This document shows positions 1 through 64,000 of a stretch of 64,000 nucleotides of DNA, in pieces (within the stretch, counting starts at the first letter, position 1; the number at the start of each line of letters is the position of its first letter). The DNA lies in NCBI GenBank assembly GCA_963794945.1, contig CAWCFT010000006.1, positions 117,714 through 181,713 on the forward strand, read 5' to 3'. The notes below the pieces were generated by a model, which saw only the letters and a program-made list of their open reading frames with translations, made no database searches and was not told the DNA's origin. The DNA is from Endomicrobiales bacterium. Lineage in GTDB: Bacteria; Elusimicrobiota; Endomicrobiia; Endomicrobiales; CAWCFT01. The translations under genes and the position numbers were made by a program.

Positions 1-114
1 GGATATTAATGCACCCCCGGGATCCGATACATGGGGTTGACCGGATGGGAGAGGGGGCGCAATGATAGCCTCTTGTTCATGCCTGTTTTCCTAATCTTTG
101 CACACGCATATAAT

Positions 115-1260
115 TCAATATCCATTAGAATAAAAAAGATGGACATGCCCACACTTTGAGCAAGCAGATACTGCAATTTTAGCAATACCTGCAGGACGTA
201 ACCCAAAATTATGTGTTGGAGCAGCATCCCCATTAGATACCATTTCATATTTCCCAAGTCCACACACATGACATATCTTTTGTGCTTTATTATCAAGCAC
301 GTCGGCATTCAAATTAACCGCTTGAATAATAGTATCTAAAAGTTTCAAAAGTTCCTCTGTACTTTCTAGACATTTGTTTTTTTCTTCTACGATACATTTT
401 TCAAATATTTTTTTTGCCCATTGAATTTCAGGTAAATTAGGAAACATCCTTTCAATATTATAGTCATCTTTATCGTAATACCATAAATTAAGATATGAAC
501 GTCCTGAAAGCATACTCCATAGGATTTTTCCTAAGCCATAAATATCTATGCTTTTATCAATGTCTTCAATTCTCTTTCCCATTGCCCATTGAGGCATCCA
601 TTGCCAAGAGCCAACGTTTTCCATAGTGTCCGTAATTCGTGTTTTTGTGTCATCCATAAAAAACACAATGCCCATATCGGCTATTATTGGTTTTTCATCA
701 TCATCTATAAAAATGTTTTCCGGTTTCAGATCCCTATGAACTATTCCCTGGTTATGGATTGCCTGAACACCTTCAACAATTTGACGAAATATATTCAATG
801 AATGACGCAGGTTGCCTTTATATGCTGCAAGATTATTGCCCAAATGTCTTTTCTTGTAATATTTACTGACCCACCATCCTTCATCCTTGTTATGGTCGAC
901 AATTTTGAAAACATTCTTATGGTCAATTAATTCGTACGATTTTATTTCTTTATCAAAGCGTTCTTTTGCCTTTTGTGATGACTTATAATTACTTTTATAA
1001 ATTTTGATTACGTATTTGTTTGTTGGGTTAATATAGCCGTTTAAACTTTTAAAATTGTCATAAAGATTATTATATTTATCTGTTAGACTAGAATGAATAT
1101 TCCCGGCAGCCATCTGAACACTATACAAGTTAAGGGCCATTTGACTAAGCAATTTCTGCACTTCTTTACTGCTATCTTCTATCGCCAAATAGACATCACC
1201 CTGTCCCCCAATTCCTAGCACATCCCCAATTTTTTGCCATTTTCCATATTTCTCATTCAT
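115..1260 (-). CDS. Hanks-type Ser/Thr protein kinase with C-terminal CxxC...CxxC zinc ribbon
   Basis: Motifs GIGGQGDV (Gly loop), VIK, HRDLKPEN and DMG (DFG variant); C-terminal CHVC...CSKC. ATG at 1260 follows a GGGAG RBS (the ORF track starts at TTG 1272). Visibly AT-rich compared with the rest of the window. Confidence 0.9.
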   Translation of the reverse strand: MNEKYGKWQKIGDVLGIGGQGDVYLAIEDSSKEVQKLLSQMALNLYSVQMAAGNIHSSLTDKYNNLYDNFKSLNGYINPTNKYVIKIYKSNYKSSQKAKERFDKEIKSYELIDHKNVFKIVDHNKDEGWWVSKYYKKRHLGNNLAAYKGNLRHSLNIFRQIVEGVQAIHNQGIVHRDLKPENIFIDDDEKPIIADMGIVFFMDDTKTRITDTMENVGSWQWMPQWAMGKRIEDIDKSIDIYGLGKILWSMLSGRSYLNLWYYDKDDYNIERMFPNLPEIQWAKKIFEKCIVEEKNKCLESTEELLKLLDTIIQAVNLNADVLDNKAQKICHVCGLGKYEMVSNGDAAPTHNFGLRPAGIAKIAVSACSKCGHVHLFYSNGY

Positions 1261-1352
1261 GGTAACTCCCAACTGAATATTTTTATCGAATAAATATATA
1301 TCTTTTGACTCAAGCCTATTTCGTCGGCAAACTAATTATCCTGCGTAAAATG

Positions 1353-1384
1353 AAAAAACCACACCAAAAAAAGGCGTGGTTTTG
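1353..1384 (-). terminator. Intrinsic terminator-like hairpin
   Basis: Minus strand reads ACCACGCC-T7-GGTGTGGT followed by a T run. Confidence 0.5.
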
Positions 1385-1497
1385 TCAATATTTGATCTAA
1401 AATTGTTTTGACCCCAAGGCTGTAAGACATTATTTCCCCTAAAATAACGATTACGCGGATCATGAAGGCAGGTATCGCAAATACACCAACAATTGCA

Positions 1498-1526
1498 ATA
1501 CTACCTCTTTAAGGCGGTGTTGTCAA
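1498..1526 (-). promoter_or_regulatory. sigma70-type promoter, copy 1 of a duplicated promoter block
   Basis: Minus strand TTGACA-17 nt-TAGTAT; near-identical copy at 4584-4612. Confidence 0.7.
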
Positions 1527-1540
1527 GAAACTGAAAACCG

Positions 1541-2983
1541 CTAGAAAAACAGAAGAAAGATCGGCAATGGGACGAACAGAAGATTGTCTTTTGTGCCAAC
1601 GTCGTTAAAAGTTTTTGTAACGACTATGCCGGTTTTTTGTTCGTACTTTTTCATAAAAGCTTTTATCAAGGCAACGTCCGACGCGTCTTCGCGGTATTTA
1701 ACTTCAACGGGTATCAGGCGGTTCCTTCCGAGGTTAACGATGAAGTCGATCTCGCCTTTTCCTTCTTTGCAATAGCTGAGCTCCAGCGCGCCCATAAAAT
1801 TGCTCAACGCGTTAAATACGAGGTTTTCGGCATAATAACCAAGCATACGGCTGTCTTCGAGTATCTTATCGCCCAGTTTCAGGATGGCATTGCGAAGAGC
1901 GAGGTCTACAAGGTAGCATTTTACGCTGCCTCTTCTAAACTTGAAAGCCCGCTTGCTGAACCGTGGGATGCTTTTAACAAGGTCCGTCATCTCCAGCAGG
2001 GGCAGGTACTTATCCAGCATAATACGGCTGACCCCTATTTTACCCGATGTGTTCTCGAGATTAATTTCCTGTCCCGGCTGCTCTATAAGCGACAGATAGA
2101 ACCTTTTGAGGTTTTCAGGTTTACGAAATTCGGTCGCGATAACAAGATCTTCAAAAATTACTTTTTGGATCTGATTGTCATATAAATACTGCTGTTTCTG
2201 AACGATATCCTTGAAGTCCCAGGTTTCAGGGAAACCGCCCTCCACGAAATATCTATTGAGCAAGTTGTTCAGGTCGGTAAATATTTGTTCAGTAAAATTC
2301 AGCGGGCTTCTGGCGGTTTCCAGCGCCTGCCAGTCTATTACCATGTCATGCTGAAGGTTTTTACCGAATTCATTGGCCCTGTTGACAAAATCCAGCAAAC
2401 TGACATTATCTTTTGAGAAAAAGTATACAAATTCCCTGAACGAGAAAGGCTTGAGATGATATTCTTTAATTCTACCCATAAGGCTTTCCCTGCTCTTTTT
2501 GAATATGGGAGATGACGCCGAACCGGAGATGACGAATTTGAAAGGGAAAGTTGAAAGGTCGTAATATTTCTTCAGGTACAATTCCCATTTTTCAAGGCGC
2601 TGGATTTCATCAAGAAAAAAATATATCGTTTTGCCGCTATGAACAGTATCAGCCCATTTCATCAGATCATCAAAAAAATGCTCGATCCCGTGCTTAGTGA
2701 AAAGAAGCGGATCATCAAAAGAGAAATATATGATTTGCCCGGCCTCTGATTGATGGTCATCGATTAGGGCTTTTATCATCTGTTTTAATATGGTCGTTTT
2801 CCCAATGCGCCGGGGGCCTGTAATTGAGATGATCTGTTTTACCTGCAGGAGATTCGAATATATATCATTATATATCGGCCTTTTAAAAGCTTGTGTTTCA
2901 AAATTAGCATTGACCCACCATGGATTATAGGGCTGTAATATGTCTTTAATATCGATTGGATATAAGCCATCCATGTTTTTCAT
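1541..2983 (-). CDS. AAA+ ATPase (AAA_14 / DUF4143 family)
   Basis: NPWW near the N-terminus, Walker A GPRRIGKT, Walker B FFLDEIQ, SGS, GGFPE and C-terminal EIDF...PVEVK; GGGAGA RBS upstream. Confidence 0.9.
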   Translation of the reverse strand: MKNMDGLYPIDIKDILQPYNPWWVNANFETQAFKRPIYNDIYSNLLQVKQIISITGPRRIGKTTILKQMIKALIDDHQSEAGQIIYFSFDDPLLFTKHGIEHFFDDLMKWADTVHSGKTIYFFLDEIQRLEKWELYLKKYYDLSTFPFKFVISGSASSPIFKKSRESLMGRIKEYHLKPFSFREFVYFFSKDNVSLLDFVNRANEFGKNLQHDMVIDWQALETARSPLNFTEQIFTDLNNLLNRYFVEGGFPETWDFKDIVQKQQYLYDNQIQKVIFEDLVIATEFRKPENLKRFYLSLIEQPGQEINLENTSGKIGVSRIMLDKYLPLLEMTDLVKSIPRFSKRAFKFRRGSVKCYLVDLALRNAILKLGDKILEDSRMLGYYAENLVFNALSNFMGALELSYCKEGKGEIDFIVNLGRNRLIPVEVKYREDASDVALIKAFMKKYEQKTGIVVTKTFNDVGTKDNLLFVPLPIFLLFF

Positions 2984-3021
2984 TAAATCTCCCTTGACAT
3001 TAATTAATTTATGTATGCTAT

Positions 3022-3049
3022 ATTATACATAATAAAATTTAAATGTCAA
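3022..3049 (-). promoter_or_regulatory. sigma70-type promoter of the ATPase gene, within a palindromic AT-rich region
   Basis: Minus strand TTGACA-16 nt-TATAAT; inverted repeat CTTGACATT/AATGTCAAG (2993-3050); direct repeat TATTATACATAAT (3021, 3066). Confidence 0.6.
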
Positions 3050-3241
3050 GACTTGTGTATATTGTATTATACATAATATATATTATTGATATAATTATTC
3101 ATAAATCAATCATTTTATAAATGATGTATTCTGGATAATTGTATTTGGTTACCATTTTTGGCCATTTAAAAAACATCAGGGTGGGAAAAACCGGCAAAGC
3201 CGGTTACTCAAGGCCTGCCCGCTTTCGCGCTATTTTTAATC

Positions 3242-3901
3242 TTACTTCATGGGATAGCCGACGGTTTGGGCGGCGATTATTTTCTGGCTGTCTTTGAGGT
3301 TCATTGCTTTGGCGAGAACTTCTTTATTGACGCTTCCCCTGACAACGGTGGCAAGGCCTTGTGAAGCGCAATAGAGGTAGATGTTCTGGCTTACATAGCC
3401 CGCGTCCATCGCGGTGTAAACGGTGCGGCCCTCATCGTTACCCTTGGCCATTTTTGACCAATCAGCAACGAGGATAAGGTTAACAGGGGCGGTTTTTACG
3501 AACGGCTGGTTTCCGGTAAGCTCTCTGATATCCTTTGGCGAGATAAGCTCCAATGAATTCTTTGGAGCGTTATAAAGATAGAGCCCGTCCGCCTTTGAAA
3601 CATACACATCTATTTCCTGGCAGTTCATCGCGGTAGGCGCGGTGCGCTTGCCGGAGCTGGGCCTGTTTACACCGTCCGCCGCCCAGAGCAGGTTTGAAAG
3701 TTCCTGCATACTCAGAGCTTTTGTTGTATCATATTCCCTTAATGTCTGCCTGAGTTTAAGCGCCTTCATTAACGGCTTGCCTATCTCCATCTGCGGCTGA
3801 GGAAGCTGTATCTGTTTTGCCGAACTATCCGCCGCCCAAACAGCAGGGTTAACACCCAACACAAACATAACCAGCACTAACAACAGATTTAATATCTTCA
3901 T
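3242..3901 (-). CDS. Nitroreductase family protein (SagB/ThcOx-like) with signal peptide
   Basis: ALKLRQTLREY, LSNLLWAADG, RTAPTAMN, DAGYVSQNIYLYC and QTVGYP motifs; ATG at 3901 follows a GGAGG RBS; hydrophobic leader ending AVWA. Confidence 0.9.
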   Translation of the reverse strand: MKILNLLLVLVMFVLGVNPAVWAADSSAKQIQLPQPQMEIGKPLMKALKLRQTLREYDTTKALSMQELSNLLWAADGVNRPSSGKRTAPTAMNCQEIDVYVSKADGLYLYNAPKNSLELISPKDIRELTGNQPFVKTAPVNLILVADWSKMAKGNDEGRTVYTAMDAGYVSQNIYLYCASQGLATVVRGSVNKEVLAKAMNLKDSQKIIAAQTVGYPMK

Positions 3902-3950
3902 AAACAGCCTCCTTGAACCTAACCTTACCGGCAACAGTTTTACGACCTTG

Positions 3951-4067
3951 TTGTCATCCCGAATTCCGTTCTTGGGTGCCTGCCCGCCTAGGTACAGTGG
4001 CGGGAGGGATCTTTTCTATAACAAGAAGCAAGATTTCTCTCCCGCCGTGGCGGGATCGAAATGACAA
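3951..4067. repeat. REP/MITE-like palindromic element (TGTCAT...ATGACA type)
   Basis: Terminal inverted repeat TTGTCAT.../...ATGACAA with internal CCCGCC/GGCGGG hairpins; intergenic. Confidence 0.65.
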
Positions 4068-4097
4068 AGATAGCAGGTTTTCAATTAACTCAAAATA

Positions 4098-4523
4098 TTA
4101 ATTTTCACTTTTTTTATTTCCGTATATTTTCATATATTCTTCATAGGGGACCAGTTGTTTTTCAGTAGAGGAATAAGACAGATGGAACGCTCCGTTCTTT
4201 ATGGGCAATATTTTCACATCGCCTTCATCGCCCGCAAATGAATACCACGCCGTGCCTATAATATCTTTTTCGGGATTTATAGACGCGCTGGACATAATAT
4301 TTGCCGCCAATACTTGTTCGGCCTTGTAAGGCGACGGTTTTATGTTGTAAAACGTTATGTCTATTGTGGCCGGGCTTTTATCATTCACCGGGTCAGTATA
4401 CGAAACTATATATCTAACTCCGCTCAATTTAATGTTAACGGAATCAGCGCCGAGAACAGCAGTTGCTACTGCCATGAGCATCGCCATAGCGAATAAAATT
4501 AATTTTTTCGTATTAACCTCCAA
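4098..4523 (-). CDS. Small hypothetical secreted protein
   Basis: 141-aa ORF with signal-peptide-like KKLILFAMAMLMAVATAVLG. A GGAGG RBS sits before an ACG at 4511, so the real start may be there. Confidence 0.6.
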   Translation of the reverse strand: MEVNTKKLILFAMAMLMAVATAVLGADSVNIKLSGVRYIVSYTDPVNDKSPATIDITFYNIKPSPYKAEQVLAANIMSSASINPEKDIIGTAWYSFAGDEGDVKILPIKNGAFHLSYSSTEKQLVPYEEYMKIYGNKKSEN

Positions 4524-4583
4524 TATTACCGGAATTATTTGCGCGGATATTAAGGCAGATCACCGATATACGGCTGTAATTTT

Positions 4584-4612
4584 ATCCTACCTCTTTAGAG
4601 CGGTGTTGTCAA
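4584..4612 (-). promoter_or_regulatory. sigma70-type promoter, copy 2 of the duplicated promoter block
   Basis: Minus strand TTGACA-17 nt-TAGGAT; spacer nearly identical to 1498-1526. Confidence 0.7.
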
Positions 4613-4641
4613 GAAACAGAGAATTCCGGTTTTGCCCTGTT

Positions 4642-4721
4642 TTGTAGCCGCGAAGCTTGCTTCGCCTGTTTGGCTTTACGGTTTTACTGTAACACCAGCA
4701 GAGCAAGCCCTGCCGCTACAA
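4642..4721. repeat. GTAG-type REP doublet
   Basis: TGTAGCCGCGAAGCTTGCTTCGC ... GCAGAGCAAGCCCTGCCGCTACA: two inverted units, each GTAG plus a short palindrome. Confidence 0.65.
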
Positions 4722-4812
4722 CAGCATTTATGCCTATTGCAAAAATTGGGCTTATGAAACTATTATTGCAATGGCTCTGTTCGTTTCAAGCTGTTGTTTT
4801 TCTGCTGCTAAT

Positions 4813-4868
4813 AAAAAAGGGTGCCCCATCCAAAGGAGTCCGGGTAGGATCATGGATGGGGCTTTTTT
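4813..4868 (-). terminator. Intrinsic terminator downstream of giant gene A
   Basis: 10-bp stem GCCCCATCCA/TGGATGGGGC flanked by A and T runs, about 40 nt after the stop at 4900. Confidence 0.7.
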
Positions 4869-4899
4869 CTTAACACAAAACTATGAACTCCGCCGGGCG

Positions 4900-5607
4900 C
4901 TACGCGGCGGTTAATATTTCATCCATTGACCTGACATTGAATATTTTTTCGTTCCTATTCATCTTATGCAGTTCTTTCGGCTCTCCCAGCCTCGGTATCA
5001 GGTCTATTATCGTGTTCACGGCCTGCGGGGCTTTTGCCGCGCACAATTCTTTGACCTTGATATTTAGCCTGCCGTAAAACACCGCCGCGTTGACATCATT
5101 TTGTTCTATGAACTGCTCCGGAGTGATGAGCGTGCCTTTGCCTTCCATGCCTTCCATCTTCTGCTGCATAAGCTTGCGGCCAAGAACAACTTCAAGCTCG
5201 CGGTCGGCAAGGCCGTTAACTTTACCTGCGGCGTTAAGTTTCGCCTTCGCAAGCATTTTGCCGGCTATGGCCGTAAGGAACGACCTTTTCAGCGCATCCA
5301 GCTTTGGCTCGTTCTCCGTGCCTTTAACTTCCGAGCTTAATTTTTCTAGATAAGTGTTAACCGGATGCGGAGCGCCCTCTATACCCATTGCCGACACTAT
5401 CTGGACAACCGTGCCGCCTTTAATCGCGCTTACCAGGGTGTCGGTATCAGCGAGAGAGTTGGGCAACTTATCCCTGTCCCACGCGTATCCCACTTCACTG
5501 ACGTACTCGTTCGAAACCGCGCCGGGGTTATAAAGGCTTAAGATAGTCGTTTTAAGTATTTCGGTGAGCGCCACCCTGTCGATTATCGACCTTTCGCCGC
5601 CTTTCAA
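4900..5607 (-). CDS. Giant A C-terminal segment, ending ...EKIFNVRSMDEILTAA
   Basis: Overlaps ORF 5552-11338 in another frame; tail resembles the reconstructed tail of giant B. Confidence 0.65.
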   Translation of the reverse strand: MKGGERSIIDRVALTEILKTTILSLYNPGAVSNEYVSEVGYAWDRDKLPNSLADTDTLVSAIKGGTVVQIVSAMGIEGAPHPVNTYLEKLSSEVKGTENEPKLDALKRSFLTAIAGKMLAKAKLNAAGKVNGLADRELEVVLGRKLMQQKMEGMEGKGTLITPEQFIEQNDVNAAVFYGRLNIKVKELCAAKAPQAVNTIIDLIPRLGEPKELHKMNRNEKIFNVRSMDEILTAA

Positions 5608-8600
5608 CAGGCCTTTGAGGTCGCTGAGGTTCAGTATCTTGCAGGCCAGCGCGGGAACCTATGAGCCTGCTCTTGAGCATCTCGGCGCTTTCGTAACCGC
5701 GGATGGTTTCGGCCCCGACACCCGCGCCGCCGGATGCGAAGTCGTACATCTTTGTTTCGCCGCCGAGAGTCTCCACATAGCCTGCGAAGCCCAGTTCTCT
5801 GTAATGATCCTTTAGCGAATCGCCGCTGCTTAAGTCTACGCAGATCCTTACCCCGCTTTTCCTTGCAAGCTCGGCGATGGAGCTTATTTTGCTGTCCTCA
5901 AGGCCAGCGAACACCGCCGGATCCACTATCATCTGGCTGTTGCCGGCTTTGTTAAAGACTTCGAGGTTGGACATGAATTCTTTGATGTTCGCGAGCCCGT
6001 CCAAGTCTATATAGATATTTTGAGGCATCGCGGCGCTTTCGGCGTTCCTGATGGTGATAAGTTCGCCTAGTTTCGCCGAAACGGCGGCTTCGTTCGTCAC
6101 CCCGCCGTCATCGGCGAAGAGGTCGGCGGTAACCACCATGCTGCCCAGCCCGTTATAAGATATTTTTCTGCCGCTCTGCGTGTGGTCAACTATTATCCCG
6201 GGCCTTAACCCGCCCGCGTCGACATCCACGTTTACCATGCGGAGGAACTCAGAGAACCTGCCGCTAAATTTTCTGGACGCGGATATTTTCCCCCTGTTCA
6301 AAAGCATCCCGGACATTGTTTCCGCCAGGTTATCGTTATCACGGCCTTCCGCGAACACTACCAGCGCCCCGGCCGCGGTGCTTGCCCAAACCTGTTTCCC
6401 GTCCACCATCATGCCTGTGCTGCGCAGGCCCCAGCTGTCGGGGTCAGCAGGCATCTGGCCCATAAGGTAGATATTAGTGTGGACCTCGCCGTTCGCGTCG
6501 GTTTTCGCGGCACCGAATTGCCTTACGGCCCGTTCAAGCCCCGAAGGACTGACATAGTGCCAGTCGACCAGCGCCCGCGCAACGGCGCTTTTGCGGGCAG
6601 GTAACGGGTTAAGCATACGCGATATAACGTTGCGGGCCCATTCAACTATATTGTTTAGCCCGTCTTTCAAACGAGCAACGGCGCCGATACCGGCATTTCT
6701 TTTATTCACATTTGGCGTTTGAACTTTTATTGCTGTGTTGTCGATAAGTTTCGGCGCGGTTTCGGGCGAGAGTTTCATGCCTGCTTTGGCATTATTAGTT
6801 TCTGCCGCCAGCGCTGCCGGCTCATTTATGCCCTGGATATAATTTAACGCTTCCTCAGGGCTACTAACTATATGCATCAGGTCAAAATCGCCGGCGGAAA
6901 CCAGCTTCGGGTCGTGCTCTCTTAACAATTGATTTTCTACAACGCTTATTATCGGCTGCCAGAAGTTTTTACCAATTAAAACAATGGGCTTTTTTGGCAT
7001 CTTGCCTGTCTGCATGCTTGTAAGCATCGCGAACAGCCTGGCGACCGCGCCGATATCACCCGGGCTCGGAAGAAATACATAGGCCTTCGCATTCGTGTGC
7101 ATGTAGAACAAATGATTAGTGATGCTTTTTGTTACGACAATATTATTATCGTAAATGACCGTGTTTTCCGCCGCACCTCTATATGAGCCTGAATACACTG
7201 CCGCAAAGAGCTGTTTACTGTACTTAGCCATAAATTCCTCATCGCCGTAAACTGTATCCAGCGCCTCGCCAGGAGAACAAATGCGTATGTTATCACCGCT
7301 GTTAGCTAAATTCGAAACCAGCTTTTTATAAAAGCCTGACTCTATGGAATTCTTTAACGGGCGCCCTGCTATAACGACAGCTTCCGGCTCGGATTTTATC
7401 TTTTTCATTACTGACACCAGTTCTTCGCTGTCCCTCCTAACGTCAGGCTCAGTGATCCTGTAATAATTATTCTTTTTGGCCCTGTCAGACAACGAAATAC
7501 GCTTAACCGCCGTTTCAGGATTGTCCGTGACCTTTCGCGACATATTTGTTCCCACTTCGGTGTCAATAACATCCAATATAGGCTTCCAGAACTCTTTGTT
7601 TACCATTATTACGGGTATACCCTGTTCTTCAGTTTCCAGAACCTCTTCCATTGTGCCGAAGCCTCCCGGAAGTGCTATGTCCCCTAAAAGGTTAGAGTAT
7701 AGGCCAAGTTTTCTCGTAGGAAAATATTTGGCGTCGTAATGCTCCTCACACTCTATCGCCGATTTCTGTTCGAACGGCAGGATAATATTTACACCCTGTG
7801 TTTTCATAGTTTTCCTGTCAGGGTTAGTGATCTTGTACTTTGCCCGCATCTGAAGGTACCCTTCCGGCGCCGAAGACATCAGCGAATTGTAGGCGGCTCC
7901 GGTCCTGACCGCGTGCCCGAATTTGCACACTATGGCGCCCACCTGTTTGCCAAGCTCATATATGTAGTGTCCTCTTCTTATCCTGGCGCTCCCGTACACA
8001 GTTATGCTGGGCTCCCATTTATAATTCTGTATCAACACCTGGTTTCTTTCCTCATTGATCTCAGCCACCTCATCGCCCGCAGCAGGAGCCAGGAATTTAT
8101 ACATCATCCAGGTCCAGATGGTATTGGCGATATAAGCACTGAAAAATATCAATACATCACCCGGTGTAAATGAAATAAAGTTCCCAAGCAGTCTCTCGAC
8201 AATCCAACCGATCCATGCCGCGGAAAACCAAAAAATCGTATATGCCCCCAGAACGCTGTAGTTATTTTTAATTATATTATGAAATTTTTCCGTAGCGCTG
8301 CTGCCGGTAAAAACTTGTTTTAAAGGCACTTTGTTCCCAAGAATTTGGTACACAGCTACTGCCACGGGTGTATTTAAGATAATACCTAAGAAACCGGTGT
8401 CAAACATGCTTTTCAGCATTAAAGCTACAGTACTATTGCCCAATACATGAGTAAGCGTTTGTGGAACAAAATACCCGTAATCCGACATATCAAAATAAAT
8501 TCCCGCCAGCATAGAGCACGCCATCCAGCGCAGCATCATTTTCTGGGTGCCCTTGTCTTTTATTGCCGCAGAGACATTTTTAATAAAAGACCGGCCTTTC

Positions 8601-11600
8601 ATGCTTTGGGCTTTTCCAACCAAGGCCGCGAGCCCCACCGGTATAGCAACCGCGAAAACCCTGTATACTATTGTCCAGAAACCAAGCATTTTAGAACCTG
8701 TGACCAGATAAGCAGTAACTGTCAACAGGGCCGCCGCTGAAAACGGCACAAGAAATGATAAGCCTGTCTGTGCAATTCCCCTGGCTCCGTTTGCTCCGCC
8801 TTTTTTTGACATCATTTCATTTATTTTGCTGCCCGCCACACAACCTAATATTAAAACCCAGCCTGTTGCAAACAGCATTATAAAAGGCAGCGCAATATCT
8901 GTAAAATGCAAAGCAAATATTGTTACAGAAATAGCTGCAAAAGCCGCGCTTATCGCCATACCTGCCTTATTAATAGCCTTCACGGTTGATTTTGAGGTAT
9001 TTTGGCTATTAACGGAATGGGCTGAAATATCGGATATTTCAGCCGGTTCGACTGAGGGATTCTCGGTAACAAGCGGCTTATCAGAGGAAACGCTGTTCTT
9101 AATTTTTATCGCAAGATTGAGAAGTTTTGACTGGCTGTTTTCCGGATCCCGGCTTATAAGTTCGTGAAATTTGCCGCTGGTGTTGTTAACCGGGTCTTTT
9201 TGAATGAACCTGTATTCTTCCACCTCGTGCTCAACCAGTGTGTCTATAGCTTTATCAATGCTTTCAAACCCTTCAGGAGGGCTGTTGTTTTTTAAGCACT
9301 CTTTAAGATAATTCATCATCAGGCTTTGCACCCCGAGAGTCACGACCGTGCCTTTGCCTTTTGCCTCTTCCATTCCCAACCCGGCGAACCAGCAGGAATC
9401 CTTTGCCTGTGGGTTATCAACCAGTTTGATATCATTCAGCTCCACAAGGTGTGTTTTTATTTTGGCTTTGACCCTAGATTTCAAGCTCTGTTCTATCTTG
9501 TCCGCCAAGACTTTCCCTGTTTCCTGTGTTTTCATGTTTGAAGCGCCGCCATTGTTAATTAATGGCCACGCGGACGAAACATTTGGGCTCATGATAAAAC
9601 GCGCAAGCAGAGTATCAAAACCGCCCAATGTTTCAACCAGTTTTTGAACATTAAAACCCAGTGAGGTTATCGGAAGGCCTTTTGCCTTTTCCCAAACCAG
9701 GAATGCTTCGGGTTTCAGAGCCGTATCAAGGAAGTACTCCCTGTCATCAACAAATTTTCCGATCTTATTTTTTCCGTACTCTATTTTTTTGTCCGCGTAT
9801 GCCTGCCATAAATAGGAATTTGGAATAAAATCATTGTGGCGGAAAAACTTTCCGTGCCCGGGGATCCCTATAAGAAAGCTTTTCGCCCCGATATAACTGG
9901 CAAAGTCAGCGGCATAATCTATCATCCACTTTGAAAACCTGTCTTTGTTATCCATGTTTTCATATTCGGATGCTATTTCCAGGTTTTGGACGACCAGGCT
10001 GCCGTCTTCGGCAATATACAGCCATAGGCAGGCCACAGCGTGCCCTTGAGGGTCTACAACTTCGATGACATTCATGGCCTCGTCAATAAGCCTCTCTACC
10101 ATCGCATAACTTCTAGTTGAATTCATGCCGAGACAGCAGTCAACGAAATCGCCCATAAATATATCACGCCCGGGGTTTTTCATTATGGGCCGGACTGTAT
10201 ATATTTTGCCGTTATGCTCCAGCGTCCGCGGTGCCATTCTTTGTTCTGCCAGTTTGCCTATATACCTGTCAACATTGATTCCGGCATCAGCCATCGCTTT
10301 TCTTCCAGCTTCATTATTAAGCGCTATTTTTCTCCCAACTTCTCCGTTTTGGCTTGTATTTTCAACATAATCCCAGTAGCTGTCATTTAAAACGGCCGCT
10401 ATAAGACCTTCAAACCAGGGAAGAACATGAGGATATGTCTTAGCAAATAATTTTCTGGCGGCCGTCAGGCGGCCGGCGAATGGAAGGTGCAGTTTATTGA
10501 GCATATCCGGCTTTAGACCATTTTTTTCTATCCCAACCACACTGCACAAACAGGAAAGCAGTTCAACGCGCAAAGAAGCGCACATTTCCTGTTCCATCTG
10601 GGCAACATCCGTAGACCCGCTTTTGAAACTCTTTAACACCTTCTTAAAATCATCCGCCTTTTCAAGCGACATGAAACTATCCGCCAGCGCGGTTATCTTT
10701 ACAAAGCCGCTGAGTTCCATTTTTACTAATTTTCTATTGCCTTGTTTCGCCCTGTTCTCCGCCGTTGTTGACAAAATGTTCTGGGAAAGCGATATGAATG
10801 TTTCAGACATGTCTTTGTCCAGAAGCGCCTGCCTCAAACTGTCTATCAAACGGGTCACGCTTGAAGGAGGGTTATTTTTTTTCGCCGCCGAATCCAGAAG
10901 GCCTTTCATATCATTGATAGCGCCCGGAACGATCATCTCTAGAGCGAGAACGACAGGGGCGTAATCATATTCAAAATTTACCGTGACCTTGTTGCCGGAC
11001 CGGTCGTTGGTTTCGGAAAAACTGTCATTCAAGCCTTTCAATAACGTTTCGAAGGTTTCTAACTCCTGCTCTGTCATTTCTAGTATCTTTTTACGCGCCC
11101 AAAGGTTGTCCCTGGTTACCAGGCCGTTTATAAAAAGAAACCGCATCTTTCTATCTTTTGCCAAAAACTGCAGGTATTTTCCGTAAGTTTCTTTGTTCAA
11201 TCCTATAAGCCCTGTTAGAATATTTTCTTTGACTGCCGGGTCCGGGTCATTTTGCGCCTCATGAAACACAGAGATTATCTTTTCCGCGTACGCTTTCCGG
11301 TTCACTGCGATTTTAATAAGCGATTCTGAAGCCTTCACGCGGACTACCGGCTCATTGTCACTTAGGGCGGGGGCCAGCGCCTCAACTATCTCATCCGTAT
11401 TTGCATCAATAATGGTATCTTCATCAGAGCTTGCCGCGCTTCCCTACCCCTCCCAGGGCTGAGGCGGCGTACGTTTTTACACTTACATTCGGCGCGGCCA
11501 ATGCATTGCGTAATTCTTTAACTATATCTTCGCGTAGCGCTTGAACATGCCACAGCTTTGGCATCGTTGCGACAACCTTTAATCTAAGAGGCTCATCCGC

Positions 11601-14600
11601 GCCGTCGTTATTGGCCTCGCGTAAAATAGCCATGACTTTTCTGATGACCAATTCGGACGCGCCCTCACTGCCGGCCATATCAATCAATCTCTCTGAAGCC
11701 CGCGTTGCCACGATCGGGGTTGATGAGCGCAGTCCTTCGCGCAGTAAACTCATAATTTTGTCTATTATCTCATCACTTACTTTTTCACTGTTTAGAATGT
11801 CCTCCCACGCGTCATATGCTATCAGGCGGACATGAAGGTCATCATTAGTAATTGTCGCTTTACTCAAGGCTGGAATAATATCATTAATTAAAATATCGTT
11901 ATCCCGGGCCTCAAGATTAAGCGCAATAAGTCCCAGCTCGCGCGCGGCGCCTTCCTGGGCTTCATAATTGCCTTCTTCCAATACCTGGCGCAGTATGCCT
12001 GTGATTTCTTCAATAACAGGTCTTTCAGCGCCAACCTGGCTGGCCATTCTTTCAAGCCCTCCCAGAATACTCTCTCGCATTACGCCCTTGTCATTTCCAT
12101 CCAGAATTGAAACTAAATATTTTTGTATTTCTTTGCTTATATTTTTACGGCGCCCAATTTTACATAGAGATTGGGAAATTTTTATTTGAACATTTTGAAA
12201 TGCGCCCTTAAGCGCCCCTTGCAGAACAGCTGCAATTTCACGGGCTGTATCATCGGATATGTCTTCCCGGCTTCCAATATTGCCAAGCGCCGCGGCCGCG
12301 TCAGCTATCGCGCTAGGTGAAGGGCTTTCCTTTAATTGGCTGTAAAATGCCTGCAGTATTTCTTTAATGCCAGCCCCTTCGGCTGAAGGTGGTAAATGCA
12401 ATGCCGCGGGACTGGGTTTTTCATCCTGATTGTTTTCGCTGTTGGCATTTTGTTGGTTGACCTGAATAGCGGGGCCTTCGGCTGAAGACGTGGGATTAAA
12501 TATTGGGGAATTAATAACTTGTTCTCGCGGCGCTTCTTTTGCCGGATTTATGGTGTTTTGGATTTTTTTATCCAGAAACCGTTTGTACTCCAGCGCGCGC
12601 CGGAACATGGTGCGGGCGAACAGGCGGGCTGGCGGCCCGACACTTTTATTATCTTTTTTACCGATTTGATATTCATCATAATGCCAAAGCCCGCCCGAAT
12701 TGCGCCCGTTGACTTCTATTACAACCGGCATAAGAACGCCTTCCGCGTCCCGCGCGATAATGTCCACCCCGGCGAAGTCAACCTGCTGATTTGCAGGAGG
12801 CGCTTTAGCTAAGTCGGGCTTTCACTTCAAGAGCGCGCGCAGCATTTAACGCTGTTTTTTCTACGCGATCCCTGAAATCCGCGGCTTCCTGAGGCGAAAG
12901 GTCCAGCCGCCAGCACAAGCTCCTTGAAATCCGTGGTGAAAGCCTTCTGGGATATATTTATAGCTTTGCCTCGCACTCCGCAGCGCACTACAAGCGCGGA
13001 GACAGCCATGGAACCGCTCCGGTCGCGGGATACAAGAACACGGAAATTCCAATCTACCCAACTCCGTTTTTCCTTGAAATAACGCGGCGCTATGCGTTCT
13101 TCCATTATAACGTCGTCACCAAGGTCCGCGGTCATGACTCCAGCTTTCCGCACCTTGCGCTGTTTGGTTAGAAGCTCCAATATATGCCGGGCGATCTCAT
13201 TATCATTTGCTGTATCGGCAAAAATGCGGACACCTTTACCTTGGCTGCCTCCGGCCGGTTTTACAACTACTGAAAGATGTTTTTGCCTGAAATTACTTAT
13301 ATAAGGCAAAATATCTTCTATGACAGTGGATTCGGATAATTGAACGGGCCGTGTCCGAGCCTCGGTTTTTTCTGCTATCATAGGGTATTTGCTTATGGCG
13401 GCTGACCGGATAAACGCTATTCCTTCCGAAGTTGGAACACCGGCTTCTTCCAGCGCCCAGTTGGTTTTGATTTTGTTAGTGGCCAGAGCTTCGAACAGGC
13501 GGCTTTCGGAAAGCGGCACGCTGATCTTGGAAATGTGAGGGCAAGTGCCCGCTTGCGCGGGTGGCGATATAATGAGCCTCAACAGGCTCCTTGAAATTAA
13601 GCAGGCTGAGGCGAAAGTTACGGCTGGTTGCCCTATCCATAAAAAGGGCCTTTTTAATTTTAACACGGCCGTCAGTATCGGCCGACAACCAATGGGGGTC
13701 CAGTATCATCAGGATATTTGCCGGGCGGTTTAACGCCCTGGCCTGCCGGCGCAATTCCAGCATCAGGGAAAGGGTGTTGTGCACTATGCTGGTATGGCTT
13801 TGGGCAAGAATGATGTTAACTGCATTAGGGTTATGGTTTAATAGCGCGGCGCTGTCGCTAACGCTCCTGAACACGCCGCTATAGCCGGATTTGCGGATAT
13901 AACTGCTGAGTTTTAGAGCGGTAAGCTCGGGCAATGGCTCGCTTCGTCCTGATTTTATCTGAAAAGGCTCGCCTTCGGGAGGAATTATGTAAGTCGTTTC
14001 TTCCTGCGAAACATTCACTTGATTGCCCCGGCCGAAATCGATAACTATGCCGCCCGGCTCCTCAGCTGTTTCATCCTCTATCGGGCCTATTTCAAAACTC
14101 TCCTCGCCCTCCTCAAACTGAGCTGACGCCGCGTTATCAATATCAGCACCGGGCTTAGGCTCGAAAACTGCTGGCAGCGAGCCTGATATTCCTGAGCTGA
14201 TCTCTGAATTGTTCAGTAATTCCCATAGGTGTTTTTCAATAATATTTTGGAGCTCTTCCCGTGAAAGGTTTAATAATTCCAGATCAAAACCCAGCCGGAC
14301 AGCTTCTTCGTGGGTTTTGCCGGTTGATTCCAGGTATTCATGGATCAACGCTAATGTCGCGGCCGGAATAATTTTGTCGGAATATTTCTCTTTGAACTGC
14401 CTGGGCAGGATCACATGGAGAATGCCGTGTTTATCTTTACTGTATGTCACTGACCTGAAATTAAATACGCTGTCCTCATTTTTTTGCGGCGGAGAGTTCA
14501 TTGTGTCAATAATAACCCTACCCTTAAACTGTTCGAGCAGCGGCTGGTCAAGAACCGCTTTTGTAAGCTCAGCGTCAAACTCAATATTGCCTTCAAGCGC

Positions 14601-17600
14601 CAACAGCTTTAACCGCAAGGTCATGAGCTATTACTCCAGCGGCTCTGCCGGAAGCATATTCATTCACTTCTTTAACGAACGGGTCATAAATTCTTTTATT
14701 CACCATCAAACTAACGCCCACAGCCAGCCAGAAGTTAACTCCAGAAAGAGAATTTGATATTGACTGCGTTTCCTGCGCGTATTGGCTCCTGTCCTCAGCC
14801 TGGCTTTCTTTTACGGATATCATATCATTAAGCGTTTCCATGTCTTCCGGCAGCGCATTGCTTACAGCTATGATAACATCAAACTTGTCGCCCTTGAGCT
14901 GTTTGAGCTTATTGTCTATCAGTTTTTCCATGTAGGCGTGTTTATATTCTATATTCTTGGGAATATAATTAGCTGAACCGCTGCGCCCTTCATTCCTGAA
15001 TAATGAGATAATATCAGGGTTAAAAAGAAAATCTTTCATGTCCGCAAGAGCTATCTTGATCGACATGCCTTTGTCAGTAACGCTGATTTCCTTCAAATAC
15101 TCGGGCCTATGTTTAAGGAACTCTATTACCGCCTTTACCGTGTTGCCGCCTTCATTTTCTCCCTGGTAGACAAGGTTCCTGATATTGCTGAACTTCCTGT
15201 CGGAAAGTACTTTTAAATGGGATAATTTAACCGGGGTTTCTCCAAGCACCTGCTGGTATAGTTTTTTCAGCGTTATATGGAATTTCGCTTCAAAAACAGT
15301 ATTATCACTTATCGCGTCAAACTCTTTTTCCAGGCCGGGGCTAACCTCGACAACCTTATTGATAGCCTCAAGTTTGCCAAAATTGACGCTTTTCAGCACG
15401 GAACCGCGGACAACAACTATTTCGTATAGAAGCGAAATGTCCCCGGAAATCCCCAACACATCGCTGTGCTGCCTGTTCTCTTTTGCACGCTTCGGACATT
15501 TTATATATATCTTTAACTACCTTATCATGCACAAGCTCTTTGGAAGGGCCGTCATAGTCCAGCAAAGCCCTGACTTTTCTTATCAGCCGCAGGTAGCTGA
15601 AATCATTGTTTTGAAATTTCTTTATCCTGTTAAAAGTTTCGGCGGGAATTCCGTATTCAGCGGAAACATTGTAGGCGGGGTTATTTTCCCGGTCCAATTC
15701 CTCAAGGTTTTTCTTAATTGTTTTCTGAAGCGCATTTTCAGGATAGGATAAAAGCTCGGAGCCGAAACCAAGATCGACCACCTCAGAATGGGTTTTCCCG
15801 GTTGCTTCAAGGTATTCGTGAATTACAGCCAAAGTAGCGGCTGGAATGATCTTGTCGGAATATTCCTCTTTGAACTGTTGGGGCAGGACTACATGTAAAA
15901 CGCTGTTTTCATCTTTGCTGAACCAAACTATTTTTTCTTCTTTTATTTTTCTTGATTTATTTACGGCCAATTTCAGCGGAGGCCCGTTCATCATGTCTAT
16001 TACGACTTTCCCTTTAAGCTTGGTTAACAGCGGCTGGCTAAAGACCGCCTCCGTGAGTTCTGTATCGGGTGTGATATTACCGCCAAGGGCAGTAAAAGCT
16101 TCCACCGCAAGCCCATGGTCTATTGCCTCTTTAGACCTGCTTGACGCGTAATTTATGATCTCGCCTGCGATGGGGTTGTCAGCGCCAAACCTCGAAATCA
16201 ATACGTTGCCTACGGCTCTCCAGATATTAACTCCGGAAAGCGAGCCTCTTGCGCCTTTTTTCTCAGGCGCGAAGCTTACCACCCAGGAATCCCCCGCGGG
16301 TTCAAGGCTTAAGACGTCTTCCGGATTTTTCATTATGCCGGAACGCTTGCGCACTGTTATCAGCGGGTCTTCCTTATCACCGCTTATCTCTATCCTGTTC
16401 GCTATTTTTTTAATCTTTGGTTTTACACTGTATGTCAATGTTGTTTTGAGCATCTTTGCCCACGGCAGCCAGGACCTGTTCTTTCCCAGGGGGACAGGCA
16501 TTACGTTCGTTATCCGCGGGTCGTCAGGCTTAAAAGACAGCGTGATGTTTTTGCCGGCGCGCAGTTCATTTTCATTTTTTGAGCCTAAAAATGACCTTGT
16601 GTTAAATTCTAGGCCTACCGAACTGTCGCCGCTGAACAGCGGTATTATAAAGCCTGACATCATTGAAATAACTGAAGATATTAATATTGTGGGGACAATA
16701 GCGTCATTTAACCCAAGTTTTAAAAATCCAATGCCCAGAAGCATGCCCCCGCCGCCTATAACACCCCTCATTATTTGAGAATAATTTTCAATATTTTTAT
16801 TTTGTTTCGCAAAACCTTTTTTTATGGAGTCTTCGTTAGATAAAATTGCTCCTTCCGTGATTTCCGTGAGGTAAAACCCCTCTAAATTGCTCAACACTAA
16901 ATACAGGATGTTCTGGCCAAGGAATATCGCGAGGTACACGGTTGGCACCAGGCTGAAAAGAAGCCCTCCAAACTGCATTTTTCCGTAAATACTGGCGGGC
17001 ACCAGCGCAAAGAAGAGCAGGCAGCTGACGACATTGAGAACGGCATTATAAATAAAATACTTTGACAGCCGCTTTACCCCTTTTTCATTCTGTATCTTTT
17101 TCTCCCAGATGTGCCCCTTTATCATGTCCGTCCTGTTATCAGCGCGCATCATTTGAATATTGACTACCCTGTTAGTGGCAAAAGTGCAGGCAATAATTAT
17201 TACGCTCGCTTCGATCACTTCGAGAACAAGGTTGTATATGTTCAGCACGCCTATATTCGCCGCGTATGTTAATATTGTGGGCAATATCATGCCAACCAGC
17301 AGAGAGTTCACAAAAGTAGAAGCGGCCCATGATATTTCGCTTACCCTCACAAGCTTGTTATACGCGAGCGCTTTAAAATATATCAGCCGTTTATTGGCGA
17401 ACGTAAGCATATTTTCTTTCATGAGCACTAGGCCAGGGTTGCTCACCTCAAGCAATGCCGTCCCATAAGATACGGCTTTTTGTTTTATTGCGTCAAATTC
17501 AGCCGCTTTAACCGCGACCTTGCTGAATTTCGGCATGAAGAAGAACGTGTCCGCTGAGAACAGTTTTTCCAACTCCTCATCAGCGGGCATATTTTCTTCT

Positions 17601-20600
17601 TCATTCTCAAAAATGAATAGCACTTCCGAAGGCCTGCTGTTTTCAATAATACTCCTCATAAAAAGCGTCGGTATTTCGCGTTTTTCGGTTTTATCGCCGC
17701 GCTTAAAAATAATTGTTAGAAGCCCGTCATCCTTGCGCGCTTCGAGAAAGGCCGCCCGCGACTTCTTTGCCTATCTTGCCGTCAAAATAATGAAGCACGT
17801 ATGTTGTTACGGAATTTTGCTGTTTCATAGAAAGTTTATCTTCTATGATTGTATTAATGGCGCCTCTCTTTCTAATTGCTCTAATTATTTTCGCATTGAA
17901 TTTATTGATTTCAACAGGCGTGCCTTCGTATTCGGGAATATTATCTCTTTGGGTGCTGGAGGCATTCTTTTTATCATTTGTTAAAAGCCCCGGTATCGAC
18001 TCTAAACCATTTTTGCTGACACCTTTATATATTTCTTTGGCTGTAAATAAAATTACGAGCCACGCCGCACGCGAGCGATGCCAGCCCTACCAGCGGGCTG
18101 GACATTAAACCTGACAGGCTGCCGCCAAGGCCAGTCATTGAATAAAGGGTTATTGGCGCGACGAAGAGGAACGCGAAGGTAAATACAATTTTAAGCGCTG
18201 AATTTAATGATTTGTTTCCGTTATTTTCAGCTCTCACTTGCCCTGTTTTTAAAACCCCGGTTGCCCCGCCTTCATTTTCAGCCGCCGCTGCGTTGATGTT
18301 TTTCACTGACTTCAAATAAGCCAGGGCCTCGAACAAATTCATCTGTTTCTTGTTTTCCAAACCGGCGGGCACGTTAACCGCGGACAACTCTTCCTGGCCA
18401 ACTGCTTGCGTGCCGGGCAAAACCTGAGGATTCTCTTTGAACAGCGCAAAGTAGGTAGCATGCGTAAGAACGTTTAATATAAAAGTAGCTCCGGGGAACG
18501 GGAGCACAGTTCCCACCAACGTGCTGGCCCAGTTCATGGAAACTTCTATTGAACGCTTGTCCTTATACCAGGCCGGAGCCTTTCCTGGCGGATAGTGGCG
18601 TTTCCTGTAACTCGGATGGAAAGATTTAAAAAACTCCTTCACGCCTATAAAAAGCCCTATTGTGAATTCCGAATAGCCTTCCGCCCGCAGGAAATCAACG
18701 GAGGCCTGGTTCTCTGGAAGAGAGGTTGTTCCGCGCGAAAAAGTATTTTCAGTCCCTTTGCTTCTATTTTCGTTATATTCAAACTGTCCGGAGCCTGGCG
18801 CTTGCGGCTGGCCGGCCGTTTCCGGCGCTCCGTCAAGATATTCTTTCACGAACTCATCGCCGCCTGCTGCGTACGCGCATCCCCTCAACAACCGCACAGT
18901 GCCCTCGAAAGTGATCAACAGAGAATCGCCTATCACTGGAACTATATCCGGTTTATCTACATCTCTATTCAGCCCTTTTTCAATGCCAAAACTTTCTTTT
19001 GTTATATCCTTGCGGCCGGGCCACGGCAGATAATTGTCGAGCTTTGTTCTTACGGCCCACGCCCCGTCATTAGCGTACCCGGCGCGAGACGAAGTAAAAT
19101 GGCTGAGGAAATTGTGCACAGGCCCGCTGAAAACGGTTGGGATCTCATGCGTATGCCCGAAAAATATGTTCAGAACTGCCTTTTCCCGCCCCATTTTCAT
19201 TAAGATACCATAGCGTCATTTTTCCTAATGCTATCGCACGTGCGCTGATATCACGCGTTTCCTGCAGAAGCATCTTCGCGACTGTTGCGCCTGCCAGCCT
19301 GTTTAAGACATTAGCTATAATATCCTCTACGCGGTTCGAGATATGTTTGCCTATCCAGCCGAGAAGCCAGAACCATCGCGGGTACTGCAGGGTTATTGTT
19401 TAAAGCCCCGTCCGATACGTGCCCATGTTCAAAATACAACCCGCGTTCAGCGTCAAAATAATACCTTACTACTTCGGCATTGAGGTCTTCCTGGACTTTT
19501 TGGTTCAGGTTCTCCCTGCTGTCGCGAAGCATTGAAACAAGTCCCTGCGCCGCTGCCTGGTTTTCTTGTTCTGTTACGCTTTCATCCACGTAATAAATAT
19601 TTGCCCTGTCATCATATACAGCCCGGTTTTCAAGGCCTCCGCTTAAAACTATCTTTCAGCCGCGGATAAAATCCTTAACAGATGGCAGCGCCGCGAGGCG
19701 CTCAAGAGCTTCAGCTTTCGGCCCCAAAACGATCACATGTTTTTTCGCGGTTTCCAGCAGTTCCTTTTTCGCGCCCTCAAGGAAATCCGGATGAATTACT
19801 CTGTCATGATTGCCAGCTATGTAAATAACCCTGCGCGCTTGTTTGAGTTTATCAAATAGCGCCTGATGGGCCTTTTTTGTTTTGCCGTATTTTTCCTGCC
19901 AAAAGTCTATAAAATCACCGTTAATTATTACCAGAGAGCGGTTGGCAACCGCTTTATCTAATAGCTGTATGAGTTCCGTTTCTTTCTGCAGGCCGAATTT
20001 ATACGGCGAACCCGCGTGTACATCGGAGAAATTCAGTATCGTGTAAAAGCCCCGCACAAACCGTTCGACATCCTTAACGGCTGACGCGTCCGCATTTTCC
20101 GATTCAACGGAAAAACCTTCGCCTTCAAATTTGACCAGTACGTGTCCCAGCCTGCCGATGGTTTGGGCGCAGCGGGCATTCAATTCTTCGACTAAATACT
20201 GAGATTCTCTCTGGTCTATCCGGCCGCAAACAGCCAGATATTTTCCTGATTCGGCCAGGCCGGAGGCAAAACCTGCCGTGCCCGTTTCCTGGGGGAGTTT
20301 GCCGTTGAAAAACTCTATCCCTTCCAGCCGTTTCAAATATTCTTTCTTTTCTGAATCTTCTTTTTCAAGGCGGGACATGCTAATGCGAGTCTTTTTAAGC
20401 ACTATATTCGCTTCAGCGGAAAGGTCCGGACGGGGCTTTGCTTTATCCCCTTCAAACACTTCAACGCTGCCGCCATTAATTACGAACAGCAGGTCTTTTT
20501 CCATCATCTCGTTCCAGAAAAAGCCCGCCGATACAAGAACCCTCACGTATTCTGACACAAAACTTCTATCCTGGCCCGAAACACCTATATATGTCGGTTC

Positions 20601-23600
20601 GTTTGGATTTATCTGTTGAGTATAAATATAATTGTTTTCGGCTTTATCCTGCCACGTCCTTCCTAGCCTTGAGTGGTAATCAAACTTTTTCGCGGCCAGT
20701 GTAAGGGATAGAGTTTTATCGCCTGTTTTTACCTGCTGAGTATATTCTCCCTCAATTCCTTCAGGTTCAAGCGCGGTAATATTTTTGCTCTTTTGCGGCC
20801 TTAAGCGGCCTATAAACGTTTCTAACGCTTTGGCCGCTCCTGTTTTGCCCGCCTTTGACATCTTAACCAGCAGGTCTTCAACATTATTGTGAAAGTTATT
20901 GACATCGGATTTCGCCAGGCGGAGCAATCTCGAGCTGATCTCAGGATTATTCAGAGCCTCAATAATTTCCAGCATAAAAGGAGGCTGTATTTTAACCGGG
21001 GTTTTGTTATCGCCCAAAGTTTTATTGGCCGCTGTTTGTTTCCTGGCCTCTGCGGGAGTTTCTATTTGAAGTTCTCCCACAGTTAAAGTATTGCCGGGAA
21101 AGAAAATATTGTAAATGAAATGCGAAATTGAATTTGCTATATAAGCGGCCACGGATGCCGCGAGAATGGAATGTTCAAAACCAAAATACGCGCCTAAACC
21201 TGCAAGCAGCGTCAGCGCCCAGATACCCGCCGCACCCCAACCGCGGAACTTGCCAAGGCCGGCCTTGCCTCTAACTAAAGATGCTGTATGCGCCGTAATA
21301 TCAGCGATGTTCCAAACCGGGATCAAAGGCATGATCAATTCAGTTATGCGCGCGCTCCAGCCAAGACGGCGGCCGTGCTTGTAGCTCCAATCTGTGGTCA
21401 GCGCCCCGTTCTCTTTGGCTTTAATCGTATCGAACCAAACAGCCATGCTTTTATTGGCTATGGTATTTTGCGAATAATATTTATTCTGCCATACATCTAT
21501 AGGGTCAAGGCCGTTATAAGCCCTCACGGGATTGTTGATTTTCTGGAGCTGATACCGCCAGCGATAGTGATCGTATACGTCCAACGCATGCGCCGCGTAC
21601 ATCTGAGCCAACTCTCTGTCATTTTTGATGATCGTGAGGTTTTCGTCATTGTTGTAAGACGCCCTGTAACCGAGGTTATGGCTGCCAGTGATCACCTTAC
21701 AGTTATCAGTGAAAGGGTCAATAACAATGATCTTGTCATGGATAATGGCATGGGCGCCCGGAGAAGATTTTAATAGTTCCTGCTGCCAGTAGCCGAATTG
21801 ATCCTGAGCGTTAACAGCGGAGGCAGTTACTACGGAGTCGGCCTGCTCCATGCTTCCGTGAAAAAGAGAAACATAATGAGCCGTCGCCTTGGGATCCGTG
21901 ACCGCTCCGCGCACAAAAAGCGAAGGGTTTTTCTCTTGAGCTTCAGCGATAACATCCATGAACGAGGGGCTTCCCGGCTGAAAAGCCAGGAAGAGCACCG
22001 ACTCTTTAGCCGACCGTATCGCGTCCGCGACCGCAGCCATGTCCGCCGGCTCTTCCGGGTCTTTCTGCGGCTTATTCTTAAGCTGGGTATTTGGTGAAAA
22101 ATAAAGACTGAGTTCGCTGCCATCCACCATCAAAGGCGGTATTTCTTCATTGTTCCTGCTTCTAAACTCCGCGGATTGTTCAGCGCCGTCCGCTTTCAGC
22201 CGCTCCCAGTAATCTTTGAAAGCCGAGGCATAGTTCGGGTCTTCAATAATGAGAGTATTATTCGATTGCGCGCAAAGAGCCGTAGAGGTCCAATTAGTAC
22301 TGCCTGTTGCCACGGCCTGAGCGTTCCCATTTTTATCAACATAAACCGTGAATTTATTATGGCCTATATGGCCGCTTGTGAGCATGCGGTCATAAATATC
22401 AACTCCGGAATCGTGCAGTGACTGCCTTGCCTCAACATCGGTTGCGTCATCCTGTCCGGTATTTGAAAGTATTATATGCAGTTTTTTGTTGCCTTTAAGC
22501 ATTTCCAGCAATTCAGGGTCATTTAATTCATAAAGCGCCAGATAGCATTCGCCGCCTTCCTGTTCAGCGCGCTTGACCAAAATGTTTAATGCCTCTATCA
22601 TTTGCCCGGCAAGCTCACCGCGCATAGAATCACCCGGCGTGTTTATGTGGCCAAGAAGGGCCTGGTAACTCGGTTGTCCATCGGGCATTTGCGGTAATCG
22701 ATGAGCCAGCGATTGCGTTGAAAGTATCCGCGGTTAAAGAAGGCCTTGATCTTTCCGGCGCCGGGAGAGACAGTGACCTGGCCGGTTTTTAGAGTGTTGG
22801 CGGTATCGGGTTTAAGGTCGCCCGGCTTGCCTATCATTGGAACCACTTCATAAACATACGAAGCCCCGCGCTCGGCTTCAAGGTCTCGCCAGTTGAACCT
22901 CTGAACCGGCCAAATGCTTGTATCTTTGGGTTCCCATTTGTCATTTTTCTGGCCTTTAAAACCCACCCACGCCGGGAGTATTACGCGGTTACCGGTTTTT
23001 GCATCGGTGCGGTATACAGCGAACCCAAGGCAATTCGGGATCTTCTCCGGATACTGCCAGGCAATAAAAGCAACGTCATTGTTCGCATAAGCCACAGCTC
23101 TTTTTAAAGAAGCTGCTTCGCCTTCTTCAGTGCCCACAGTAAGCGAATGCCGTTTAAAGATGAGGTTATATAAATAGTGAGTGATTGAATTTGCAAGGTA
23201 GGCGGCTGCGGTTGCAGTAAGAATAGAGTGCCCGAAATAGAGATATGTGACAAATGCTGCCAACTGCGTAGCCTTAAAGATAATCGCCGCGCCTGTTCCG
23301 CGAAATCTATCAAGCCCCGCCATATCTTGGAGCTTTTGGTTCTTTATGTCTAATAACTTCGCAATTCCGGCCGCTATCAGCAGCCCAGTATGCGCAAAAG
23401 AATCAGCTATACCCCAAACAGGCACCCACGGCATGCGCAGTTCAGTCGCGCGTTTATCCCAGCCCAGGCGCCTGCCCATTGCGTAGCTCCATCCTGTTAT
23501 CAGCGCTTTGTCCGTATGTTTAGATAACTCCGGCCCCGCCGTTATTGCTCGTTCCTCTTCAATTGTATTGAACCACTTTTTCTTAAATTCGATCAAAGCC

Positions 23601-26600
23601 TTCTTTTCCGGAACGCCGGCGACAGTACCTACAAGCACGAACTCTTTGCTGCCGAGTATCGGCCCGTGGTCGTCGCTTTCCGCGGCGGGCGTGTACGAAA
23701 AATTGAAATGATCCGAGATTATTTTGGCGATACGGTTAAGATCATTTTCTTTCCCAACTCCGGAATACAGGTAGTTGACGCTTATGCCATCCAAACCGTA
23801 GCTTTTGCATTCCGCTATAAGGGCGATCAGCATGTTAAGGTTTTGGTCTTTCCCGTCAAATATCCTTTGTTCAACCAGTTTCTCGAGTTCGCCGTCGTTC
23901 ATTTTAGCGCGGAGCGCGCCCATTAGCTCCGGCCCAAGCGGATAGTACAGCATCGGGTGCGCGAGGATCACCTTCCCGCCGTACTGATGAACGGTTTCTA
24001 TAAGCTCCTTATTTGTCAAAATAGGCTGTTGAAAACCGTCTTTATTCAACGCTTTTTTCATGTATTTTGCGTCGTCATAATAGTGGTTGAGCAAATCTAT
24101 AAATACGGTGCTTTTCCTTCCTGCCACCCCGATCACCTTGCGGCGTATAAGTTCGTAAGACTTGTCGCTGAGCATGATCTTCATGACATTTTCAGCTATA
24201 CGGAATTTGCCGGGGTTAGACCCTTCTTTAATTTCAAACGCCTTTTCGATCTCTTCTAGAGAAGCTGTTTTCCTTAAATAGATATCTTTTTTGTTTACCC
24301 CTATGTCCTTGAACCTCAGGCCGGTGACGGCCTCGAACGCGTTATCGGCCGCTTCGAAATCGATATCAAATTTTTGCAGTTTTAATGACCCATGCTTAAA
24401 TATCTTTTTTAAGACTCCCGTCAAAAGTTCTCTTCTAATTTCCGCTTTTCTTCTGTGTTTTTCGCTTAAAGGCTCTATTATTCCCATCTCGTCCGGGCTG
24501 ACATTGGAAATAACCATATCGTACTTTGTACCTTTTTCAGTATTGTCATGAACATTTTTCAATGTGATCTCTGCCGCGGGTACCAGCACTATCCTGTCTT
24601 CAACAGGTTTATTGCTGTTGTACGCATCCACGAACGGTTTCGCGGACAGATATCCCGCAAACGTGTTATGGTCAGTTATCTGCAGCACCTGGACTCCGGC
24701 ACCGATCGCAGCCTTCACCTGATCAATCGCCGTAACGGCGCCGTCGGAACCGGTTGCGGTATGCATGTGCATATCGATCATCCCGTTTTCGCGGTCGGCA
24801 TCAGTAATCGCCGAACCGATCTTGAAACGGCTGTTCCCGAATAATTCCGTCAGGGCATCATTGATCTTTCGCCTGCTGACATTTTTGTCAGAAGGGTTCT
24901 CAATAGCAAGCGCAGGGCCAGCAGCCGGCACATTGGGCGCGGGATCAATTTTATTCTTGCGAAGCGTGTGGCCGGCTTCATGATCTGTATCAACGTTTGA
25001 TGCTTTAGGCGCGCTCTCGCCCCATCTTTCTTCAAGTTTAGCCAGCAGCTCTTTTTCTACAAAACTACTCGCCGGATCCTGCCTAGACCTTACTATATAA
25101 TACTGCGCTACTTTCCTTTTTACGCTTTCGGGAAGCTTCACAACTTCCGGGTCATATAGAAGCCTTGCCATGTTTAATTGGATGCATTTGCCGCAAACGC
25201 CGCATGTTCCTTCAAATAACGGAAATTCTGGAAATTTTTTCATAAACCAGTTTTTTTTAATGGTATACATATCGGAGCTAAGAACACACGGGCTTGTAAG
25301 TTTAAATATTTGAGGGTATTTAATTATAAATTGTCTTATAAGCTCTTCCTCGCTCATCTTATTGATAGGGCTGATCTTTAAGCCCATGCCCTTTTGTTTG
25401 AAAAGTTTTTCCAACGCGTTGTTGCTTTGCACAGTTTCTGCGTACCATGACTCCTCTTCATAAGAGCGCATAGTATTTCATCAGCGCCCTTTTCATAAGC
25501 GATCGGCAGCAACAGCGCGTATATCAAGGCATCCCGCACCTGGAATCCATTCCCCCGTGAACCGTTACGCAATGAATTAATTCAGCGGCACAACAAGCGG
25601 CTTGTTCGGCAATTTTTCGGACAAAATAGACACACTCTTTAATTCCCTTGTCTGAGTCGCCTTGTTAATATTTGCGATATGCACTGGTATCGTATTATTT
25701 TCCAACGTTATGAACGCCGAATCTTTTCCGCCTGAAAGCGTTGAAAGCTTTATTCCTGATGCCTTATAGCCTGGAACCGGCGCGAATTTAGTTTTGGGCC
25801 CGGTTATTCCGGGCATAGGCTGGCCAAAATAATCATACAATCCTTTAAGCCAAACAAGCGCGTCTTCGTCTACCGGAATATCCGTGAATATTTCTTTTAT
25901 TGTGCCATTGGGCTTTGCGTCAGCAAACGCGTAAAACAGCAGGAAGTTGTCGATAAGCCCTTTTATAGTTGGATTGAGGTTTTTGCACCAGGCGATTTGA
26001 TTGTTCTTTTCAAATTCACTAAAATACTTGCTTGATTCTGAACCCTTAGAATATTCAGAAAGGTCATTGACCATGCCAAGCCTCTGGCGGGGTCCGTCTT
26101 CAAGTATAGCCATGCCGTTGCCGTCTCTCACTACGTATATGCTGTCTTTTATCTCATTGATGGGATAGATAGCGTTGGTTTTTAAGCTGTCATCATTTGA
26201 ATATAATTCCCTGTCAACAGCCACCTCAAGCAAACGCATGCGTTTTTTATAAGTTTCCCACATATAACGCTGCAGTGCCCGGGCCTGGCTGAGAGATGTA
26301 TTAACCCATACGCCGCCCCAGTCGCGGTTGCCGGCTTCAACCCATTCTTTGGGCAGATAATTCCATTTATTCATTGAAAATGTAAAGACATTTGGATTTT
26401 CTTTCAGCCCAAGTGATTGGTTGCCTTCAGTGACGATTTTATAGCCTTTTATATACTGCTTGCCATTGATCTCTACTGTTTCCAGTTCATTTGTTCTCTT
26501 GCCTTTATGAACACCTGTCCCCCTGTCTTTTTCATCGGGAAGGTTCATCCCTTCTGCAAGGTTTCGGCCGGAATCATAATTAAGACTCGGAGAGCCAATG

Positions 26601-29600
26601 GCTGTTAGTTCATTTTTGCCGGCAGTATTCGGATTATCGCGGGTATCAGGAGTGTCAAATAAAACTTTGCTGTGTATTTCGCCAACGGTAAGAGTATTGC
26701 CGGGAAAGAAGAGGTTATAAACGAAATGTGAGATTGAATTGGCGAGATAAGCGGCCACGGATGCCGCGAGAATTGAATGTTCAAAACCAAAATACGCGCC
26801 AACACCCGCGAGCAGCGTCAGAGCCCAGATACCAGCCGCGCCCCAACCGCGAAATTTTCCAAGCCCGGCCTTGCCTCTAACTAAGGATACTGTATGCGCT
26901 GTAATATCAACGATGTTCCATACCGGTATCAAAGGCATGGCTAATTGGGTTGTGTGTTCTCTCATCCCCAGTTTTTCACCCAGCCAATAGCTCCAGCTGG
27001 TGGTCAAGACATTGTCGGCTACATCCGGAAGCCGGGAAGTCAAATTCAAATTTTTAGCGCGCAGCGCGCGTCCGGCCTCATCGTTGAACAGGTATGACCG
27101 GCCGTCCTTGGCGATCTCAACTAACTGATGGAGCTGGTCATACCCGGCGGGCTTGGGCGCCGGCATGGCCTCCAGCTTTTTGTATATCTCGCCCAATGCC
27201 AAGTAGGCCTGTTCGCGCGTGATGCCGGCCAGCTCAACAGCCTTTATAACGGCATTGAAATAGTATTCGAAAGCATGGGCAGTATTGCCCGCGGCCATAG
27301 CTTCATCGCCTTTTCGGACATATGCAGCCGAATCCCAATTATCTTCGTCTCCGGCATTGGCAACATGATAGTATATCCCGCTAATATGCGGCCTTCCGGG
27401 CAATACCAGTTTTAAGTTCTTAAATGAATCTTCTATGTATAACCCATTTACTTTGCCTTTTCCGCCATCATTGGCCAGTTCAAACTCATCGAGTTTGCCG
27501 GCCTTATTCTGGGAACCATTTGTGAATATGATCTTTTCAAAATGCATATCCAGCGCGTCAAGTATTTCCCTTGTCCGCTGTTCGTCCATTGCCGGTTCGC
27601 GGGCAGTAAGGCCCACAAGCTCAAAACCCGCTTCCTTGAATTCCTTAAGCATGCGGGGCAGTTCGTCATCCATTCGGCGGAAGAAAAAGCCATTGGCCAT
27701 CTGGCGCCTTTCGTGCGAGTCGCGGTTCCAGCCCCACCAATTGCGCGCTTTATCAAAACCGTATTCTTTATCTACGTTCTCGAACCATTTGCTTGATGAA
27801 ATGTAGCCCATGGAACGGAACAGGGTCAGATCAAAATCAAAGTACAGCCGGTTCATGCCGTTTTCGGCGCGCAGTTTCTTGGCATAATCTACGAGGCCGA
27901 GCCCGTTTATGTTTTCATAAGAGGCCGCCGGCACTATGCCGGCCTTCCTTCACCAGCGGGTCCTGGGCATCGAACTCGCCGCCGCCAAAAACATCGGCCG
28001 CTGTTTTGTTGCTGTTGTCGGTGCGTTCAGAAACGCCTGGTTTTGCAATAATTTTATATGTTATGCCTTGCACTCCGGCGCGGGCCGGCGCCGGCTGGCC
28101 ATCTTCTCCCGCCGGCAATATACCAGCTCTAAGAACTTCCAGATATTTATAAGCGCTGTAAAAAGCTTTTTCCACGTCGCCGCGCGACAAATAAGAATCT
28201 ATTTCTTTCTCATACTTGTTCATGCCAGGCGTGATCTCCATATTTTCATGAAGAACTTTCAGAATCTGCCCTATTCTCTGTTTTATTTTTTCCAGGCCCA
28301 CTTCCTGAGACCTGTTCATATGCGTTAAAAATGTTTTGTCCAGAAATATCTTTGCCCACATCAGGGCATTTTTGGGCGAGGGGGTTCCGGCCGAGTTGTA
28401 AATATCATCCCCCCACACCATCCTGCCAAGGTACCACGCGAAAAGCACAGAATTAACCCTCTCCTGATGGGATAACAGGTACTCTTTGCCAACGGTAATG
28501 CAGTCAAGTTTTCTGGGTATACCTGGAATATCCAGTTTTAAGACCGGCTGTACGCGAGCCTCTTTGACCGCGGGGTCGTCAATTACCGCGATAACATCTA
28601 TGTCGCGCGGATTTTTTTCCGCTTTAAGGATACTGCCGTAAAGGCATACGCTGAGCACTTTATGCCCGTTTAACTGTTTTTCAATAAACGGAAGAAGTTC
28701 TTTGAGCTTCTTTAGCCTCTGGTTTAACGTTTTTATATCCCCGGCTGAAGCGCCTTGCGAAGTTTTCCGCGCGGAAAAACTATTAAAGGCTTCGTCAAAC
28801 CCGGTTTCTCTGGGATGTTCTCCCACTCCCCATTTGTCATATATAAACCAGGTGTTCTCATTGCCCATTTCCGGCACAAATGCCATGTACTCTTCATTAA
28901 CTGACAGGTTGCCCGGCGTAAGGACTTTAAGGCCGTTCAATTCCGTGAATATGTATTTTATCTCGCCGAGCGTTGCCGATTCTCTCAGCGTGGTGAGTAT
29001 CCTGTCTTTCAATATCCGCTCGGCGGCGTACTTTACCCCCGGGTAACGGGCGATAATATGTTCGAAATCTTTCTTCTTCATTGTCAGGAAAACAGCTTGT
29101 TCTCCGGGCTTCACGCGGCACGTGGCGTTGGGAGAGTAATCTTTTTCGAAAAGCGACATTTCGCCGACACACTCGCCCGCTTTCCTTGTTTCAAGGTATT
29201 TTTCAGCGCCGTTAACATTTTTTACGACTTCAACTTCTCCCTGGTCGATCAAAAATATCTTATCGCCCTTTATTCCTTCTTCAATAAATACCGCTGGTTC
29301 ACTGCCGGCTTCCAAGGTTTCTTCTGAAACATATGAAGCGATAAGCTCACGGGTTTTCAAGGGCAGCGAAGAAAATATTTCCATTTTCCCGATCCTTGAG
29401 GCCAGCGTAGTTTTCTTATCAGCCGTTTCACCGACGTTAGCCTGCACGAATTCCGGCGCTTTGGCTGTCTTTGTTTGCCCCACTAATATTATCTCTCCGT
29501 CATTGCTGTTTATAACTGATGTTTCCTTTGACACTGCTCCGATACAGTTAATTGTTTTAGCGCAGCCGCTGGCGCGCATTGCAGAGGCCCTGCTGAGCAT

Positions 29601-32600
29601 ACCGCCAATACCGTTCTGTTTCTATTTTTCCCGTTATGATAATATCCGAAGGGTATTTGACCGGCTCGCCAAAAATAAAATCCGCGGAGTTGTTATCAGA
29701 CAGCTGTTCTTTGGAAAAAGCCGGAACATACACCAGCGTATTTCCGCCCGCTTCGGGGTCGTTCCTGAGCTTTACCATATAATCTTTATGCCGGCCCTTA
29801 AGGAATTCAACGGACAAGCCGCCGGGCAGGAAGAACCTTCTTCCGTCGGAATCAAAATACCGGTCGATAAAATCGTCCGTGAAGTATACGAAATTCCTGA
29901 TATCTGTGTATTCTTTCGTGTTCATTCTACTGATCGCGGGTTCAAGTTCCTTCTTCAATTCCTGCGGAGCGATTATAAATGACCCGTTCAGCGCCATTTT
30001 AACGGCTTGAGCCAGGGTTTTTTCATCGTAACGGGTAAGCACCACATAATCGATGTCTGTTGAAACTCCTTTTTCCTGAAGCTTTGTTTCGATATCACCG
30101 CGCGGGTCTATAACAAATTCCACCAGATGGTTATCGGCGTTGCGGGCAGAAATAAGCAAGGAGGCCGGCGATCCGCCGCTCTCTTTGAAAGGAACGGCCG
30201 TCATCCCTTTTTCAAGCGTGACCGGAGACGAACCGGCAATGCCGGTATTTCGTCCCAGCGGGTTTGTATGTTCGGCAGGCCCTGAGCTTTCTATTTTTTC
30301 CTGCTCTTCAACCGCCTTGAACCATTTCTTCTTGAAAGCTATCAGTGCGTCCCTGTCAGGAACGCCGCCTGCTGTGCCGACAACTATATTCGCTCTGTCA
30401 TTCAAATAAGGGCCGTGGCAGTCCGTTTCTCCAGCCGGCAGGTACTTAAATTCCAGTTTATCGGCAAGTATTTTCGCGATTCGGTTTAAGTTATTGTTCC
30501 TGCTTGCCGTGCCGGAATACAGGTAATTTACGGATATGCCGTCCAGTCCGTAGCTTTTGTATTCCTTCATTATGCCGTATACTTTGCTAATGCCGCTCCC
30601 GTCTTTATTAATCTGGTTTTCAATAAATTCACTCAAACCATTGTCGTTAAAATTGTCCACGGCGTTAATGACATCCTGCTGCCTGTCGATGCCGAAGTAC
30701 CGCATGGGATGGGTTAGTATAGCCTTTCCGCCCTGCTTGTGTATTTCAAAGATCAGCCTTTTAGTGCTCATGAACTCATTTTTGTCCGCGTAGCCGTCCA
30801 GCGTTTGTTTCAATACCTCATTATTTCCATAGAGCGAGAAGTTTTTTCCCATAAGCGCCTGATATACCGGTACCGCACGCCCAATGTTATCTGATACCTT
30901 CTTTGTTACTATTTTAAAACTGGAAGGCGTGAGGACCCTGTACAGCACACCTTCCGCCGTCCTGGTCCTGCTGGGATTAATTTCTTCTTTTACCGTCAAA
31001 AATTGTTTTAGTTCGGCTAGATCGATATCAGATAGCGGCCTGATGATAAAATCCTTTTGGCTTAAACCTATGTCTGCCAATGTCTTCATGCTCTTTCCTG
31101 CCAGCAGCGAATCAGCTTCTTGCAGGTCAATTTTAAAATTACCGCTTGCGATCAATCCATAAAAATAATCGTTCAGTACCCGGTTTAACAGCCTCGCTTT
31201 ATCCGCGGAAAAGTATTTAGCTAACATTTGAGCAGTTCTATTTACGTTAATATTCGAAGCTACTATCTCTATCCCGGTAGTTTTGACGGCTCCGTTATCT
31301 TCCTTGCCCCTTAACTCGATCTCCACTGCCGGAACGAGCACGATCTTATCTTCCAGCTGCCTGTTCTTATTTATTTCGTTAACGTATTTTTCGGCGCGTT
31401 CAAGCGAAAAGACCGTGTCATGGTTTGTCAATTGAATTACCTGGTCGCCGGCGTCAACCGCGTTTTGGATCTGCTCTTCGACGGTTGCCGTGCCGTCAAA
31501 CCCGTCCGAATCATGCATGTGCAGGTCTATCATTCCGTTTTTCCGGTCGGTTTCAGTTATCTCTGGGCCTACCTTAAACTTACTGTTCGCGTAGAGGGCT
31601 TCCAACGCGTCGCTTTTTATCATCTGCAGAAGCGCGTATTTGTCCAGCTTGCCCAGGCTTAAAAGTTTTGAGCTTACAAACGGGTTATCTATCGCTTCCA
31701 CAAGCGCTCTTTGAATAGGGCTCTTCGCCAGTTCAAGCAGGTTTTCCTTAACTACCGCGTTATCCGCTGTAATCTGCTGGAGTATTTCGGGGAAAGCGCT
31801 GAGTTCCCGCATGGGTACATGCTCGTAGTTCTCTATCGCTTCCTGGACATTCCTGTCGTTAGCGATCTTAAATATCAGGCCGTCGCTGCCAAACAGGTCT
31901 TTCTGTGCTCCATAAACCGCGAAAGTCTTTAAAAGCTTATAGATCAGCTCTGTCGAGGCAAGCGGGTTTACAAATATTTCCATCGCGGCCGTAATTTTAT
32001 TGAACTCGCTTAACGCGGCTTTTACAGCTTGCGGGTTAAATGTCGTTTTTGTTTTTTCTTCTATCTTCGCAAGGACATCGGAAATATTGAATCTTTTCTT
32101 CTCGTCCGCAGTGATCTGGATCCTTTCTCCGTTGAGCTCCACGATTATTCTATCTTTATCGATGTCTATCACCTTCGCACCCATTGAACCAAGCGCAAGA
32201 GCGAGGGCGTTAGTGCCGAACAGTTTCGCCTGCTGTTTAGCAAGTTCAGCGTATATGATGCCGGATCCATCGGCGCCCGTGGTGATATTCGGCGTTACCG
32301 CTAGATAAGATATTTGCCTGTCCCGCAGTATTTTCTTCAGGTCTTCGGTATGGAAACCGCCTGTAATTACAACTATTATTTCGGATTTTTTCAGCTGCTC
32401 GGAAAGGGTATTGTCTGCTGCGGATTTGGCAACGTCTTTGGAGATCCGCATGCCGGTCAGCGGCAGGTTTTTTATAAAACATTCGTTGCGCCTGCAGTTG
32501 CATTCATAAAAATCGTTGAGCAGGCCAAAATATTTTGTCAGGTCTTTTATCTTGCTGTCATATGAGTACTTGTTCCATACCGAATCGAACTTCTCGAACC

Positions 32601-33789
32601 TCTGTTTGAAGTACTTGTAATCGTCAGCGGAGATCTTATTAAGAAGATAGTCCCGGAAATACCCGAAGAAATCAGTCAGGAAGGATACCTCAAGGTCGCT
32701 GATGTCCTGCGACAGGCCTATCCGTATCTCTTCGGTCAGCCTTTTCTCTTCCTGTATCAGGCTTACCGGGTTAAGTTTTCCGCATTGTTCCGAATACTCT
32801 ATAAATCTGTTCAGGTCGGGGAAGTTATTGGCTAGGTCAAGGTTATATTTCCGTGATATGCGGGCTATACCCGAATATAACTCATCCTGCTTTGAAAAAT
32901 TGCCTGTCTTTTCAATCAAAAGAGAATACGCAGAATAAGGCGCCCTCGCTCTAATCACTTCAAGGAACTGCTGCAGCTGACGGGTCACCTTCGTGTAGTC
33001 TAATTGCCTCGCGGCCCGGTCAATCTCAAGATAAGACCCGATGTTCGGGTAGTTATCCATGCTTATCGGCAATACGTTATTGTACCTAGCGGGGTTTTCG
33101 TTAATATTTCTTACATATTTGCTCAAAAGTGAATAGTATTTTGAAGATTCGATACCCCCCGCCCTGTGCTGCTCAATCAGCCGGCTAAACCTCATGTTCT
33201 TTGTGCTTGAATACCTGGCCTGCATAAACTCAAGTTCTTTGCCCAGCTCCTTTATTTTCTGTTCGCAATCCTGCCTGATCTCAAAAACCCTGCCGAGCCT
33301 TACTATATTAGCCTTGTGGACCGCCTCGTCTTCTATTCCTTTAAGTAGATCCGGCCTGTTGGAGAGGCCCGAATAATACTCGCTGCCGGTAAGCCGCCCC
33401 TGGTCAACGAGGCTCTCCATTATCTGTTTCTTTACCGCAGCATCCTTAACTCCGCAGATCCAGGAGGTGTCTATGTTCCCGTACCCGCCTTCAACGTAAA
33501 CATTCTTAAGCCCGTACCTCTGATCCAGCTCGGAAAGTATCTTTGAGATATTTCTCTGAACCTCGGCGTGGCAGTGTAGGTCCTGGATATTGATGACTAT
33601 CTGCCTGCTGTCGAATATTTTGCTGTCCGTGATACGGCCGTAACTCTGAGGCACTATCGTATCCTCAAGGTTTTCGCAAGTAATCGGGCCTTTATTAAAA
33701 TTTAGTGACGCCTGAAGCGTTTCGCTGAGAACAGAGCAAAACACGAAGCATGTCAACGTAACGATTGATATAAACTTTGTAATGTTCAT
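4900..33789 (-). CDS. Giant multidomain protein A (reconstructed, ~9,600 aa, frameshifted in this assembly)
   Basis: 15 co-oriented ORFs overlap, or are bridged by open frames, with no intergenic spacers. Breaks fall inside PLD, QueC-like, metallophosphoesterase, ATP-grasp, HEAT and internal-repeat domains. One signal peptide at the start, one terminator at the end. Confidence 0.8.
5552..11338 (-). CDS. Giant A segment: helical region, GNAT-like domain (tentative), NSPP-HExxE unit, multi-TM region, tandem LOG-family domains, C-terminal conserved domain
   Basis: LOG motifs ITVYGSAR, ILPFEQ, YFPTRK and LPGGFGTMEE (7490-8010); degenerate second LOG copy (6830-7400); IFMGDFVDCCL domain at ~9690-10500; about 8 hydrophobic helices at 8090-8960. 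Confidence 0.75.
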   Translation of the reverse strand: MKASESLIKIAVNRKAYAEKIISVFHEAQNDPDPAVKENILTGLIGLNKETYGKYLQFLAKDRKMRFLFINGLVTRDNLWARKKILEMTEQELETFETLLKGLNDSFSETNDRSGNKVTVNFEYDYAPVVLALEMIVPGAINDMKGLLDSAAKKNNPPSSVTRLIDSLRQALLDKDMSETFISLSQNILSTTAENRAKQGNRKLVKMELSGFVKITALADSFMSLEKADDFKKVLKSFKSGSTDVAQMEQEMCASLRVELLSCLCSVVGIEKNGLKPDMLNKLHLPFAGRLTAARKLFAKTYPHVLPWFEGLIAAVLNDSYWDYVENTSQNGEVGRKIALNNEAGRKAMADAGINVDRYIGKLAEQRMAPRTLEHNGKIYTVRPIMKNPGRDIFMGDFVDCCLGMNSTRSYAMVERLIDEAMNVIEVVDPQGHAVACLWLYIAEDGSLVVQNLEIASEYENMDNKDRFSKWMIDYAADFASYIGAKSFLIGIPGHGKFFRHNDFIPNSYLWQAYADKKIEYGKNKIGKFVDDREYFLDTALKPEAFLVWEKAKGLPITSLGFNVQKLVETLGGFDTLLARFIMSPNVSSAWPLINNGGASNMKTQETGKVLADKIEQSLKSRVKAKIKTHLVELNDIKLVDNPQAKDSCWFAGLGMEEAKGKGTVVTLGVQSLMMNYLKECLKNNSPPEGFESIDKAIDTLVEHEVEEYRFIQKDPVNNTSGKFHELISRDPENSQSKLLNLAIKIKNSVSSDKPLVTENPSVEPAEISDISAHSVNSQNTSKSTVKAINKAGMAISAAFAAISVTIFALHFTDIALPFIMLFATGWVLILGCVAGSKINEMMSKKGGANGARGIAQTGLSFLVPFSAAALLTVTAYLVTGSKMLGFWTIVYRVFAVAIPVGLAALVGKAQSMKGRSFIKNVSAAIKDKGTQKMMLRWMACSMLAGIYFDMSDYGYFVPQTLTHVLGNSTVALMLKSMFDTGFLGIILNTPVAVAVYQILGNKVPLKQVFTGSSATEKFHNIIKNNYSVLGAYTIFWFSAAWIGWIVERLLGNFISFTPGDVLIFFSAYIANTIWTWMMYKFLAPAAGDEVAEINEERNQVLIQNYKWEPSITVYGSARIRRGHYIYELGKQVGAIVCKFGHAVRTGAAYNSLMSSAPEGYLQMRAKYKITNPDRKTMKTQGVNIILPFEQKSAIECEEHYDAKYFPTRKLGLYSNLLGDIALPGGFGTMEEVLETEEQGIPVIMVNKEFWKPILDVIDTEVGTNMSRKVTDNPETAVKRISLSDRAKKNNYYRITEPDVRRDSEELVSVMKKIKSEPEAVVIAGRPLKNSIESGFYKKLVSNLANSGDNIRICSPGEALDTVYGDEEFMAKYSKQLFAAVYSGSYRGAAENTVIYDNNIVVTKSITNHLFYMHTNAKAYVFLPSPGDIGAVARLFAMLTSMQTGKMPKKPIVLIGKNFWQPIISVVENQLLREHDPKLVSAGDFDLMHIVSSPEEALNYIQGINEPAALAAETNNAKAGMKLSPETAPKLIDNTAIKVQTPNVNKRNAGIGAVARLKDGLNNIVEWARNVISRMLNPLPARKSAVARALVDWHYVSPSGLERAVRQFGAAKTDANGEVHTNIYLMGQMPADPDSWGLRSTGMMVDGKQVWASTAAGALVVFAEGRDNDNLAETMSGMLLNRGKISASRKFSGRFSEFLRMVNVDVDAGGLRPGIIVDHTQSGRKISYNGLGSMVVTADLFADDGGVTNEAAVSAKLGELITIRNAESAAMPQNIYIDLDGLANIKEFMSNLEVFNKAGNSQMIVDPAVFAGLEDSKISSIAELARKSGVRICVDLSSGDSLKDHYRELGFAGYVETLGGETKMYDFASGGAGVGAETIRGYESAEMLKSRLIGSRAGLQDTEPQRPQRPVERRRKVDNRQGGAHRNT
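11424..12767 (-). CDS. Giant A segment: ATP-grasp C-terminal part plus HEAT repeats
   Basis: (DFAG)VDII...VIEVNG; HEAT-like units AAAALGNIG, AARELGLIA and AASALGGVG. The repeat continues across the gap as ALAPALSDNEPVVRVKASESL. Confidence 0.75.
   Translation of the reverse strand: MDIIARDAEGVLMPVVIEVNGRNSGGLWHYDEYQIGKKDNKSVGPPARLFARTMFRRALEYKRFLDKKIQNTINPAKEAPREQVINSPIFNPTSSAEGPAIQVNQQNANSENNQDEKPSPAALHLPPSAEGAGIKEILQAFYSQLKESPSPSAIADAAAALGNIGSREDISDDTAREIAAVLQGALKGAFQNVQIKISQSLCKIGRRKNISKEIQKYLVSILDGNDKGVMRESILGGLERMASQVGAERPVIEEITGILRQVLEEGNYEAQEGAARELGLIALNLEARDNDILINDIIPALSKATITNDDLHVRLIAYDAWEDILNSEKVSDEIIDKIMSLLREGLRSSTPIVATRASERLIDMAGSEGASELVIRKVMAILREANNDGADEPLRLKVVATMPKLWHVQALREDIVKELRNALAAPNVSVKTYAASALGGVGKRGKL
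12827..13666 (-). CDS. Giant A segment: ATP-grasp ligase domain (RimK/YheCD-like)
   Basis: NKIKTNWALEEAGVP, VVVKPAGGSQGKG, IMEERI, NFRVLV and NISQ. Confidence 0.8.
   Translation of the reverse strand: MLKLKRPFLWIGQPAVTFASACLISRSLLRLIISPPAQAGTCPHISKISVPLSESRLFEALATNKIKTNWALEEAGVPTSEGIAFIRSAAISKYPMIAEKTEARTRPVQLSESTVIEDILPYISNFRQKHLSVVVKPAGGSQGKGVRIFADTANDNEIARHILELLTKQRKVRKAGVMTADLGDDVIMEERIAPRYFKEKRSWVDWNFRVLVSRDRSGSMAVSALVVRCGVRGKAINISQKAFTTDFKELVLAAGPFASGSRGFQGSRRKNSVKCCARS
13476..14624 (-). CDS. Giant A segment: NSPP-HExxE repeat copy 2 plus region preceding the ATP-grasp
   Basis: IDTMNSPP...LHVILPRQFKEKYSDKIIPAATLALIHEYLESTGKTH, paralogous to 15750-16120. Confidence 0.65.
   Translation of the reverse strand: MTLRLKLLALEGNIEFDAELTKAVLDQPLLEQFKGRVIIDTMNSPPQKNEDSVFNFRSVTYSKDKHGILHVILPRQFKEKYSDKIIPAATLALIHEYLESTGKTHEEAVRLGFDLELLNLSREELQNIIEKHLWELLNNSEISSGISGSLPAVFEPKPGADIDNAASAQFEEGEESFEIGPIEDETAEEPGGIVIDFGRGNQVNVSQEETTYIIPPEGEPFQIKSGRSEPLPELTALKLSSYIRKSGYSGVFRSVSDSAALLNHNPNAVNIILAQSHTSIVHNTLSLMLELRRQARALNRPANILMILDPHWLSADTDGRVKIKKALFMDRATSRNFRLSLLNFKEPVEAHYIATRASGHLPSHFQDQRAAFRKPPVRSSGH
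14593..15459 (-). CDS. Giant A segment: putative PD-(D/E)XK nuclease-like domain
   Basis: LLYE...KEFDAISDNTVFEAKF fits an E...D...ExK pattern. Confidence 0.5.
   Translation of the reverse strand: MLGISGDISLLYEIVVVRGSVLKSVNFGKLEAINKVVEVSPGLEKEFDAISDNTVFEAKFHITLKKLYQQVLGETPVKLSHLKVLSDRKFSNIRNLVYQGENEGGNTVKAVIEFLKHRPEYLKEISVTDKGMSIKIALADMKDFLFNPDIISLFRNEGRSGSANYIPKNIEYKHAYMEKLIDNKLKQLKGDKFDVIIAVSNALPEDMETLNDMISVKESQAEDRSQYAQETQSISNSLSGVNFWLAVGVSLMVNKRIYDPFVKEVNEYASGRAAGVIAHDLAVKAVGA
15368..17659 (-). CDS. Giant A segment: multi-pass membrane region (about 6 TM, transporter-like) plus NGPP-HExxE repeat copy 1
   Basis: Hydrophobic helices at ~16620-17360; IDMMNGPP...IHEYLEATGKTH. Confidence 0.65.
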   Translation of the reverse strand: MRSIIENSRPSEVLFIFENEEENMPADEELEKLFSADTFFFMPKFSKVAVKAAEFDAIKQKAVSYGTALLEVSNPGLVLMKENMLTFANKRLIYFKALAYNKLVRVSEISWAASTFVNSLLVGMILPTILTYAANIGVLNIYNLVLEVIEASVIIIACTFATNRVVNIQMMRADNRTDMIKGHIWEKKIQNEKGVKRLSKYFIYNAVLNVVSCLLFFALVPASIYGKMQFGGLLFSLVPTVYLAIFLGQNILYLVLSNLEGFYLTEITEGAILSNEDSIKKGFAKQNKNIENYSQIMRGVIGGGGMLLGIGFLKLGLNDAIVPTILISSVISMMSGFIIPLFSGDSSVGLEFNTRSFLGSKNENELRAGKNITLSFKPDDPRITNVMPVPLGKNRSWLPWAKMLKTTLTYSVKPKIKKIANRIEISGDKEDPLITVRKRSGIMKNPEDVLSLEPAGDSWVVSFAPEKKGARGSLSGVNIWRAVGNVLISRFGADNPIAGEIINYASSRSKEAIDHGLAVEAFTALGGNITPDTELTEAVFSQPLLTKLKGKVVIDMMNGPPLKLAVNKSRKIKEEKIVWFSKDENSVLHVVLPQQFKEEYSDKIIPAATLAVIHEYLEATGKTHSEVVDLGFGSELLSYPENALQKTIKKNLEELDRENNPAYNVSAEYGIPAETFNRIKKFQNNDFSYLRLIRKVRALLDYDGPSKELVHDKVVKDIYKMSEACKREQAAQRCVGDFRGHFASIRNSCCPRFRAEKRQFWQT
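18025..19200 (-). CDS. Giant A segment: metallophosphoesterase C-terminal part plus membrane spacer
   Basis: FFGHTH completes the calcineurin-like motif set begun upstream; YANDGAW; later hydrophobic hairpin ending NVLTHATYF. Confidence 0.6.
   Translation of the reverse strand: MKMGREKAVLNIFFGHTHEIPTVFSGPVHNFLSHFTSSRAGYANDGAWAVRTKLDNYLPWPGRKDITKESFGIEKGLNRDVDKPDIVPVIGDSLLITFEGTVRLLRGCAYAAGGDEFVKEYLDGAPETAGQPQAPGSGQFEYNENRSKGTENTFSRGTTSLPENQASVDFLRAEGYSEFTIGLFIGVKEFFKSFHPSYRKRHYPPGKAPAWYKDKRSIEVSMNWASTLVGTVLPFPGATFILNVLTHATYFALFKENPQVLPGTQAVGQEELSAVNVPAGLENKKQMNLFEALAYLKSVKNINAAAAENEGGATGVLKTGQVRAENNGNKSLNSALKIVFTFAFLFVAPITLYSMTGLGGSLSGLMSSPLVGLASLACGVARNFIYSQRNI
19311..19589 (-). CDS. Giant A segment: middle of the metallophosphoesterase domain
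   Basis: LYFEHGHVSD motif lies between GNHD (upstream) and GHTH (downstream). Confidence 0.6.
   Translation of the reverse strand: MDESVTEQENQAAAQGLVSMLRDSRENLNQKVQEDLNAEVVRYYFDAERGLYFEHGHVSDGALNNNPAVPAMVLASRLDRQTYLEPRRGYYS
19656..22688 (-). CDS. Giant A segment: phospholipase D (two HKD motifs), TM spacer, calcineurin-like metallophosphoesterase N-terminal part
   Basis: HNKFTVYVD...GSTNW and HDKIIVIDP...GSHNLG; NFSDVHAG, GDFID and GNHD. Confidence 0.85.
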   Translation of the reverse strand: MPDGQPSYQALLGHINTPGDSMRGELAGQMIEALNILVKRAEQEGGECYLALYELNDPELLEMLKGNKKLHIILSNTGQDDATDVEARQSLHDSGVDIYDRMLTSGHIGHNKFTVYVDKNGNAQAVATGSTNWTSTALCAQSNNTLIIEDPNYASAFKDYWERLKADGAEQSAEFRSRNNEEIPPLMVDGSELSLYFSPNTQLKNKPQKDPEEPADMAAVADAIRSAKESVLFLAFQPGSPSFMDVIAEAQEKNPSLFVRGAVTDPKATAHYVSLFHGSMEQADSVVTASAVNAQDQFGYWQQELLKSSPGAHAIIHDKIIVIDPFTDNCKVITGSHNLGYRASYNNDENLTIIKNDRELAQMYAAHALDVYDHYRWRYQLQKINNPVRAYNGLDPIDVWQNKYYSQNTIANKSMAVWFDTIKAKENGALTTDWSYKHGRRLGWSARITELIMPLIPVWNIADITAHTASLVRGKAGLGKFRGWGAAGIWALTLLAGLGAYFGFEHSILAASVAAYIANSISHFIYNIFFPGNTLTVGELQIETPAEARKQTAANKTLGDNKTPVKIQPPFMLEIIEALNNPEISSRLLRLAKSDVNNFHNNVEDLLVKMSKAGKTGAAKALETFIGRLRPQKSKNITALEPEGIEGEYTQQVKTGDKTLSLTLAAKKFDYHSRLGRTWQDKAENNYIYTQQINPNEPTYIGVSGQDRSFVSEYVRVLVSAGFFWNEMMEKDLLFVINGGSVEVFEGDKAKPRPDLSAEANIVLKKTRISMSRLEKEDSEKKEYLKRLEGIEFFNGKLPQETGTAGFASGLAESGKYLAVCGRIDQRESQYLVEELNARCAQTIGRLGHVLVKFEGEGFSVESENADASAVKDVERFVRGFYTILNFSDVHAGSPYKFGLQKETELIQLLDKAVANRSLVIINGDFIDFWQEKYGKTKKAHQALFDKLKQARRVIYIAGNHDRVIHPDFLEGAKKELLETAKKHVIVLGPKAEALERLAALPSVKDFIRG
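21075..21405 (-). repeat. TM-spacer repeat copy C in giant A
   Basis: LTTDWSY..G..LGW...MPLIPVWNIADITAHT...ANSISHFIYNIFFPGNTLTVGE; aligns at DNA level with 26680-27010. Confidence 0.85.
22643..25471 (-). CDS. Giant A segment: QueC-like C-terminal Cys motif, PHP domain copy 2, TM spacer, PLD N-terminal part
   Basis: CGVCGKC; IDMHMHTATGSDG, ITDHNT, LAHP and ESDDHG; AYANNDVAFIAW...CLGFAVYR...PVQRFNWRD. Confidence 0.8.
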   Translation of the reverse strand: MRSYEEESWYAETVQSNNALEKLFKQKGMGLKISPINKMSEEELIRQFIIKYPQIFKLTSPCVLSSDMYTIKKNWFMKKFPEFPLFEGTCGVCGKCIQLNMARLLYDPEVVKLPESVKRKVAQYYIVRSRQDPASSFVEKELLAKLEERWGESAPKASNVDTDHEAGHTLRKNKIDPAPNVPAAGPALAIENPSDKNVSRRKINDALTELFGNSRFKIGSAITDADRENGMIDMHMHTATGSDGAVTAIDQVKAAIGAGVQVLQITDHNTFAGYLSAKPFVDAYNSNKPVEDRIVLVPAAEITLKNVHDNTEKGTKYDMVISNVSPDEMGIIEPLSEKHRRKAEIRRELLTGVLKKIFKHGSLKLQKFDIDFEAADNAFEAVTGLRFKDIGVNKKDIYLRKTASLEEIEKAFEIKEGSNPGKFRIAENVMKIMLSDKSYELIRRKVIGVAGRKSTVFIDLLNHYYDDAKYMKKALNKDGFQQPILTNKELIETVHQYGGKVILAHPMLYYPLGPELMGALRAKMNDGELEKLVEQRIFDGKDQNLNMLIALIAECKSYGLDGISVNYLYSGVGKENDLNRIAKIISDHFNFSYTPAAESDDHGPILGSKEFVLVGTVAGVPEKKALIEFKKKWFNTIEEERAITAGPELSKHTDKALITGWSYAMGRRLGWDKRATELRMPWVPVWGIADSFAHTGLLIAAGIAKLLDIKNQKLQDMAGLDRFRGTGAAIIFKATQLAAFVTYLYFGHSILTATAAAYLANSITHYLYNLIFKRHSLTVGTEEGEAASLKRAVAYANNDVAFIAWQYPEKIPNCLGFAVYRTDAKTGNRVILPAWVGFKGQKNDKWEPKDTSIWPVQRFNWRDLEAERGASYVYEVVPMIGKPGDLKPDTANTLKTGQVTVSPGAGKIKAFFNRGYFQRNRWLIDYRKCPMDNRVTRPFLAT
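23130..23500 (-). repeat. TM-spacer repeat copy B in giant A
   Basis: LITGWSYAMGRRLGW...MPWVPVWGIADSFAHT...ANSITHYLYNLIFKRHSLTVG. Confidence 0.8.
25378..25572 (-). CDS. Giant A segment: middle of the QueC-like domain
   Basis: RDALIYALLLPIAYEKGADEIL bridges the SGGKDS and CGVCGKC halves via two single-base shifts. Confidence 0.55.
   Translation of the reverse strand: MRNGSRGNGFQVRDALIYALLLPIAYEKGADEILCALMKRSHGTQKLCKATTRWKNFSNKRAWA
25577..27934 (-). CDS. Giant A segment: HAD-like phosphatase (DUF2608-like), TM spacer, orphan domain, PP-loop (QueC-like) N-terminal part
   Basis: YFDFDLTL, GLTAR, NK and IEDS (HAD motifs I-IV); STLSGGKDS PP-loop. Confidence 0.8.
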   Translation of the reverse strand: MPAASYENINGLGLVDYAKKLRAENGMNRLYFDFDLTLFRSMGYISSSKWFENVDKEYGFDKARNWWGWNRDSHERRQMANGFFFRRMDDELPRMLKEFKEAGFELVGLTAREPAMDEQRTREILDALDMHFEKIIFTNGSQNKAGKLDEFELANDGGKGKVNGLYIEDSFKNLKLVLPGRPHISGIYYHVANAGDEDNWDSAAYVRKGDEAMAAGNTAHAFEYYFNAVIKAVELAGITREQAYLALGEIYKKLEAMPAPKPAGYDQLHQLVEIAKDGRSYLFNDEAGRALRAKNLNLTSRLPDVADNVLTTSWSYWLGEKLGMREHTTQLAMPLIPVWNIVDITAHTVSLVRGKAGLGKFRGWGAAGIWALTLLAGVGAYFGFEHSILAASVAAYLANSISHFVYNLFFPGNTLTVGEIHSKVLFDTPDTRDNPNTAGKNELTAIGSPSLNYDSGRNLAEGMNLPDEKDRGTGVHKGKRTNELETVEINGKQYIKGYKIVTEGNQSLGLKENPNVFTFSMNKWNYLPKEWVEAGNRDWGGVWVNTSLSQARALQRYMWETYKKRMRLLEVAVDRELYSNDDSLKTNAIYPINEIKDSIYVVRDGNGMAILEDGPRQRLGMVNDLSEYSKGSESSKYFSEFEKNNQIAWCKNLNPTIKGLIDNFLLFYAFADAKPNGTIKEIFTDIPVDEDALVWLKGLYDYFGQPMPGITGPKTKFAPVPGYKASGIKLSTLSGGKDSAFITLENNTIPVHIANINKATQTRELKSVSILSEKLPNKPLVVPLN
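26680..27010 (-). repeat. TM-spacer repeat copy A in giant A
   Basis: LTTSWSYWLGEKLG...MPLIPVWNIVDITAHT...ANSISHFVYNLFFPGNTLTVGE. Confidence 0.85.
27915..29600 (-). CDS. Giant A segment: cyclic-nucleotide-binding domain plus Pol-beta-type minimal nucleotidyltransferase
   Basis: FIEEGIKGDKIFLIDQGEVEV...GECVGEMSL...NATC (cNMP); LYGS...RDIDVIAV...LD (NTase). Confidence 0.8.
   Translation of the reverse strand: MLSRASAMRASGCAKTINCIGAVSKETSVINSNDGEIILVGQTKTAKAPEFVQANVGETADKKTTLASRIGKMEIFSSLPLKTRELIASYVSEETLEAGSEPAVFIEEGIKGDKIFLIDQGEVEVVKNVNGAEKYLETRKAGECVGEMSLFEKDYSPNATCRVKPGEQAVFLTMKKKDFEHIIARYPGVKYAAERILKDRILTTLRESATLGEIKYIFTELNGLKVLTPGNLSVNEEYMAFVPEMGNENTWFIYDKWGVGEHPRETGFDEAFNSFSARKTSQGASAGDIKTLNQRLKKLKELLPFIEKQLNGHKVLSVCLYGSILKAEKNPRDIDVIAVIDDPAVKEARVQPVLKLDIPGIPRKLDCITVGKEYLLSHQERVNSVLFAWYLGRMVWGDDIYNSAGTPSPKNALMWAKIFLDKTFLTHMNRSQEVGLEKIKQRIGQILKVLHENMEITPGMNKYEKEIDSYLSRGDVEKAFYSAYKYLEVLRAGILPAGEDGQPAPARAGVQGITYKIIAKPGVSERTDNSNKTAADVFGGGEFDAQDPLVKEGRHSAGGLL
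29557..33789 (-). CDS. Giant A N-terminal segment: signal peptide, conserved IQDLHC domain, PHP domain copy 1, degenerate MBL-like region
   Basis: MNITKFISIVTLTCFVFCSVLS leader; IQDLHCHAEVQ, YVEGG, RRNECF and TGGFHT; PHP motifs IDLHMHDSDG, TNHDT, LTHP and ETDCHG. Confidence 0.85.
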   Translation of the reverse strand: MNITKFISIVTLTCFVFCSVLSETLQASLNFNKGPITCENLEDTIVPQSYGRITDSKIFDSRQIVINIQDLHCHAEVQRNISKILSELDQRYGLKNVYVEGGYGNIDTSWICGVKDAAVKKQIMESLVDQGRLTGSEYYSGLSNRPDLLKGIEDEAVHKANIVRLGRVFEIRQDCEQKIKELGKELEFMQARYSSTKNMRFSRLIEQHRAGGIESSKYYSLLSKYVRNINENPARYNNVLPISMDNYPNIGSYLEIDRAARQLDYTKVTRQLQQFLEVIRARAPYSAYSLLIEKTGNFSKQDELYSGIARISRKYNLDLANNFPDLNRFIEYSEQCGKLNPVSLIQEEKRLTEEIRIGLSQDISDLEVSFLTDFFGYFRDYLLNKISADDYKYFKQRFEKFDSVWNKYSYDSKIKDLTKYFGLLNDFYECNCRRNECFIKNLPLTGMRISKDVAKSAADNTLSEQLKKSEIIVVITGGFHTEDLKKILRDRQISYLAVTPNITTGADGSGIIYAELAKQQAKLFGTNALALALGSMGAKVIDIDKDRIIVELNGERIQITADEKKRFNISDVLAKIEEKTKTTFNPQAVKAALSEFNKITAAMEIFVNPLASTELIYKLLKTFAVYGAQKDLFGSDGLIFKIANDRNVQEAIENYEHVPMRELSAFPEILQQITADNAVVKENLLELAKSPIQRALVEAIDNPFVSSKLLSLGKLDKYALLQMIKSDALEALYANSKFKVGPEITETDRKNGMIDLHMHDSDGFDGTATVEEQIQNAVDAGDQVIQLTNHDTVFSLERAEKYVNEINKNRQLEDKIVLVPAVEIELRGKEDNGAVKTTGIEIVASNINVNRTAQMLAKYFSADKARLLNRVLNDYFYGLIASGNFKIDLQEADSLLAGKSMKTLADIGLSQKDFIIRPLSDIDLAELKQFLTVKEEINPSRTRTAEGVLYRVLTPSSFKIVTKKVSDNIGRAVPVYQALMGKNFSLYGNNEVLKQTLDGYADKNEFMSTKRLIFEIHKQGGKAILTHPMRYFGIDRQQDVINAVDNFNDNGLSEFIENQINKDGSGISKVYGIMKEYKSYGLDGISVNYLYSGTASRNNNLNRIAKILADKLEFKYLPAGETDCHGPYLNDRANIVVGTAGGVPDRDALIAFKKKWFKAVEEQEKIESSGPAEHTNPLGRNTGIAGSSPVTLEKGMTAVPFKESGGSPASLLISARNADNHLVEFVIDPRGDIETKLQEKGVSTDIDYVVLTRYDEKTLAQAVKMALNGSFIIAPQELKKELEPAISRMNTKEYTDIRNFVYFTDDFIDRYFDSDGRRFFLPGGLSVEFLKGRHKDYMVKLRNDPEAGGNTLVYVPAFSKEQLSDNNSADFIFGEPVKYPSDIIITGKIETERYWRYAQQGLCNARQRLR

Positions 33790-34177
33790 AGTTTTTACTG
33801 ATAGTAATAGATCGCCAAAAATGTGTGGTTAGTGTTTATTAGGTAGAGTTTATAAAATGTATGTTAAAGCAATATTAATTTACGGTGATAATTATGTTAA
33901 GGGCCATTTTTGGAAACAGAATCTTTATTAATAATTCCTTAATACTGACTTAATATATTTTCTATAGACTATACTTGATTCAAAATTTGTACCGCATTCT
34001 GAATAAAACATTTGCATCCATTAAGGTTTGTATGTGTTTTCCTTCCTTGCGTTATGCTTTAGCAACATCGGCACGTAGATAAACGGCTGCAGTTATTATT
34101 TCATCAATGCACCGGAATTGAAGCAACAGATCAGAATAGTTCTTCATATAACTATTTTTACTACGGGAGTTACCATT
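33790..34177. promoter_or_regulatory. AT-rich divergent intergenic control region between the two giant genes
   Basis: The only non-coding gap between 4900 and 58089; AT-rich; genes point away on both sides. Individual promoters not resolved. Confidence 0.55.
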
Positions 34178-35722
34178 ATGATAAGCTTTTCTGGCTTCGT
34201 GAAACTGGGTGCCGCGATTCACATCAAAAGAAGTACATTCAGAGCCCTTAACTGGTTCCGATCATGCTTTAAGATGAAAAAAACCGTATCCATTTTTACC
34301 CTTTTCTGTTTTATTTACACTTCCATTTTATCCCAGCCCGTAGCAGCGGTATTTGAAAATACCGGAGAACAAAATAAGTTAAACTCGCTTAAATGTGAGC
34401 TGCTTATACCTTACACTTCCGGAAGGATCACTGACGCCAGGTGTTACGACTCAGATATAACTGTTGTAAATATTCAAGACCTGCACTGCAACGCTGAAGC
34501 CCAGACCAACATATCGCGAATTATCTCATTACTCAATGAGAAATATAAACTTAAGAACATCTACGTTGAAGGCGCTATAGGCCAGGTGGACACTTCATGG
34601 CTGACATCAATAAAAGATACAAACCTAAAGAACGAAATTACCGATACCCTGCTCAAAGAGGGCAGGCTCACCGGGCCCGAATATTTTTTGGTCATGTCCG
34701 GCAACCCTAAAGTCCTTCTCGGCATAGAAGACGAGAAGCCGTATAAAAATAACATCGCGCGCCTCAATAAGATCATAGACTGCCAACCAGGCATCCAAAA
34801 CATACTTTCAGCGATGAAAAAAGACGTTGACACCCTGAAAAACAAGTATTACGTCTCCCAGCACCGCCATCTTGAAGGCTTGGCTGAAAAGTTTAAACGC
34901 GGGGGCCTGAGCACTGAGGATTATTTCCGCAAACTCACGCATTTCTCCAATAAACTTAATATAGACATTAAGGATTACAGTAACATTTCCTGTTTTCTTG
35001 ATGCTATGAACCTGGGGAAGTCGATAGATTTTAAGAGAGTTAACGGTGAAATGGTTGAATATATTTGTTTTCTCAAGAACAGGATCCCATTTTCCGCCTA
35101 CAATTTCCTCACCGGCAAAATGGGCGACACTTCGAAGGCGGACGAACTTTGCCTCAACCTGTTAAAGATGTCCCAGGATTACAATGTGCCGGTGCCTGAG
35201 CACATGCACCAGTTGAGAAACTTTTTAGATTACGTGGCATTAAGCCGGAAGGTCAACCCTATAGCCTTTATCAAGGAAGAAGATATGCTTATAAGGGACC
35301 TTCATTATAAACTGTCAAAAAGCGAGAGTGAAAGAGAAGTTATTTTTCTTATCAGTTATTTCAAGCAGTTAAGCGATTATTACACCAACAAAATATCGGC
35401 TGACGACTATGCGGAATATTCACAGAATATAGGCCGTTTTAACCTGCTCTGGAAAAAGCACATAAACTCAACCGGCCCGGAAGCCTTTGAGCCGTACGCG
35501 GAGCTTTTCAGCGATTTCTATGCTACGAACCTGCAAAGAAATGAATGTTTTATGCGAAATATTTTCGGAAAATTCGCGAATACCGGCGCCTCATCCGTCT
35601 TTACGTCTCCGTACCCAGAACCAGATCGCGAGAACCTCTCAAACCTTAAAAGACGCAAAAGAAGTAATCGTGGTTGTGACGGTGGGCTTCCACACCACAG
35701 GGCTTGCCAAACTTCTCTCTGA
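34178..35722 (+). CDS. Giant B N-terminal segment: signal peptide plus conserved IQDLHC domain
   Basis: ATG 34178 follows GGGAG (alternative ATG 34274, MKKTVSIFTLFCFIYTSILSQPVAA); IQDLHCNAEAQ, YVEG, GIED, NKISADDY and RNECF are collinear with the giant A N-terminus. Confidence 0.8.
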   Translation: MISFSGFVKLGAAIHIKRSTFRALNWFRSCFKMKKTVSIFTLFCFIYTSILSQPVAAVFENTGEQNKLNSLKCELLIPYTSGRITDARCYDSDITVVNIQDLHCNAEAQTNISRIISLLNEKYKLKNIYVEGAIGQVDTSWLTSIKDTNLKNEITDTLLKEGRLTGPEYFLVMSGNPKVLLGIEDEKPYKNNIARLNKIIDCQPGIQNILSAMKKDVDTLKNKYYVSQHRHLEGLAEKFKRGGLSTEDYFRKLTHFSNKLNIDIKDYSNISCFLDAMNLGKSIDFKRVNGEMVEYICFLKNRIPFSAYNFLTGKMGDTSKADELCLNLLKMSQDYNVPVPEHMHQLRNFLDYVALSRKVNPIAFIKEEDMLIRDLHYKLSKSESEREVIFLISYFKQLSDYYTNKISADDYAEYSQNIGRFNLLWKKHINSTGPEAFEPYAELFSDFYATNLQRNECFMRNIFGKFANTGASSVFTSPYPEPDRENLSNLKRRKRSNRGCDGGLPHHRACQTSL

Positions 35723-38700
35723 ACGACATATCTCTTATATGGTTGTTACGCCAAATGTCACTGAAAACCCAACAGTTTCTCAAGCCCTTTATGTAAAGAC
35801 CGCGAAGATGCAGGCAAAAATACTTGAACAGGCCCTCGCTCTTTTACTGTTATCGCAAAACCCCGCAAGTTATAAATACGAAGTGATGGCCGAGTTGGCC
35901 TTGACTGCGCTATTTAGAAATATGGGGAGTACACCCGCGGAAATTACCAGGCAATTGCAGGAAGCCATCAAAGGAACCGGCGAAGCCAACCAAATGATCT
36001 TCAGGAGCATAACCGAGCAGGCGGCGTTGAAGCTCGCGAAAGATAAAAATATCGATATAGCCAGGGCAAGAAATGCTATCGCGAACACGGAACCCATAAT
36101 AGCTTACGACGAAAATACTTCGATCATTTCCTTTTCTTTTGAGGGCCTTACCACGCCGATCGAATTATTGTTCAACAAAAATACAAGAACCGTCACTTTC
36201 AAAGACCGCGAATCCACCGAAAAAGCTTTTACAAGGGAATACCCCAAATATTCGGGCGCTGAGCAAAAAAACTTGTATTATAGGCTGAAACGCTACCTGA
36301 AATTATCCGTGCAATTCGCCCCAAATTACGAACTGCCAGTTATACTTGGCGCGCTGGTTTCTAGGCAGGCTAAAACCGAATTCTTGTCTTTACACGGGTC
36401 CAACTGGCTGCAAAAAATAGCCCGTAGTTTCGGCTTTTTCTCCATGCAATTGGTCCACAATATATTGTCAAGGTTAACCGGTTCCGATGCTTTAGCAAAC
36501 AGGGCACTGATAATAACACACAGGGTATATAACCTGTTATTTTTATGGGCTCCGCTTAAAGCCTTGGCTTTTACAATTTTTATTGATATAAACGACCCGG
36601 CAACTACCAGGCAAGACTTGAAACTGCTGCTCAGATTTCTTCCGAATATGAGGAACAGGAAATATTTGATAAATGAATATGTGGATAAGATAATTGCCGA
36701 GCGTTCTAAAGCTGAATTTGAGTCCATTGACGACCTGGGCGGGCGCACAGGGATCCCCGAATACGTTTTAAATGACCTCAAGCGTATGCTCAAACTGCCG
36801 GACACAAACAAACAAGCGGAAGAAAGCACCCCTCCGGCGGACACAAAAAGCAAAGATACCGCGGCTACTGAAGCTGAAAAAATCAAATCGGAATTTCTTG
36901 AAGAGCTCGGGCTTAAACCAACTCCCGAATTATTGAAATTAAACTATACAGATGAGCTTATTCCAGAGGTCAATAAATTAAGGCAATTCGGCCTTCAGGT
37001 TACGCCAAAAAATATTCTTTCAAAAATTGACGCGGCGGCGGAATTTTCAAAAGAAGTACTGGAAAACATCGATCAGCTTGCAAAGGATACCGCGGCAAGG
37101 GCTAAAGCTATAGATAAACTAAAGATCTTCAACATGCTTCAGCCGGAATTATTCAAAACAGTCACCGAAAACGGCAAACTACTGGGCGAGTACGCGCCGG
37201 TTATCATACCTAAATCCGGCAGCACAAGCGTTAAGTATTACGGAGGGGATGAAATAGGCTGCGGCGGCATATGGATCACCTCAAAAATTGGAGAAAAAAA
37301 CACTTCATTAATGCTTGACCCGGGCATAAATATGAGCAGAGAAGGCCAGCTTTTTGACATAAAATACATGAGAGACAAATCGGCCCAGGGGATCAGAGAC
37401 CGGCTTCTTCTAGGCCTCATGCCTAGAATAAAGGGCTTGTGGAGAGACGACCTTACAGAAAAAAATATGAAATTAGGGAAAAAAGAACCCCCCGCCGCAG
37501 GCATATTGTTGTCTCACGCCCATATGGACCACTCAGGCAACCTTGCTTTTGTGAGGCCGGATATCCCCGTTTACGTTGGCCCGGAACTCTGGGCCACGTT
37601 GAGAACCCTTGATAATTCCGGCTCGGATGTAAAAAAAGAATTTTTTGAATATCAGAACAGGGAAACGGGGATGATGGAGCGCCGCGACATTAGGGTGTTT
37701 GAATACGATAAGCCTTTTAAGGTAGGAGACTTGGAAGTGATAGCGGTAAGAGTAGACCATTCCGAATCAGGCGCCTGCGCTTTTTTTGTGAACACGCCGG
37801 AAGGATGGGTGGCCTGGACAGGCGATCTAAGAATGAACCGCGGCATAGATAAATCCGGGAAATATTATTCCTATCAGGGGCTCACGGAGAAGTTTATCGC
37901 AAAAGCCAGGGAGCTCGGCATTAAACTTCTGTTTATAGAAGGCACGGCTTTTAATTCAAACCACGTAAAAAGCACCGAAGAAGACGTCGCGGTTAAAGCG
38001 GATGAAGTCGTCAAAAAAGCCAAAGGAAACCTTGTGCTCGCTAATTTTCAATATACGAACATAGAAAGAATGAATGGTTTTCTGGATGCCGCTAAAAAGA
38101 ACGGAAGAAAACTTGTTATTTCCTCAAAAGAAGCGTACCTGCTTGAAATGCGCAAAGAGAGCCATTTAAGGATGTTTTTAAAACAGGCCGGGTTTGATAA
38201 GTTATATGATGTAATCTACAGAGGAGACGTAGTTTCAAGGAAGATCGATTATTCTGGAGGGGAATCATTGAAGGACGGTATCTACAGCGGGATAATACTG
38301 CAGGCTCAGATATTTCAGAGCTATATCGTTAAAGACCTTCTTCAAGAATTTGAAGAACAGAACTCCTACGGAGGAGAACTGCTTGCCCGTGTCCTGGGGT
38401 ATGTGGGTAAAATCAATTCTAACGGCAACAGTATTCCGGATGACAGGCTCGAACGGTTACTGTCGCTTGACAACAAAAACGGCAAATATGACGAAGAAAG
38501 CTACAACGCCTTTGAAGCGCGCCGCATGTTCATCAACTGGCTTGAGAATAAAGCAGCGTCTGGAAATCTAAAAGAAATGCTTCAATCTTATACGGCTGAC
38601 TATATCGGAGTTTATCCGTATAATAGGGCTGAAATTGACGTAGATAGCGCAAAAGAAGAATTGAATAATGACCGCGCGATCAGTTCTCTTATTATTAAAA

Positions 38701-41700
38701 AATCCTGCCGCACAAAGGACGCGCTGGGTTCACTTGAGCAAGCGGGGCTCACAGATGCCTTTAACGAGATCCTCGATATGCCTGATCTTTATAAACATGT
38801 TGATTTGAATAGGCTTAAACTTGACCCCAGTATCATTGCTTTATTAAACGGCATCAAAGAACAGCTTGCCTCGAACAGAACGCCAAGTCTGGTAAATACC
38901 CGTATGGTCAACAGGGATATTTTGCTTAAGCTTTACCCGAAAACACTGGAAAGGAGCCGCGTATTTAATAAATCAGGTAAAAAATATTTTGATGCCGATA
39001 TATTAGCCCGGAACAGCAGTGAGCTGGCTCAACTTATAGAAGATTCTTATAATACAGTAAAGGAGATAGATGAGGATAAGCTTGAGAAAACAGTAAAAGC
39101 GTTCGATGTGCGCAATTACGGAATACCCGATCTGTACAAAGAAGACGGCCTGCTTGTTTACCAAACCCGCAAAAAATCGGGTACCTATATCAAGTCAGAT
39201 TACAGGCGTTTTGAAAGGCTCCTTTTCACTGATAAATCAATTAAAACGCGAATAATCCGAAAGCTTAAAGACGACGGTAACAAGATAATACTGGGAGTAA
39301 CTGATGAGCATGGCAACACCCGGGAAGTTACGAGGCCTGAAATTATCCTTTGCCTTAATACTCACGAGATATCCGAAATCCGCGGAATATCGGAACGCAC
39401 GGAAGACACCTACCTTATCAATTCGCAATGCCTGCCGTTCAATATGGAAATGATACTGGCCGAGAAAGCCATGGAAGAATGGCTTAAAAGAGAGAACATA
39501 CCAGGGGAGAGGCTTAAAAGGTATGATATGCACGCTTCCGGACACCTTATGGATGACCAGCTTCTAGATGTAGTAAAGGAGATTAACCCCAAGAACGTTT
39601 TTATTGTCCATTCTCAGGGAAGGAAAGAAATGGCGTCTTCAATGATCTATAATGACACCGTCCCTGAGGCCCAGGTCTCGGTTCCATCCTACGGGAAAGA
39701 ATACCAGTTTCTTGACCATGACTCCGCGTACCAGCCGCTTACTCCGGCTATTATGAATTCCCTTCCTTCGGAATTCAGGAAATACCTTAAAATATTCACA
39801 AAAGCGGAACTCGCGGATATTTTTTACGACATGGCGAAGACAAAAACAAAGGAAAAGATGGAAGAAGAGATACTGGCGCGTTTAAAGGAAGCGAAAAAAA
39901 GGGCCAGGGTGTTTACTCCTGAAGGGAAACAGGATTCGAACGACCCCGCGGATGTCAAAGACAAAGTAGCTGAATTAAGGCAATACTATATCTCTCAGCT
40001 TTTGCGGCTTAAAGTGCAGGAAATACTCGGCATACTGCCCAAACATGCTTTAACCGATGCGGAAATGGGGCTTAACAAGAAAATTATTAAATTCATCCTG
40101 AAAACCATGTCGTGGCAAGACTTCTTGCTTGAGCTGACAGAGAAAATCAAGGAACAAAGCAGTGATCCAAAGGCGTCGCCAAGAAAAGAGGCCAGGGCAA
40201 TATTAAATACCATAGAAGACAAACATTCAAGCATAATACTCTTTCGTTCAACTGCCGAACTGCGCTCGCCTCTTTTGTTCCTGATGACATTTAAAAAGGG
40301 CACGAATAAGGAATACGCGAAACTTGGGGCTGAAATTATTTACAAAAAAATATGCAGTTTCTTTGAAGGCGTGGAAAGCGAATCCCCCCCGCAGCTGTTC
40401 GGCGGAAACATTGACAAGGCCGTGAAGGTTTTCTCTAAAAATGATGAACTTTTTCACGATGAAGATCTAGAATACGTAAAGGACGCTCTGGACGGGATGG
40501 TGGTCTATTTAGGAAATAAAGAGATCTCAAAGCGTATTTTAGAAAAAGCAGCTGAATCAATCTCTGACATGAATCCGCTTGAAAAACCTTTGGAAAACAA
40601 GGCGGTGGAAACCGCCGAAAAACTCACTTCTGAAAAACCAAAAGCGGTAATAACTTCCCGCGCTCAGCCTCCACTGGTCATAGTTAACCCCGGGTTAGCT
40701 TCCGAAATGCACAATTCCGAAGGCGCCCTGTCAGGCGTTGAAAAGCTTCTGGAGCTTGGCTCAAAGGTGGTTATTAAGTGCGATTTTAACAGTCAGGAAC
40801 ATGTGCTGAACTTTAAGATCAGCCTGATTAAATACCTGAGAAAAGCCTACCCGGTTAAAATACCAGAATACATGCTTGCCAATATAATAATTGAAAATTT
40901 CGGCAATTATTATGACATAAATAACACTTATATTCAGTACCCGCTGAATAGCAACTCAATAACGCTCGATTCAGGCGAAACCTCTTTTGAAGAACAACTC
41001 AAGGAATTAATTGACGCTATTGAAGGCCATAAAATTGACAAATCCCTTAAAGAAAGCCCCTATTTTAAAGAAAACTCGAAGCTGCTTGAACAAAATGGTA
41101 TCTCTGATAAAGACTTTACCCTTACTAAGGACTTACGGCTTCCTTTAACACTGGAGCTGTTAAAAGAATACGGCCTGCCGGCGGACTTGATATCAACATA
41201 CGGACTGAAAGAGCTTCAGGCTGTTATTTCAAGAATTAAAAGTTATGGCAAACCGGTAAGCGCGGCTAATCTGGACAAAACTGATGAAGAGCTGAGCGAA
41301 TCGTTTTGCGATGAAGCCCTTGATCTTATAACGAGCAACACTGAAAATGACTGGATCCGCCTCAAGGAACTGTTCAATCTTCAGCCATCCCTGTTCATGT
41401 CAATTACAGGCGGAGGTAAACTGGTTGAAAATAGAAAGGATTTTCTTCCTCAAAAAGCAGGCGGTATAACTTTTTATAACAGGACAGACAGGATATCAGG
41501 CAATATTATAGAGCTCAGGGATGGAGAGAGTAAGATGTTCCTGGATATGGGCTCAGCAACTAGGAACAATGATGAGTTTTTTACAGGATGGGGCGGGTTT
41601 AAGGTTGTAGATAAGGTTGAGGGCAGCGCCGCTATAGGCCTTTTGCCGTGGCTTCCAGAAATACTCAGAAAAGACATGTTTAATGGCGAAAGTAGCGGTA

Positions 41701-44700
41701 TTATACCTATTGAATCCGGTAAGGTCAAAGCCGTCCTCTTGACTCATGGACACTTAGATCATATCGAAAGCCTCTATGCCCTTGACCCTGATGTCCTTAT
41801 TATTTGTTCGGAAGAAACCAGGGCTGTTTTAGAAACGTTTGAATGGATCCAGTCCGATGTCAAGAGCGAATATACCCAGATTGGAGACAGAACGGATATG
41901 ACTCTTTCGCGTTATCCCAGGCTGCCCAGGAACATACTGACATTTAAGGCAAACGAGCCTTTTGAAATAGAAGGCACACCGTTTAAAATAAAGCCTATAA
42001 GGGTCGGCCATTCGGTTCCCACCGATGCTTTTGTCATTCAGAACATCAATGGGCAAGGTAGCTTATACCGGCGACCTCACACTCCAAAGCCATGATGGAA
42101 ACGACACAAAGAAATTCTTTGAGGCAATCGCCCGCGACCCCGATATATTAGCGCTTATTACCGAAGGCATAAACGTGCGGGCTGAACAGCGCGGCAGCAT
42201 AAGAACTGAGCGCGAATATATGGAGAAGGTTGACAAGATAATAAAGGATTCAAATCACAAGCCTGTATTTACAAGTTTTAACTGGTCTTACGTGAACCGC
42301 CTGATAAGTTATTATGAACTCGCAAAGGACAACAAGAGAAAACTGGTCATCCCCTTAAAAATTTTGTTCTTTGCCACAAAAATGCGCGAACTGGGATACA
42401 ACATACCCGACCTGCTTTCCGACCCGGACGTTCTGATACATGTCCCGCAAAGAAAATACGCCAGCAAAATAGTTAAGTACGTATTTGAACTGTTTGGCAA
42501 ATCCGTTTCCATGTCCGGTTCAAAAGTCAAACAGAAAGCCAAAACAGGCCCGCAGGTTTACGGGCGCCTTCCGGAAGAAAGAATGGTTACTTCAGATTGG
42601 ATGAGCGTTCCCGCGAACGCTGAAAGCGTTATAATGGTGCTGTCGCTTTCACAGCTCAATGAGTTTAATATAATGAAACCCGCTCCTGATTCCCCTTTCA
42701 TTTATTCAGCCGGCGTTCCATTCAGTGACGGTTTAAAAGCCCTGAACACGAAAATAAAGACCTGGACAGATATGTTCTTATTGAACTGGCACGATTTGTA
42801 TGTCTCTCCGCATATTAATGAATACGATTTAGTCCAGGGGCTGAATCCTGTTGACGCGAAATATGTTCTTCCCATCCATACGGAACGCTCATGGCGGTTT
42901 AAGCAGCTTTTTCCATTTAAACGCATTCTTCTCCCAAAGCCTTTGAAAGAATATTCTCTATTGAAAAATGAAAGCAAAGACAAACTGACAGATGCGAGAA
43001 TATCCGGCCTGGAGGATCAATACGAAGAATTCGCTCACAGAATGACCGATGCCGATTATGTAACCATGCTCCGCGGGCTGCCTGTATTAAAAAATAGCAT
43101 CGATTTCAGCGCGGAAATAGCTGGATTGGTAAATGATCTTTCAAAAAAAGAAAAACGCGTCCTTCCACAAGATTTCCTGCAATTGATGTCCAGCTATTAT
43201 ACCGGGCAGATGCTGCGCGTTAAGTTCAAAGAAAAATACCTGCTTGCCAATGAACAGGAACTGGCAGCAGAAGCGCAGTCCTTCCTTTCAGCCATACTTG
43301 ACGCTACCCTTGATTTTTACAAAAAATCCAAAAAAAGCCTGAACCTGGAAGCTTTTGACGCCATGATACTGGGCGATTTCAGCGCCACCGGCAAATATCT
43401 AAGGGAAGCCAACCTTGTTTTTGTCACTAACCTTTCCGGAAGTATCAACGTAACCATACTGGCAAGGCTGATTGCTGAAGCCATGTACGAAATAACAGGC
43501 GGTGCCATAGGCCTTAACCCGGATGAGCCCGTATTTGAGAATAAACTTGAGTTTTTACACGCAAGGATAAACAGCCCGAATTACGCGGAAGGCGTTATTA
43601 CTGAACAAAATAAAACATTCCCCGGCTACGCTTATTCCAGAAAAAGCGGGCTCATTAACAGTTTCGTAAATGCTTTAACCAATCAAAACCTAATTTCAAA
43701 GGCGAATGGCAGTGTTCCTGAGGCGCCTGCCCCGGGCCTTTCAAAGATATTTGACCATATCAAAGATAAACTATCAGAAGATTCAAGAGCCCTTGCGGAC
43801 CACCTGAAAACAACAAACAACGCGGCAAAACTCCTCAATTCGCTGACGGTTGTTAAAAGCCGTGATGACATGCGGGCCGAACTTTCAAAGTATGCCGAAA
43901 GCAGAACGGCAGGCAGAACAACGGATCCAACGGTAACCGGCGAATACTATCAGGCCCAGCTTCTTCGCCTGGAAGTCGCCCAAATATACCACACACAAAG
44001 CGATCAGGATATACTGAGACAGAAAGAAATCTTAAATGATGTGTGTTCAAGCCACGGGTATCTGGGGTCAACCGCTGGAATCTCAGCTATGTTGTCTAAG
44101 GAGTTCTCAGATCTAGGCTTTATTACCGCGGAAAATAGTGAAATATTTACTATAGATTCCCAGGCTCTGCTGCAAACGGTTTTAACTGCTCTATCGGACC
44201 ATGTAGAACCGAAAGAATTAAGGGCTAGGTGGCTTGAGGCGTGGAATAACGCCAAAAACAGAGCCCCAAACCTGTTTGACAATTCATATCCGCTAGCGGA
44301 AAGCCATTTGTATTCAATTTTCTATGATATTTCCATGATGCTTACCAAAGATATAAAGGTGGACTCGGATAAAATATCGCTTATACTACAGCTTATGAAT
44401 TTAAAACCTTATAAGGGCAATTGGGAGCAGTCTAAACCCTGGTGGTCTGAAGGCATCCCTGGGGTACGAATGAATAACATATTGGCGGAAAATGTCCTGA
44501 ATGCGGCTCAAATAGAAGATGAGTTAGGCATAACATATATTGTTACCGCTTCTGTCTATGATAAAAAAGGCGCTCTTATCGCAAGCCATTTCCCTATATT
44601 ATACGGCGATAACTCAGGTTTTGCGAGCAAAGATGTCGCCAGAATTCACGCGGAGCAGATGCTTATCAAGAAACTTACCGATATGGGTTGCACTGATTTT

Positions 44701-47700
44701 TCAAAGTATACTCTTGTAGTTTCATGGGAGCCGTGCGAGCATTGCAGCAGGCATATACTCTATAGAGGCTTTAAGAAAGTAGTATTTACCTGTTACGATT
44801 CGAGGCCGGAATTATTCGGCTTATCTTCTCAAATCATTAAGTTAGGAAAAACAGAGGTGGTAACGCCTGAAATGCTGGAGCCTGGCCTTGAAAAACATTC
44901 TCTTGCCTTCATAAGGAATAATTACGGGCGGCTTGGCGAAAGAAAACCCGGGGAGATGACATCCGGCGAATGGTGGCCGATGGCAACACAGATAAAACAT
45001 CTCGAAATGTGGAAAGACTACATGAATTCCCTGGGCAAACAATACCTGCAAAAGCCGATGGAACTGCCGAAAGGTAAAAAACAGCTATATGAAATGGTGC
45101 GGAAATTTCACTTTTACTCGATCAAAGAAAAATCCATTAATGAAGATTATGACGCGCGCATACGCTTTACCAGCATGATAATAGAGCTCATGGAAAAATA
45201 CGGGCTTACCTCAGGTTACCCGCTCAGCGTGGTTATAAACGCCGACAGGATCATGGCAAAGAAGAAACTGATTGAAAGCGGGGCCTATGGAGATAATATT
45301 GAAGAATTACTGAAAGATTTTCAGAACAAGATAGACGAGATATTCGAGTGGCGCCTTACCTGGAAAACAGAGCTTATAAAAGGCCCGCATTGGAACTACA
45401 CGCTTGTGGGAGACAAAGCAAACGCTGTCGAACTGGTCAACATGCTTAAAAACAAGATTACTGTCGCGCCGGAAGACAACTACAGGTTCAAGTGGCTTGA
45501 TATAAACGGTATTACCCCGAAACTGTCCGATATATTCGACGCTCAAAACTTAAAACAGGAGAGTTCGCCTGTTCAGCCTGTTCAAACAGCTGATAGCAAT
45601 GACAAAACTTTAAAAGAATTGTCTCGGGAACTAAACGGCCTGCTTCCGAACAATAACCTGCCTCTTCTTACGCTGGATATTTGCGAAAGATGTTACCGTT
45701 ACACGTCACTTGAACACGCAGGGCTTTTACTTAACAACGGTGAACCATGCGGAAAGATGGCTGCCTCAGTAAAAAAAATACTATTAAAAAAATATCTGGC
45801 ATTAAAGAAAGATTATTTGAAACAGCAAGGCTACAACAAGCTGTTAAAAGGGATTTCGACTTTCGAAGGGATAATTAATTTAGGGCAGATGTACTTGGAT
45901 CAAACAGGTGTTATGGCGCTCGGCAGCTGGTCAATAACATTTGACAGCTCAAGGAACGCATACATAATAAAGCTTAACCGCGCTGAAGCATTATCCGGTT
46001 TAGGCAGGCTTGCCCAAACTGAATACGCGCGCTTCTATCATTACAATAAGCTTATTCAATGGTCAAAAGGCTGGGAAAAAGACGGCGTCAAAATAATTAT
46101 TGAAGATGATCAAAATACCCCACGCGGTTCTATCGCCGGCTTAATAGAAACCGGCCAGCTTGGCAGGCTAGCGGATAATCACGGGCATATAGAAGGCCAG
46201 GTTGGAAGCAACTTTTTGTGGGGGCTGACAATGGGCAGTGTTGACCTGCCTAAAGGGATATCCCGCGAATTCCGGGACGCGTTATACCCAGAAAAAACAA
46301 AAAACAAGGAAGTAACAGCTGTTATTGACTGGAACAACAAAGGCCCTGATTATGTGGACAACAATCAACTTCTTATTGCCGCAAGGAAAATACGCGGGAA
46401 ACTGATCAAAGATACAGTTTTGCCAAATACGGTTTCAAACGCAAACCTTCTCAAAGCCGCGATGGAATCAGGGAAAAGCAAAGTGATTGACGATATCAGA
46501 ACATATTTTTCTCTTAAACATGTTTTCCTTAACAAAGCGCTCAGCATACCCTATGAAGGAGAAGGTTGTACCTTCATGGAGTTTTTAAACCAGCATGATA
46601 CGTTTGCCACTATACTTAAGCGCCGGATGAAAGGCGGCGAAATGCTGAAGCAAGATTTTGCACTTTTAACAGGCATGTTCGTAAGGCAGATAATAGAAGA
46701 GTATAAAGACAACAGCTATATAGAGATCCGCATACAGCCGAAATACGACCAGGAAGAAATGGAACTGGCAATGAAAGAAGCGGCAAAGGCCGTATCTGAA
46801 GCAAAAGAGAAATACCCCGATCTCGCCGCGAATCTTGTCATGGTTTTTAGAAAAAGGGATTCAGATCAGGCTTTACGAAGCCAGCTTACGTGGTTTTTAG
46901 ATGCTCTGCGCAATGACGCAAAGCTTCGGGAATGCTTCAGGGGCTGGGACGCCGCTTCACTGGAAGCCGGTAACCCCCCGGAAAAATTCCAATTCATAGC
47001 TAACGCTGTGCAACAATACAATTCTGAGGGCTTCCCCCGCCTTAACGGCACCTATCATGTTGCGCAGGGAGATGAAGCGGCCGTAGGCGGCAAGGGCCAC
47101 GATATAGTAACATCCATGCGCTATGTTGATGATGTTATTGAAAAGCTAAATTGCGTCTCTCTGGGGCATGCTTTGGGCGTAATGTTCGCATTCACAGGCA
47201 AACCGATAGAAGGCCCGCAGGAAGTTAACCGCGGTGAACTGCTGACAACACTTAACTGGCTCAAGCAGTTAAACGCGTCTGATAAAATTAAAGTTGATAT
47301 TTCACGCGTAGAAAATACCATTCAGTCAAAACTTGATGAGTACCGTGAAATAGAAGGCGACCCGCTGATCCATTTTGATAAATCTTTCTTAAATGACATG
47401 GAAGCATATCAGGTTGCCCGCTATGTTGTAAAGAAGATAATAGATAAAAATATTTTTGTTGAATTTAACCCCACTGCAAACGTAGGGAGCCTCTACAACA
47501 TGCATCCGCTTACTAAACTGTTGATGTCTGACTTTGTGAGTAATGGCGAGAAATTCGAAGGTTTAAGAGAACTAGTTACCATTAACAGCGATACACCCGG
47601 CATGGAAAGTATAAATGGAGTTAAAGATGAATTTATCAATATAGGCGCGGAGCTCATTAGGCAGGGAATGCCACCTGATAAAGTAGCGAATAATTTGAAG

Positions 47701-50700
47701 ATTCTCGCGCGCAACGGCCGCCGGAGAGGAATACTGTTTACGGGCAAGCATAACATTATTGATGTAATAACAGAAGCTCTTGAGTTGTTAGCGGCCCTTC
47801 CGCCCATAAAAGATACCGCGCAAGCCAGCGCTAAAGCGGCTGAAGCTACTATTAAAGCAACTGAACCAAAAGTTGTGATAGAAGATCTAGTTGACAGGGC
47901 ATGGAAAGACAAAACAAGCAAGTTGAATTTTGCCAAGAAAAAAGTGAATAAAATCATTAAAGAAATTGTTAGTAGCTATTCGCTGGTTATTATATCTCAG
48001 CATCACTTTGTATTCCCTATTGACACGGATTCTTTTGTATTCTCCGCAGTTACATACAAGCGGCTAATAAAAGAAGCAGAAAAGCAGGGCAGGAGCGTGG
48101 AACTTATCTCCGATCCGGAAAAAGCGAAGAATGACGGCAAGCTTTATATCTGTCTATTTCCGATATCTGCTATTAACTCGGGGTATATGGATGAAGATAA
48201 AAACAAACTTAATCTCGCTGAGCTTGAAGGCAAAAGAGCGCTTTTTGTTGGAGATGTCAATTTTGGAAACGCGGCACCCTACAAAAGAAACAAATCCTTT
48301 GGTTTTGACACTATAGTCGTACAGGACCATCATAAATGGCCGGATGATCTAGTTGCCAAACTGGACGAATATAGTGATGATAAAACTATTTATTTAAATA
48401 CTCATCTGTTTTTTGATGACAAATTAGCCGATGCGTATTGTTCAGGCGCGTTCCAATCAGATCTGTTAAGCACAAACCGCAGCAACTGGGACCAATTCAT
48501 GAAGCAGTTGGCCCTTGTTGGCGACCAGTATTATCGTCGCGATTTCCCAAATTATATGAAGGGTGTAAATATAGAAGAAGCCAGGTATATTTCGGATATG
48601 CTTTCTCTGTTAGGCCCGCGCTTAGCGGAGCTAAAACCTGACAAGAATGAACAAAGAGAAGTGTTGATGAAAGTAGTGCAGATTATGGCTCAATCAAAGG
48701 ATTTCAAAGAGCTCAAGACAAAATTAACGGAAACGCTTAGCGATGAATTAGGCAAAGATTTTATACTCTATTACGATAACGTAATAGCATTAGTTGAAAA
48801 ATCCATAGAAGTTTTTCTTGCATCAAAGGAAAAGATTGTTTTTTATAAGATTGATCTGCCTGGCGACCTTACTGTGACAGTTAGTAAAATGGCCAACGAC
48901 CGTTTAAGCTACCGCAAGCAGTTTGGATATAGGGCGCTGGCGCATTATCAGATACTTCCAGAAGGTGAAGTCGGTTTTTGTATTGCGCGGGGTAAGAATA
49001 ATGAAAATATTGACGTAAGCGAGCCCTGTATCAATGGCCCTGAAGGAGTTAACTGGGGCGGAGGGCATGAGAACAGAGCCGGGTTTCGCACCATAAACGC
49101 AAATCCGGAAGTAAAAAAGAAAATTCAAGCCTGGTGGGGCCCTGAAAAAAACCCGCAGAAGGTCCTTGATTTTGTCAAAGCCAATATTGAGAACCAGTAC
49201 AAAAAACAACAAAATAATGCTGTTACAAAAGGAAAGGTAATCTGGATAAACGACATTCCCAGCAGGCCTGACCTGATTGAACAACAACTCAGCGGCAGTA
49301 TGTTGAATTCCAGCAAAGAATCAGTGGTCGTTTTTGAACATCTGGATGAAGAACTTCTCACATTGTATAGGAAGGTGGCAAGAGGAGAGATTTCCCCTTC
49401 AAGACTGAGCGATAACCGCTTCATAAAAGAAATATTCAAACACAAAGAAGAGGAATTGGAAAACTTCAAAACTGAAACAGCGTTCATGCACTTGAAAGTG
49501 CTTTACGCGCTGTATTCCCTGGGAAAAACTATTAATGTCGAAACAACGCCTGACAACACATATGAAACTGACCAGGCAACGCACTTGATATCAGAATCTG
49601 AAAACCAGGCTGCAAATGTGTTTTGCAATGGCGACACTGATAGAGCCGCGGAGGAATTGAAATTATGCCTGGAAGCGGCCGGGCCGGCTGCCGTTGAACG
49701 GGATGAAATAATTCATTCATATATCAATGAACTTTACGCCAGAAACCCGGCCTTAAATTTAATAATCGTTCGCGAAGCAATGAATTTTGGCCTTGCGAAG
49801 CAGCTGAAAACAGAAGGTTTTGACGTGGCGCTGAAATGGTGGAAACCGCGCATACAGGGCTTGCGGATGGACCAGATGGCGGTGCTATTAAGCAAGTATT
49901 TGATAGAAAAAGAGATGGGCAAAACAACAGTGAAATTACCGGAAGAAAAGATAAAAATGAAGCTTTTGCGCTACCTTGTGGGAACTTTACTGCGCCCCGC
50001 CTACGCCAGAGAAAGAGAAATAAAGGTCCTTGAGCAAACAATAAACAATATAACCGGCAGGCTGGATTTAAAAGACCTGGAAGAGCTTTCAAAATATATT
50101 TCAAAACGCATAGATGAAACCGATGAAGACATGGGCCAGATAAAAACATCTGTTCTGAAAAACGGGCCAAAGAAAAACAATTATTTTGACCTGTATCAAG
50201 CAAAGAAAAATGCGGTCATAGCGGGTTATATTTTACGCTGGCTGATAGACAGCGGAAAAATACATGAGCGCGAGTTTAATTATTTCCCCTACTTGAATTA
50301 TTTTATAACTGAATTTAAGCCGGAAGCCGGCGAGGCTGACTCTATTGTGATATCCAACAACATCCCAAGGCCCGGCTCCGATAGGCAGGCAATGGACGAA
50401 ATTATTCAGGAATTGTTAAAAACCCCCGAATCAAATATAAAAATAATTAACCAGGCCTATGAATTTGCCAGGGAAGCCTACAAGGGGCGCATAAAAGCTG
50501 ATGGAGAGCCGCTGATATACCACGCGGCGCGGGTGGCGCATATTTTGATGTTCGAGCTGGGCTGCCGCGATGAAGAAGTGCTTGCCGCGGCCTTACTTCA
50601 TGACGTGATAGAAAAAGGAGGGGCCAGCTCGGAACAGTTATCAGCCAAATTCGGCAGTGATATCGCCACGCTGGTCGAATTTGTCTCAAAACCTGACGAG

Positions 50701-53700
50701 CCGGCCACGAATATTGAAAAGGAAAAACGCCTAGCGATGACTATGATAAACCCGCAGGCGCCGCTCAACGCCCATTTGATCAAGTTCATGGAAAAACTTG
50801 ACCATTTCAGGGATTTTGACAGGCTGGCGGATGAATCATATAAGAAAAAGTACATCAAAAGAATGACCAATGTGTTCCTTCCTTTCCTGTTCCAGTCAAG
50901 GCTTTCCGACGCGGTTAAGAAAAAATTCCTGGCTGAACTGATGGTTTTTCCCGCTATAGCGGCGCAAATTCCCGCCGAGCTGAAGCTCATCGTGGCCAAG
51001 CCTGATTATTGGGAGAAAGTTTCCCCTGAAGAAAATGTTTCCGGGAACATTAAAATAGCGCTTAAAGTCGCCCGCGGTTTTATTGGAGAGTTCACGCTGG
51101 AGGATTTCATTAAAGCTTATGACAATGAAGGGTTTAATAATAAATTCCTGAACGGGCACACGATAACTGAAACTTATGCCAGGAAGAACCTTGAGGAGCT
51201 GTCCAACTTGAAATTCGTCGAAATAATAGAAAGAGGCGAAAATACATTTTATAAATGCTTGTCTGTCGCTTCAGGCGGCGATCCGGCGGTAGCTTTTGTG
51301 AAAGAATTTGACAATAAATACACAAGCCTGGGAGTTTCGCGGTACTCCTTGATAGGAAAAGACGGTGATATGTCAGTATTTTTTGACCTTCTGACCGGCC
51401 TTTTCGGCAGGTACGGCCTGGGGCGCGATGAGCGTAAGAAAGAAGGCGAGCGCCTTCTGGGTATATTGTCAAAACTGCCGGAGGCCGAGCGGAAAGAGTT
51501 TATAGATAAGGCCGCCAGGCATTTCGGCCAGTATACATACCTTTCCAGCGGGGCCGGCCGGTATCTTTCGATCATGCTTGCGATAGAGTCCCACCTGAAA
51601 GGCTCGAACATATTTGGCCCCGAAGCCCTTGAGGCGGCAAAAAAACACCTTGAAGGCCTGCAGGTTCCCGATAAAAATTTACTTGATGACGCGATTAAGG
51701 ACGCTCAATCTAGAAATCTTTTGTTCTCCTCCGAAGCAAAGAACTCGCCTCCGGCGCCGGAAACGCTCCTTTTGCCGAATCCAAAAACTACAAGGCGCTA
51801 TCTGGATATAGGCGCCGGCTACAACGCCCTGGGCCTTCGCCTGGGCCAGATGATGTTCGGCAAACGCATCAAATGGGAAGGGACTGATATATTCTTCCCG
51901 GTTTTTGAAGAAAAAGACGGCAAAATCCGTTATCTCGGACAGGAAGCTTTATACAAAAATAATGGAATAACTCTTTATAACGCGGCAGCCGACCCTAACT
52001 CAGATATAGTGCGGCAGGAGTTCGATAAGGGCCCGTACAGGTATATTTCAATAAGCGCGCTTTTCCATCACCTTAAACCGGAAGGAGCAAAGGTTGAACC
52101 AATGCCGGTCGTTGACCTCAGCCGGCAGGAATCCTTGAAGGATTATAAGCTTGTCCTGCGCGGCAAAGGAGGAGACAAAGAATTCGACAGGAAGTATATA
52201 ATGGCCCGCGAACAACAGGATGTCATCGCGCGCGCTTTCAACGCTCTTGAGGACCGCGGCGTTCTTTTTCTTAATTTCGCGCCGTTCTGGTCGATGAGCG
52301 AGCTGTGGTTCGGCAACTCTCCCGAGAAGGTCACTAAAGAAGAGTCTTTACAGTCGATGGACAACGGCCTGACTTATTGGATGATACAGCGCGATGATGC
52401 CAACAAACAATTCATTATTTACGATAATGTGCTTTCGTTCAACGTGGTTTATCCTGACACCTTGGAACGTTTTCTGGATAACAAAAAGATTTTACCCGGA
52501 GATATAAAAGAGGACGCCCGCGCGCTTATACGGCAGGCCGACAGCCTTGTGTTTGCCGCGCAAACCGTTGACCACTCACGCATGAGAGCCGTTTTAAACG
52601 CTTTACAGGAAGCAAAACGCCTGCAAACCAGCCGACAGCCTCTCGGTCTTAGTGCGATACTTGAAGCCTACCTGGCCGAAATTCCTGCTGATAATTCAAC
52701 AAAAATAGATATATTAAAAGCGGCGCAAGAGCTTCCGGGCGCTTCGGTATCCTCAAATAATAGACCGCGAGACAAAAAATTATCTAACAATCAACAAAAC
52801 AGCGAGACACAGACAAAATCAGAAAGCGTTATTGAGCCCCAAGCCGCGCCAAAAGCTTCATATGAGTCATTCAGCCAGGTAAAAAATAAAGAACAATTAT
52901 TAGAGTTACTGAAAGCTGTCGCTTCAGGAAAAGAGGATGTTCCCGTTATATCAATTCAATCGTTATTCGCAGATAGGATCTTTGAAGGAAATAAGACTGC
53001 CGAACTGCGCAAGAGATTCACAAAAAAACCGTTTTCTTATATGCTGCTATATTCTAGCGGAAAAGAAATGAAGTTAAGCGGCGTTATTAAGGTGAAAAAA
53101 GTGCACTTGGATATGTCCGTAGCTGAAATAAAGCAGAGATTCCTGGCACAGTCAATGGATACGGCTCAAGAGGTGGATAGTTATTATGAAAACGCTGACA
53201 AAGGGTGTGTTATAGAGATTGAAGATGCGTTCCGTTTTCGTCAGCCGGTACCGTTAGATGAGCTTAGAAAAGAATTTAATTTCAATGCCCCGCAGAATTT
53301 CATGTTTTTTAATAACCTGCCGGGTGACACTGTTGCAACCGATAAAGACGCCGACTCACAAAGTAATCTTGCGCAAGAAGCACAAGAGCAAAAAGAGAAA
53401 GATACAGTTGCGGCAACATTTATAGAGACAGATGAAATAGTTAAAAATATCAAAAGCGAACAAGATCTGGATAAAATTGTTCCTATATTACGTAAGATAT
53501 TTGAGAATTGCTGGTCAGATAAAACACGCCACCCAGATTACCTTGGTGACGAGCTCCTTTCATCCGGTCAATGCTGGGTTACCGCCCTGGTCCTGGCAAA
53601 AACGTTCGGGTGGGAGTTTTACTACAACAAACAACAACATCAGGCTTCCGTAAGGATAAACAATTTTATCGTAGACCTGACTTCGGATCAGAAAGGTTTT

Positions 53701-56700
53701 GATCGCTACTGGTGGCGTATAGAGAATGCCCCCGCTGTCTACACACATTCAAAACCCATGGAAATATCAAAAGGAATGCTTTCAAACAAACGTTTCAAGA
53801 TACTCATGGAAAGCTTTTCCAAGGAATACAGCAACACAATTCTTACTTCCGGCGCCCGTGCAAATAATACCCCCCCAACCCTGACTTCACCCGCGACAAA
53901 AGCGCTGTTTGCAAAGCTTCATAAAGAGCCTGTTTCATTCTCTGAAATATGGAATATGAGCGTTAAATTCGCCCCCGTTGAGGAAGCAAATAAGGTAGCG
54001 CTTGCTGTTTCTAACAGGCTTGAAAAAACCTTATTTACAGTAGAGCATTTTGCTGGAGCGAGCAATGTTGTTAAGATAAAGGATCCCCGGGTAAACGGTT
54101 ACATAGTTGACCTTGCGAATTCTAAAGTAATTGTTGAACGCCTGAATATGCGCTCAGCTTCAGAACAAGCTTTCTATTTCTCATTCAACGCGAGCCAAAG
54201 GCTTCGAGTTCTTCGACATACCTATGCAAAACTCATGGGGCTACAGAATAATAGGCGATATAGTTGCTATTTATGACACTGCTCCAAATGGAAAAGGCAT
54301 TGTTCAGCTCTATCGTGTTAGTGACACCGGAATAAATGACATAACAGGCCTGAAGAGCTCCAAAGGATATAAACAAAGGCTGTCCGGCCTTAGTTTTATA
54401 GGCCTAATGGTAAATTACATCGCTTCTCCGATAGGGTTTGTGCCCGGTATTTTCTTCCCGGGATTTTCTAAATGGCTTATGCTGCATGTCAATATTCTGT
54501 CCCATCGCATATACAACGCCGCCGCCCTTATATTTGATTGGGCGGCGTTGACTAAAAAACATTATAAAACCCAGAATAAAAGAGCTACGCAAAAAGCCAA
54601 AGCTGTGCTCCGGGAAGCGCTGGCCAACTCCAGGCGGGGGTCGGATGCTGATATTTATGAGTATTCAAATAAACCGCCTTATGATGCCGAAGTCAATGAA
54701 GACGGTATTAAAATACTGGGCAGGTCAATGGAATATTACCCTGTCATTCAGAGCATCATTGCCCGTTTCCAAAATAGGGTAGACCTCGATATGACCCTTG
54801 ACGTTATGGGAGATATTTATGATGAAATATGGGCAAAAATAAAAACAGTTGAATATTTTATTACCAAAGACCGGGAAAAACTCGTTCTTAGCAACATTCA
54901 GCTTCAAAAGACGCTGCTGTGGATCGATGCGGTAACTGAAAATGCTAAAAAAGAACGAACGGTTGTCTTTACACACCAGGTATATTTTCATCCCGGCACA
55001 AGAGAGTCTCAGATAGCCGAAGGGTTGCGGCGGATAGGGCTTAGCGATGAAAATAAGCAACGCGGTAAACCAGGCTTCATCGATGATTTTATAGCGAATG
55101 TAGAAAACCCTCATAATATAGCCAGCCTGGGAGGGCATATTGACCATGTTAAACTGATTATTGATACCCGCGGGTATAAAGAGATAGCCGAAAAGATAAA
55201 AGAAAACATCCCCGCAATAAAGGCAAAATACGGAGACAGGTTTGATATAGTTATTCTTGATGATATTGTAACTAAACCTTCATCGGCCGAAGCCGTAATA
55301 AAAGATATTAAAAGCATGGTGGAAAAATATAGCAAAAGCCGTGTTTTAGGCATTATAGAAGGCACGATCTACAGCCGTTACGTAGGGCTTCTTCTTGAGC
55401 TGAGGTCTTTAGATTATTTCTTCACTAACGGGTTCAAGGTTCTTTCCAGCGGAATAGAGATAGTGGGCGATAACGGCCAATATTTAACAGAACTGGACCA
55501 GGTAGTTGAAAGCCCTGCAGGTAAGACGTATATAGTGGAATGTAAATCCGCGCGCACTCCGCTGACCAAACAAGATGTCTTAAATTCAAAGATATTGTAC
55601 AAACTGGACACTTATAAAAAAGGATGGAACGCCATAGAGCGCGGCATAGGCAGAAAAGTTGATGGAATAAAATTTGTGGTGGACGTAGGGCACAATGAAG
55701 ACCTTATACCGTTTTTTAGAAACAAACAAATAGAATTAAGTGATAAATACGGTTTGCCTGTAGATTTTGTATTTTTGAAATGTATCGACCCGATCCCGCA
55801 GATACCAGGAGGCATTAATATTGTTGACAATGAAACTGAAACCGCGGTGCTGACTCTGCCAAGCACTAAAGGTTCATACAGAAAAGACAAGCCTGGTATA
55901 AAACAAATCGTAAAGAATCTGCTCCAAAACAGTGTAAAGGAAACGGCTCATGTTTCTAATTATATTGAAAGGTCAATCTTTTCAGCTGCCGGGCAACACA
56001 AGAGCGGGCTATTTAACCCCATAACTGCTCCGCAGAAAGTCCTGCTCGGAGCCCTCGACAGGTCGGCCAAACTGAAAGATATTGAACCAGGGCTTGTGGG
56101 TGTCACGCTCTTTAATTTGCAAAACAATGTGGAGAAAGCGGACATTGACAGATCCAAGGAGCTGGCAAACAACGGTTTAACGAACATTTTTGTTACGCCG
56201 GTCACGTCAGCGATAAAAGCCACTGGTAAATCCACATACAGCGATGGGCCGGTCACTTTAACCGCTAATGGGATCCCGTTCACTGTCAAGATCGGAAAAG
56301 TGGATCACGACGACATCAACTCTTCCGTGGCTGTGTATATCGATTTCGCCGGCAAAACCGTTGATAACAATACTCTTGAGCAAGCCGAAAACGAGGTTTT
56401 AAGTGAGCTATACAAAAATACTGTTCTTCAAAATGTTCTAGCCGATTACGGTGCCGTGATAAACCCTCAAGTACCTCCGATAATAACGGGCAGCAGAACC
56501 GCCAATGACGTTAACCCGTTCATTCTTGACCCGGTATTGAGCAAATCGATGTTCGCGGAGCAGATAGGTTCTCGGAGCGCAAATGATTATATTCAGATGC
56601 TCGGCAGGGAGCAGCGTAAAAAAACTATAGAGGCGGCGAGTTTACCGGGCGCTTTCTCCGGCGCGTGGATGGACCTTAAAACAGTCAACAAAGTGGCGTC

Positions 56701-58089
56701 GTTAAGGAAACATATAGACGGGCTGAATGCGGTTAACGGCGATATCCTGCGCCTGACGTCATTAGAAACTTGTGTTGGAGAAGGCAAAAGATTTTCAACC
56801 CGAGATATTGTTGACGTTGCCGAGTACGCGAGGGCCAGGAACATACGCGTGATCTCCAATTACGCCGTCGCCGGCGAAAACGCTGACTGGCAGAACAAGA
56901 TACTTGAAATGATAAAGAAATACCATCTCTACGGCACGCAGATCGATATCGGTGAAAATAGCACGGTGAGCGAGCCTGAGCTTGTAAAGTTAAAACATGA
57001 TATCGACGCGCTTGTGATGGCAAGAGAAAAAGATTTCGCTTTGTCGAGCTATATTTCCGTGACGCTGCCTCAAAATTACCAGTACATGGCCGGTGGTTTA
57101 AAGGGCGAAGGCTTCGAGATAATAAAGATCCATGTTCTCGGCCAGCAGGTGCGGTCTCCGGTCGTTGACGAAGCCGGCGTCCGGTACCGGTTGGTACTGC
57201 CCGGAGAAGATGAAGCGCAGACAATGGTAATAAATCCTGAAGCCGTAGGCGTGGAACTTGCGGGTATAATCAGCTCCCTGCGTAAGAGTAATATTGAATA
57301 TAACATTTCACTTCTTTACGGAGGCTTAAAGGACGGGCAGATCAACTCCCTTCAGGAATCCAGGCTTGTAGACATACTGTCAAGAGCTATCAGGCAAAAG
57401 CTGGACCTGAACGCTCCCAGTACCTCAGAGGGTTATTTTCTAAGAGGCATGCTTAAAGCGGGAATGCTGAGTAAAGCCGAGCTCTCCCTGATCAAAATAG
57501 ATTCACAGGGCCAAATTACAGGCGCCCTGTCGTCAAACAGCGCGGAAAGCTTTGCAAAACTTGAGAACAGCTTCCCTTCGGGCACAATGGTCGTCGAAGT
57601 ATCAAAAGATATCAGTAATATTGACGAGAAACGCGGGTTCTGGAGCTGCGCGCTCGGCAGCCAGATGGTTAACTCCATGCCGAAAGAATTGCTGCCGAAT
57701 GGGTTCGCTGAAAAAGCCTATTATCCCTTCCTTGGGGCGCTGCTCGTGCAGTCACAGCTGGCTTCCAATGCCGCTAATGACCCTTCCGAATCCGGCAAAT
57801 GGAACGGGTACAGAAATATTCTCACCGCCATGAAATCCGGGAATTCTACCAGAGCGGACGTAAATTCGCAGTTGAAAACATTTATGAGCGAACTAATGCC
57901 TTCCGCTATGGCCGGAACTCTCGGAACGGCCCACGCGAACTTGGGCGCCGGCAACTATAAAGAGATAATATCAATTCTGCTCGAATTTTCAGAGCCCCCC
58001 TGCCCAGTTTCAGGAACCTCGCTGACGAAGCGATTTTCAACGCCGAAGATATTACCATAGGCACGGCCCTTATCAGGGCGGCAGGATAA
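34178..58089 (+). CDS. Giant multidomain protein B (reconstructed, ~7,970 aa, frameshifted in this assembly)
   Basis: Four overlapping ORFs join by single-base shifts at ~35650, ~42050 and ~54225. A further shift in the C run at ~57995 extends the frame to TAA 58087-58089. Same N- and C-terminal domains as giant A. Confidence 0.8.
35487..42095 (+). CDS. Giant B segment: TM spacer, helix-hairpin-helix, RNase J-like beta-CASP metallo-hydrolase 1 and N-half of copy 2
   Basis: SHAHMDH, DHS, TGD, EGT, HASGH and VHS (copy 1, 37225-39720); THGHLDH and GHS (copy 2); IDIN...KIIAER...FESIDDL...GI (HhH, 36580-36800). Confidence 0.85.
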   Translation: MSRTRSFSAISMLRTCKEMNVLCEIFSENSRIPAPHPSLRLRTQNQIARTSQTLKDAKEVIVVVTVGFHTTGLAKLLSERHISYMVVTPNVTENPTVSQALYVKTAKMQAKILEQALALLLLSQNPASYKYEVMAELALTALFRNMGSTPAEITRQLQEAIKGTGEANQMIFRSITEQAALKLAKDKNIDIARARNAIANTEPIIAYDENTSIISFSFEGLTTPIELLFNKNTRTVTFKDRESTEKAFTREYPKYSGAEQKNLYYRLKRYLKLSVQFAPNYELPVILGALVSRQAKTEFLSLHGSNWLQKIARSFGFFSMQLVHNILSRLTGSDALANRALIITHRVYNLLFLWAPLKALAFTIFIDINDPATTRQDLKLLLRFLPNMRNRKYLINEYVDKIIAERSKAEFESIDDLGGRTGIPEYVLNDLKRMLKLPDTNKQAEESTPPADTKSKDTAATEAEKIKSEFLEELGLKPTPELLKLNYTDELIPEVNKLRQFGLQVTPKNILSKIDAAAEFSKEVLENIDQLAKDTAARAKAIDKLKIFNMLQPELFKTVTENGKLLGEYAPVIIPKSGSTSVKYYGGDEIGCGGIWITSKIGEKNTSLMLDPGINMSREGQLFDIKYMRDKSAQGIRDRLLLGLMPRIKGLWRDDLTEKNMKLGKKEPPAAGILLSHAHMDHSGNLAFVRPDIPVYVGPELWATLRTLDNSGSDVKKEFFEYQNRETGMMERRDIRVFEYDKPFKVGDLEVIAVRVDHSESGACAFFVNTPEGWVAWTGDLRMNRGIDKSGKYYSYQGLTEKFIAKARELGIKLLFIEGTAFNSNHVKSTEEDVAVKADEVVKKAKGNLVLANFQYTNIERMNGFLDAAKKNGRKLVISSKEAYLLEMRKESHLRMFLKQAGFDKLYDVIYRGDVVSRKIDYSGGESLKDGIYSGIILQAQIFQSYIVKDLLQEFEEQNSYGGELLARVLGYVGKINSNGNSIPDDRLERLLSLDNKNGKYDEESYNAFEARRMFINWLENKAASGNLKEMLQSYTADYIGVYPYNRAEIDVDSAKEELNNDRAISSLIIKKSCRTKDALGSLEQAGLTDAFNEILDMPDLYKHVDLNRLKLDPSIIALLNGIKEQLASNRTPSLVNTRMVNRDILLKLYPKTLERSRVFNKSGKKYFDADILARNSSELAQLIEDSYNTVKEIDEDKLEKTVKAFDVRNYGIPDLYKEDGLLVYQTRKKSGTYIKSDYRRFERLLFTDKSIKTRIIRKLKDDGNKIILGVTDEHGNTREVTRPEIILCLNTHEISEIRGISERTEDTYLINSQCLPFNMEMILAEKAMEEWLKRENIPGERLKRYDMHASGHLMDDQLLDVVKEINPKNVFIVHSQGRKEMASSMIYNDTVPEAQVSVPSYGKEYQFLDHDSAYQPLTPAIMNSLPSEFRKYLKIFTKAELADIFYDMAKTKTKEKMEEEILARLKEAKKRARVFTPEGKQDSNDPADVKDKVAELRQYYISQLLRLKVQEILGILPKHALTDAEMGLNKKIIKFILKTMSWQDFLLELTEKIKEQSSDPKASPRKEARAILNTIEDKHSSIILFRSTAELRSPLLFLMTFKKGTNKEYAKLGAEIIYKKICSFFEGVESESPPQLFGGNIDKAVKVFSKNDELFHDEDLEYVKDALDGMVVYLGNKEISKRILEKAAESISDMNPLEKPLENKAVETAEKLTSEKPKAVITSRAQPPLVIVNPGLASEMHNSEGALSGVEKLLELGSKVVIKCDFNSQEHVLNFKISLIKYLRKAYPVKIPEYMLANIIIENFGNYYDINNTYIQYPLNSNSITLDSGETSFEEQLKELIDAIEGHKIDKSLKESPYFKENSKLLEQNGISDKDFTLTKDLRLPLTLELLKEYGLPADLISTYGLKELQAVISRIKSYGKPVSAANLDKTDEELSESFCDEALDLITSNTENDWIRLKELFNLQPSLFMSITGGGKLVENRKDFLPQKAGGITFYNRTDRISGNIIELRDGESKMFLDMGSATRNNDEFFTGWGGFKVVDKVEGSAAIGLLPWLPEILRKDMFNGESSGIIPIESGKVKAVLLTHGHLDHIESLYALDPDVLIICSEETRAVLETFEWIQSDVKSEYTQIGDRTDMTLSRYPRLPRNILTFKANEPFEIEGTPFKIKPIRVGHSVPTDAFVIQNINGQGSLYRRPHTPKP
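42025..54276 (+). CDS. Giant B segment: beta-CASP copy 2 C-half, Zn-dependent deaminase, adenosine-deaminase-like, DHH/DHHA1, HD hydrolase, SAM methyltransferase, ASCH, YunG-like
   Basis: YTGD...EG...SPH...IHTE; HAE...EPCEHC; DNHGH...YHVAQ...GHA...NSDTP; DHH...GGGH; GEPLIYH...AALLHDVIE; YLDIGAG...FHHL; ISIQ...IFEGNKTAELRK...APQNF; CWSDKT...GQCWVTAL...DLTSDQ. Confidence 0.85.
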   Translation: MLLSFRTSMGKVAYTGDLTLQSHDGNDTKKFFEAIARDPDILALITEGINVRAEQRGSIRTEREYMEKVDKIIKDSNHKPVFTSFNWSYVNRLISYYELAKDNKRKLVIPLKILFFATKMRELGYNIPDLLSDPDVLIHVPQRKYASKIVKYVFELFGKSVSMSGSKVKQKAKTGPQVYGRLPEERMVTSDWMSVPANAESVIMVLSLSQLNEFNIMKPAPDSPFIYSAGVPFSDGLKALNTKIKTWTDMFLLNWHDLYVSPHINEYDLVQGLNPVDAKYVLPIHTERSWRFKQLFPFKRILLPKPLKEYSLLKNESKDKLTDARISGLEDQYEEFAHRMTDADYVTMLRGLPVLKNSIDFSAEIAGLVNDLSKKEKRVLPQDFLQLMSSYYTGQMLRVKFKEKYLLANEQELAAEAQSFLSAILDATLDFYKKSKKSLNLEAFDAMILGDFSATGKYLREANLVFVTNLSGSINVTILARLIAEAMYEITGGAIGLNPDEPVFENKLEFLHARINSPNYAEGVITEQNKTFPGYAYSRKSGLINSFVNALTNQNLISKANGSVPEAPAPGLSKIFDHIKDKLSEDSRALADHLKTTNNAAKLLNSLTVVKSRDDMRAELSKYAESRTAGRTTDPTVTGEYYQAQLLRLEVAQIYHTQSDQDILRQKEILNDVCSSHGYLGSTAGISAMLSKEFSDLGFITAENSEIFTIDSQALLQTVLTALSDHVEPKELRARWLEAWNNAKNRAPNLFDNSYPLAESHLYSIFYDISMMLTKDIKVDSDKISLILQLMNLKPYKGNWEQSKPWWSEGIPGVRMNNILAENVLNAAQIEDELGITYIVTASVYDKKGALIASHFPILYGDNSGFASKDVARIHAEQMLIKKLTDMGCTDFSKYTLVVSWEPCEHCSRHILYRGFKKVVFTCYDSRPELFGLSSQIIKLGKTEVVTPEMLEPGLEKHSLAFIRNNYGRLGERKPGEMTSGEWWPMATQIKHLEMWKDYMNSLGKQYLQKPMELPKGKKQLYEMVRKFHFYSIKEKSINEDYDARIRFTSMIIELMEKYGLTSGYPLSVVINADRIMAKKKLIESGAYGDNIEELLKDFQNKIDEIFEWRLTWKTELIKGPHWNYTLVGDKANAVELVNMLKNKITVAPEDNYRFKWLDINGITPKLSDIFDAQNLKQESSPVQPVQTADSNDKTLKELSRELNGLLPNNNLPLLTLDICERCYRYTSLEHAGLLLNNGEPCGKMAASVKKILLKKYLALKKDYLKQQGYNKLLKGISTFEGIINLGQMYLDQTGVMALGSWSITFDSSRNAYIIKLNRAEALSGLGRLAQTEYARFYHYNKLIQWSKGWEKDGVKIIIEDDQNTPRGSIAGLIETGQLGRLADNHGHIEGQVGSNFLWGLTMGSVDLPKGISREFRDALYPEKTKNKEVTAVIDWNNKGPDYVDNNQLLIAARKIRGKLIKDTVLPNTVSNANLLKAAMESGKSKVIDDIRTYFSLKHVFLNKALSIPYEGEGCTFMEFLNQHDTFATILKRRMKGGEMLKQDFALLTGMFVRQIIEEYKDNSYIEIRIQPKYDQEEMELAMKEAAKAVSEAKEKYPDLAANLVMVFRKRDSDQALRSQLTWFLDALRNDAKLRECFRGWDAASLEAGNPPEKFQFIANAVQQYNSEGFPRLNGTYHVAQGDEAAVGGKGHDIVTSMRYVDDVIEKLNCVSLGHALGVMFAFTGKPIEGPQEVNRGELLTTLNWLKQLNASDKIKVDISRVENTIQSKLDEYREIEGDPLIHFDKSFLNDMEAYQVARYVVKKIIDKNIFVEFNPTANVGSLYNMHPLTKLLMSDFVSNGEKFEGLRELVTINSDTPGMESINGVKDEFINIGAELIRQGMPPDKVANNLKILARNGRRRGILFTGKHNIIDVITEALELLAALPPIKDTAQASAKAAEATIKATEPKVVIEDLVDRAWKDKTSKLNFAKKKVNKIIKEIVSSYSLVIISQHHFVFPIDTDSFVFSAVTYKRLIKEAEKQGRSVELISDPEKAKNDGKLYICLFPISAINSGYMDEDKNKLNLAELEGKRALFVGDVNFGNAAPYKRNKSFGFDTIVVQDHHKWPDDLVAKLDEYSDDKTIYLNTHLFFDDKLADAYCSGAFQSDLLSTNRSNWDQFMKQLALVGDQYYRRDFPNYMKGVNIEEARYISDMLSLLGPRLAELKPDKNEQREVLMKVVQIMAQSKDFKELKTKLTETLSDELGKDFILYYDNVIALVEKSIEVFLASKEKIVFYKIDLPGDLTVTVSKMANDRLSYRKQFGYRALAHYQILPEGEVGFCIARGKNNENIDVSEPCINGPEGVNWGGGHENRAGFRTINANPEVKKKIQAWWGPEKNPQKVLDFVKANIENQYKKQQNNAVTKGKVIWINDIPSRPDLIEQQLSGSMLNSSKESVVVFEHLDEELLTLYRKVARGEISPSRLSDNRFIKEIFKHKEEELENFKTETAFMHLKVLYALYSLGKTINVETTPDNTYETDQATHLISESENQAANVFCNGDTDRAAEELKLCLEAAGPAAVERDEIIHSYINELYARNPALNLIIVREAMNFGLAKQLKTEGFDVALKWWKPRIQGLRMDQMAVLLSKYLIEKEMGKTTVKLPEEKIKMKLLRYLVGTLLRPAYAREREIKVLEQTINNITGRLDLKDLEELSKYISKRIDETDEDMGQIKTSVLKNGPKKNNYFDLYQAKKNAVIAGYILRWLIDSGKIHEREFNYFPYLNYFITEFKPEAGEADSIVISNNIPRPGSDRQAMDEIIQELLKTPESNIKIINQAYEFAREAYKGRIKADGEPLIYHAARVAHILMFELGCRDEEVLAAALLHDVIEKGGASSEQLSAKFGSDIATLVEFVSKPDEPATNIEKEKRLAMTMINPQAPLNAHLIKFMEKLDHFRDFDRLADESYKKKYIKRMTNVFLPFLFQSRLSDAVKKKFLAELMVFPAIAAQIPAELKLIVAKPDYWEKVSPEENVSGNIKIALKVARGFIGEFTLEDFIKAYDNEGFNNKFLNGHTITETYARKNLEELSNLKFVEIIERGENTFYKCLSVASGGDPAVAFVKEFDNKYTSLGVSRYSLIGKDGDMSVFFDLLTGLFGRYGLGRDERKKEGERLLGILSKLPEAERKEFIDKAARHFGQYTYLSSGAGRYLSIMLAIESHLKGSNIFGPEALEAAKKHLEGLQVPDKNLLDDAIKDAQSRNLLFSSEAKNSPPAPETLLLPNPKTTRRYLDIGAGYNALGLRLGQMMFGKRIKWEGTDIFFPVFEEKDGKIRYLGQEALYKNNGITLYNAAADPNSDIVRQEFDKGPYRYISISALFHHLKPEGAKVEPMPVVDLSRQESLKDYKLVLRGKGGDKEFDRKYIMAREQQDVIARAFNALEDRGVLFLNFAPFWSMSELWFGNSPEKVTKEESLQSMDNGLTYWMIQRDDANKQFIIYDNVLSFNVVYPDTLERFLDNKKILPGDIKEDARALIRQADSLVFAAQTVDHSRMRAVLNALQEAKRLQTSRQPLGLSAILEAYLAEIPADNSTKIDILKAAQELPGASVSSNNRPRDKKLSNNQQNSETQTKSESVIEPQAAPKASYESFSQVKNKEQLLELLKAVASGKEDVPVISIQSLFADRIFEGNKTAELRKRFTKKPFSYMLLYSSGKEMKLSGVIKVKKVHLDMSVAEIKQRFLAQSMDTAQEVDSYYENADKGCVIEIEDAFRFRQPVPLDELRKEFNFNAPQNFMFFNNLPGDTVATDKDADSQSNLAQEAQEQKEKDTVAATFIETDEIVKNIKSEQDLDKIVPILRKIFENCWSDKTRHPDYLGDELLSSGQCWVTALVLAKTFGWEFYYNKQQHQASVRINNFIVDLTSDQKGFDRYWWRIENAPAVYTHSKPMEISKGMLSNKRFKILMESFSKEYSNTILTSGARANNTPPTLTSPATKALFAKLHKEPVSFSEIWNMSVKFAPVEEANKVALAVSNRLEKTLFTVEHFAGASNVVKIKDPRVNGYIVDLANSKVIVERLNMRSASEQAFYFSFNASQRLRVLRHTYAKLMGLQNNRRYSCYL
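54224..58060 (+). CDS. Giant B C-terminal segment: TM spacer, PD-(D/E)XK nuclease-like domain, conserved C-terminal domain
   Basis: VNILSHRIYN spacer; GLLLE...TELDQVV...YIVECKS (55350-55790); C-terminal region resembles that of giant A; true stop probably 58089. Confidence 0.75.
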   Translation: MQNSWGYRIIGDIVAIYDTAPNGKGIVQLYRVSDTGINDITGLKSSKGYKQRLSGLSFIGLMVNYIASPIGFVPGIFFPGFSKWLMLHVNILSHRIYNAAALIFDWAALTKKHYKTQNKRATQKAKAVLREALANSRRGSDADIYEYSNKPPYDAEVNEDGIKILGRSMEYYPVIQSIIARFQNRVDLDMTLDVMGDIYDEIWAKIKTVEYFITKDREKLVLSNIQLQKTLLWIDAVTENAKKERTVVFTHQVYFHPGTRESQIAEGLRRIGLSDENKQRGKPGFIDDFIANVENPHNIASLGGHIDHVKLIIDTRGYKEIAEKIKENIPAIKAKYGDRFDIVILDDIVTKPSSAEAVIKDIKSMVEKYSKSRVLGIIEGTIYSRYVGLLLELRSLDYFFTNGFKVLSSGIEIVGDNGQYLTELDQVVESPAGKTYIVECKSARTPLTKQDVLNSKILYKLDTYKKGWNAIERGIGRKVDGIKFVVDVGHNEDLIPFFRNKQIELSDKYGLPVDFVFLKCIDPIPQIPGGINIVDNETETAVLTLPSTKGSYRKDKPGIKQIVKNLLQNSVKETAHVSNYIERSIFSAAGQHKSGLFNPITAPQKVLLGALDRSAKLKDIEPGLVGVTLFNLQNNVEKADIDRSKELANNGLTNIFVTPVTSAIKATGKSTYSDGPVTLTANGIPFTVKIGKVDHDDINSSVAVYIDFAGKTVDNNTLEQAENEVLSELYKNTVLQNVLADYGAVINPQVPPIITGSRTANDVNPFILDPVLSKSMFAEQIGSRSANDYIQMLGREQRKKTIEAASLPGAFSGAWMDLKTVNKVASLRKHIDGLNAVNGDILRLTSLETCVGEGKRFSTRDIVDVAEYARARNIRVISNYAVAGENADWQNKILEMIKKYHLYGTQIDIGENSTVSEPELVKLKHDIDALVMAREKDFALSSYISVTLPQNYQYMAGGLKGEGFEIIKIHVLGQQVRSPVVDEAGVRYRLVLPGEDEAQTMVINPEAVGVELAGIISSLRKSNIEYNISLLYGGLKDGQINSLQESRLVDILSRAIRQKLDLNAPSTSEGYFLRGMLKAGMLSKAELSLIKIDSQGQITGALSSNSAESFAKLENSFPSGTMVVEVSKDISNIDEKRGFWSCALGSQMVNSMPKELLPNGFAEKAYYPFLGALLVQSQLASNAANDPSESGKWNGYRNILTAMKSGNSTRADVNSQLKTFMSELMPSAMAGTLGTAHANLGAGNYKEIISILLEFSEPPCPVSGTSLTKRFSTPKILP

Positions 58090-58297
58090 TGGTGGTCTCA
58101 AAAGTTCTATGATACCCAAGCTAAAAAAGCATTGATATTTGTGGGTAATGATTTCCATAGTAGGAGAAGGTAGATAATTTAGAAATTCGAATACCCGAAA
58201 TCCGAAAAGAAAATCAAATAAGCAAAAAGAAAACAGCAAAAAATGAAGTTAAAAGTTGGTTTGTAGTTTGAGCCAATTGGAAAACCTCTTTTCAAGG

Positions 58298-58383
58298 TGT
58301 CTTTGCGAGGAGCGCAGCGACGTGGCAATCTCGTTATTACATCGGAAGATGAGATTGCTTCACCCTCCGGGTTCGCAAAGACG
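58298..58383. repeat. Palindromic REP/RPE-like element (GTCTTTGCGAG...GCAATC...GATTGC...TCGCAAAGAC)
   Basis: Terminal inverted repeat GTCTTTGCGA/TCGCAAAGAC and internal GCAATCTC/GAGATTGC pair; intergenic, after giant B. Confidence 0.7.
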
Positions 58384-58494
58384 ACATGTTTTAATAGGTT
58401 TTTCAATGATCTCAGTTTGAGTATTCGGTATTGTAGTATTTTTCGGGTTTCGCGATTGAATATTCGAAATTGAATTTCTTATGGAGGAGCAAGA

Positions 58495-59998
58495 ATGACC
58501 AAAATTATGCGTTTAAACATTGTAGGTATAGTTATTTCTTCCGCGCTTTTTTGCCTTTGCTCCGGCAACGCGTACGCCGGCAGCTATCTTATCAACGCCC
58601 GCAACGACTGCCTCTCCGCACCGCTGAAGAACAGGATGGATTCGATCGAAGCGCAGACCACGGAGTTCCTTAACCAACAGCAGTCGCCCGTAACGGGCCT
58701 CGTTGAGAGTTTCCACGGTACAAGCACCCTTGCTTACGACCTGCGGTCAAGCGCGTTTTACAATGTCCAGGACGGCGTCCTGGATGCCCAGTCCTTCACC
58801 TACGACAGCGCGATAGCGGCCATGGCTTATTTGCTTTCAGGCCATTTGGACAAGACACAAAAGATATTATCCGTTTATATGAATGAATTTTACCGGGAAA
58901 AAGGCGACACGAAGGGTTTGTGCAACTGTTACCGCACCGATGAGGTAAGCGAAAGCAGCCTGATGGCCGGAGTGGACGGCCAGCAGATGCATCTCGGCCC
59001 GGCGATGTGGGTATCGATCGCCGCGCTTCATTATTCCGCCGCCACCGGGGATATGCAGTACCTCGGCTTCGTTCTGGACATGGCCAAATGGGCGCGCAGC
59101 CAAGCACTGGGAGTTCGCGGACGGGAAATTCGGCGCGGCGTCAATGGGCTACGGTTTCGGGGCGGACTGGACAAAAGTATATTCCACAGAAAATAACGCC
59201 GACTACTACGCGGTGCTATCTATGCTTAAGAAGTTATACATGTCCGGCGATAGCTGCGCAAGGAGCGTGTTCGCAAGTTACAACTTCGGGTTAAAAGACA
59301 TCGAAAGCGAAATGAACGGCCTTGAACGCTGGATCAAAGAGGTCGCATACGACCCCGCAGAAAAGACCTTTAATTGCGGGTATAACGAAAAAGGCGCGGA
59401 CAGGGTAAGGACTCTCGATACCATTTCATGGACCATATCCGCCCTTGGCCCCTCCAAACTGAAGCAAATGGGTATCGACCCCTTCGAACTGATAGATTAC
59501 GCGGAACGTCATTTTCTTGTAATGAACGAAGTCTCGGGCAAAGAAGTTGAGGGCTTCGATTTTACAGACAGGGCCGGCAGGAACGGTTCGACAAGGTTGA
59601 TTTGGTTGGAAGGAACCGGGATACAAACCGTGGCTTACCAGATCATGGCGCGCTACGCCAAAAACCTCGGCCTGAGCGAAAAGGCCGAGGAGTATAGATT
59701 AAAAGCGGTTAAATATTCGGATGAGCTCGAAAAAACAGCGTCAGCTGTCAAGCTTGGCGCCTGCGCGCTTCCATATACCTCAAAACGGCTCGCTGAAAAA
59801 CAGGTGACTTTCGCGTTTAAAGGCGCGTGGGAGCTGCCGCGAGGGCGCAACGGTGGCTGGGTTGCCTCCGTTTCATCAACCGTATGGCGTTATTACGCTC
59901 TTTGCGGGTTCAACCCGCTGAACTTCGAAAAGGAAATTGTTACTAAGGGAATAGCCATCTCGCGTGCGGCAGGCAGCCATAGCAATCCCAAGAAGTGA
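58495..59998 (+). CDS. Secreted protein, probable (alpha/alpha)6 six-hairpin glycosidase-like fold; frameshift at ~59100
   Basis: GGAGGAG RBS and signal peptide (NAYA); motifs TYDSAIA, HLGPAMW, STENN, LDTISW and WLEGT. ORFs 58495-59196 and 59144-59998 join through KHWEFADGKFGAASMGYG. Confidence 0.6.
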
Positions 59999-60227
59999 TG
60001 ATATTCCATATAGGGTATTTTTCGGGTATTTTCTCAATTTTATTCTCGGTTTTTTGACTTTTGTTTTTGCTTTTCGTGAGGTTGTATCTTACCATCTCGG
60101 ACCGTGCATTTAACTTTCCTGATTGATAGTATCTTCCCTTAAAGTGCATACTTGACTAGTTATAGTATATCATATAAAATTGCGTTAATAGGCTGGCCTC
60201 ATTGGGCAAAGCCGGAAGGAGGCAGAG

Positions 60228-60857
60228 ATGAAAGGGTTACAGTACGTTTTACCGATAACTACCGCGTTCCTTATGTTCGCGGGCGCGCCAAACCGGGTAA
60301 GTTTCGCAGCGGAAGAGCACGGATCGTCAAGCACGGGCAAGATCAACGAAGAGAAAGCCAAAACAACATCGGGCAGTAAAAAGATACTGGTGGCGTATTT
60401 CTCGCATAGCGGGAATACCCGCGTGATAGCCGAACAGATACACAAGACTGCCGGCGGAGATATTTTTGAGATACAGCCGGTAAAACCGTACCCCGCTGAT
60501 TACGACGCGGTTGTAGCGCAGGCAAGGCAGGAGCTGGATTCCGGCTACAGGCCCGAACTCAAAACAAAAGTCGGTGACATCAAGCAGTACGATGTGGTCT
60601 TTATAGGCTACCCCAACTGGTGGAGCACTATCCCGGCCCCTGTAAGGGTGTTTCTGACCGAGTACGACCTCTCAGGAAAAACCATCGTCTCGTTCTGCAC
60701 GCACGGAGGAGGCGGCCTGGGGCACAGTGTTTCGGATATCTCAAAGCTTTGCCCGAAATCGAAAATGCTTGAGACCTTAGCGGTTCCGGGAACAAGCGTT
60801 AAGACCGCACAGGGCAAAGTATCCGATTGGCTGAAGAAAATAAAGATAGTAAAATAA
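60228..60857 (+). CDS. Flavodoxin (Flavodoxin_4-like) with N-terminal leader
   Basis: ILVAYFSHSGNT, FIGYPNWWSTIP and FCTHGGGG; GGAGG RBS. Confidence 0.92.
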   Translation: MKGLQYVLPITTAFLMFAGAPNRVSFAAEEHGSSSTGKINEEKAKTTSGSKKILVAYFSHSGNTRVIAEQIHKTAGGDIFEIQPVKPYPADYDAVVAQARQELDSGYRPELKTKVGDIKQYDVVFIGYPNWWSTIPAPVRVFLTEYDLSGKTIVSFCTHGGGGLGHSVSDISKLCPKSKMLETLAVPGTSVKTAQGKVSDWLKKIKIVK

Positions 60858-60902
60858 TAAGAGTTCCTATGTGGCAGGAGCCTTACAAACCACGGAGGTA
60901 AT

Positions 60903-61535
60903 ATGAAAGTATTATTAGTGAACGGAAGCCCGCATGAAAAAGGGTGCACCTATACGGCATTGGAAGAAGTTACCAAGACGCTGAATACGGAAGGCATCAC
61001 GACCGAAATATTCCAGATCGGGACAAAGCCGTTGTCGGGATGCATCGCCTGCAGGAAGTGCAGGGAGATCGGCCGCTGCGTGTTTACGGACAGGATAAAT
61101 GAATTCCTGGATATCGCAAAGGATGTTGACGGGTTTATATTCGGTTCGCCGGTTCATTTTGCGGCCGCGGGAGGCGCCATAACCTCATTTATGGACCGTG
61201 CTTTCTATGCCGGCATGAATTCCGGAAAACAAATGTTTTACCTCAAGCCGGCCGCCGCCGTTGTTTCAGCCAGAAGGGCCGGAACGACAGCGACGTTTGA
61301 CCAGCTCAACAAGTATTTTACGATATCGGAAATGCCGGTTATCTCATCAAGGTACTGGAACATGGTTCACGGCGCTGTTCCAGAAGATGTAAAAAAAGAC
61401 CTGGAAGGATTGCAAACCATGCGGATACTGGGAAGAAATATGGCCTGGTTCTTAAAATGCAAAGAGGCCGGCATAAAAGCCGGTGTTCCGCTGCCCCAGC
61501 GTGAAGAGACAGTATTTACCAACTTTATCCGCTAA
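60903..61535 (+). CDS. Iron-sulfur flavoprotein / NADPH-dependent FMN reductase family
   Basis: NGSPHEKGCT, CIACRKC....RC, GSPVHF, RRAG and YWNMVHG; GGAGG RBS. Confidence 0.92.
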   Translation: MKVLLVNGSPHEKGCTYTALEEVTKTLNTEGITTEIFQIGTKPLSGCIACRKCREIGRCVFTDRINEFLDIAKDVDGFIFGSPVHFAAAGGAITSFMDRAFYAGMNSGKQMFYLKPAAAVVSARRAGTTATFDQLNKYFTISEMPVISSRYWNMVHGAVPEDVKKDLEGLQTMRILGRNMAWFLKCKEAGIKAGVPLPQREETVFTNFIR

Positions 61536-61599
61536 AGATGCTTAAAAAATAGAGCATTGTGGAAAATAAATTACCAAAGTTAAATTTTAGTGCCAATAG

Positions 61600-61638
61600 A
61601 AAACACCTGATCGCTCCAGAAGAATGATCAGGTGTTTT
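61600..61638. terminator. Bidirectional intrinsic terminator
   Basis: AAACACCTGATC/GATCAGGTGTTT stem between convergent genes. Confidence 0.75.
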
Positions 61639-61668
61639 GTATGATCAATTATTAACTCTTTTGCCTCA

Positions 61669-62421
61669 TCACTCCTGCGCTGCTTCATTTAGGTATCTTA
61701 ACGCGTTCAATGCTCTCGGGTAACCCACATACGGAATAAGCTGGGTAACGGCGCTAAGCAATGTTTTTTTGTCGTTTCCTACGTTCAAATTTCCTTGTAT
61801 GTGCGCTTTTAACTGCGGCTCGCACCCGCCCAAAGACAGGAGCATGGCAAACGTCAGGAGTTCCCTTGTTTTTATGTCTAACCCTTTCCTAGTGTAATAA
61901 TCGCCAAAACAGTTCGCGGACAAATATTTCTGGATATGAACTTGGTCTGCCGGCGATTCCTTGTACATTTTATCGATCGATTCCCCGAATATTGATCTTT
62001 GTATCTCCAGGCCTTTTTCGAGACGTGTTTCCGGAGAAGTGGTCGACTGGCCTTCCAACGGCAGCTTTATTCCCCTGTTTTCCAATACTTCATTTGCGGC
62101 ATGGATAAAATCGAATACTTTCGTCATACCGACGTACGGCACAGCCTGGTATACGATCTCTTTTACTTCGACCGGAGTTACGCCAGCGTTAAGCGCGCCC
62201 ACAACCATCATTCTATATTCGCCTAAACCCTGGCATGCTATTATAGACCCCAATACAACTATTAACCTTGTTCTGGCGTCCAGGTTACCGTAGCTTATAA
62301 CTTCATCAAATGTGAAATTCTTAAACACCTCTATGAGTTCAGGGTCAGTATCCTTTAATGTTGGCCTGTGGTTCGGGAATAGTTTCTCGTGGTTTTTCTC
62401 CGCCTTTTTGCTTATGCTCAT
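61669..62421 (-). CDS. Carboxymuconolactone decarboxylase (CMD) family protein, two-domain
   Basis: TDPE...F.F.EV, QAVPYVG, NCFGDYYTR.GLD.KTREL and PYVGYPRALNAL. Confidence 0.9.
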   Translation of the reverse strand: MSISKKAEKNHEKLFPNHRPTLKDTDPELIEVFKNFTFDEVISYGNLDARTRLIVVLGSIIACQGLGEYRMMVVGALNAGVTPVEVKEIVYQAVPYVGMTKVFDFIHAANEVLENRGIKLPLEGQSTTSPETRLEKGLEIQRSIFGESIDKMYKESPADQVHIQKYLSANCFGDYYTRKGLDIKTRELLTFAMLLSLGGCEPQLKAHIQGNLNVGNDKKTLLSAVTQLIPYVGYPRALNALRYLNEAAQE

Positions 62422-62490
62422 AATTAAGCGCTCCTGCCAAAAGTTTTACTAACTATTTCGCTTCCACGGCCGCTCAGGAAGCTTTTTTCA

Positions 62491-62995
62491 TCAGTGTGCC
62501 TCATTCTTTTCAGCGGCTTTCAGCTTATCGATAAGTTCCACCGTCTTTTTCTGGTTAAGGTGGCCGTATATCTTGTCGTTGACCATAACAACCGGGGCGA
62601 GCCCGCAGGCTCCGAGGCACCTCGCTTCGGCCAGCGTAAACAGCATGTCCTTGGAGGTCTCTCCGATGTTGATCTTGAGCTCCTCTTTAAGCGTATCAAG
62701 GATATCTCCGGCGCCCTTAACATAACAGGCGGTTCCCATGCAGAACCAACACGACATATTTACCCTGAGGCTTAAGATTGAAGTGGTGGTAAAATGTAGC
62801 AACTCCCCAGATATGTGCCGTGGGTATCTTCATCTCGGCCGCGATAGTGTCCATCACTTCGCGGTCAAGGTAGCCCCACAGCTGCTGCGCCCTGTGCAGT
62901 ATTGCCAGAAGATAAGACTCGGGCCTTGGCTTATTTTTGCATTCAGATATAAAGTGTTTAAGTTCGTGTATCTTAGTTGTTTCCTGAACAGGCAT
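62491..62995 (-). CDS. NuoE-like [2Fe-2S] subunit of a multimeric [FeFe]-hydrogenase (HndA/HydC-like); frameshift at ~62745
   Basis: LAILHRAQQLWGYL and GVATFYHHF in one frame; CMGTACYVKG and RCLGACGLAP in the next. Confidence 0.88.
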
Positions 62996-63026
62996 TGTTG
63001 TTTACCTCCAATGGATTTTCCCGCTG

Positions 63027-64000
63027 TTATTTCGCCGCCATATTATTGGGGATTATCCCCTTGGGTTCTTTCCGTTTGTAATGCGTGTGCAGCAGCTTAT
63101 GCGCCTTTTCGCTTAAAGGCTTTCCAAGGAACTCCTTATAGAGCCTTTGGATGTGCGGGTTCTCGTGGCTTCGCCTGATGGTCTTGTTGCGGTCGATGTT
63201 GTACAGCGCCTGCGCGCGTTTTTTCAGAACACTCCGAGTCGAGCGGCACGGAGTTGATCCCTGCGTAAGGCTGGCCGCCTCCGCCGATACAGCCGCCGGG
63301 CAGCCCATTATCTCTATAAAGTGGTAGCGGTCAGGCTCTCTTTTTACAGTCTCCAGCAGTTCCGCCGCGTTGCCAAGCCCGTGCGCCACGGCCACCCTTA
63401 TTTCTTTGCCGTCCATAACGATCTTGCCTTCTTTGATCCCTTTGAGGCCCCTGACATCGGCAACTTCTATATCTATAAGCGTCTCTCCTGTCTGAAGTTC
63501 GTAGGCTGTCCTTATGGCGGCTTCCATAACGCCGCCTGTGGCGCCGAATATCGCGCCCGCGCCGGAAGAAAGCCCCAGCGGCTGGTCGAAGGCTTCGCCT
63601 TCTATGTTGACAAAATCTATCCCGGCCGACTTTATCATCCAGGCGAGTTCCCTTGTTGTTAAAACAAGGTCGGTATCCGGTATGCCGTCAGTTGAAAGCT
63701 CGGGCCTTGCGGCCTCGTACTTTTTTGCGGTACAGCACATAAAAGCCACGCTTACAATGTCTTTCGGGTCTTTTTTCAGTTTTTCGGCGTAATAAGTTTT
63801 TATCATCGTGCTCATCATCGACATCGGCGACTTGCAGGTGGATACGTTCTCGATGAGGTCGGGATGGAACTGCTCCATGTTCTTCATCCACGCGCTGAGC
63901 AGGAAGTGATCATCGGAAGTTTTCCCTTGCCGCCGAGACGCGCCAAGAACTCGCTTGCTTCTTCCATGATGGTCAAATCTGCCGCGAACTGGGTGTCGAA
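63027..64000 (-). CDS. hydA: [FeFe]-hydrogenase group A catalytic subunit, 3' part (H-domain plus small-subunit tail), partial, with indels
   Basis: FDTQFAADLTIMEEA and LPMITSCS (P1); MCCTAKKYE (P2); GATGGVMEAA; EIMGCPGGCIGGGGQP (P3, restored by one base); SHENP...LLHTHY. Confidence 0.92.
   Translation of the reverse strand, partial: RHPVRGRFDHHGRSKRVLGASRRQGKTSDDHFLLSAWMKNMEQFHPDLIENVSTCKSPMSMMSTMIKTYYAEKLKKDPKDIVSVAFMCCTAKKYEAARPELSTDGIPDTDLVLTTRELAWMIKSAGIDFVNIEGEAFDQPLGLSSGAGAIFGATGGVMEAAIRTAYELQTGETLIDIEVADVRGLKGIKEGKIVMDGKEIRVAVAHGLGNAAELLETVKREPDRYHFIEIMGCPAAVSAEAASLTQGSTPCRSTRSVLKKRAQALYNIDRNKTIRRSHENPHIQRLYKEFLGKPLSEKAHKLLHTHYKRKEPKGIIPNNMAAK

Follow-up and report, generated by a model that had tools for sequence, protein, structure and literature searches.

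Giant B, a member of a modular giant-protein family of Endomicrobiales, carries two conserved beta-CASP RNase domains

Giant proteins that string many enzymes on one chain are best described for Omnitrophota, whose Archaeovorins are, in the accessible parts of the sources (10.1101/2023.11.21.568195; PMC10066038; 10.64898/2026.06.07.730766), very long, poorly annotated, equipped with signal or transmembrane (TM) segments and loaded with mixed enzymes of cytoplasmic type. There they are delimited by their phylum, a length of at least 30,000 aa, numerous TM helices, SecA-DEAD, glycosyl transferases or hydrolases and HEAT/TPR repeats, an upstream T2SS-like locus, and pilZ and sugar import genes downstream. 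Giant proteins have also been noted, uncharacterised, in Elusimicrobiota (PMC11573180, PMC12057145, as far as these texts were available), and the role and possible cutting of giant multi-enzyme proteins in both phyla were left as an open question in the consulted part of 10.1101/2023.11.21.568195. Two further systems follow a related logic. MARTX toxins, considered together with the TIKI superfamily (RRSP, EreA/BcR135, ChaN, HopBA1; PMC6254334), are polyproteins in which exchangeable effector-like modules accompany a hydrolase module. Phages and conjugative elements encode polyvalent proteins that are large, join nucleic-acid- and protein-directed enzymes to a peptidase and are proposed to act in the recipient cell; Elusimicrobiota and Omnitrophota are not mentioned in the portion of that source which could be consulted (PMC5512222). 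Sections of 10.1101/2025.01.14.632903, 10.64898/2026.06.04.730025 and PMC10318531 were also consulted.

The stretch of DNA analysed here (the window, 64,000 nt) comes from G000, the genome of an uncultured Endomicrobiales bacterium (Elusimicrobiota), and contains a gene named Giant B. Its product is a real, translated member of a multi-copy modular giant-protein family of Endomicrobiales, in which a signal-like N-terminal segment, a TIKI-like module and a C-terminal tail are constant, while from genome to genome the cargo differs by gain, loss and change of order. The length and limits of the gene agree with those given in a preliminary description of the sequence. The features are collected in Table 1.

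Table 1. Features of the Giant B locus (positions within the window)
Feature	Position	Strand	Remarks
Giant B gene	34178..58089	+	~7,970 codons, 23,912 nt, across four assembly-level frame changes
Stop-free pieces	34178-35722, 35466-42095, 42001-54276, 54146-58060	+	ORF reading
Signal-peptide-like or anchor segment	34277..34351	+	basic pair, hydrophobic core with conserved Cys-Phe
Head module, ChaN/EreA/TIKI-like core with large helical insert	34445..35840	+	split by break 1; D-x-H, E(+28), R and final H kept
Spacer 1, hydrophobic hairpin with terminal family His-x-x-aromatic-Asn motif	36384..36578	+	
HhH-like segment (weak)	36678..36800	+	E 0.009 to PolC C-terminus
Beta-CASP RNase 1 (RNase J-like)	37203..39725	+	all metal-binding motifs present; ~350 aa insert
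Beta-CASP RNase 2, tandem duplicate	41433..42960	+	motifs present; split by break 2
Nucleotidyltransferase-like candidate	43138..43710	+	by eye; acidic pair kept in G004, altered in Giant B
Cytidine/dCMP-type Zn deaminase	44518..44970	+	HxE and PCxxC intact; not found in G004
Adenosine-deaminase-like module	45568..47805	+	best PDB match RADAR deaminase 8fnw (E 0.004)
DHH/DHHA1 phosphoesterase	47878..49200	+	motifs present (site intact); Atlas 0.94
Alpha/beta domain without assignment	49228..50160	+	common to G004
RelA/SpoT-type HD domain	50368..50970	+	two Asp lost relative to paralogous copy
SAM-methyltransferase-like domain (weak)	51763..52680	+	E 0.17; not found in G004
ASCH domain	52888..53325	+	Pfam; near PADLOC PDC-M11B (E 2e-20); not found in G004
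YunG domain	53443..53850	+	Cys-His-Asp invariant in 11/11 aligned sequences; not found in G004
Spacer 2	54371..54568	+	module junction after its end; different modules follow in G004
Module with PD-(D/E)XK nuclease-like domain at its end	54578..55795	+	motif present; E 0.041 and 0.0011
Conserved C-terminal module, common to G003, G004 and G012 giants	55943..58015	+	GH20 E 0.03-0.07
C-terminal helix with family small-residue tail at its end	58016..58089	+	after break 4

In the assembly Giant B is not a single open reading frame (ORF): frame changes near 35.6k (break 1), 42.04k (break 2, inside RNase 2), 54.2k (break 3) and 58.0k (break 4) divide it into four long pieces free of stops plus a short tail, and genetic code table 4 does not join them. 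In the orthologue of genome G004, a single frame of 3,328 aa spans breaks 1 and 2, and another of 1,892 aa spans breaks 3 and 4. The background of frameshifts was estimated by comparing G000 genes with the proteins of G003 and G004 (515 frames queried, 381 matched, best hits below 50% identity dropped). Ordinary genes showed 53 frameshifts in 201.6 kb, which affected 49 of the 190 genes compared, or about a quarter, so that roughly 6.3 would be expected in 23.9 kb against the four seen (P=0.25). One of the many indels of the assembly also splits purF (G000:C6:46797-48129). Because the G004 orthologue bridges all four breaks, the background rate matches and purF is split too, we infer, strongly though short of direct proof, that the breaks are sequencing indels. 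It is highly improbable that the region consists of four or five separate genes or of a decaying pseudogene: the frame changes themselves and the failure to find an independent read bridging any of them speak for such a reading, but the breaks fall inside conserved domains, are bridged in the orthologue and occur at the rate of ordinary genes, purF included. Giant B is a real gene, and the single protein of ~7,970 aa proposed in the preliminary description holds through the orthologue, which stays in frame over all breaks, with the reservation that this assembly carries four frameshifts.

The N-terminal segment is similar in all 18 family N-termini displayed and, from its signal-like character, may be cleaved. 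It is followed by a head module of ~470 aa that had been missed in the earlier reading of the sequence. H15, E43, R362 and H414 are invariant in 55/55 and D13 is kept in at least 90%; all are present in Giant B. This is the set of two His, two acidic residues and a conserved Arg of the TIKI superfamily, with spacing compared with that of RRSP, and the module may share the TIKI fold, a parallel beta-sheet core of N- and C-terminal strands with helices on its flanks. Both spacers, previously described as TM, belong to a hairpin motif that occurs in about half of the giants examined, often at module junctions; their hydropathy peaks in Giant B are marginal (1.88 for spacer 1, 1.56 for spacer 2). 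By hydropathy alone, the four pieces contain two TM-like windows at 1.8 or more, one of them the signal-like segment, and some sister giants at least 20. Since hairpins would not switch sides, all of the cargo probably lies on one side, and which side would depend on cleavage of the N-terminal segment; the same compartment had been claimed earlier for HhH through YunG-like from the position of the spacers, an argument that adds little because hairpin spacers leave sidedness unchanged. At the other end, the conserved C-terminal module is possibly a degenerate TIM barrel. The small-residue tail closes 13 of 16 giants, whereas among 2,105 frames in G000 it is seen in 7 (three of those seven being giant ends), and in Giant B it is reached only past break 4.

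Beta-CASP RNases are recognised by MBL motifs 1-4, including HxHxDH, and by beta-CASP motifs A, B and C. All of these can be read in both Giant B domains and in G004, and the domains match PF12706, PF07521, TIGR00649 and RNase J in the PDB. The match to RNase J proper (TIGR00649) reaches 57 bits, against a cut-off of 400, and covers only profile positions 60-252 of 546; a search of G000, which is 86% complete, with the same model did not turn up any stand-alone RNase J. Named stand-alone relatives of RNase 2 (nine organism-named rows among 120 listed) are archaeal, with 24-28% identity, and similar stand-alone genes occur in one other Elusimicrobiota family. Giant B shares with such archaeal-type short beta-CASP RNases (RNase J-like, EF2904-like, PDB 2az4) the MBL and beta-CASP motifs over a domain of 450-500 aa, but its copies lie in tandem within a giant protein, and one is interrupted by a large insert. 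The insert (38163-39215) shares 62% of 224 aligned residues with G004 and has no family match. A similar helical leader precedes each RNase (36858-37190 and 41118-41420), which suggests that leader and RNase were duplicated as one unit.

The MBL cores are 83% (RNase 1) and 90% (RNase 2) identical to those of G004, with silent sites saturated, compared with 76% for the other part of RNase 2, 70% for the DHH domain, 64% for the HD domain and 63% for the head. Among 83 ordinary genes in the same comparison the median is 62%, the 90th percentile 76% and the maximum 87%, values biased upward by the 50% filter, and the N-terminal half of RNase 2 is more conserved than any of them. The ratio dN/dS is 0.05-0.27 in all 17 computable segments of 24. 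The RNases are the most constrained parts of Giant B, under very strong purifying selection, and to judge from their motifs they are catalytically intact. The RNase-bearing form of the giants is rare, being found in 2 of 201 genomes of the phylum, and in the largest family of the order a single genome out of 63 has any match to the Giant B RNase.

The remaining cargo is of uneven quality. The order of domains is as previously described, and of the 11 domains claimed, seven are confirmed by profile or structure hits: the two RNase J-like domains, the cytidine-type Zn deaminase, the adenosine-deaminase-like (ADA-like) module, HD, ASCH and YunG. The DHH and PD-(D/E)XK domains show their motifs together with weak or indirect matches, and for HhH and the SAM methyltransferase weak matches alone were obtained. 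Two further searches gave no support for HhH, a PDB search none for the nucleotidyltransferase-like (NTase-like) candidate, and a further search for the methyltransferase returned nothing useful and no tie to RNA. The DHH domain was without match in Pfam and PDB searches and occurs only in G000 and G004 among 104 genomes of the order. An anti-phage dCTP deaminase is among the best library matches of the cargo (E 3.5e-5), and the stronger of the two PD-(D/E)XK matches is to CARF-PD-(D/E)XK.

Active adenosine deaminases carry HxH, a catalytic Glu after a third His and a final Asp-Asp. The ADA-like module of Giant B, which also matches CARF-ADA (E 1.7e-4), keeps HxH and the third His; its catalytic Glu is replaced by Gln and its second Asp by Thr, leaving the active-site set incomplete. 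An ADA-like module with a complete set was observed inside a 10,958-aa giant of G003 (L022:13531-15789, contig C11). Active (p)ppGpp hydrolases of the RelA/SpoT type combine an HD dyad with a following Glu-Asp pair and a downstream metal-binding Asp. The HD domain keeps its dyad, and both Asp are replaced in Giant B and G004 and kept in the L005 paralogue. The ADA-like, HD and NTase-like domains may be decaying passengers or binding modules. Loss of catalytic residues, which if general would refute the earlier reading, is seen in the ADA-like and HD domains and not in the RNases, the DHH domain or the cytidine deaminase, and tells in part against that reading; as to functions unrelated to nucleic acids, YunG, with its invariant Cys-His-Asp set, is a probable thiol enzyme.

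Comparison between genomes documents how this cargo turns over. The G004 orthologue lacks six modules (deaminase, ADA, methyltransferase, ASCH, YunG and PD-(D/E)XK), with the junctions inside G004 contigs, and shares with Giant B a core of two intact RNases and an intact DHH phosphoesterase. The 10,958-aa giant of G003 has the head, ADA, spacer 2 with PD-(D/E)XK and the C-terminal module in common with Giant B in a different order, and its mid-protein block is 48-54% identical to the PD-(D/E)XK module. Non-repeat Pfam domains were tallied by hand, with search thresholds that differed between giants: five of six in Giant B are directed at nucleic acids or nucleotides, against 13 of 55 in 16 other giants (strict p=0.007), or 22 of 55 when ambiguous phosphoesterases are counted (p=0.055). 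With the duplicated RNases counted once, the values are p=0.02 (strict) and 0.11 (broad), and multiplication by 17, for the choice among 17 giants, raises p to 0.12-1. Profile searches detected in Giant B none of the glycan enzymes common in sister giants. Its lean towards nucleic acids above the family background is only suggestive, because significance is lost after correction for post-hoc choice. The theme proposed in the preliminary description is thus carried by the core RNases and DHH, and weakened by the corrected statistics and by a methyltransferase without a link to RNA.

The family itself is widespread. The first 550 residues of Giant B recur in seven giants of G000, and the N-terminal module is matched in 51 of 151 genomes of the phylum and in 34 of 41 relatives, where a genome has as many as 31 matches. 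Among the 80 best of 298 related loci, 79 have record titles naming Endomicrobiales or other Elusimicrobiota and none Omnitrophota, where one Atlas cluster, at 0.90, is commonest. A closed 1.6-Mb genome of the order (G023) has no match to the head module, and the giant family is therefore dispensable in some lineages. In a genus of small genomes (g10), the head module is absent or matched one to four times (9 of 19 genomes with a match); most of the genera around it reach up to ~20 matches, a pattern that points to loss in the course of genome reduction.

Giant B is flanked by Giant A, two ORFs without assignment, flavodoxin, FMN reductase, CMD and FeFe hydrogenase. The two overlapping ORFs directly after it (58495-59998) have no Pfam matches and are possibly one gene split by an indel. 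Giant A is a paralogue on the minus strand (33789 to about 4900); it lies head-to-head with Giant B, and ~390 AT-rich bases separate the two. Giant A shares the head module and tail of Giant B, has repeated near-identical spacers, and carries PHP (two), cNMP, PLD (two), metallophosphoesterase, GH38-like, ATP-grasp, HEAT and LOG (two) domains as cargo; the assembly has it in at least 13 fragments. Among the 23 flanking ORFs scanned there are no phage or conjugation genes, no T2SS-like locus, pilZ or sugar import genes, and no adjoining transporter.

Set beside the Archaeovorins as characterised in the sections of the sources at hand, the giants of this family belong to Endomicrobiales and other Elusimicrobiota, measure 3-12 kaa and reach up to 31 module matches per genome instead of one gene of more than 30 kaa. 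Giant B has few TM-like segments by hydropathy and neither of the described gene contexts; SecA-DEAD, glycosyl transferases or hydrolases and HEAT/TPR were detected in sister giants and not in Giant B. The N-terminal peptidases described for Archaeovorins are C39 and S8, whereas the head of Giant B is TIKI-like and its cargo RNA-directed. Sister giants with the same N-terminal module carry SecA-DEAD, GT5, PGM, GNAT, HATPase, TPR, HEAT and GGDEF, as well as enzymes for glycans and for signalling, LysM and GA modules, glycogen-degrading enzymes, a kinase and radical SAM. Four giants of the largest family of the order (L085, L086, L088, L089), with SecA-DEAD, 1,3-beta-glucan-synthase-like domains and many TM helices, are nearer to Archaeovorins than Giant B is. 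On the reading that is preferred below, Giant B might work like an Archaeovorin while falling outside that group by phylum, length, TM count, SecA and gene context. From MARTX toxins it differs in lacking RTX/MARTX repeats and a cysteine-protease domain (CPD) in Pfam and NCBIfam searches, in an N-terminus of Sec type instead of type I secretion, and in having the TIKI-like module as a constant head and not as a variable effector; from polyvalent proteins, in that the giants are chromosomal, multi-copy and signal-bearing. The resemblance to both, drawn by analogy, is one of logic only.

The reading put forward here, to which a probability of about 45% is given, is that of an exported contact protein which destroys the RNA and nucleotides of a neighbouring cell. 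Giant B would be exported and tethered to the membrane, and would come into play on contact with a second cell, the use that has been suggested for the giants of Omnitrophota. The TIKI-like head could serve as a hydrolase, either in processing the polyprotein or in opening up the target; RNA would be taken down to nucleotides by the working set, made up of the two RNases and the DHH phosphoesterase, with the cytidine deaminase and PD-(D/E)XK as added damage in some lineages. Support comes by analogy, from sister giants with the Archaeovorin cargo set, SecA-DEAD included, and from the prey of an Omnitrophota predator, in which, according to the available part of PMC13153191, rRNA is lost and DNA persists. 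A bolder version, rather unlikely, holds that the giants are a self-processing effector platform, in which the exported chain is cleaved by a protease head of TIKI type, the likely sites being close to the hairpin spacers, and cassettes are released into the contacted cell, Giant B being an RNA-destroying cassette with archaeal-type RNases. The chief competitor, unlikely but somewhat less so than that version, takes the N-terminal segment as an uncleaved anchor and places the cargo in the cytoplasm of the producer, as a membrane-tethered machine for RNA turnover or abortive infection (anti-phage), activated by cleavage. Every cargo type is indeed a cytoplasmic enzyme, the best library matches of several modules are defence proteins (RADAR, CARF-ADA, PDC-M11B, CARF-PD-(D/E)XK, dCTP deaminase), a stand-alone RNase J was not detected in this incomplete genome, and 46% of long Omnitrophota proteins are predicted to be TM-only in the consulted part of 10.64898/2026.06.07.730766. 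The defence matches are mostly weak, however, the family N-termini resemble a cleavable signal, the sister giants bear glycan and signalling enzymes, LysM and GA rather than defence cargo, and the rarity of the RNase in the largest family of the order argues against a housekeeping need.

It is doubtful that Giant B is a surface or periplasmic scavenging complex that involves neither contact nor killing and digests the RNA and nucleotides of dead biomass. RNase, DHH and deaminase do form a coherent route from RNA to nucleoside, an apparent export signal is present, and sister giants carry glycogen-degrading enzymes; yet the genome encodes entry enzymes of de novo purine and pyrimidine synthesis (purF, pyrB), no transporter adjoins the gene, and many family cargos (kinase, HATPase, GNAT, GT5, radical SAM) need ATP, SAM or acetyl-CoA, which are scarce outside cells. 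Of the two roles suggested in the preliminary description, nucleic-acid harvesting loses weight with the presence of purF and pyrB, and host shutoff is plausible. More doubtful still is a structural surface scaffold that absorbs random domains by recombination, its theme due to chance and its cargo mostly inert. The degraded sites of the ADA, HD and NTase-like domains, the six modules absent from the closest orthologue and the theme's loss of significance after correction fit that account, which is opposed by RNase cores more conserved than the family-defining module, by an RNase 2 N-terminal half above all 83 ordinary genes and by the low dN/dS of every computable segment.

Were the RNases to act on other cells, an antagonistic or predatory way of life would follow for the free-living relatives of termite-flagellate endosymbionts; should the self-processing platform be real, free-living Endomicrobiales would be predators or parasites of other microbes, and there would be a molecular cause for the loss of prey rRNA with related giant-bearing predators. 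The head module, the tail and the RNase cargo have no description in the literature searched, which excluded subscription papers and the bioRxiv supplements with domain catalogues. Both the role and the cutting of such giants can be approached with small proteins from the Giant B locus: the constant head of 470 aa, with its conserved hydrolase site, could be the processing enzyme of hundreds of giants, and the conservation of the 500-aa RNase marks it as working cargo. The locus moreover shows cargo turnover directly, as six modules differ between two orthologues and blocks are reordered in a third protein. As a minor observation, rpoC is matched at two separate places and rpoB more than once in the genome G012, whose listed contamination is 2% (L110, L111, L113, L116).
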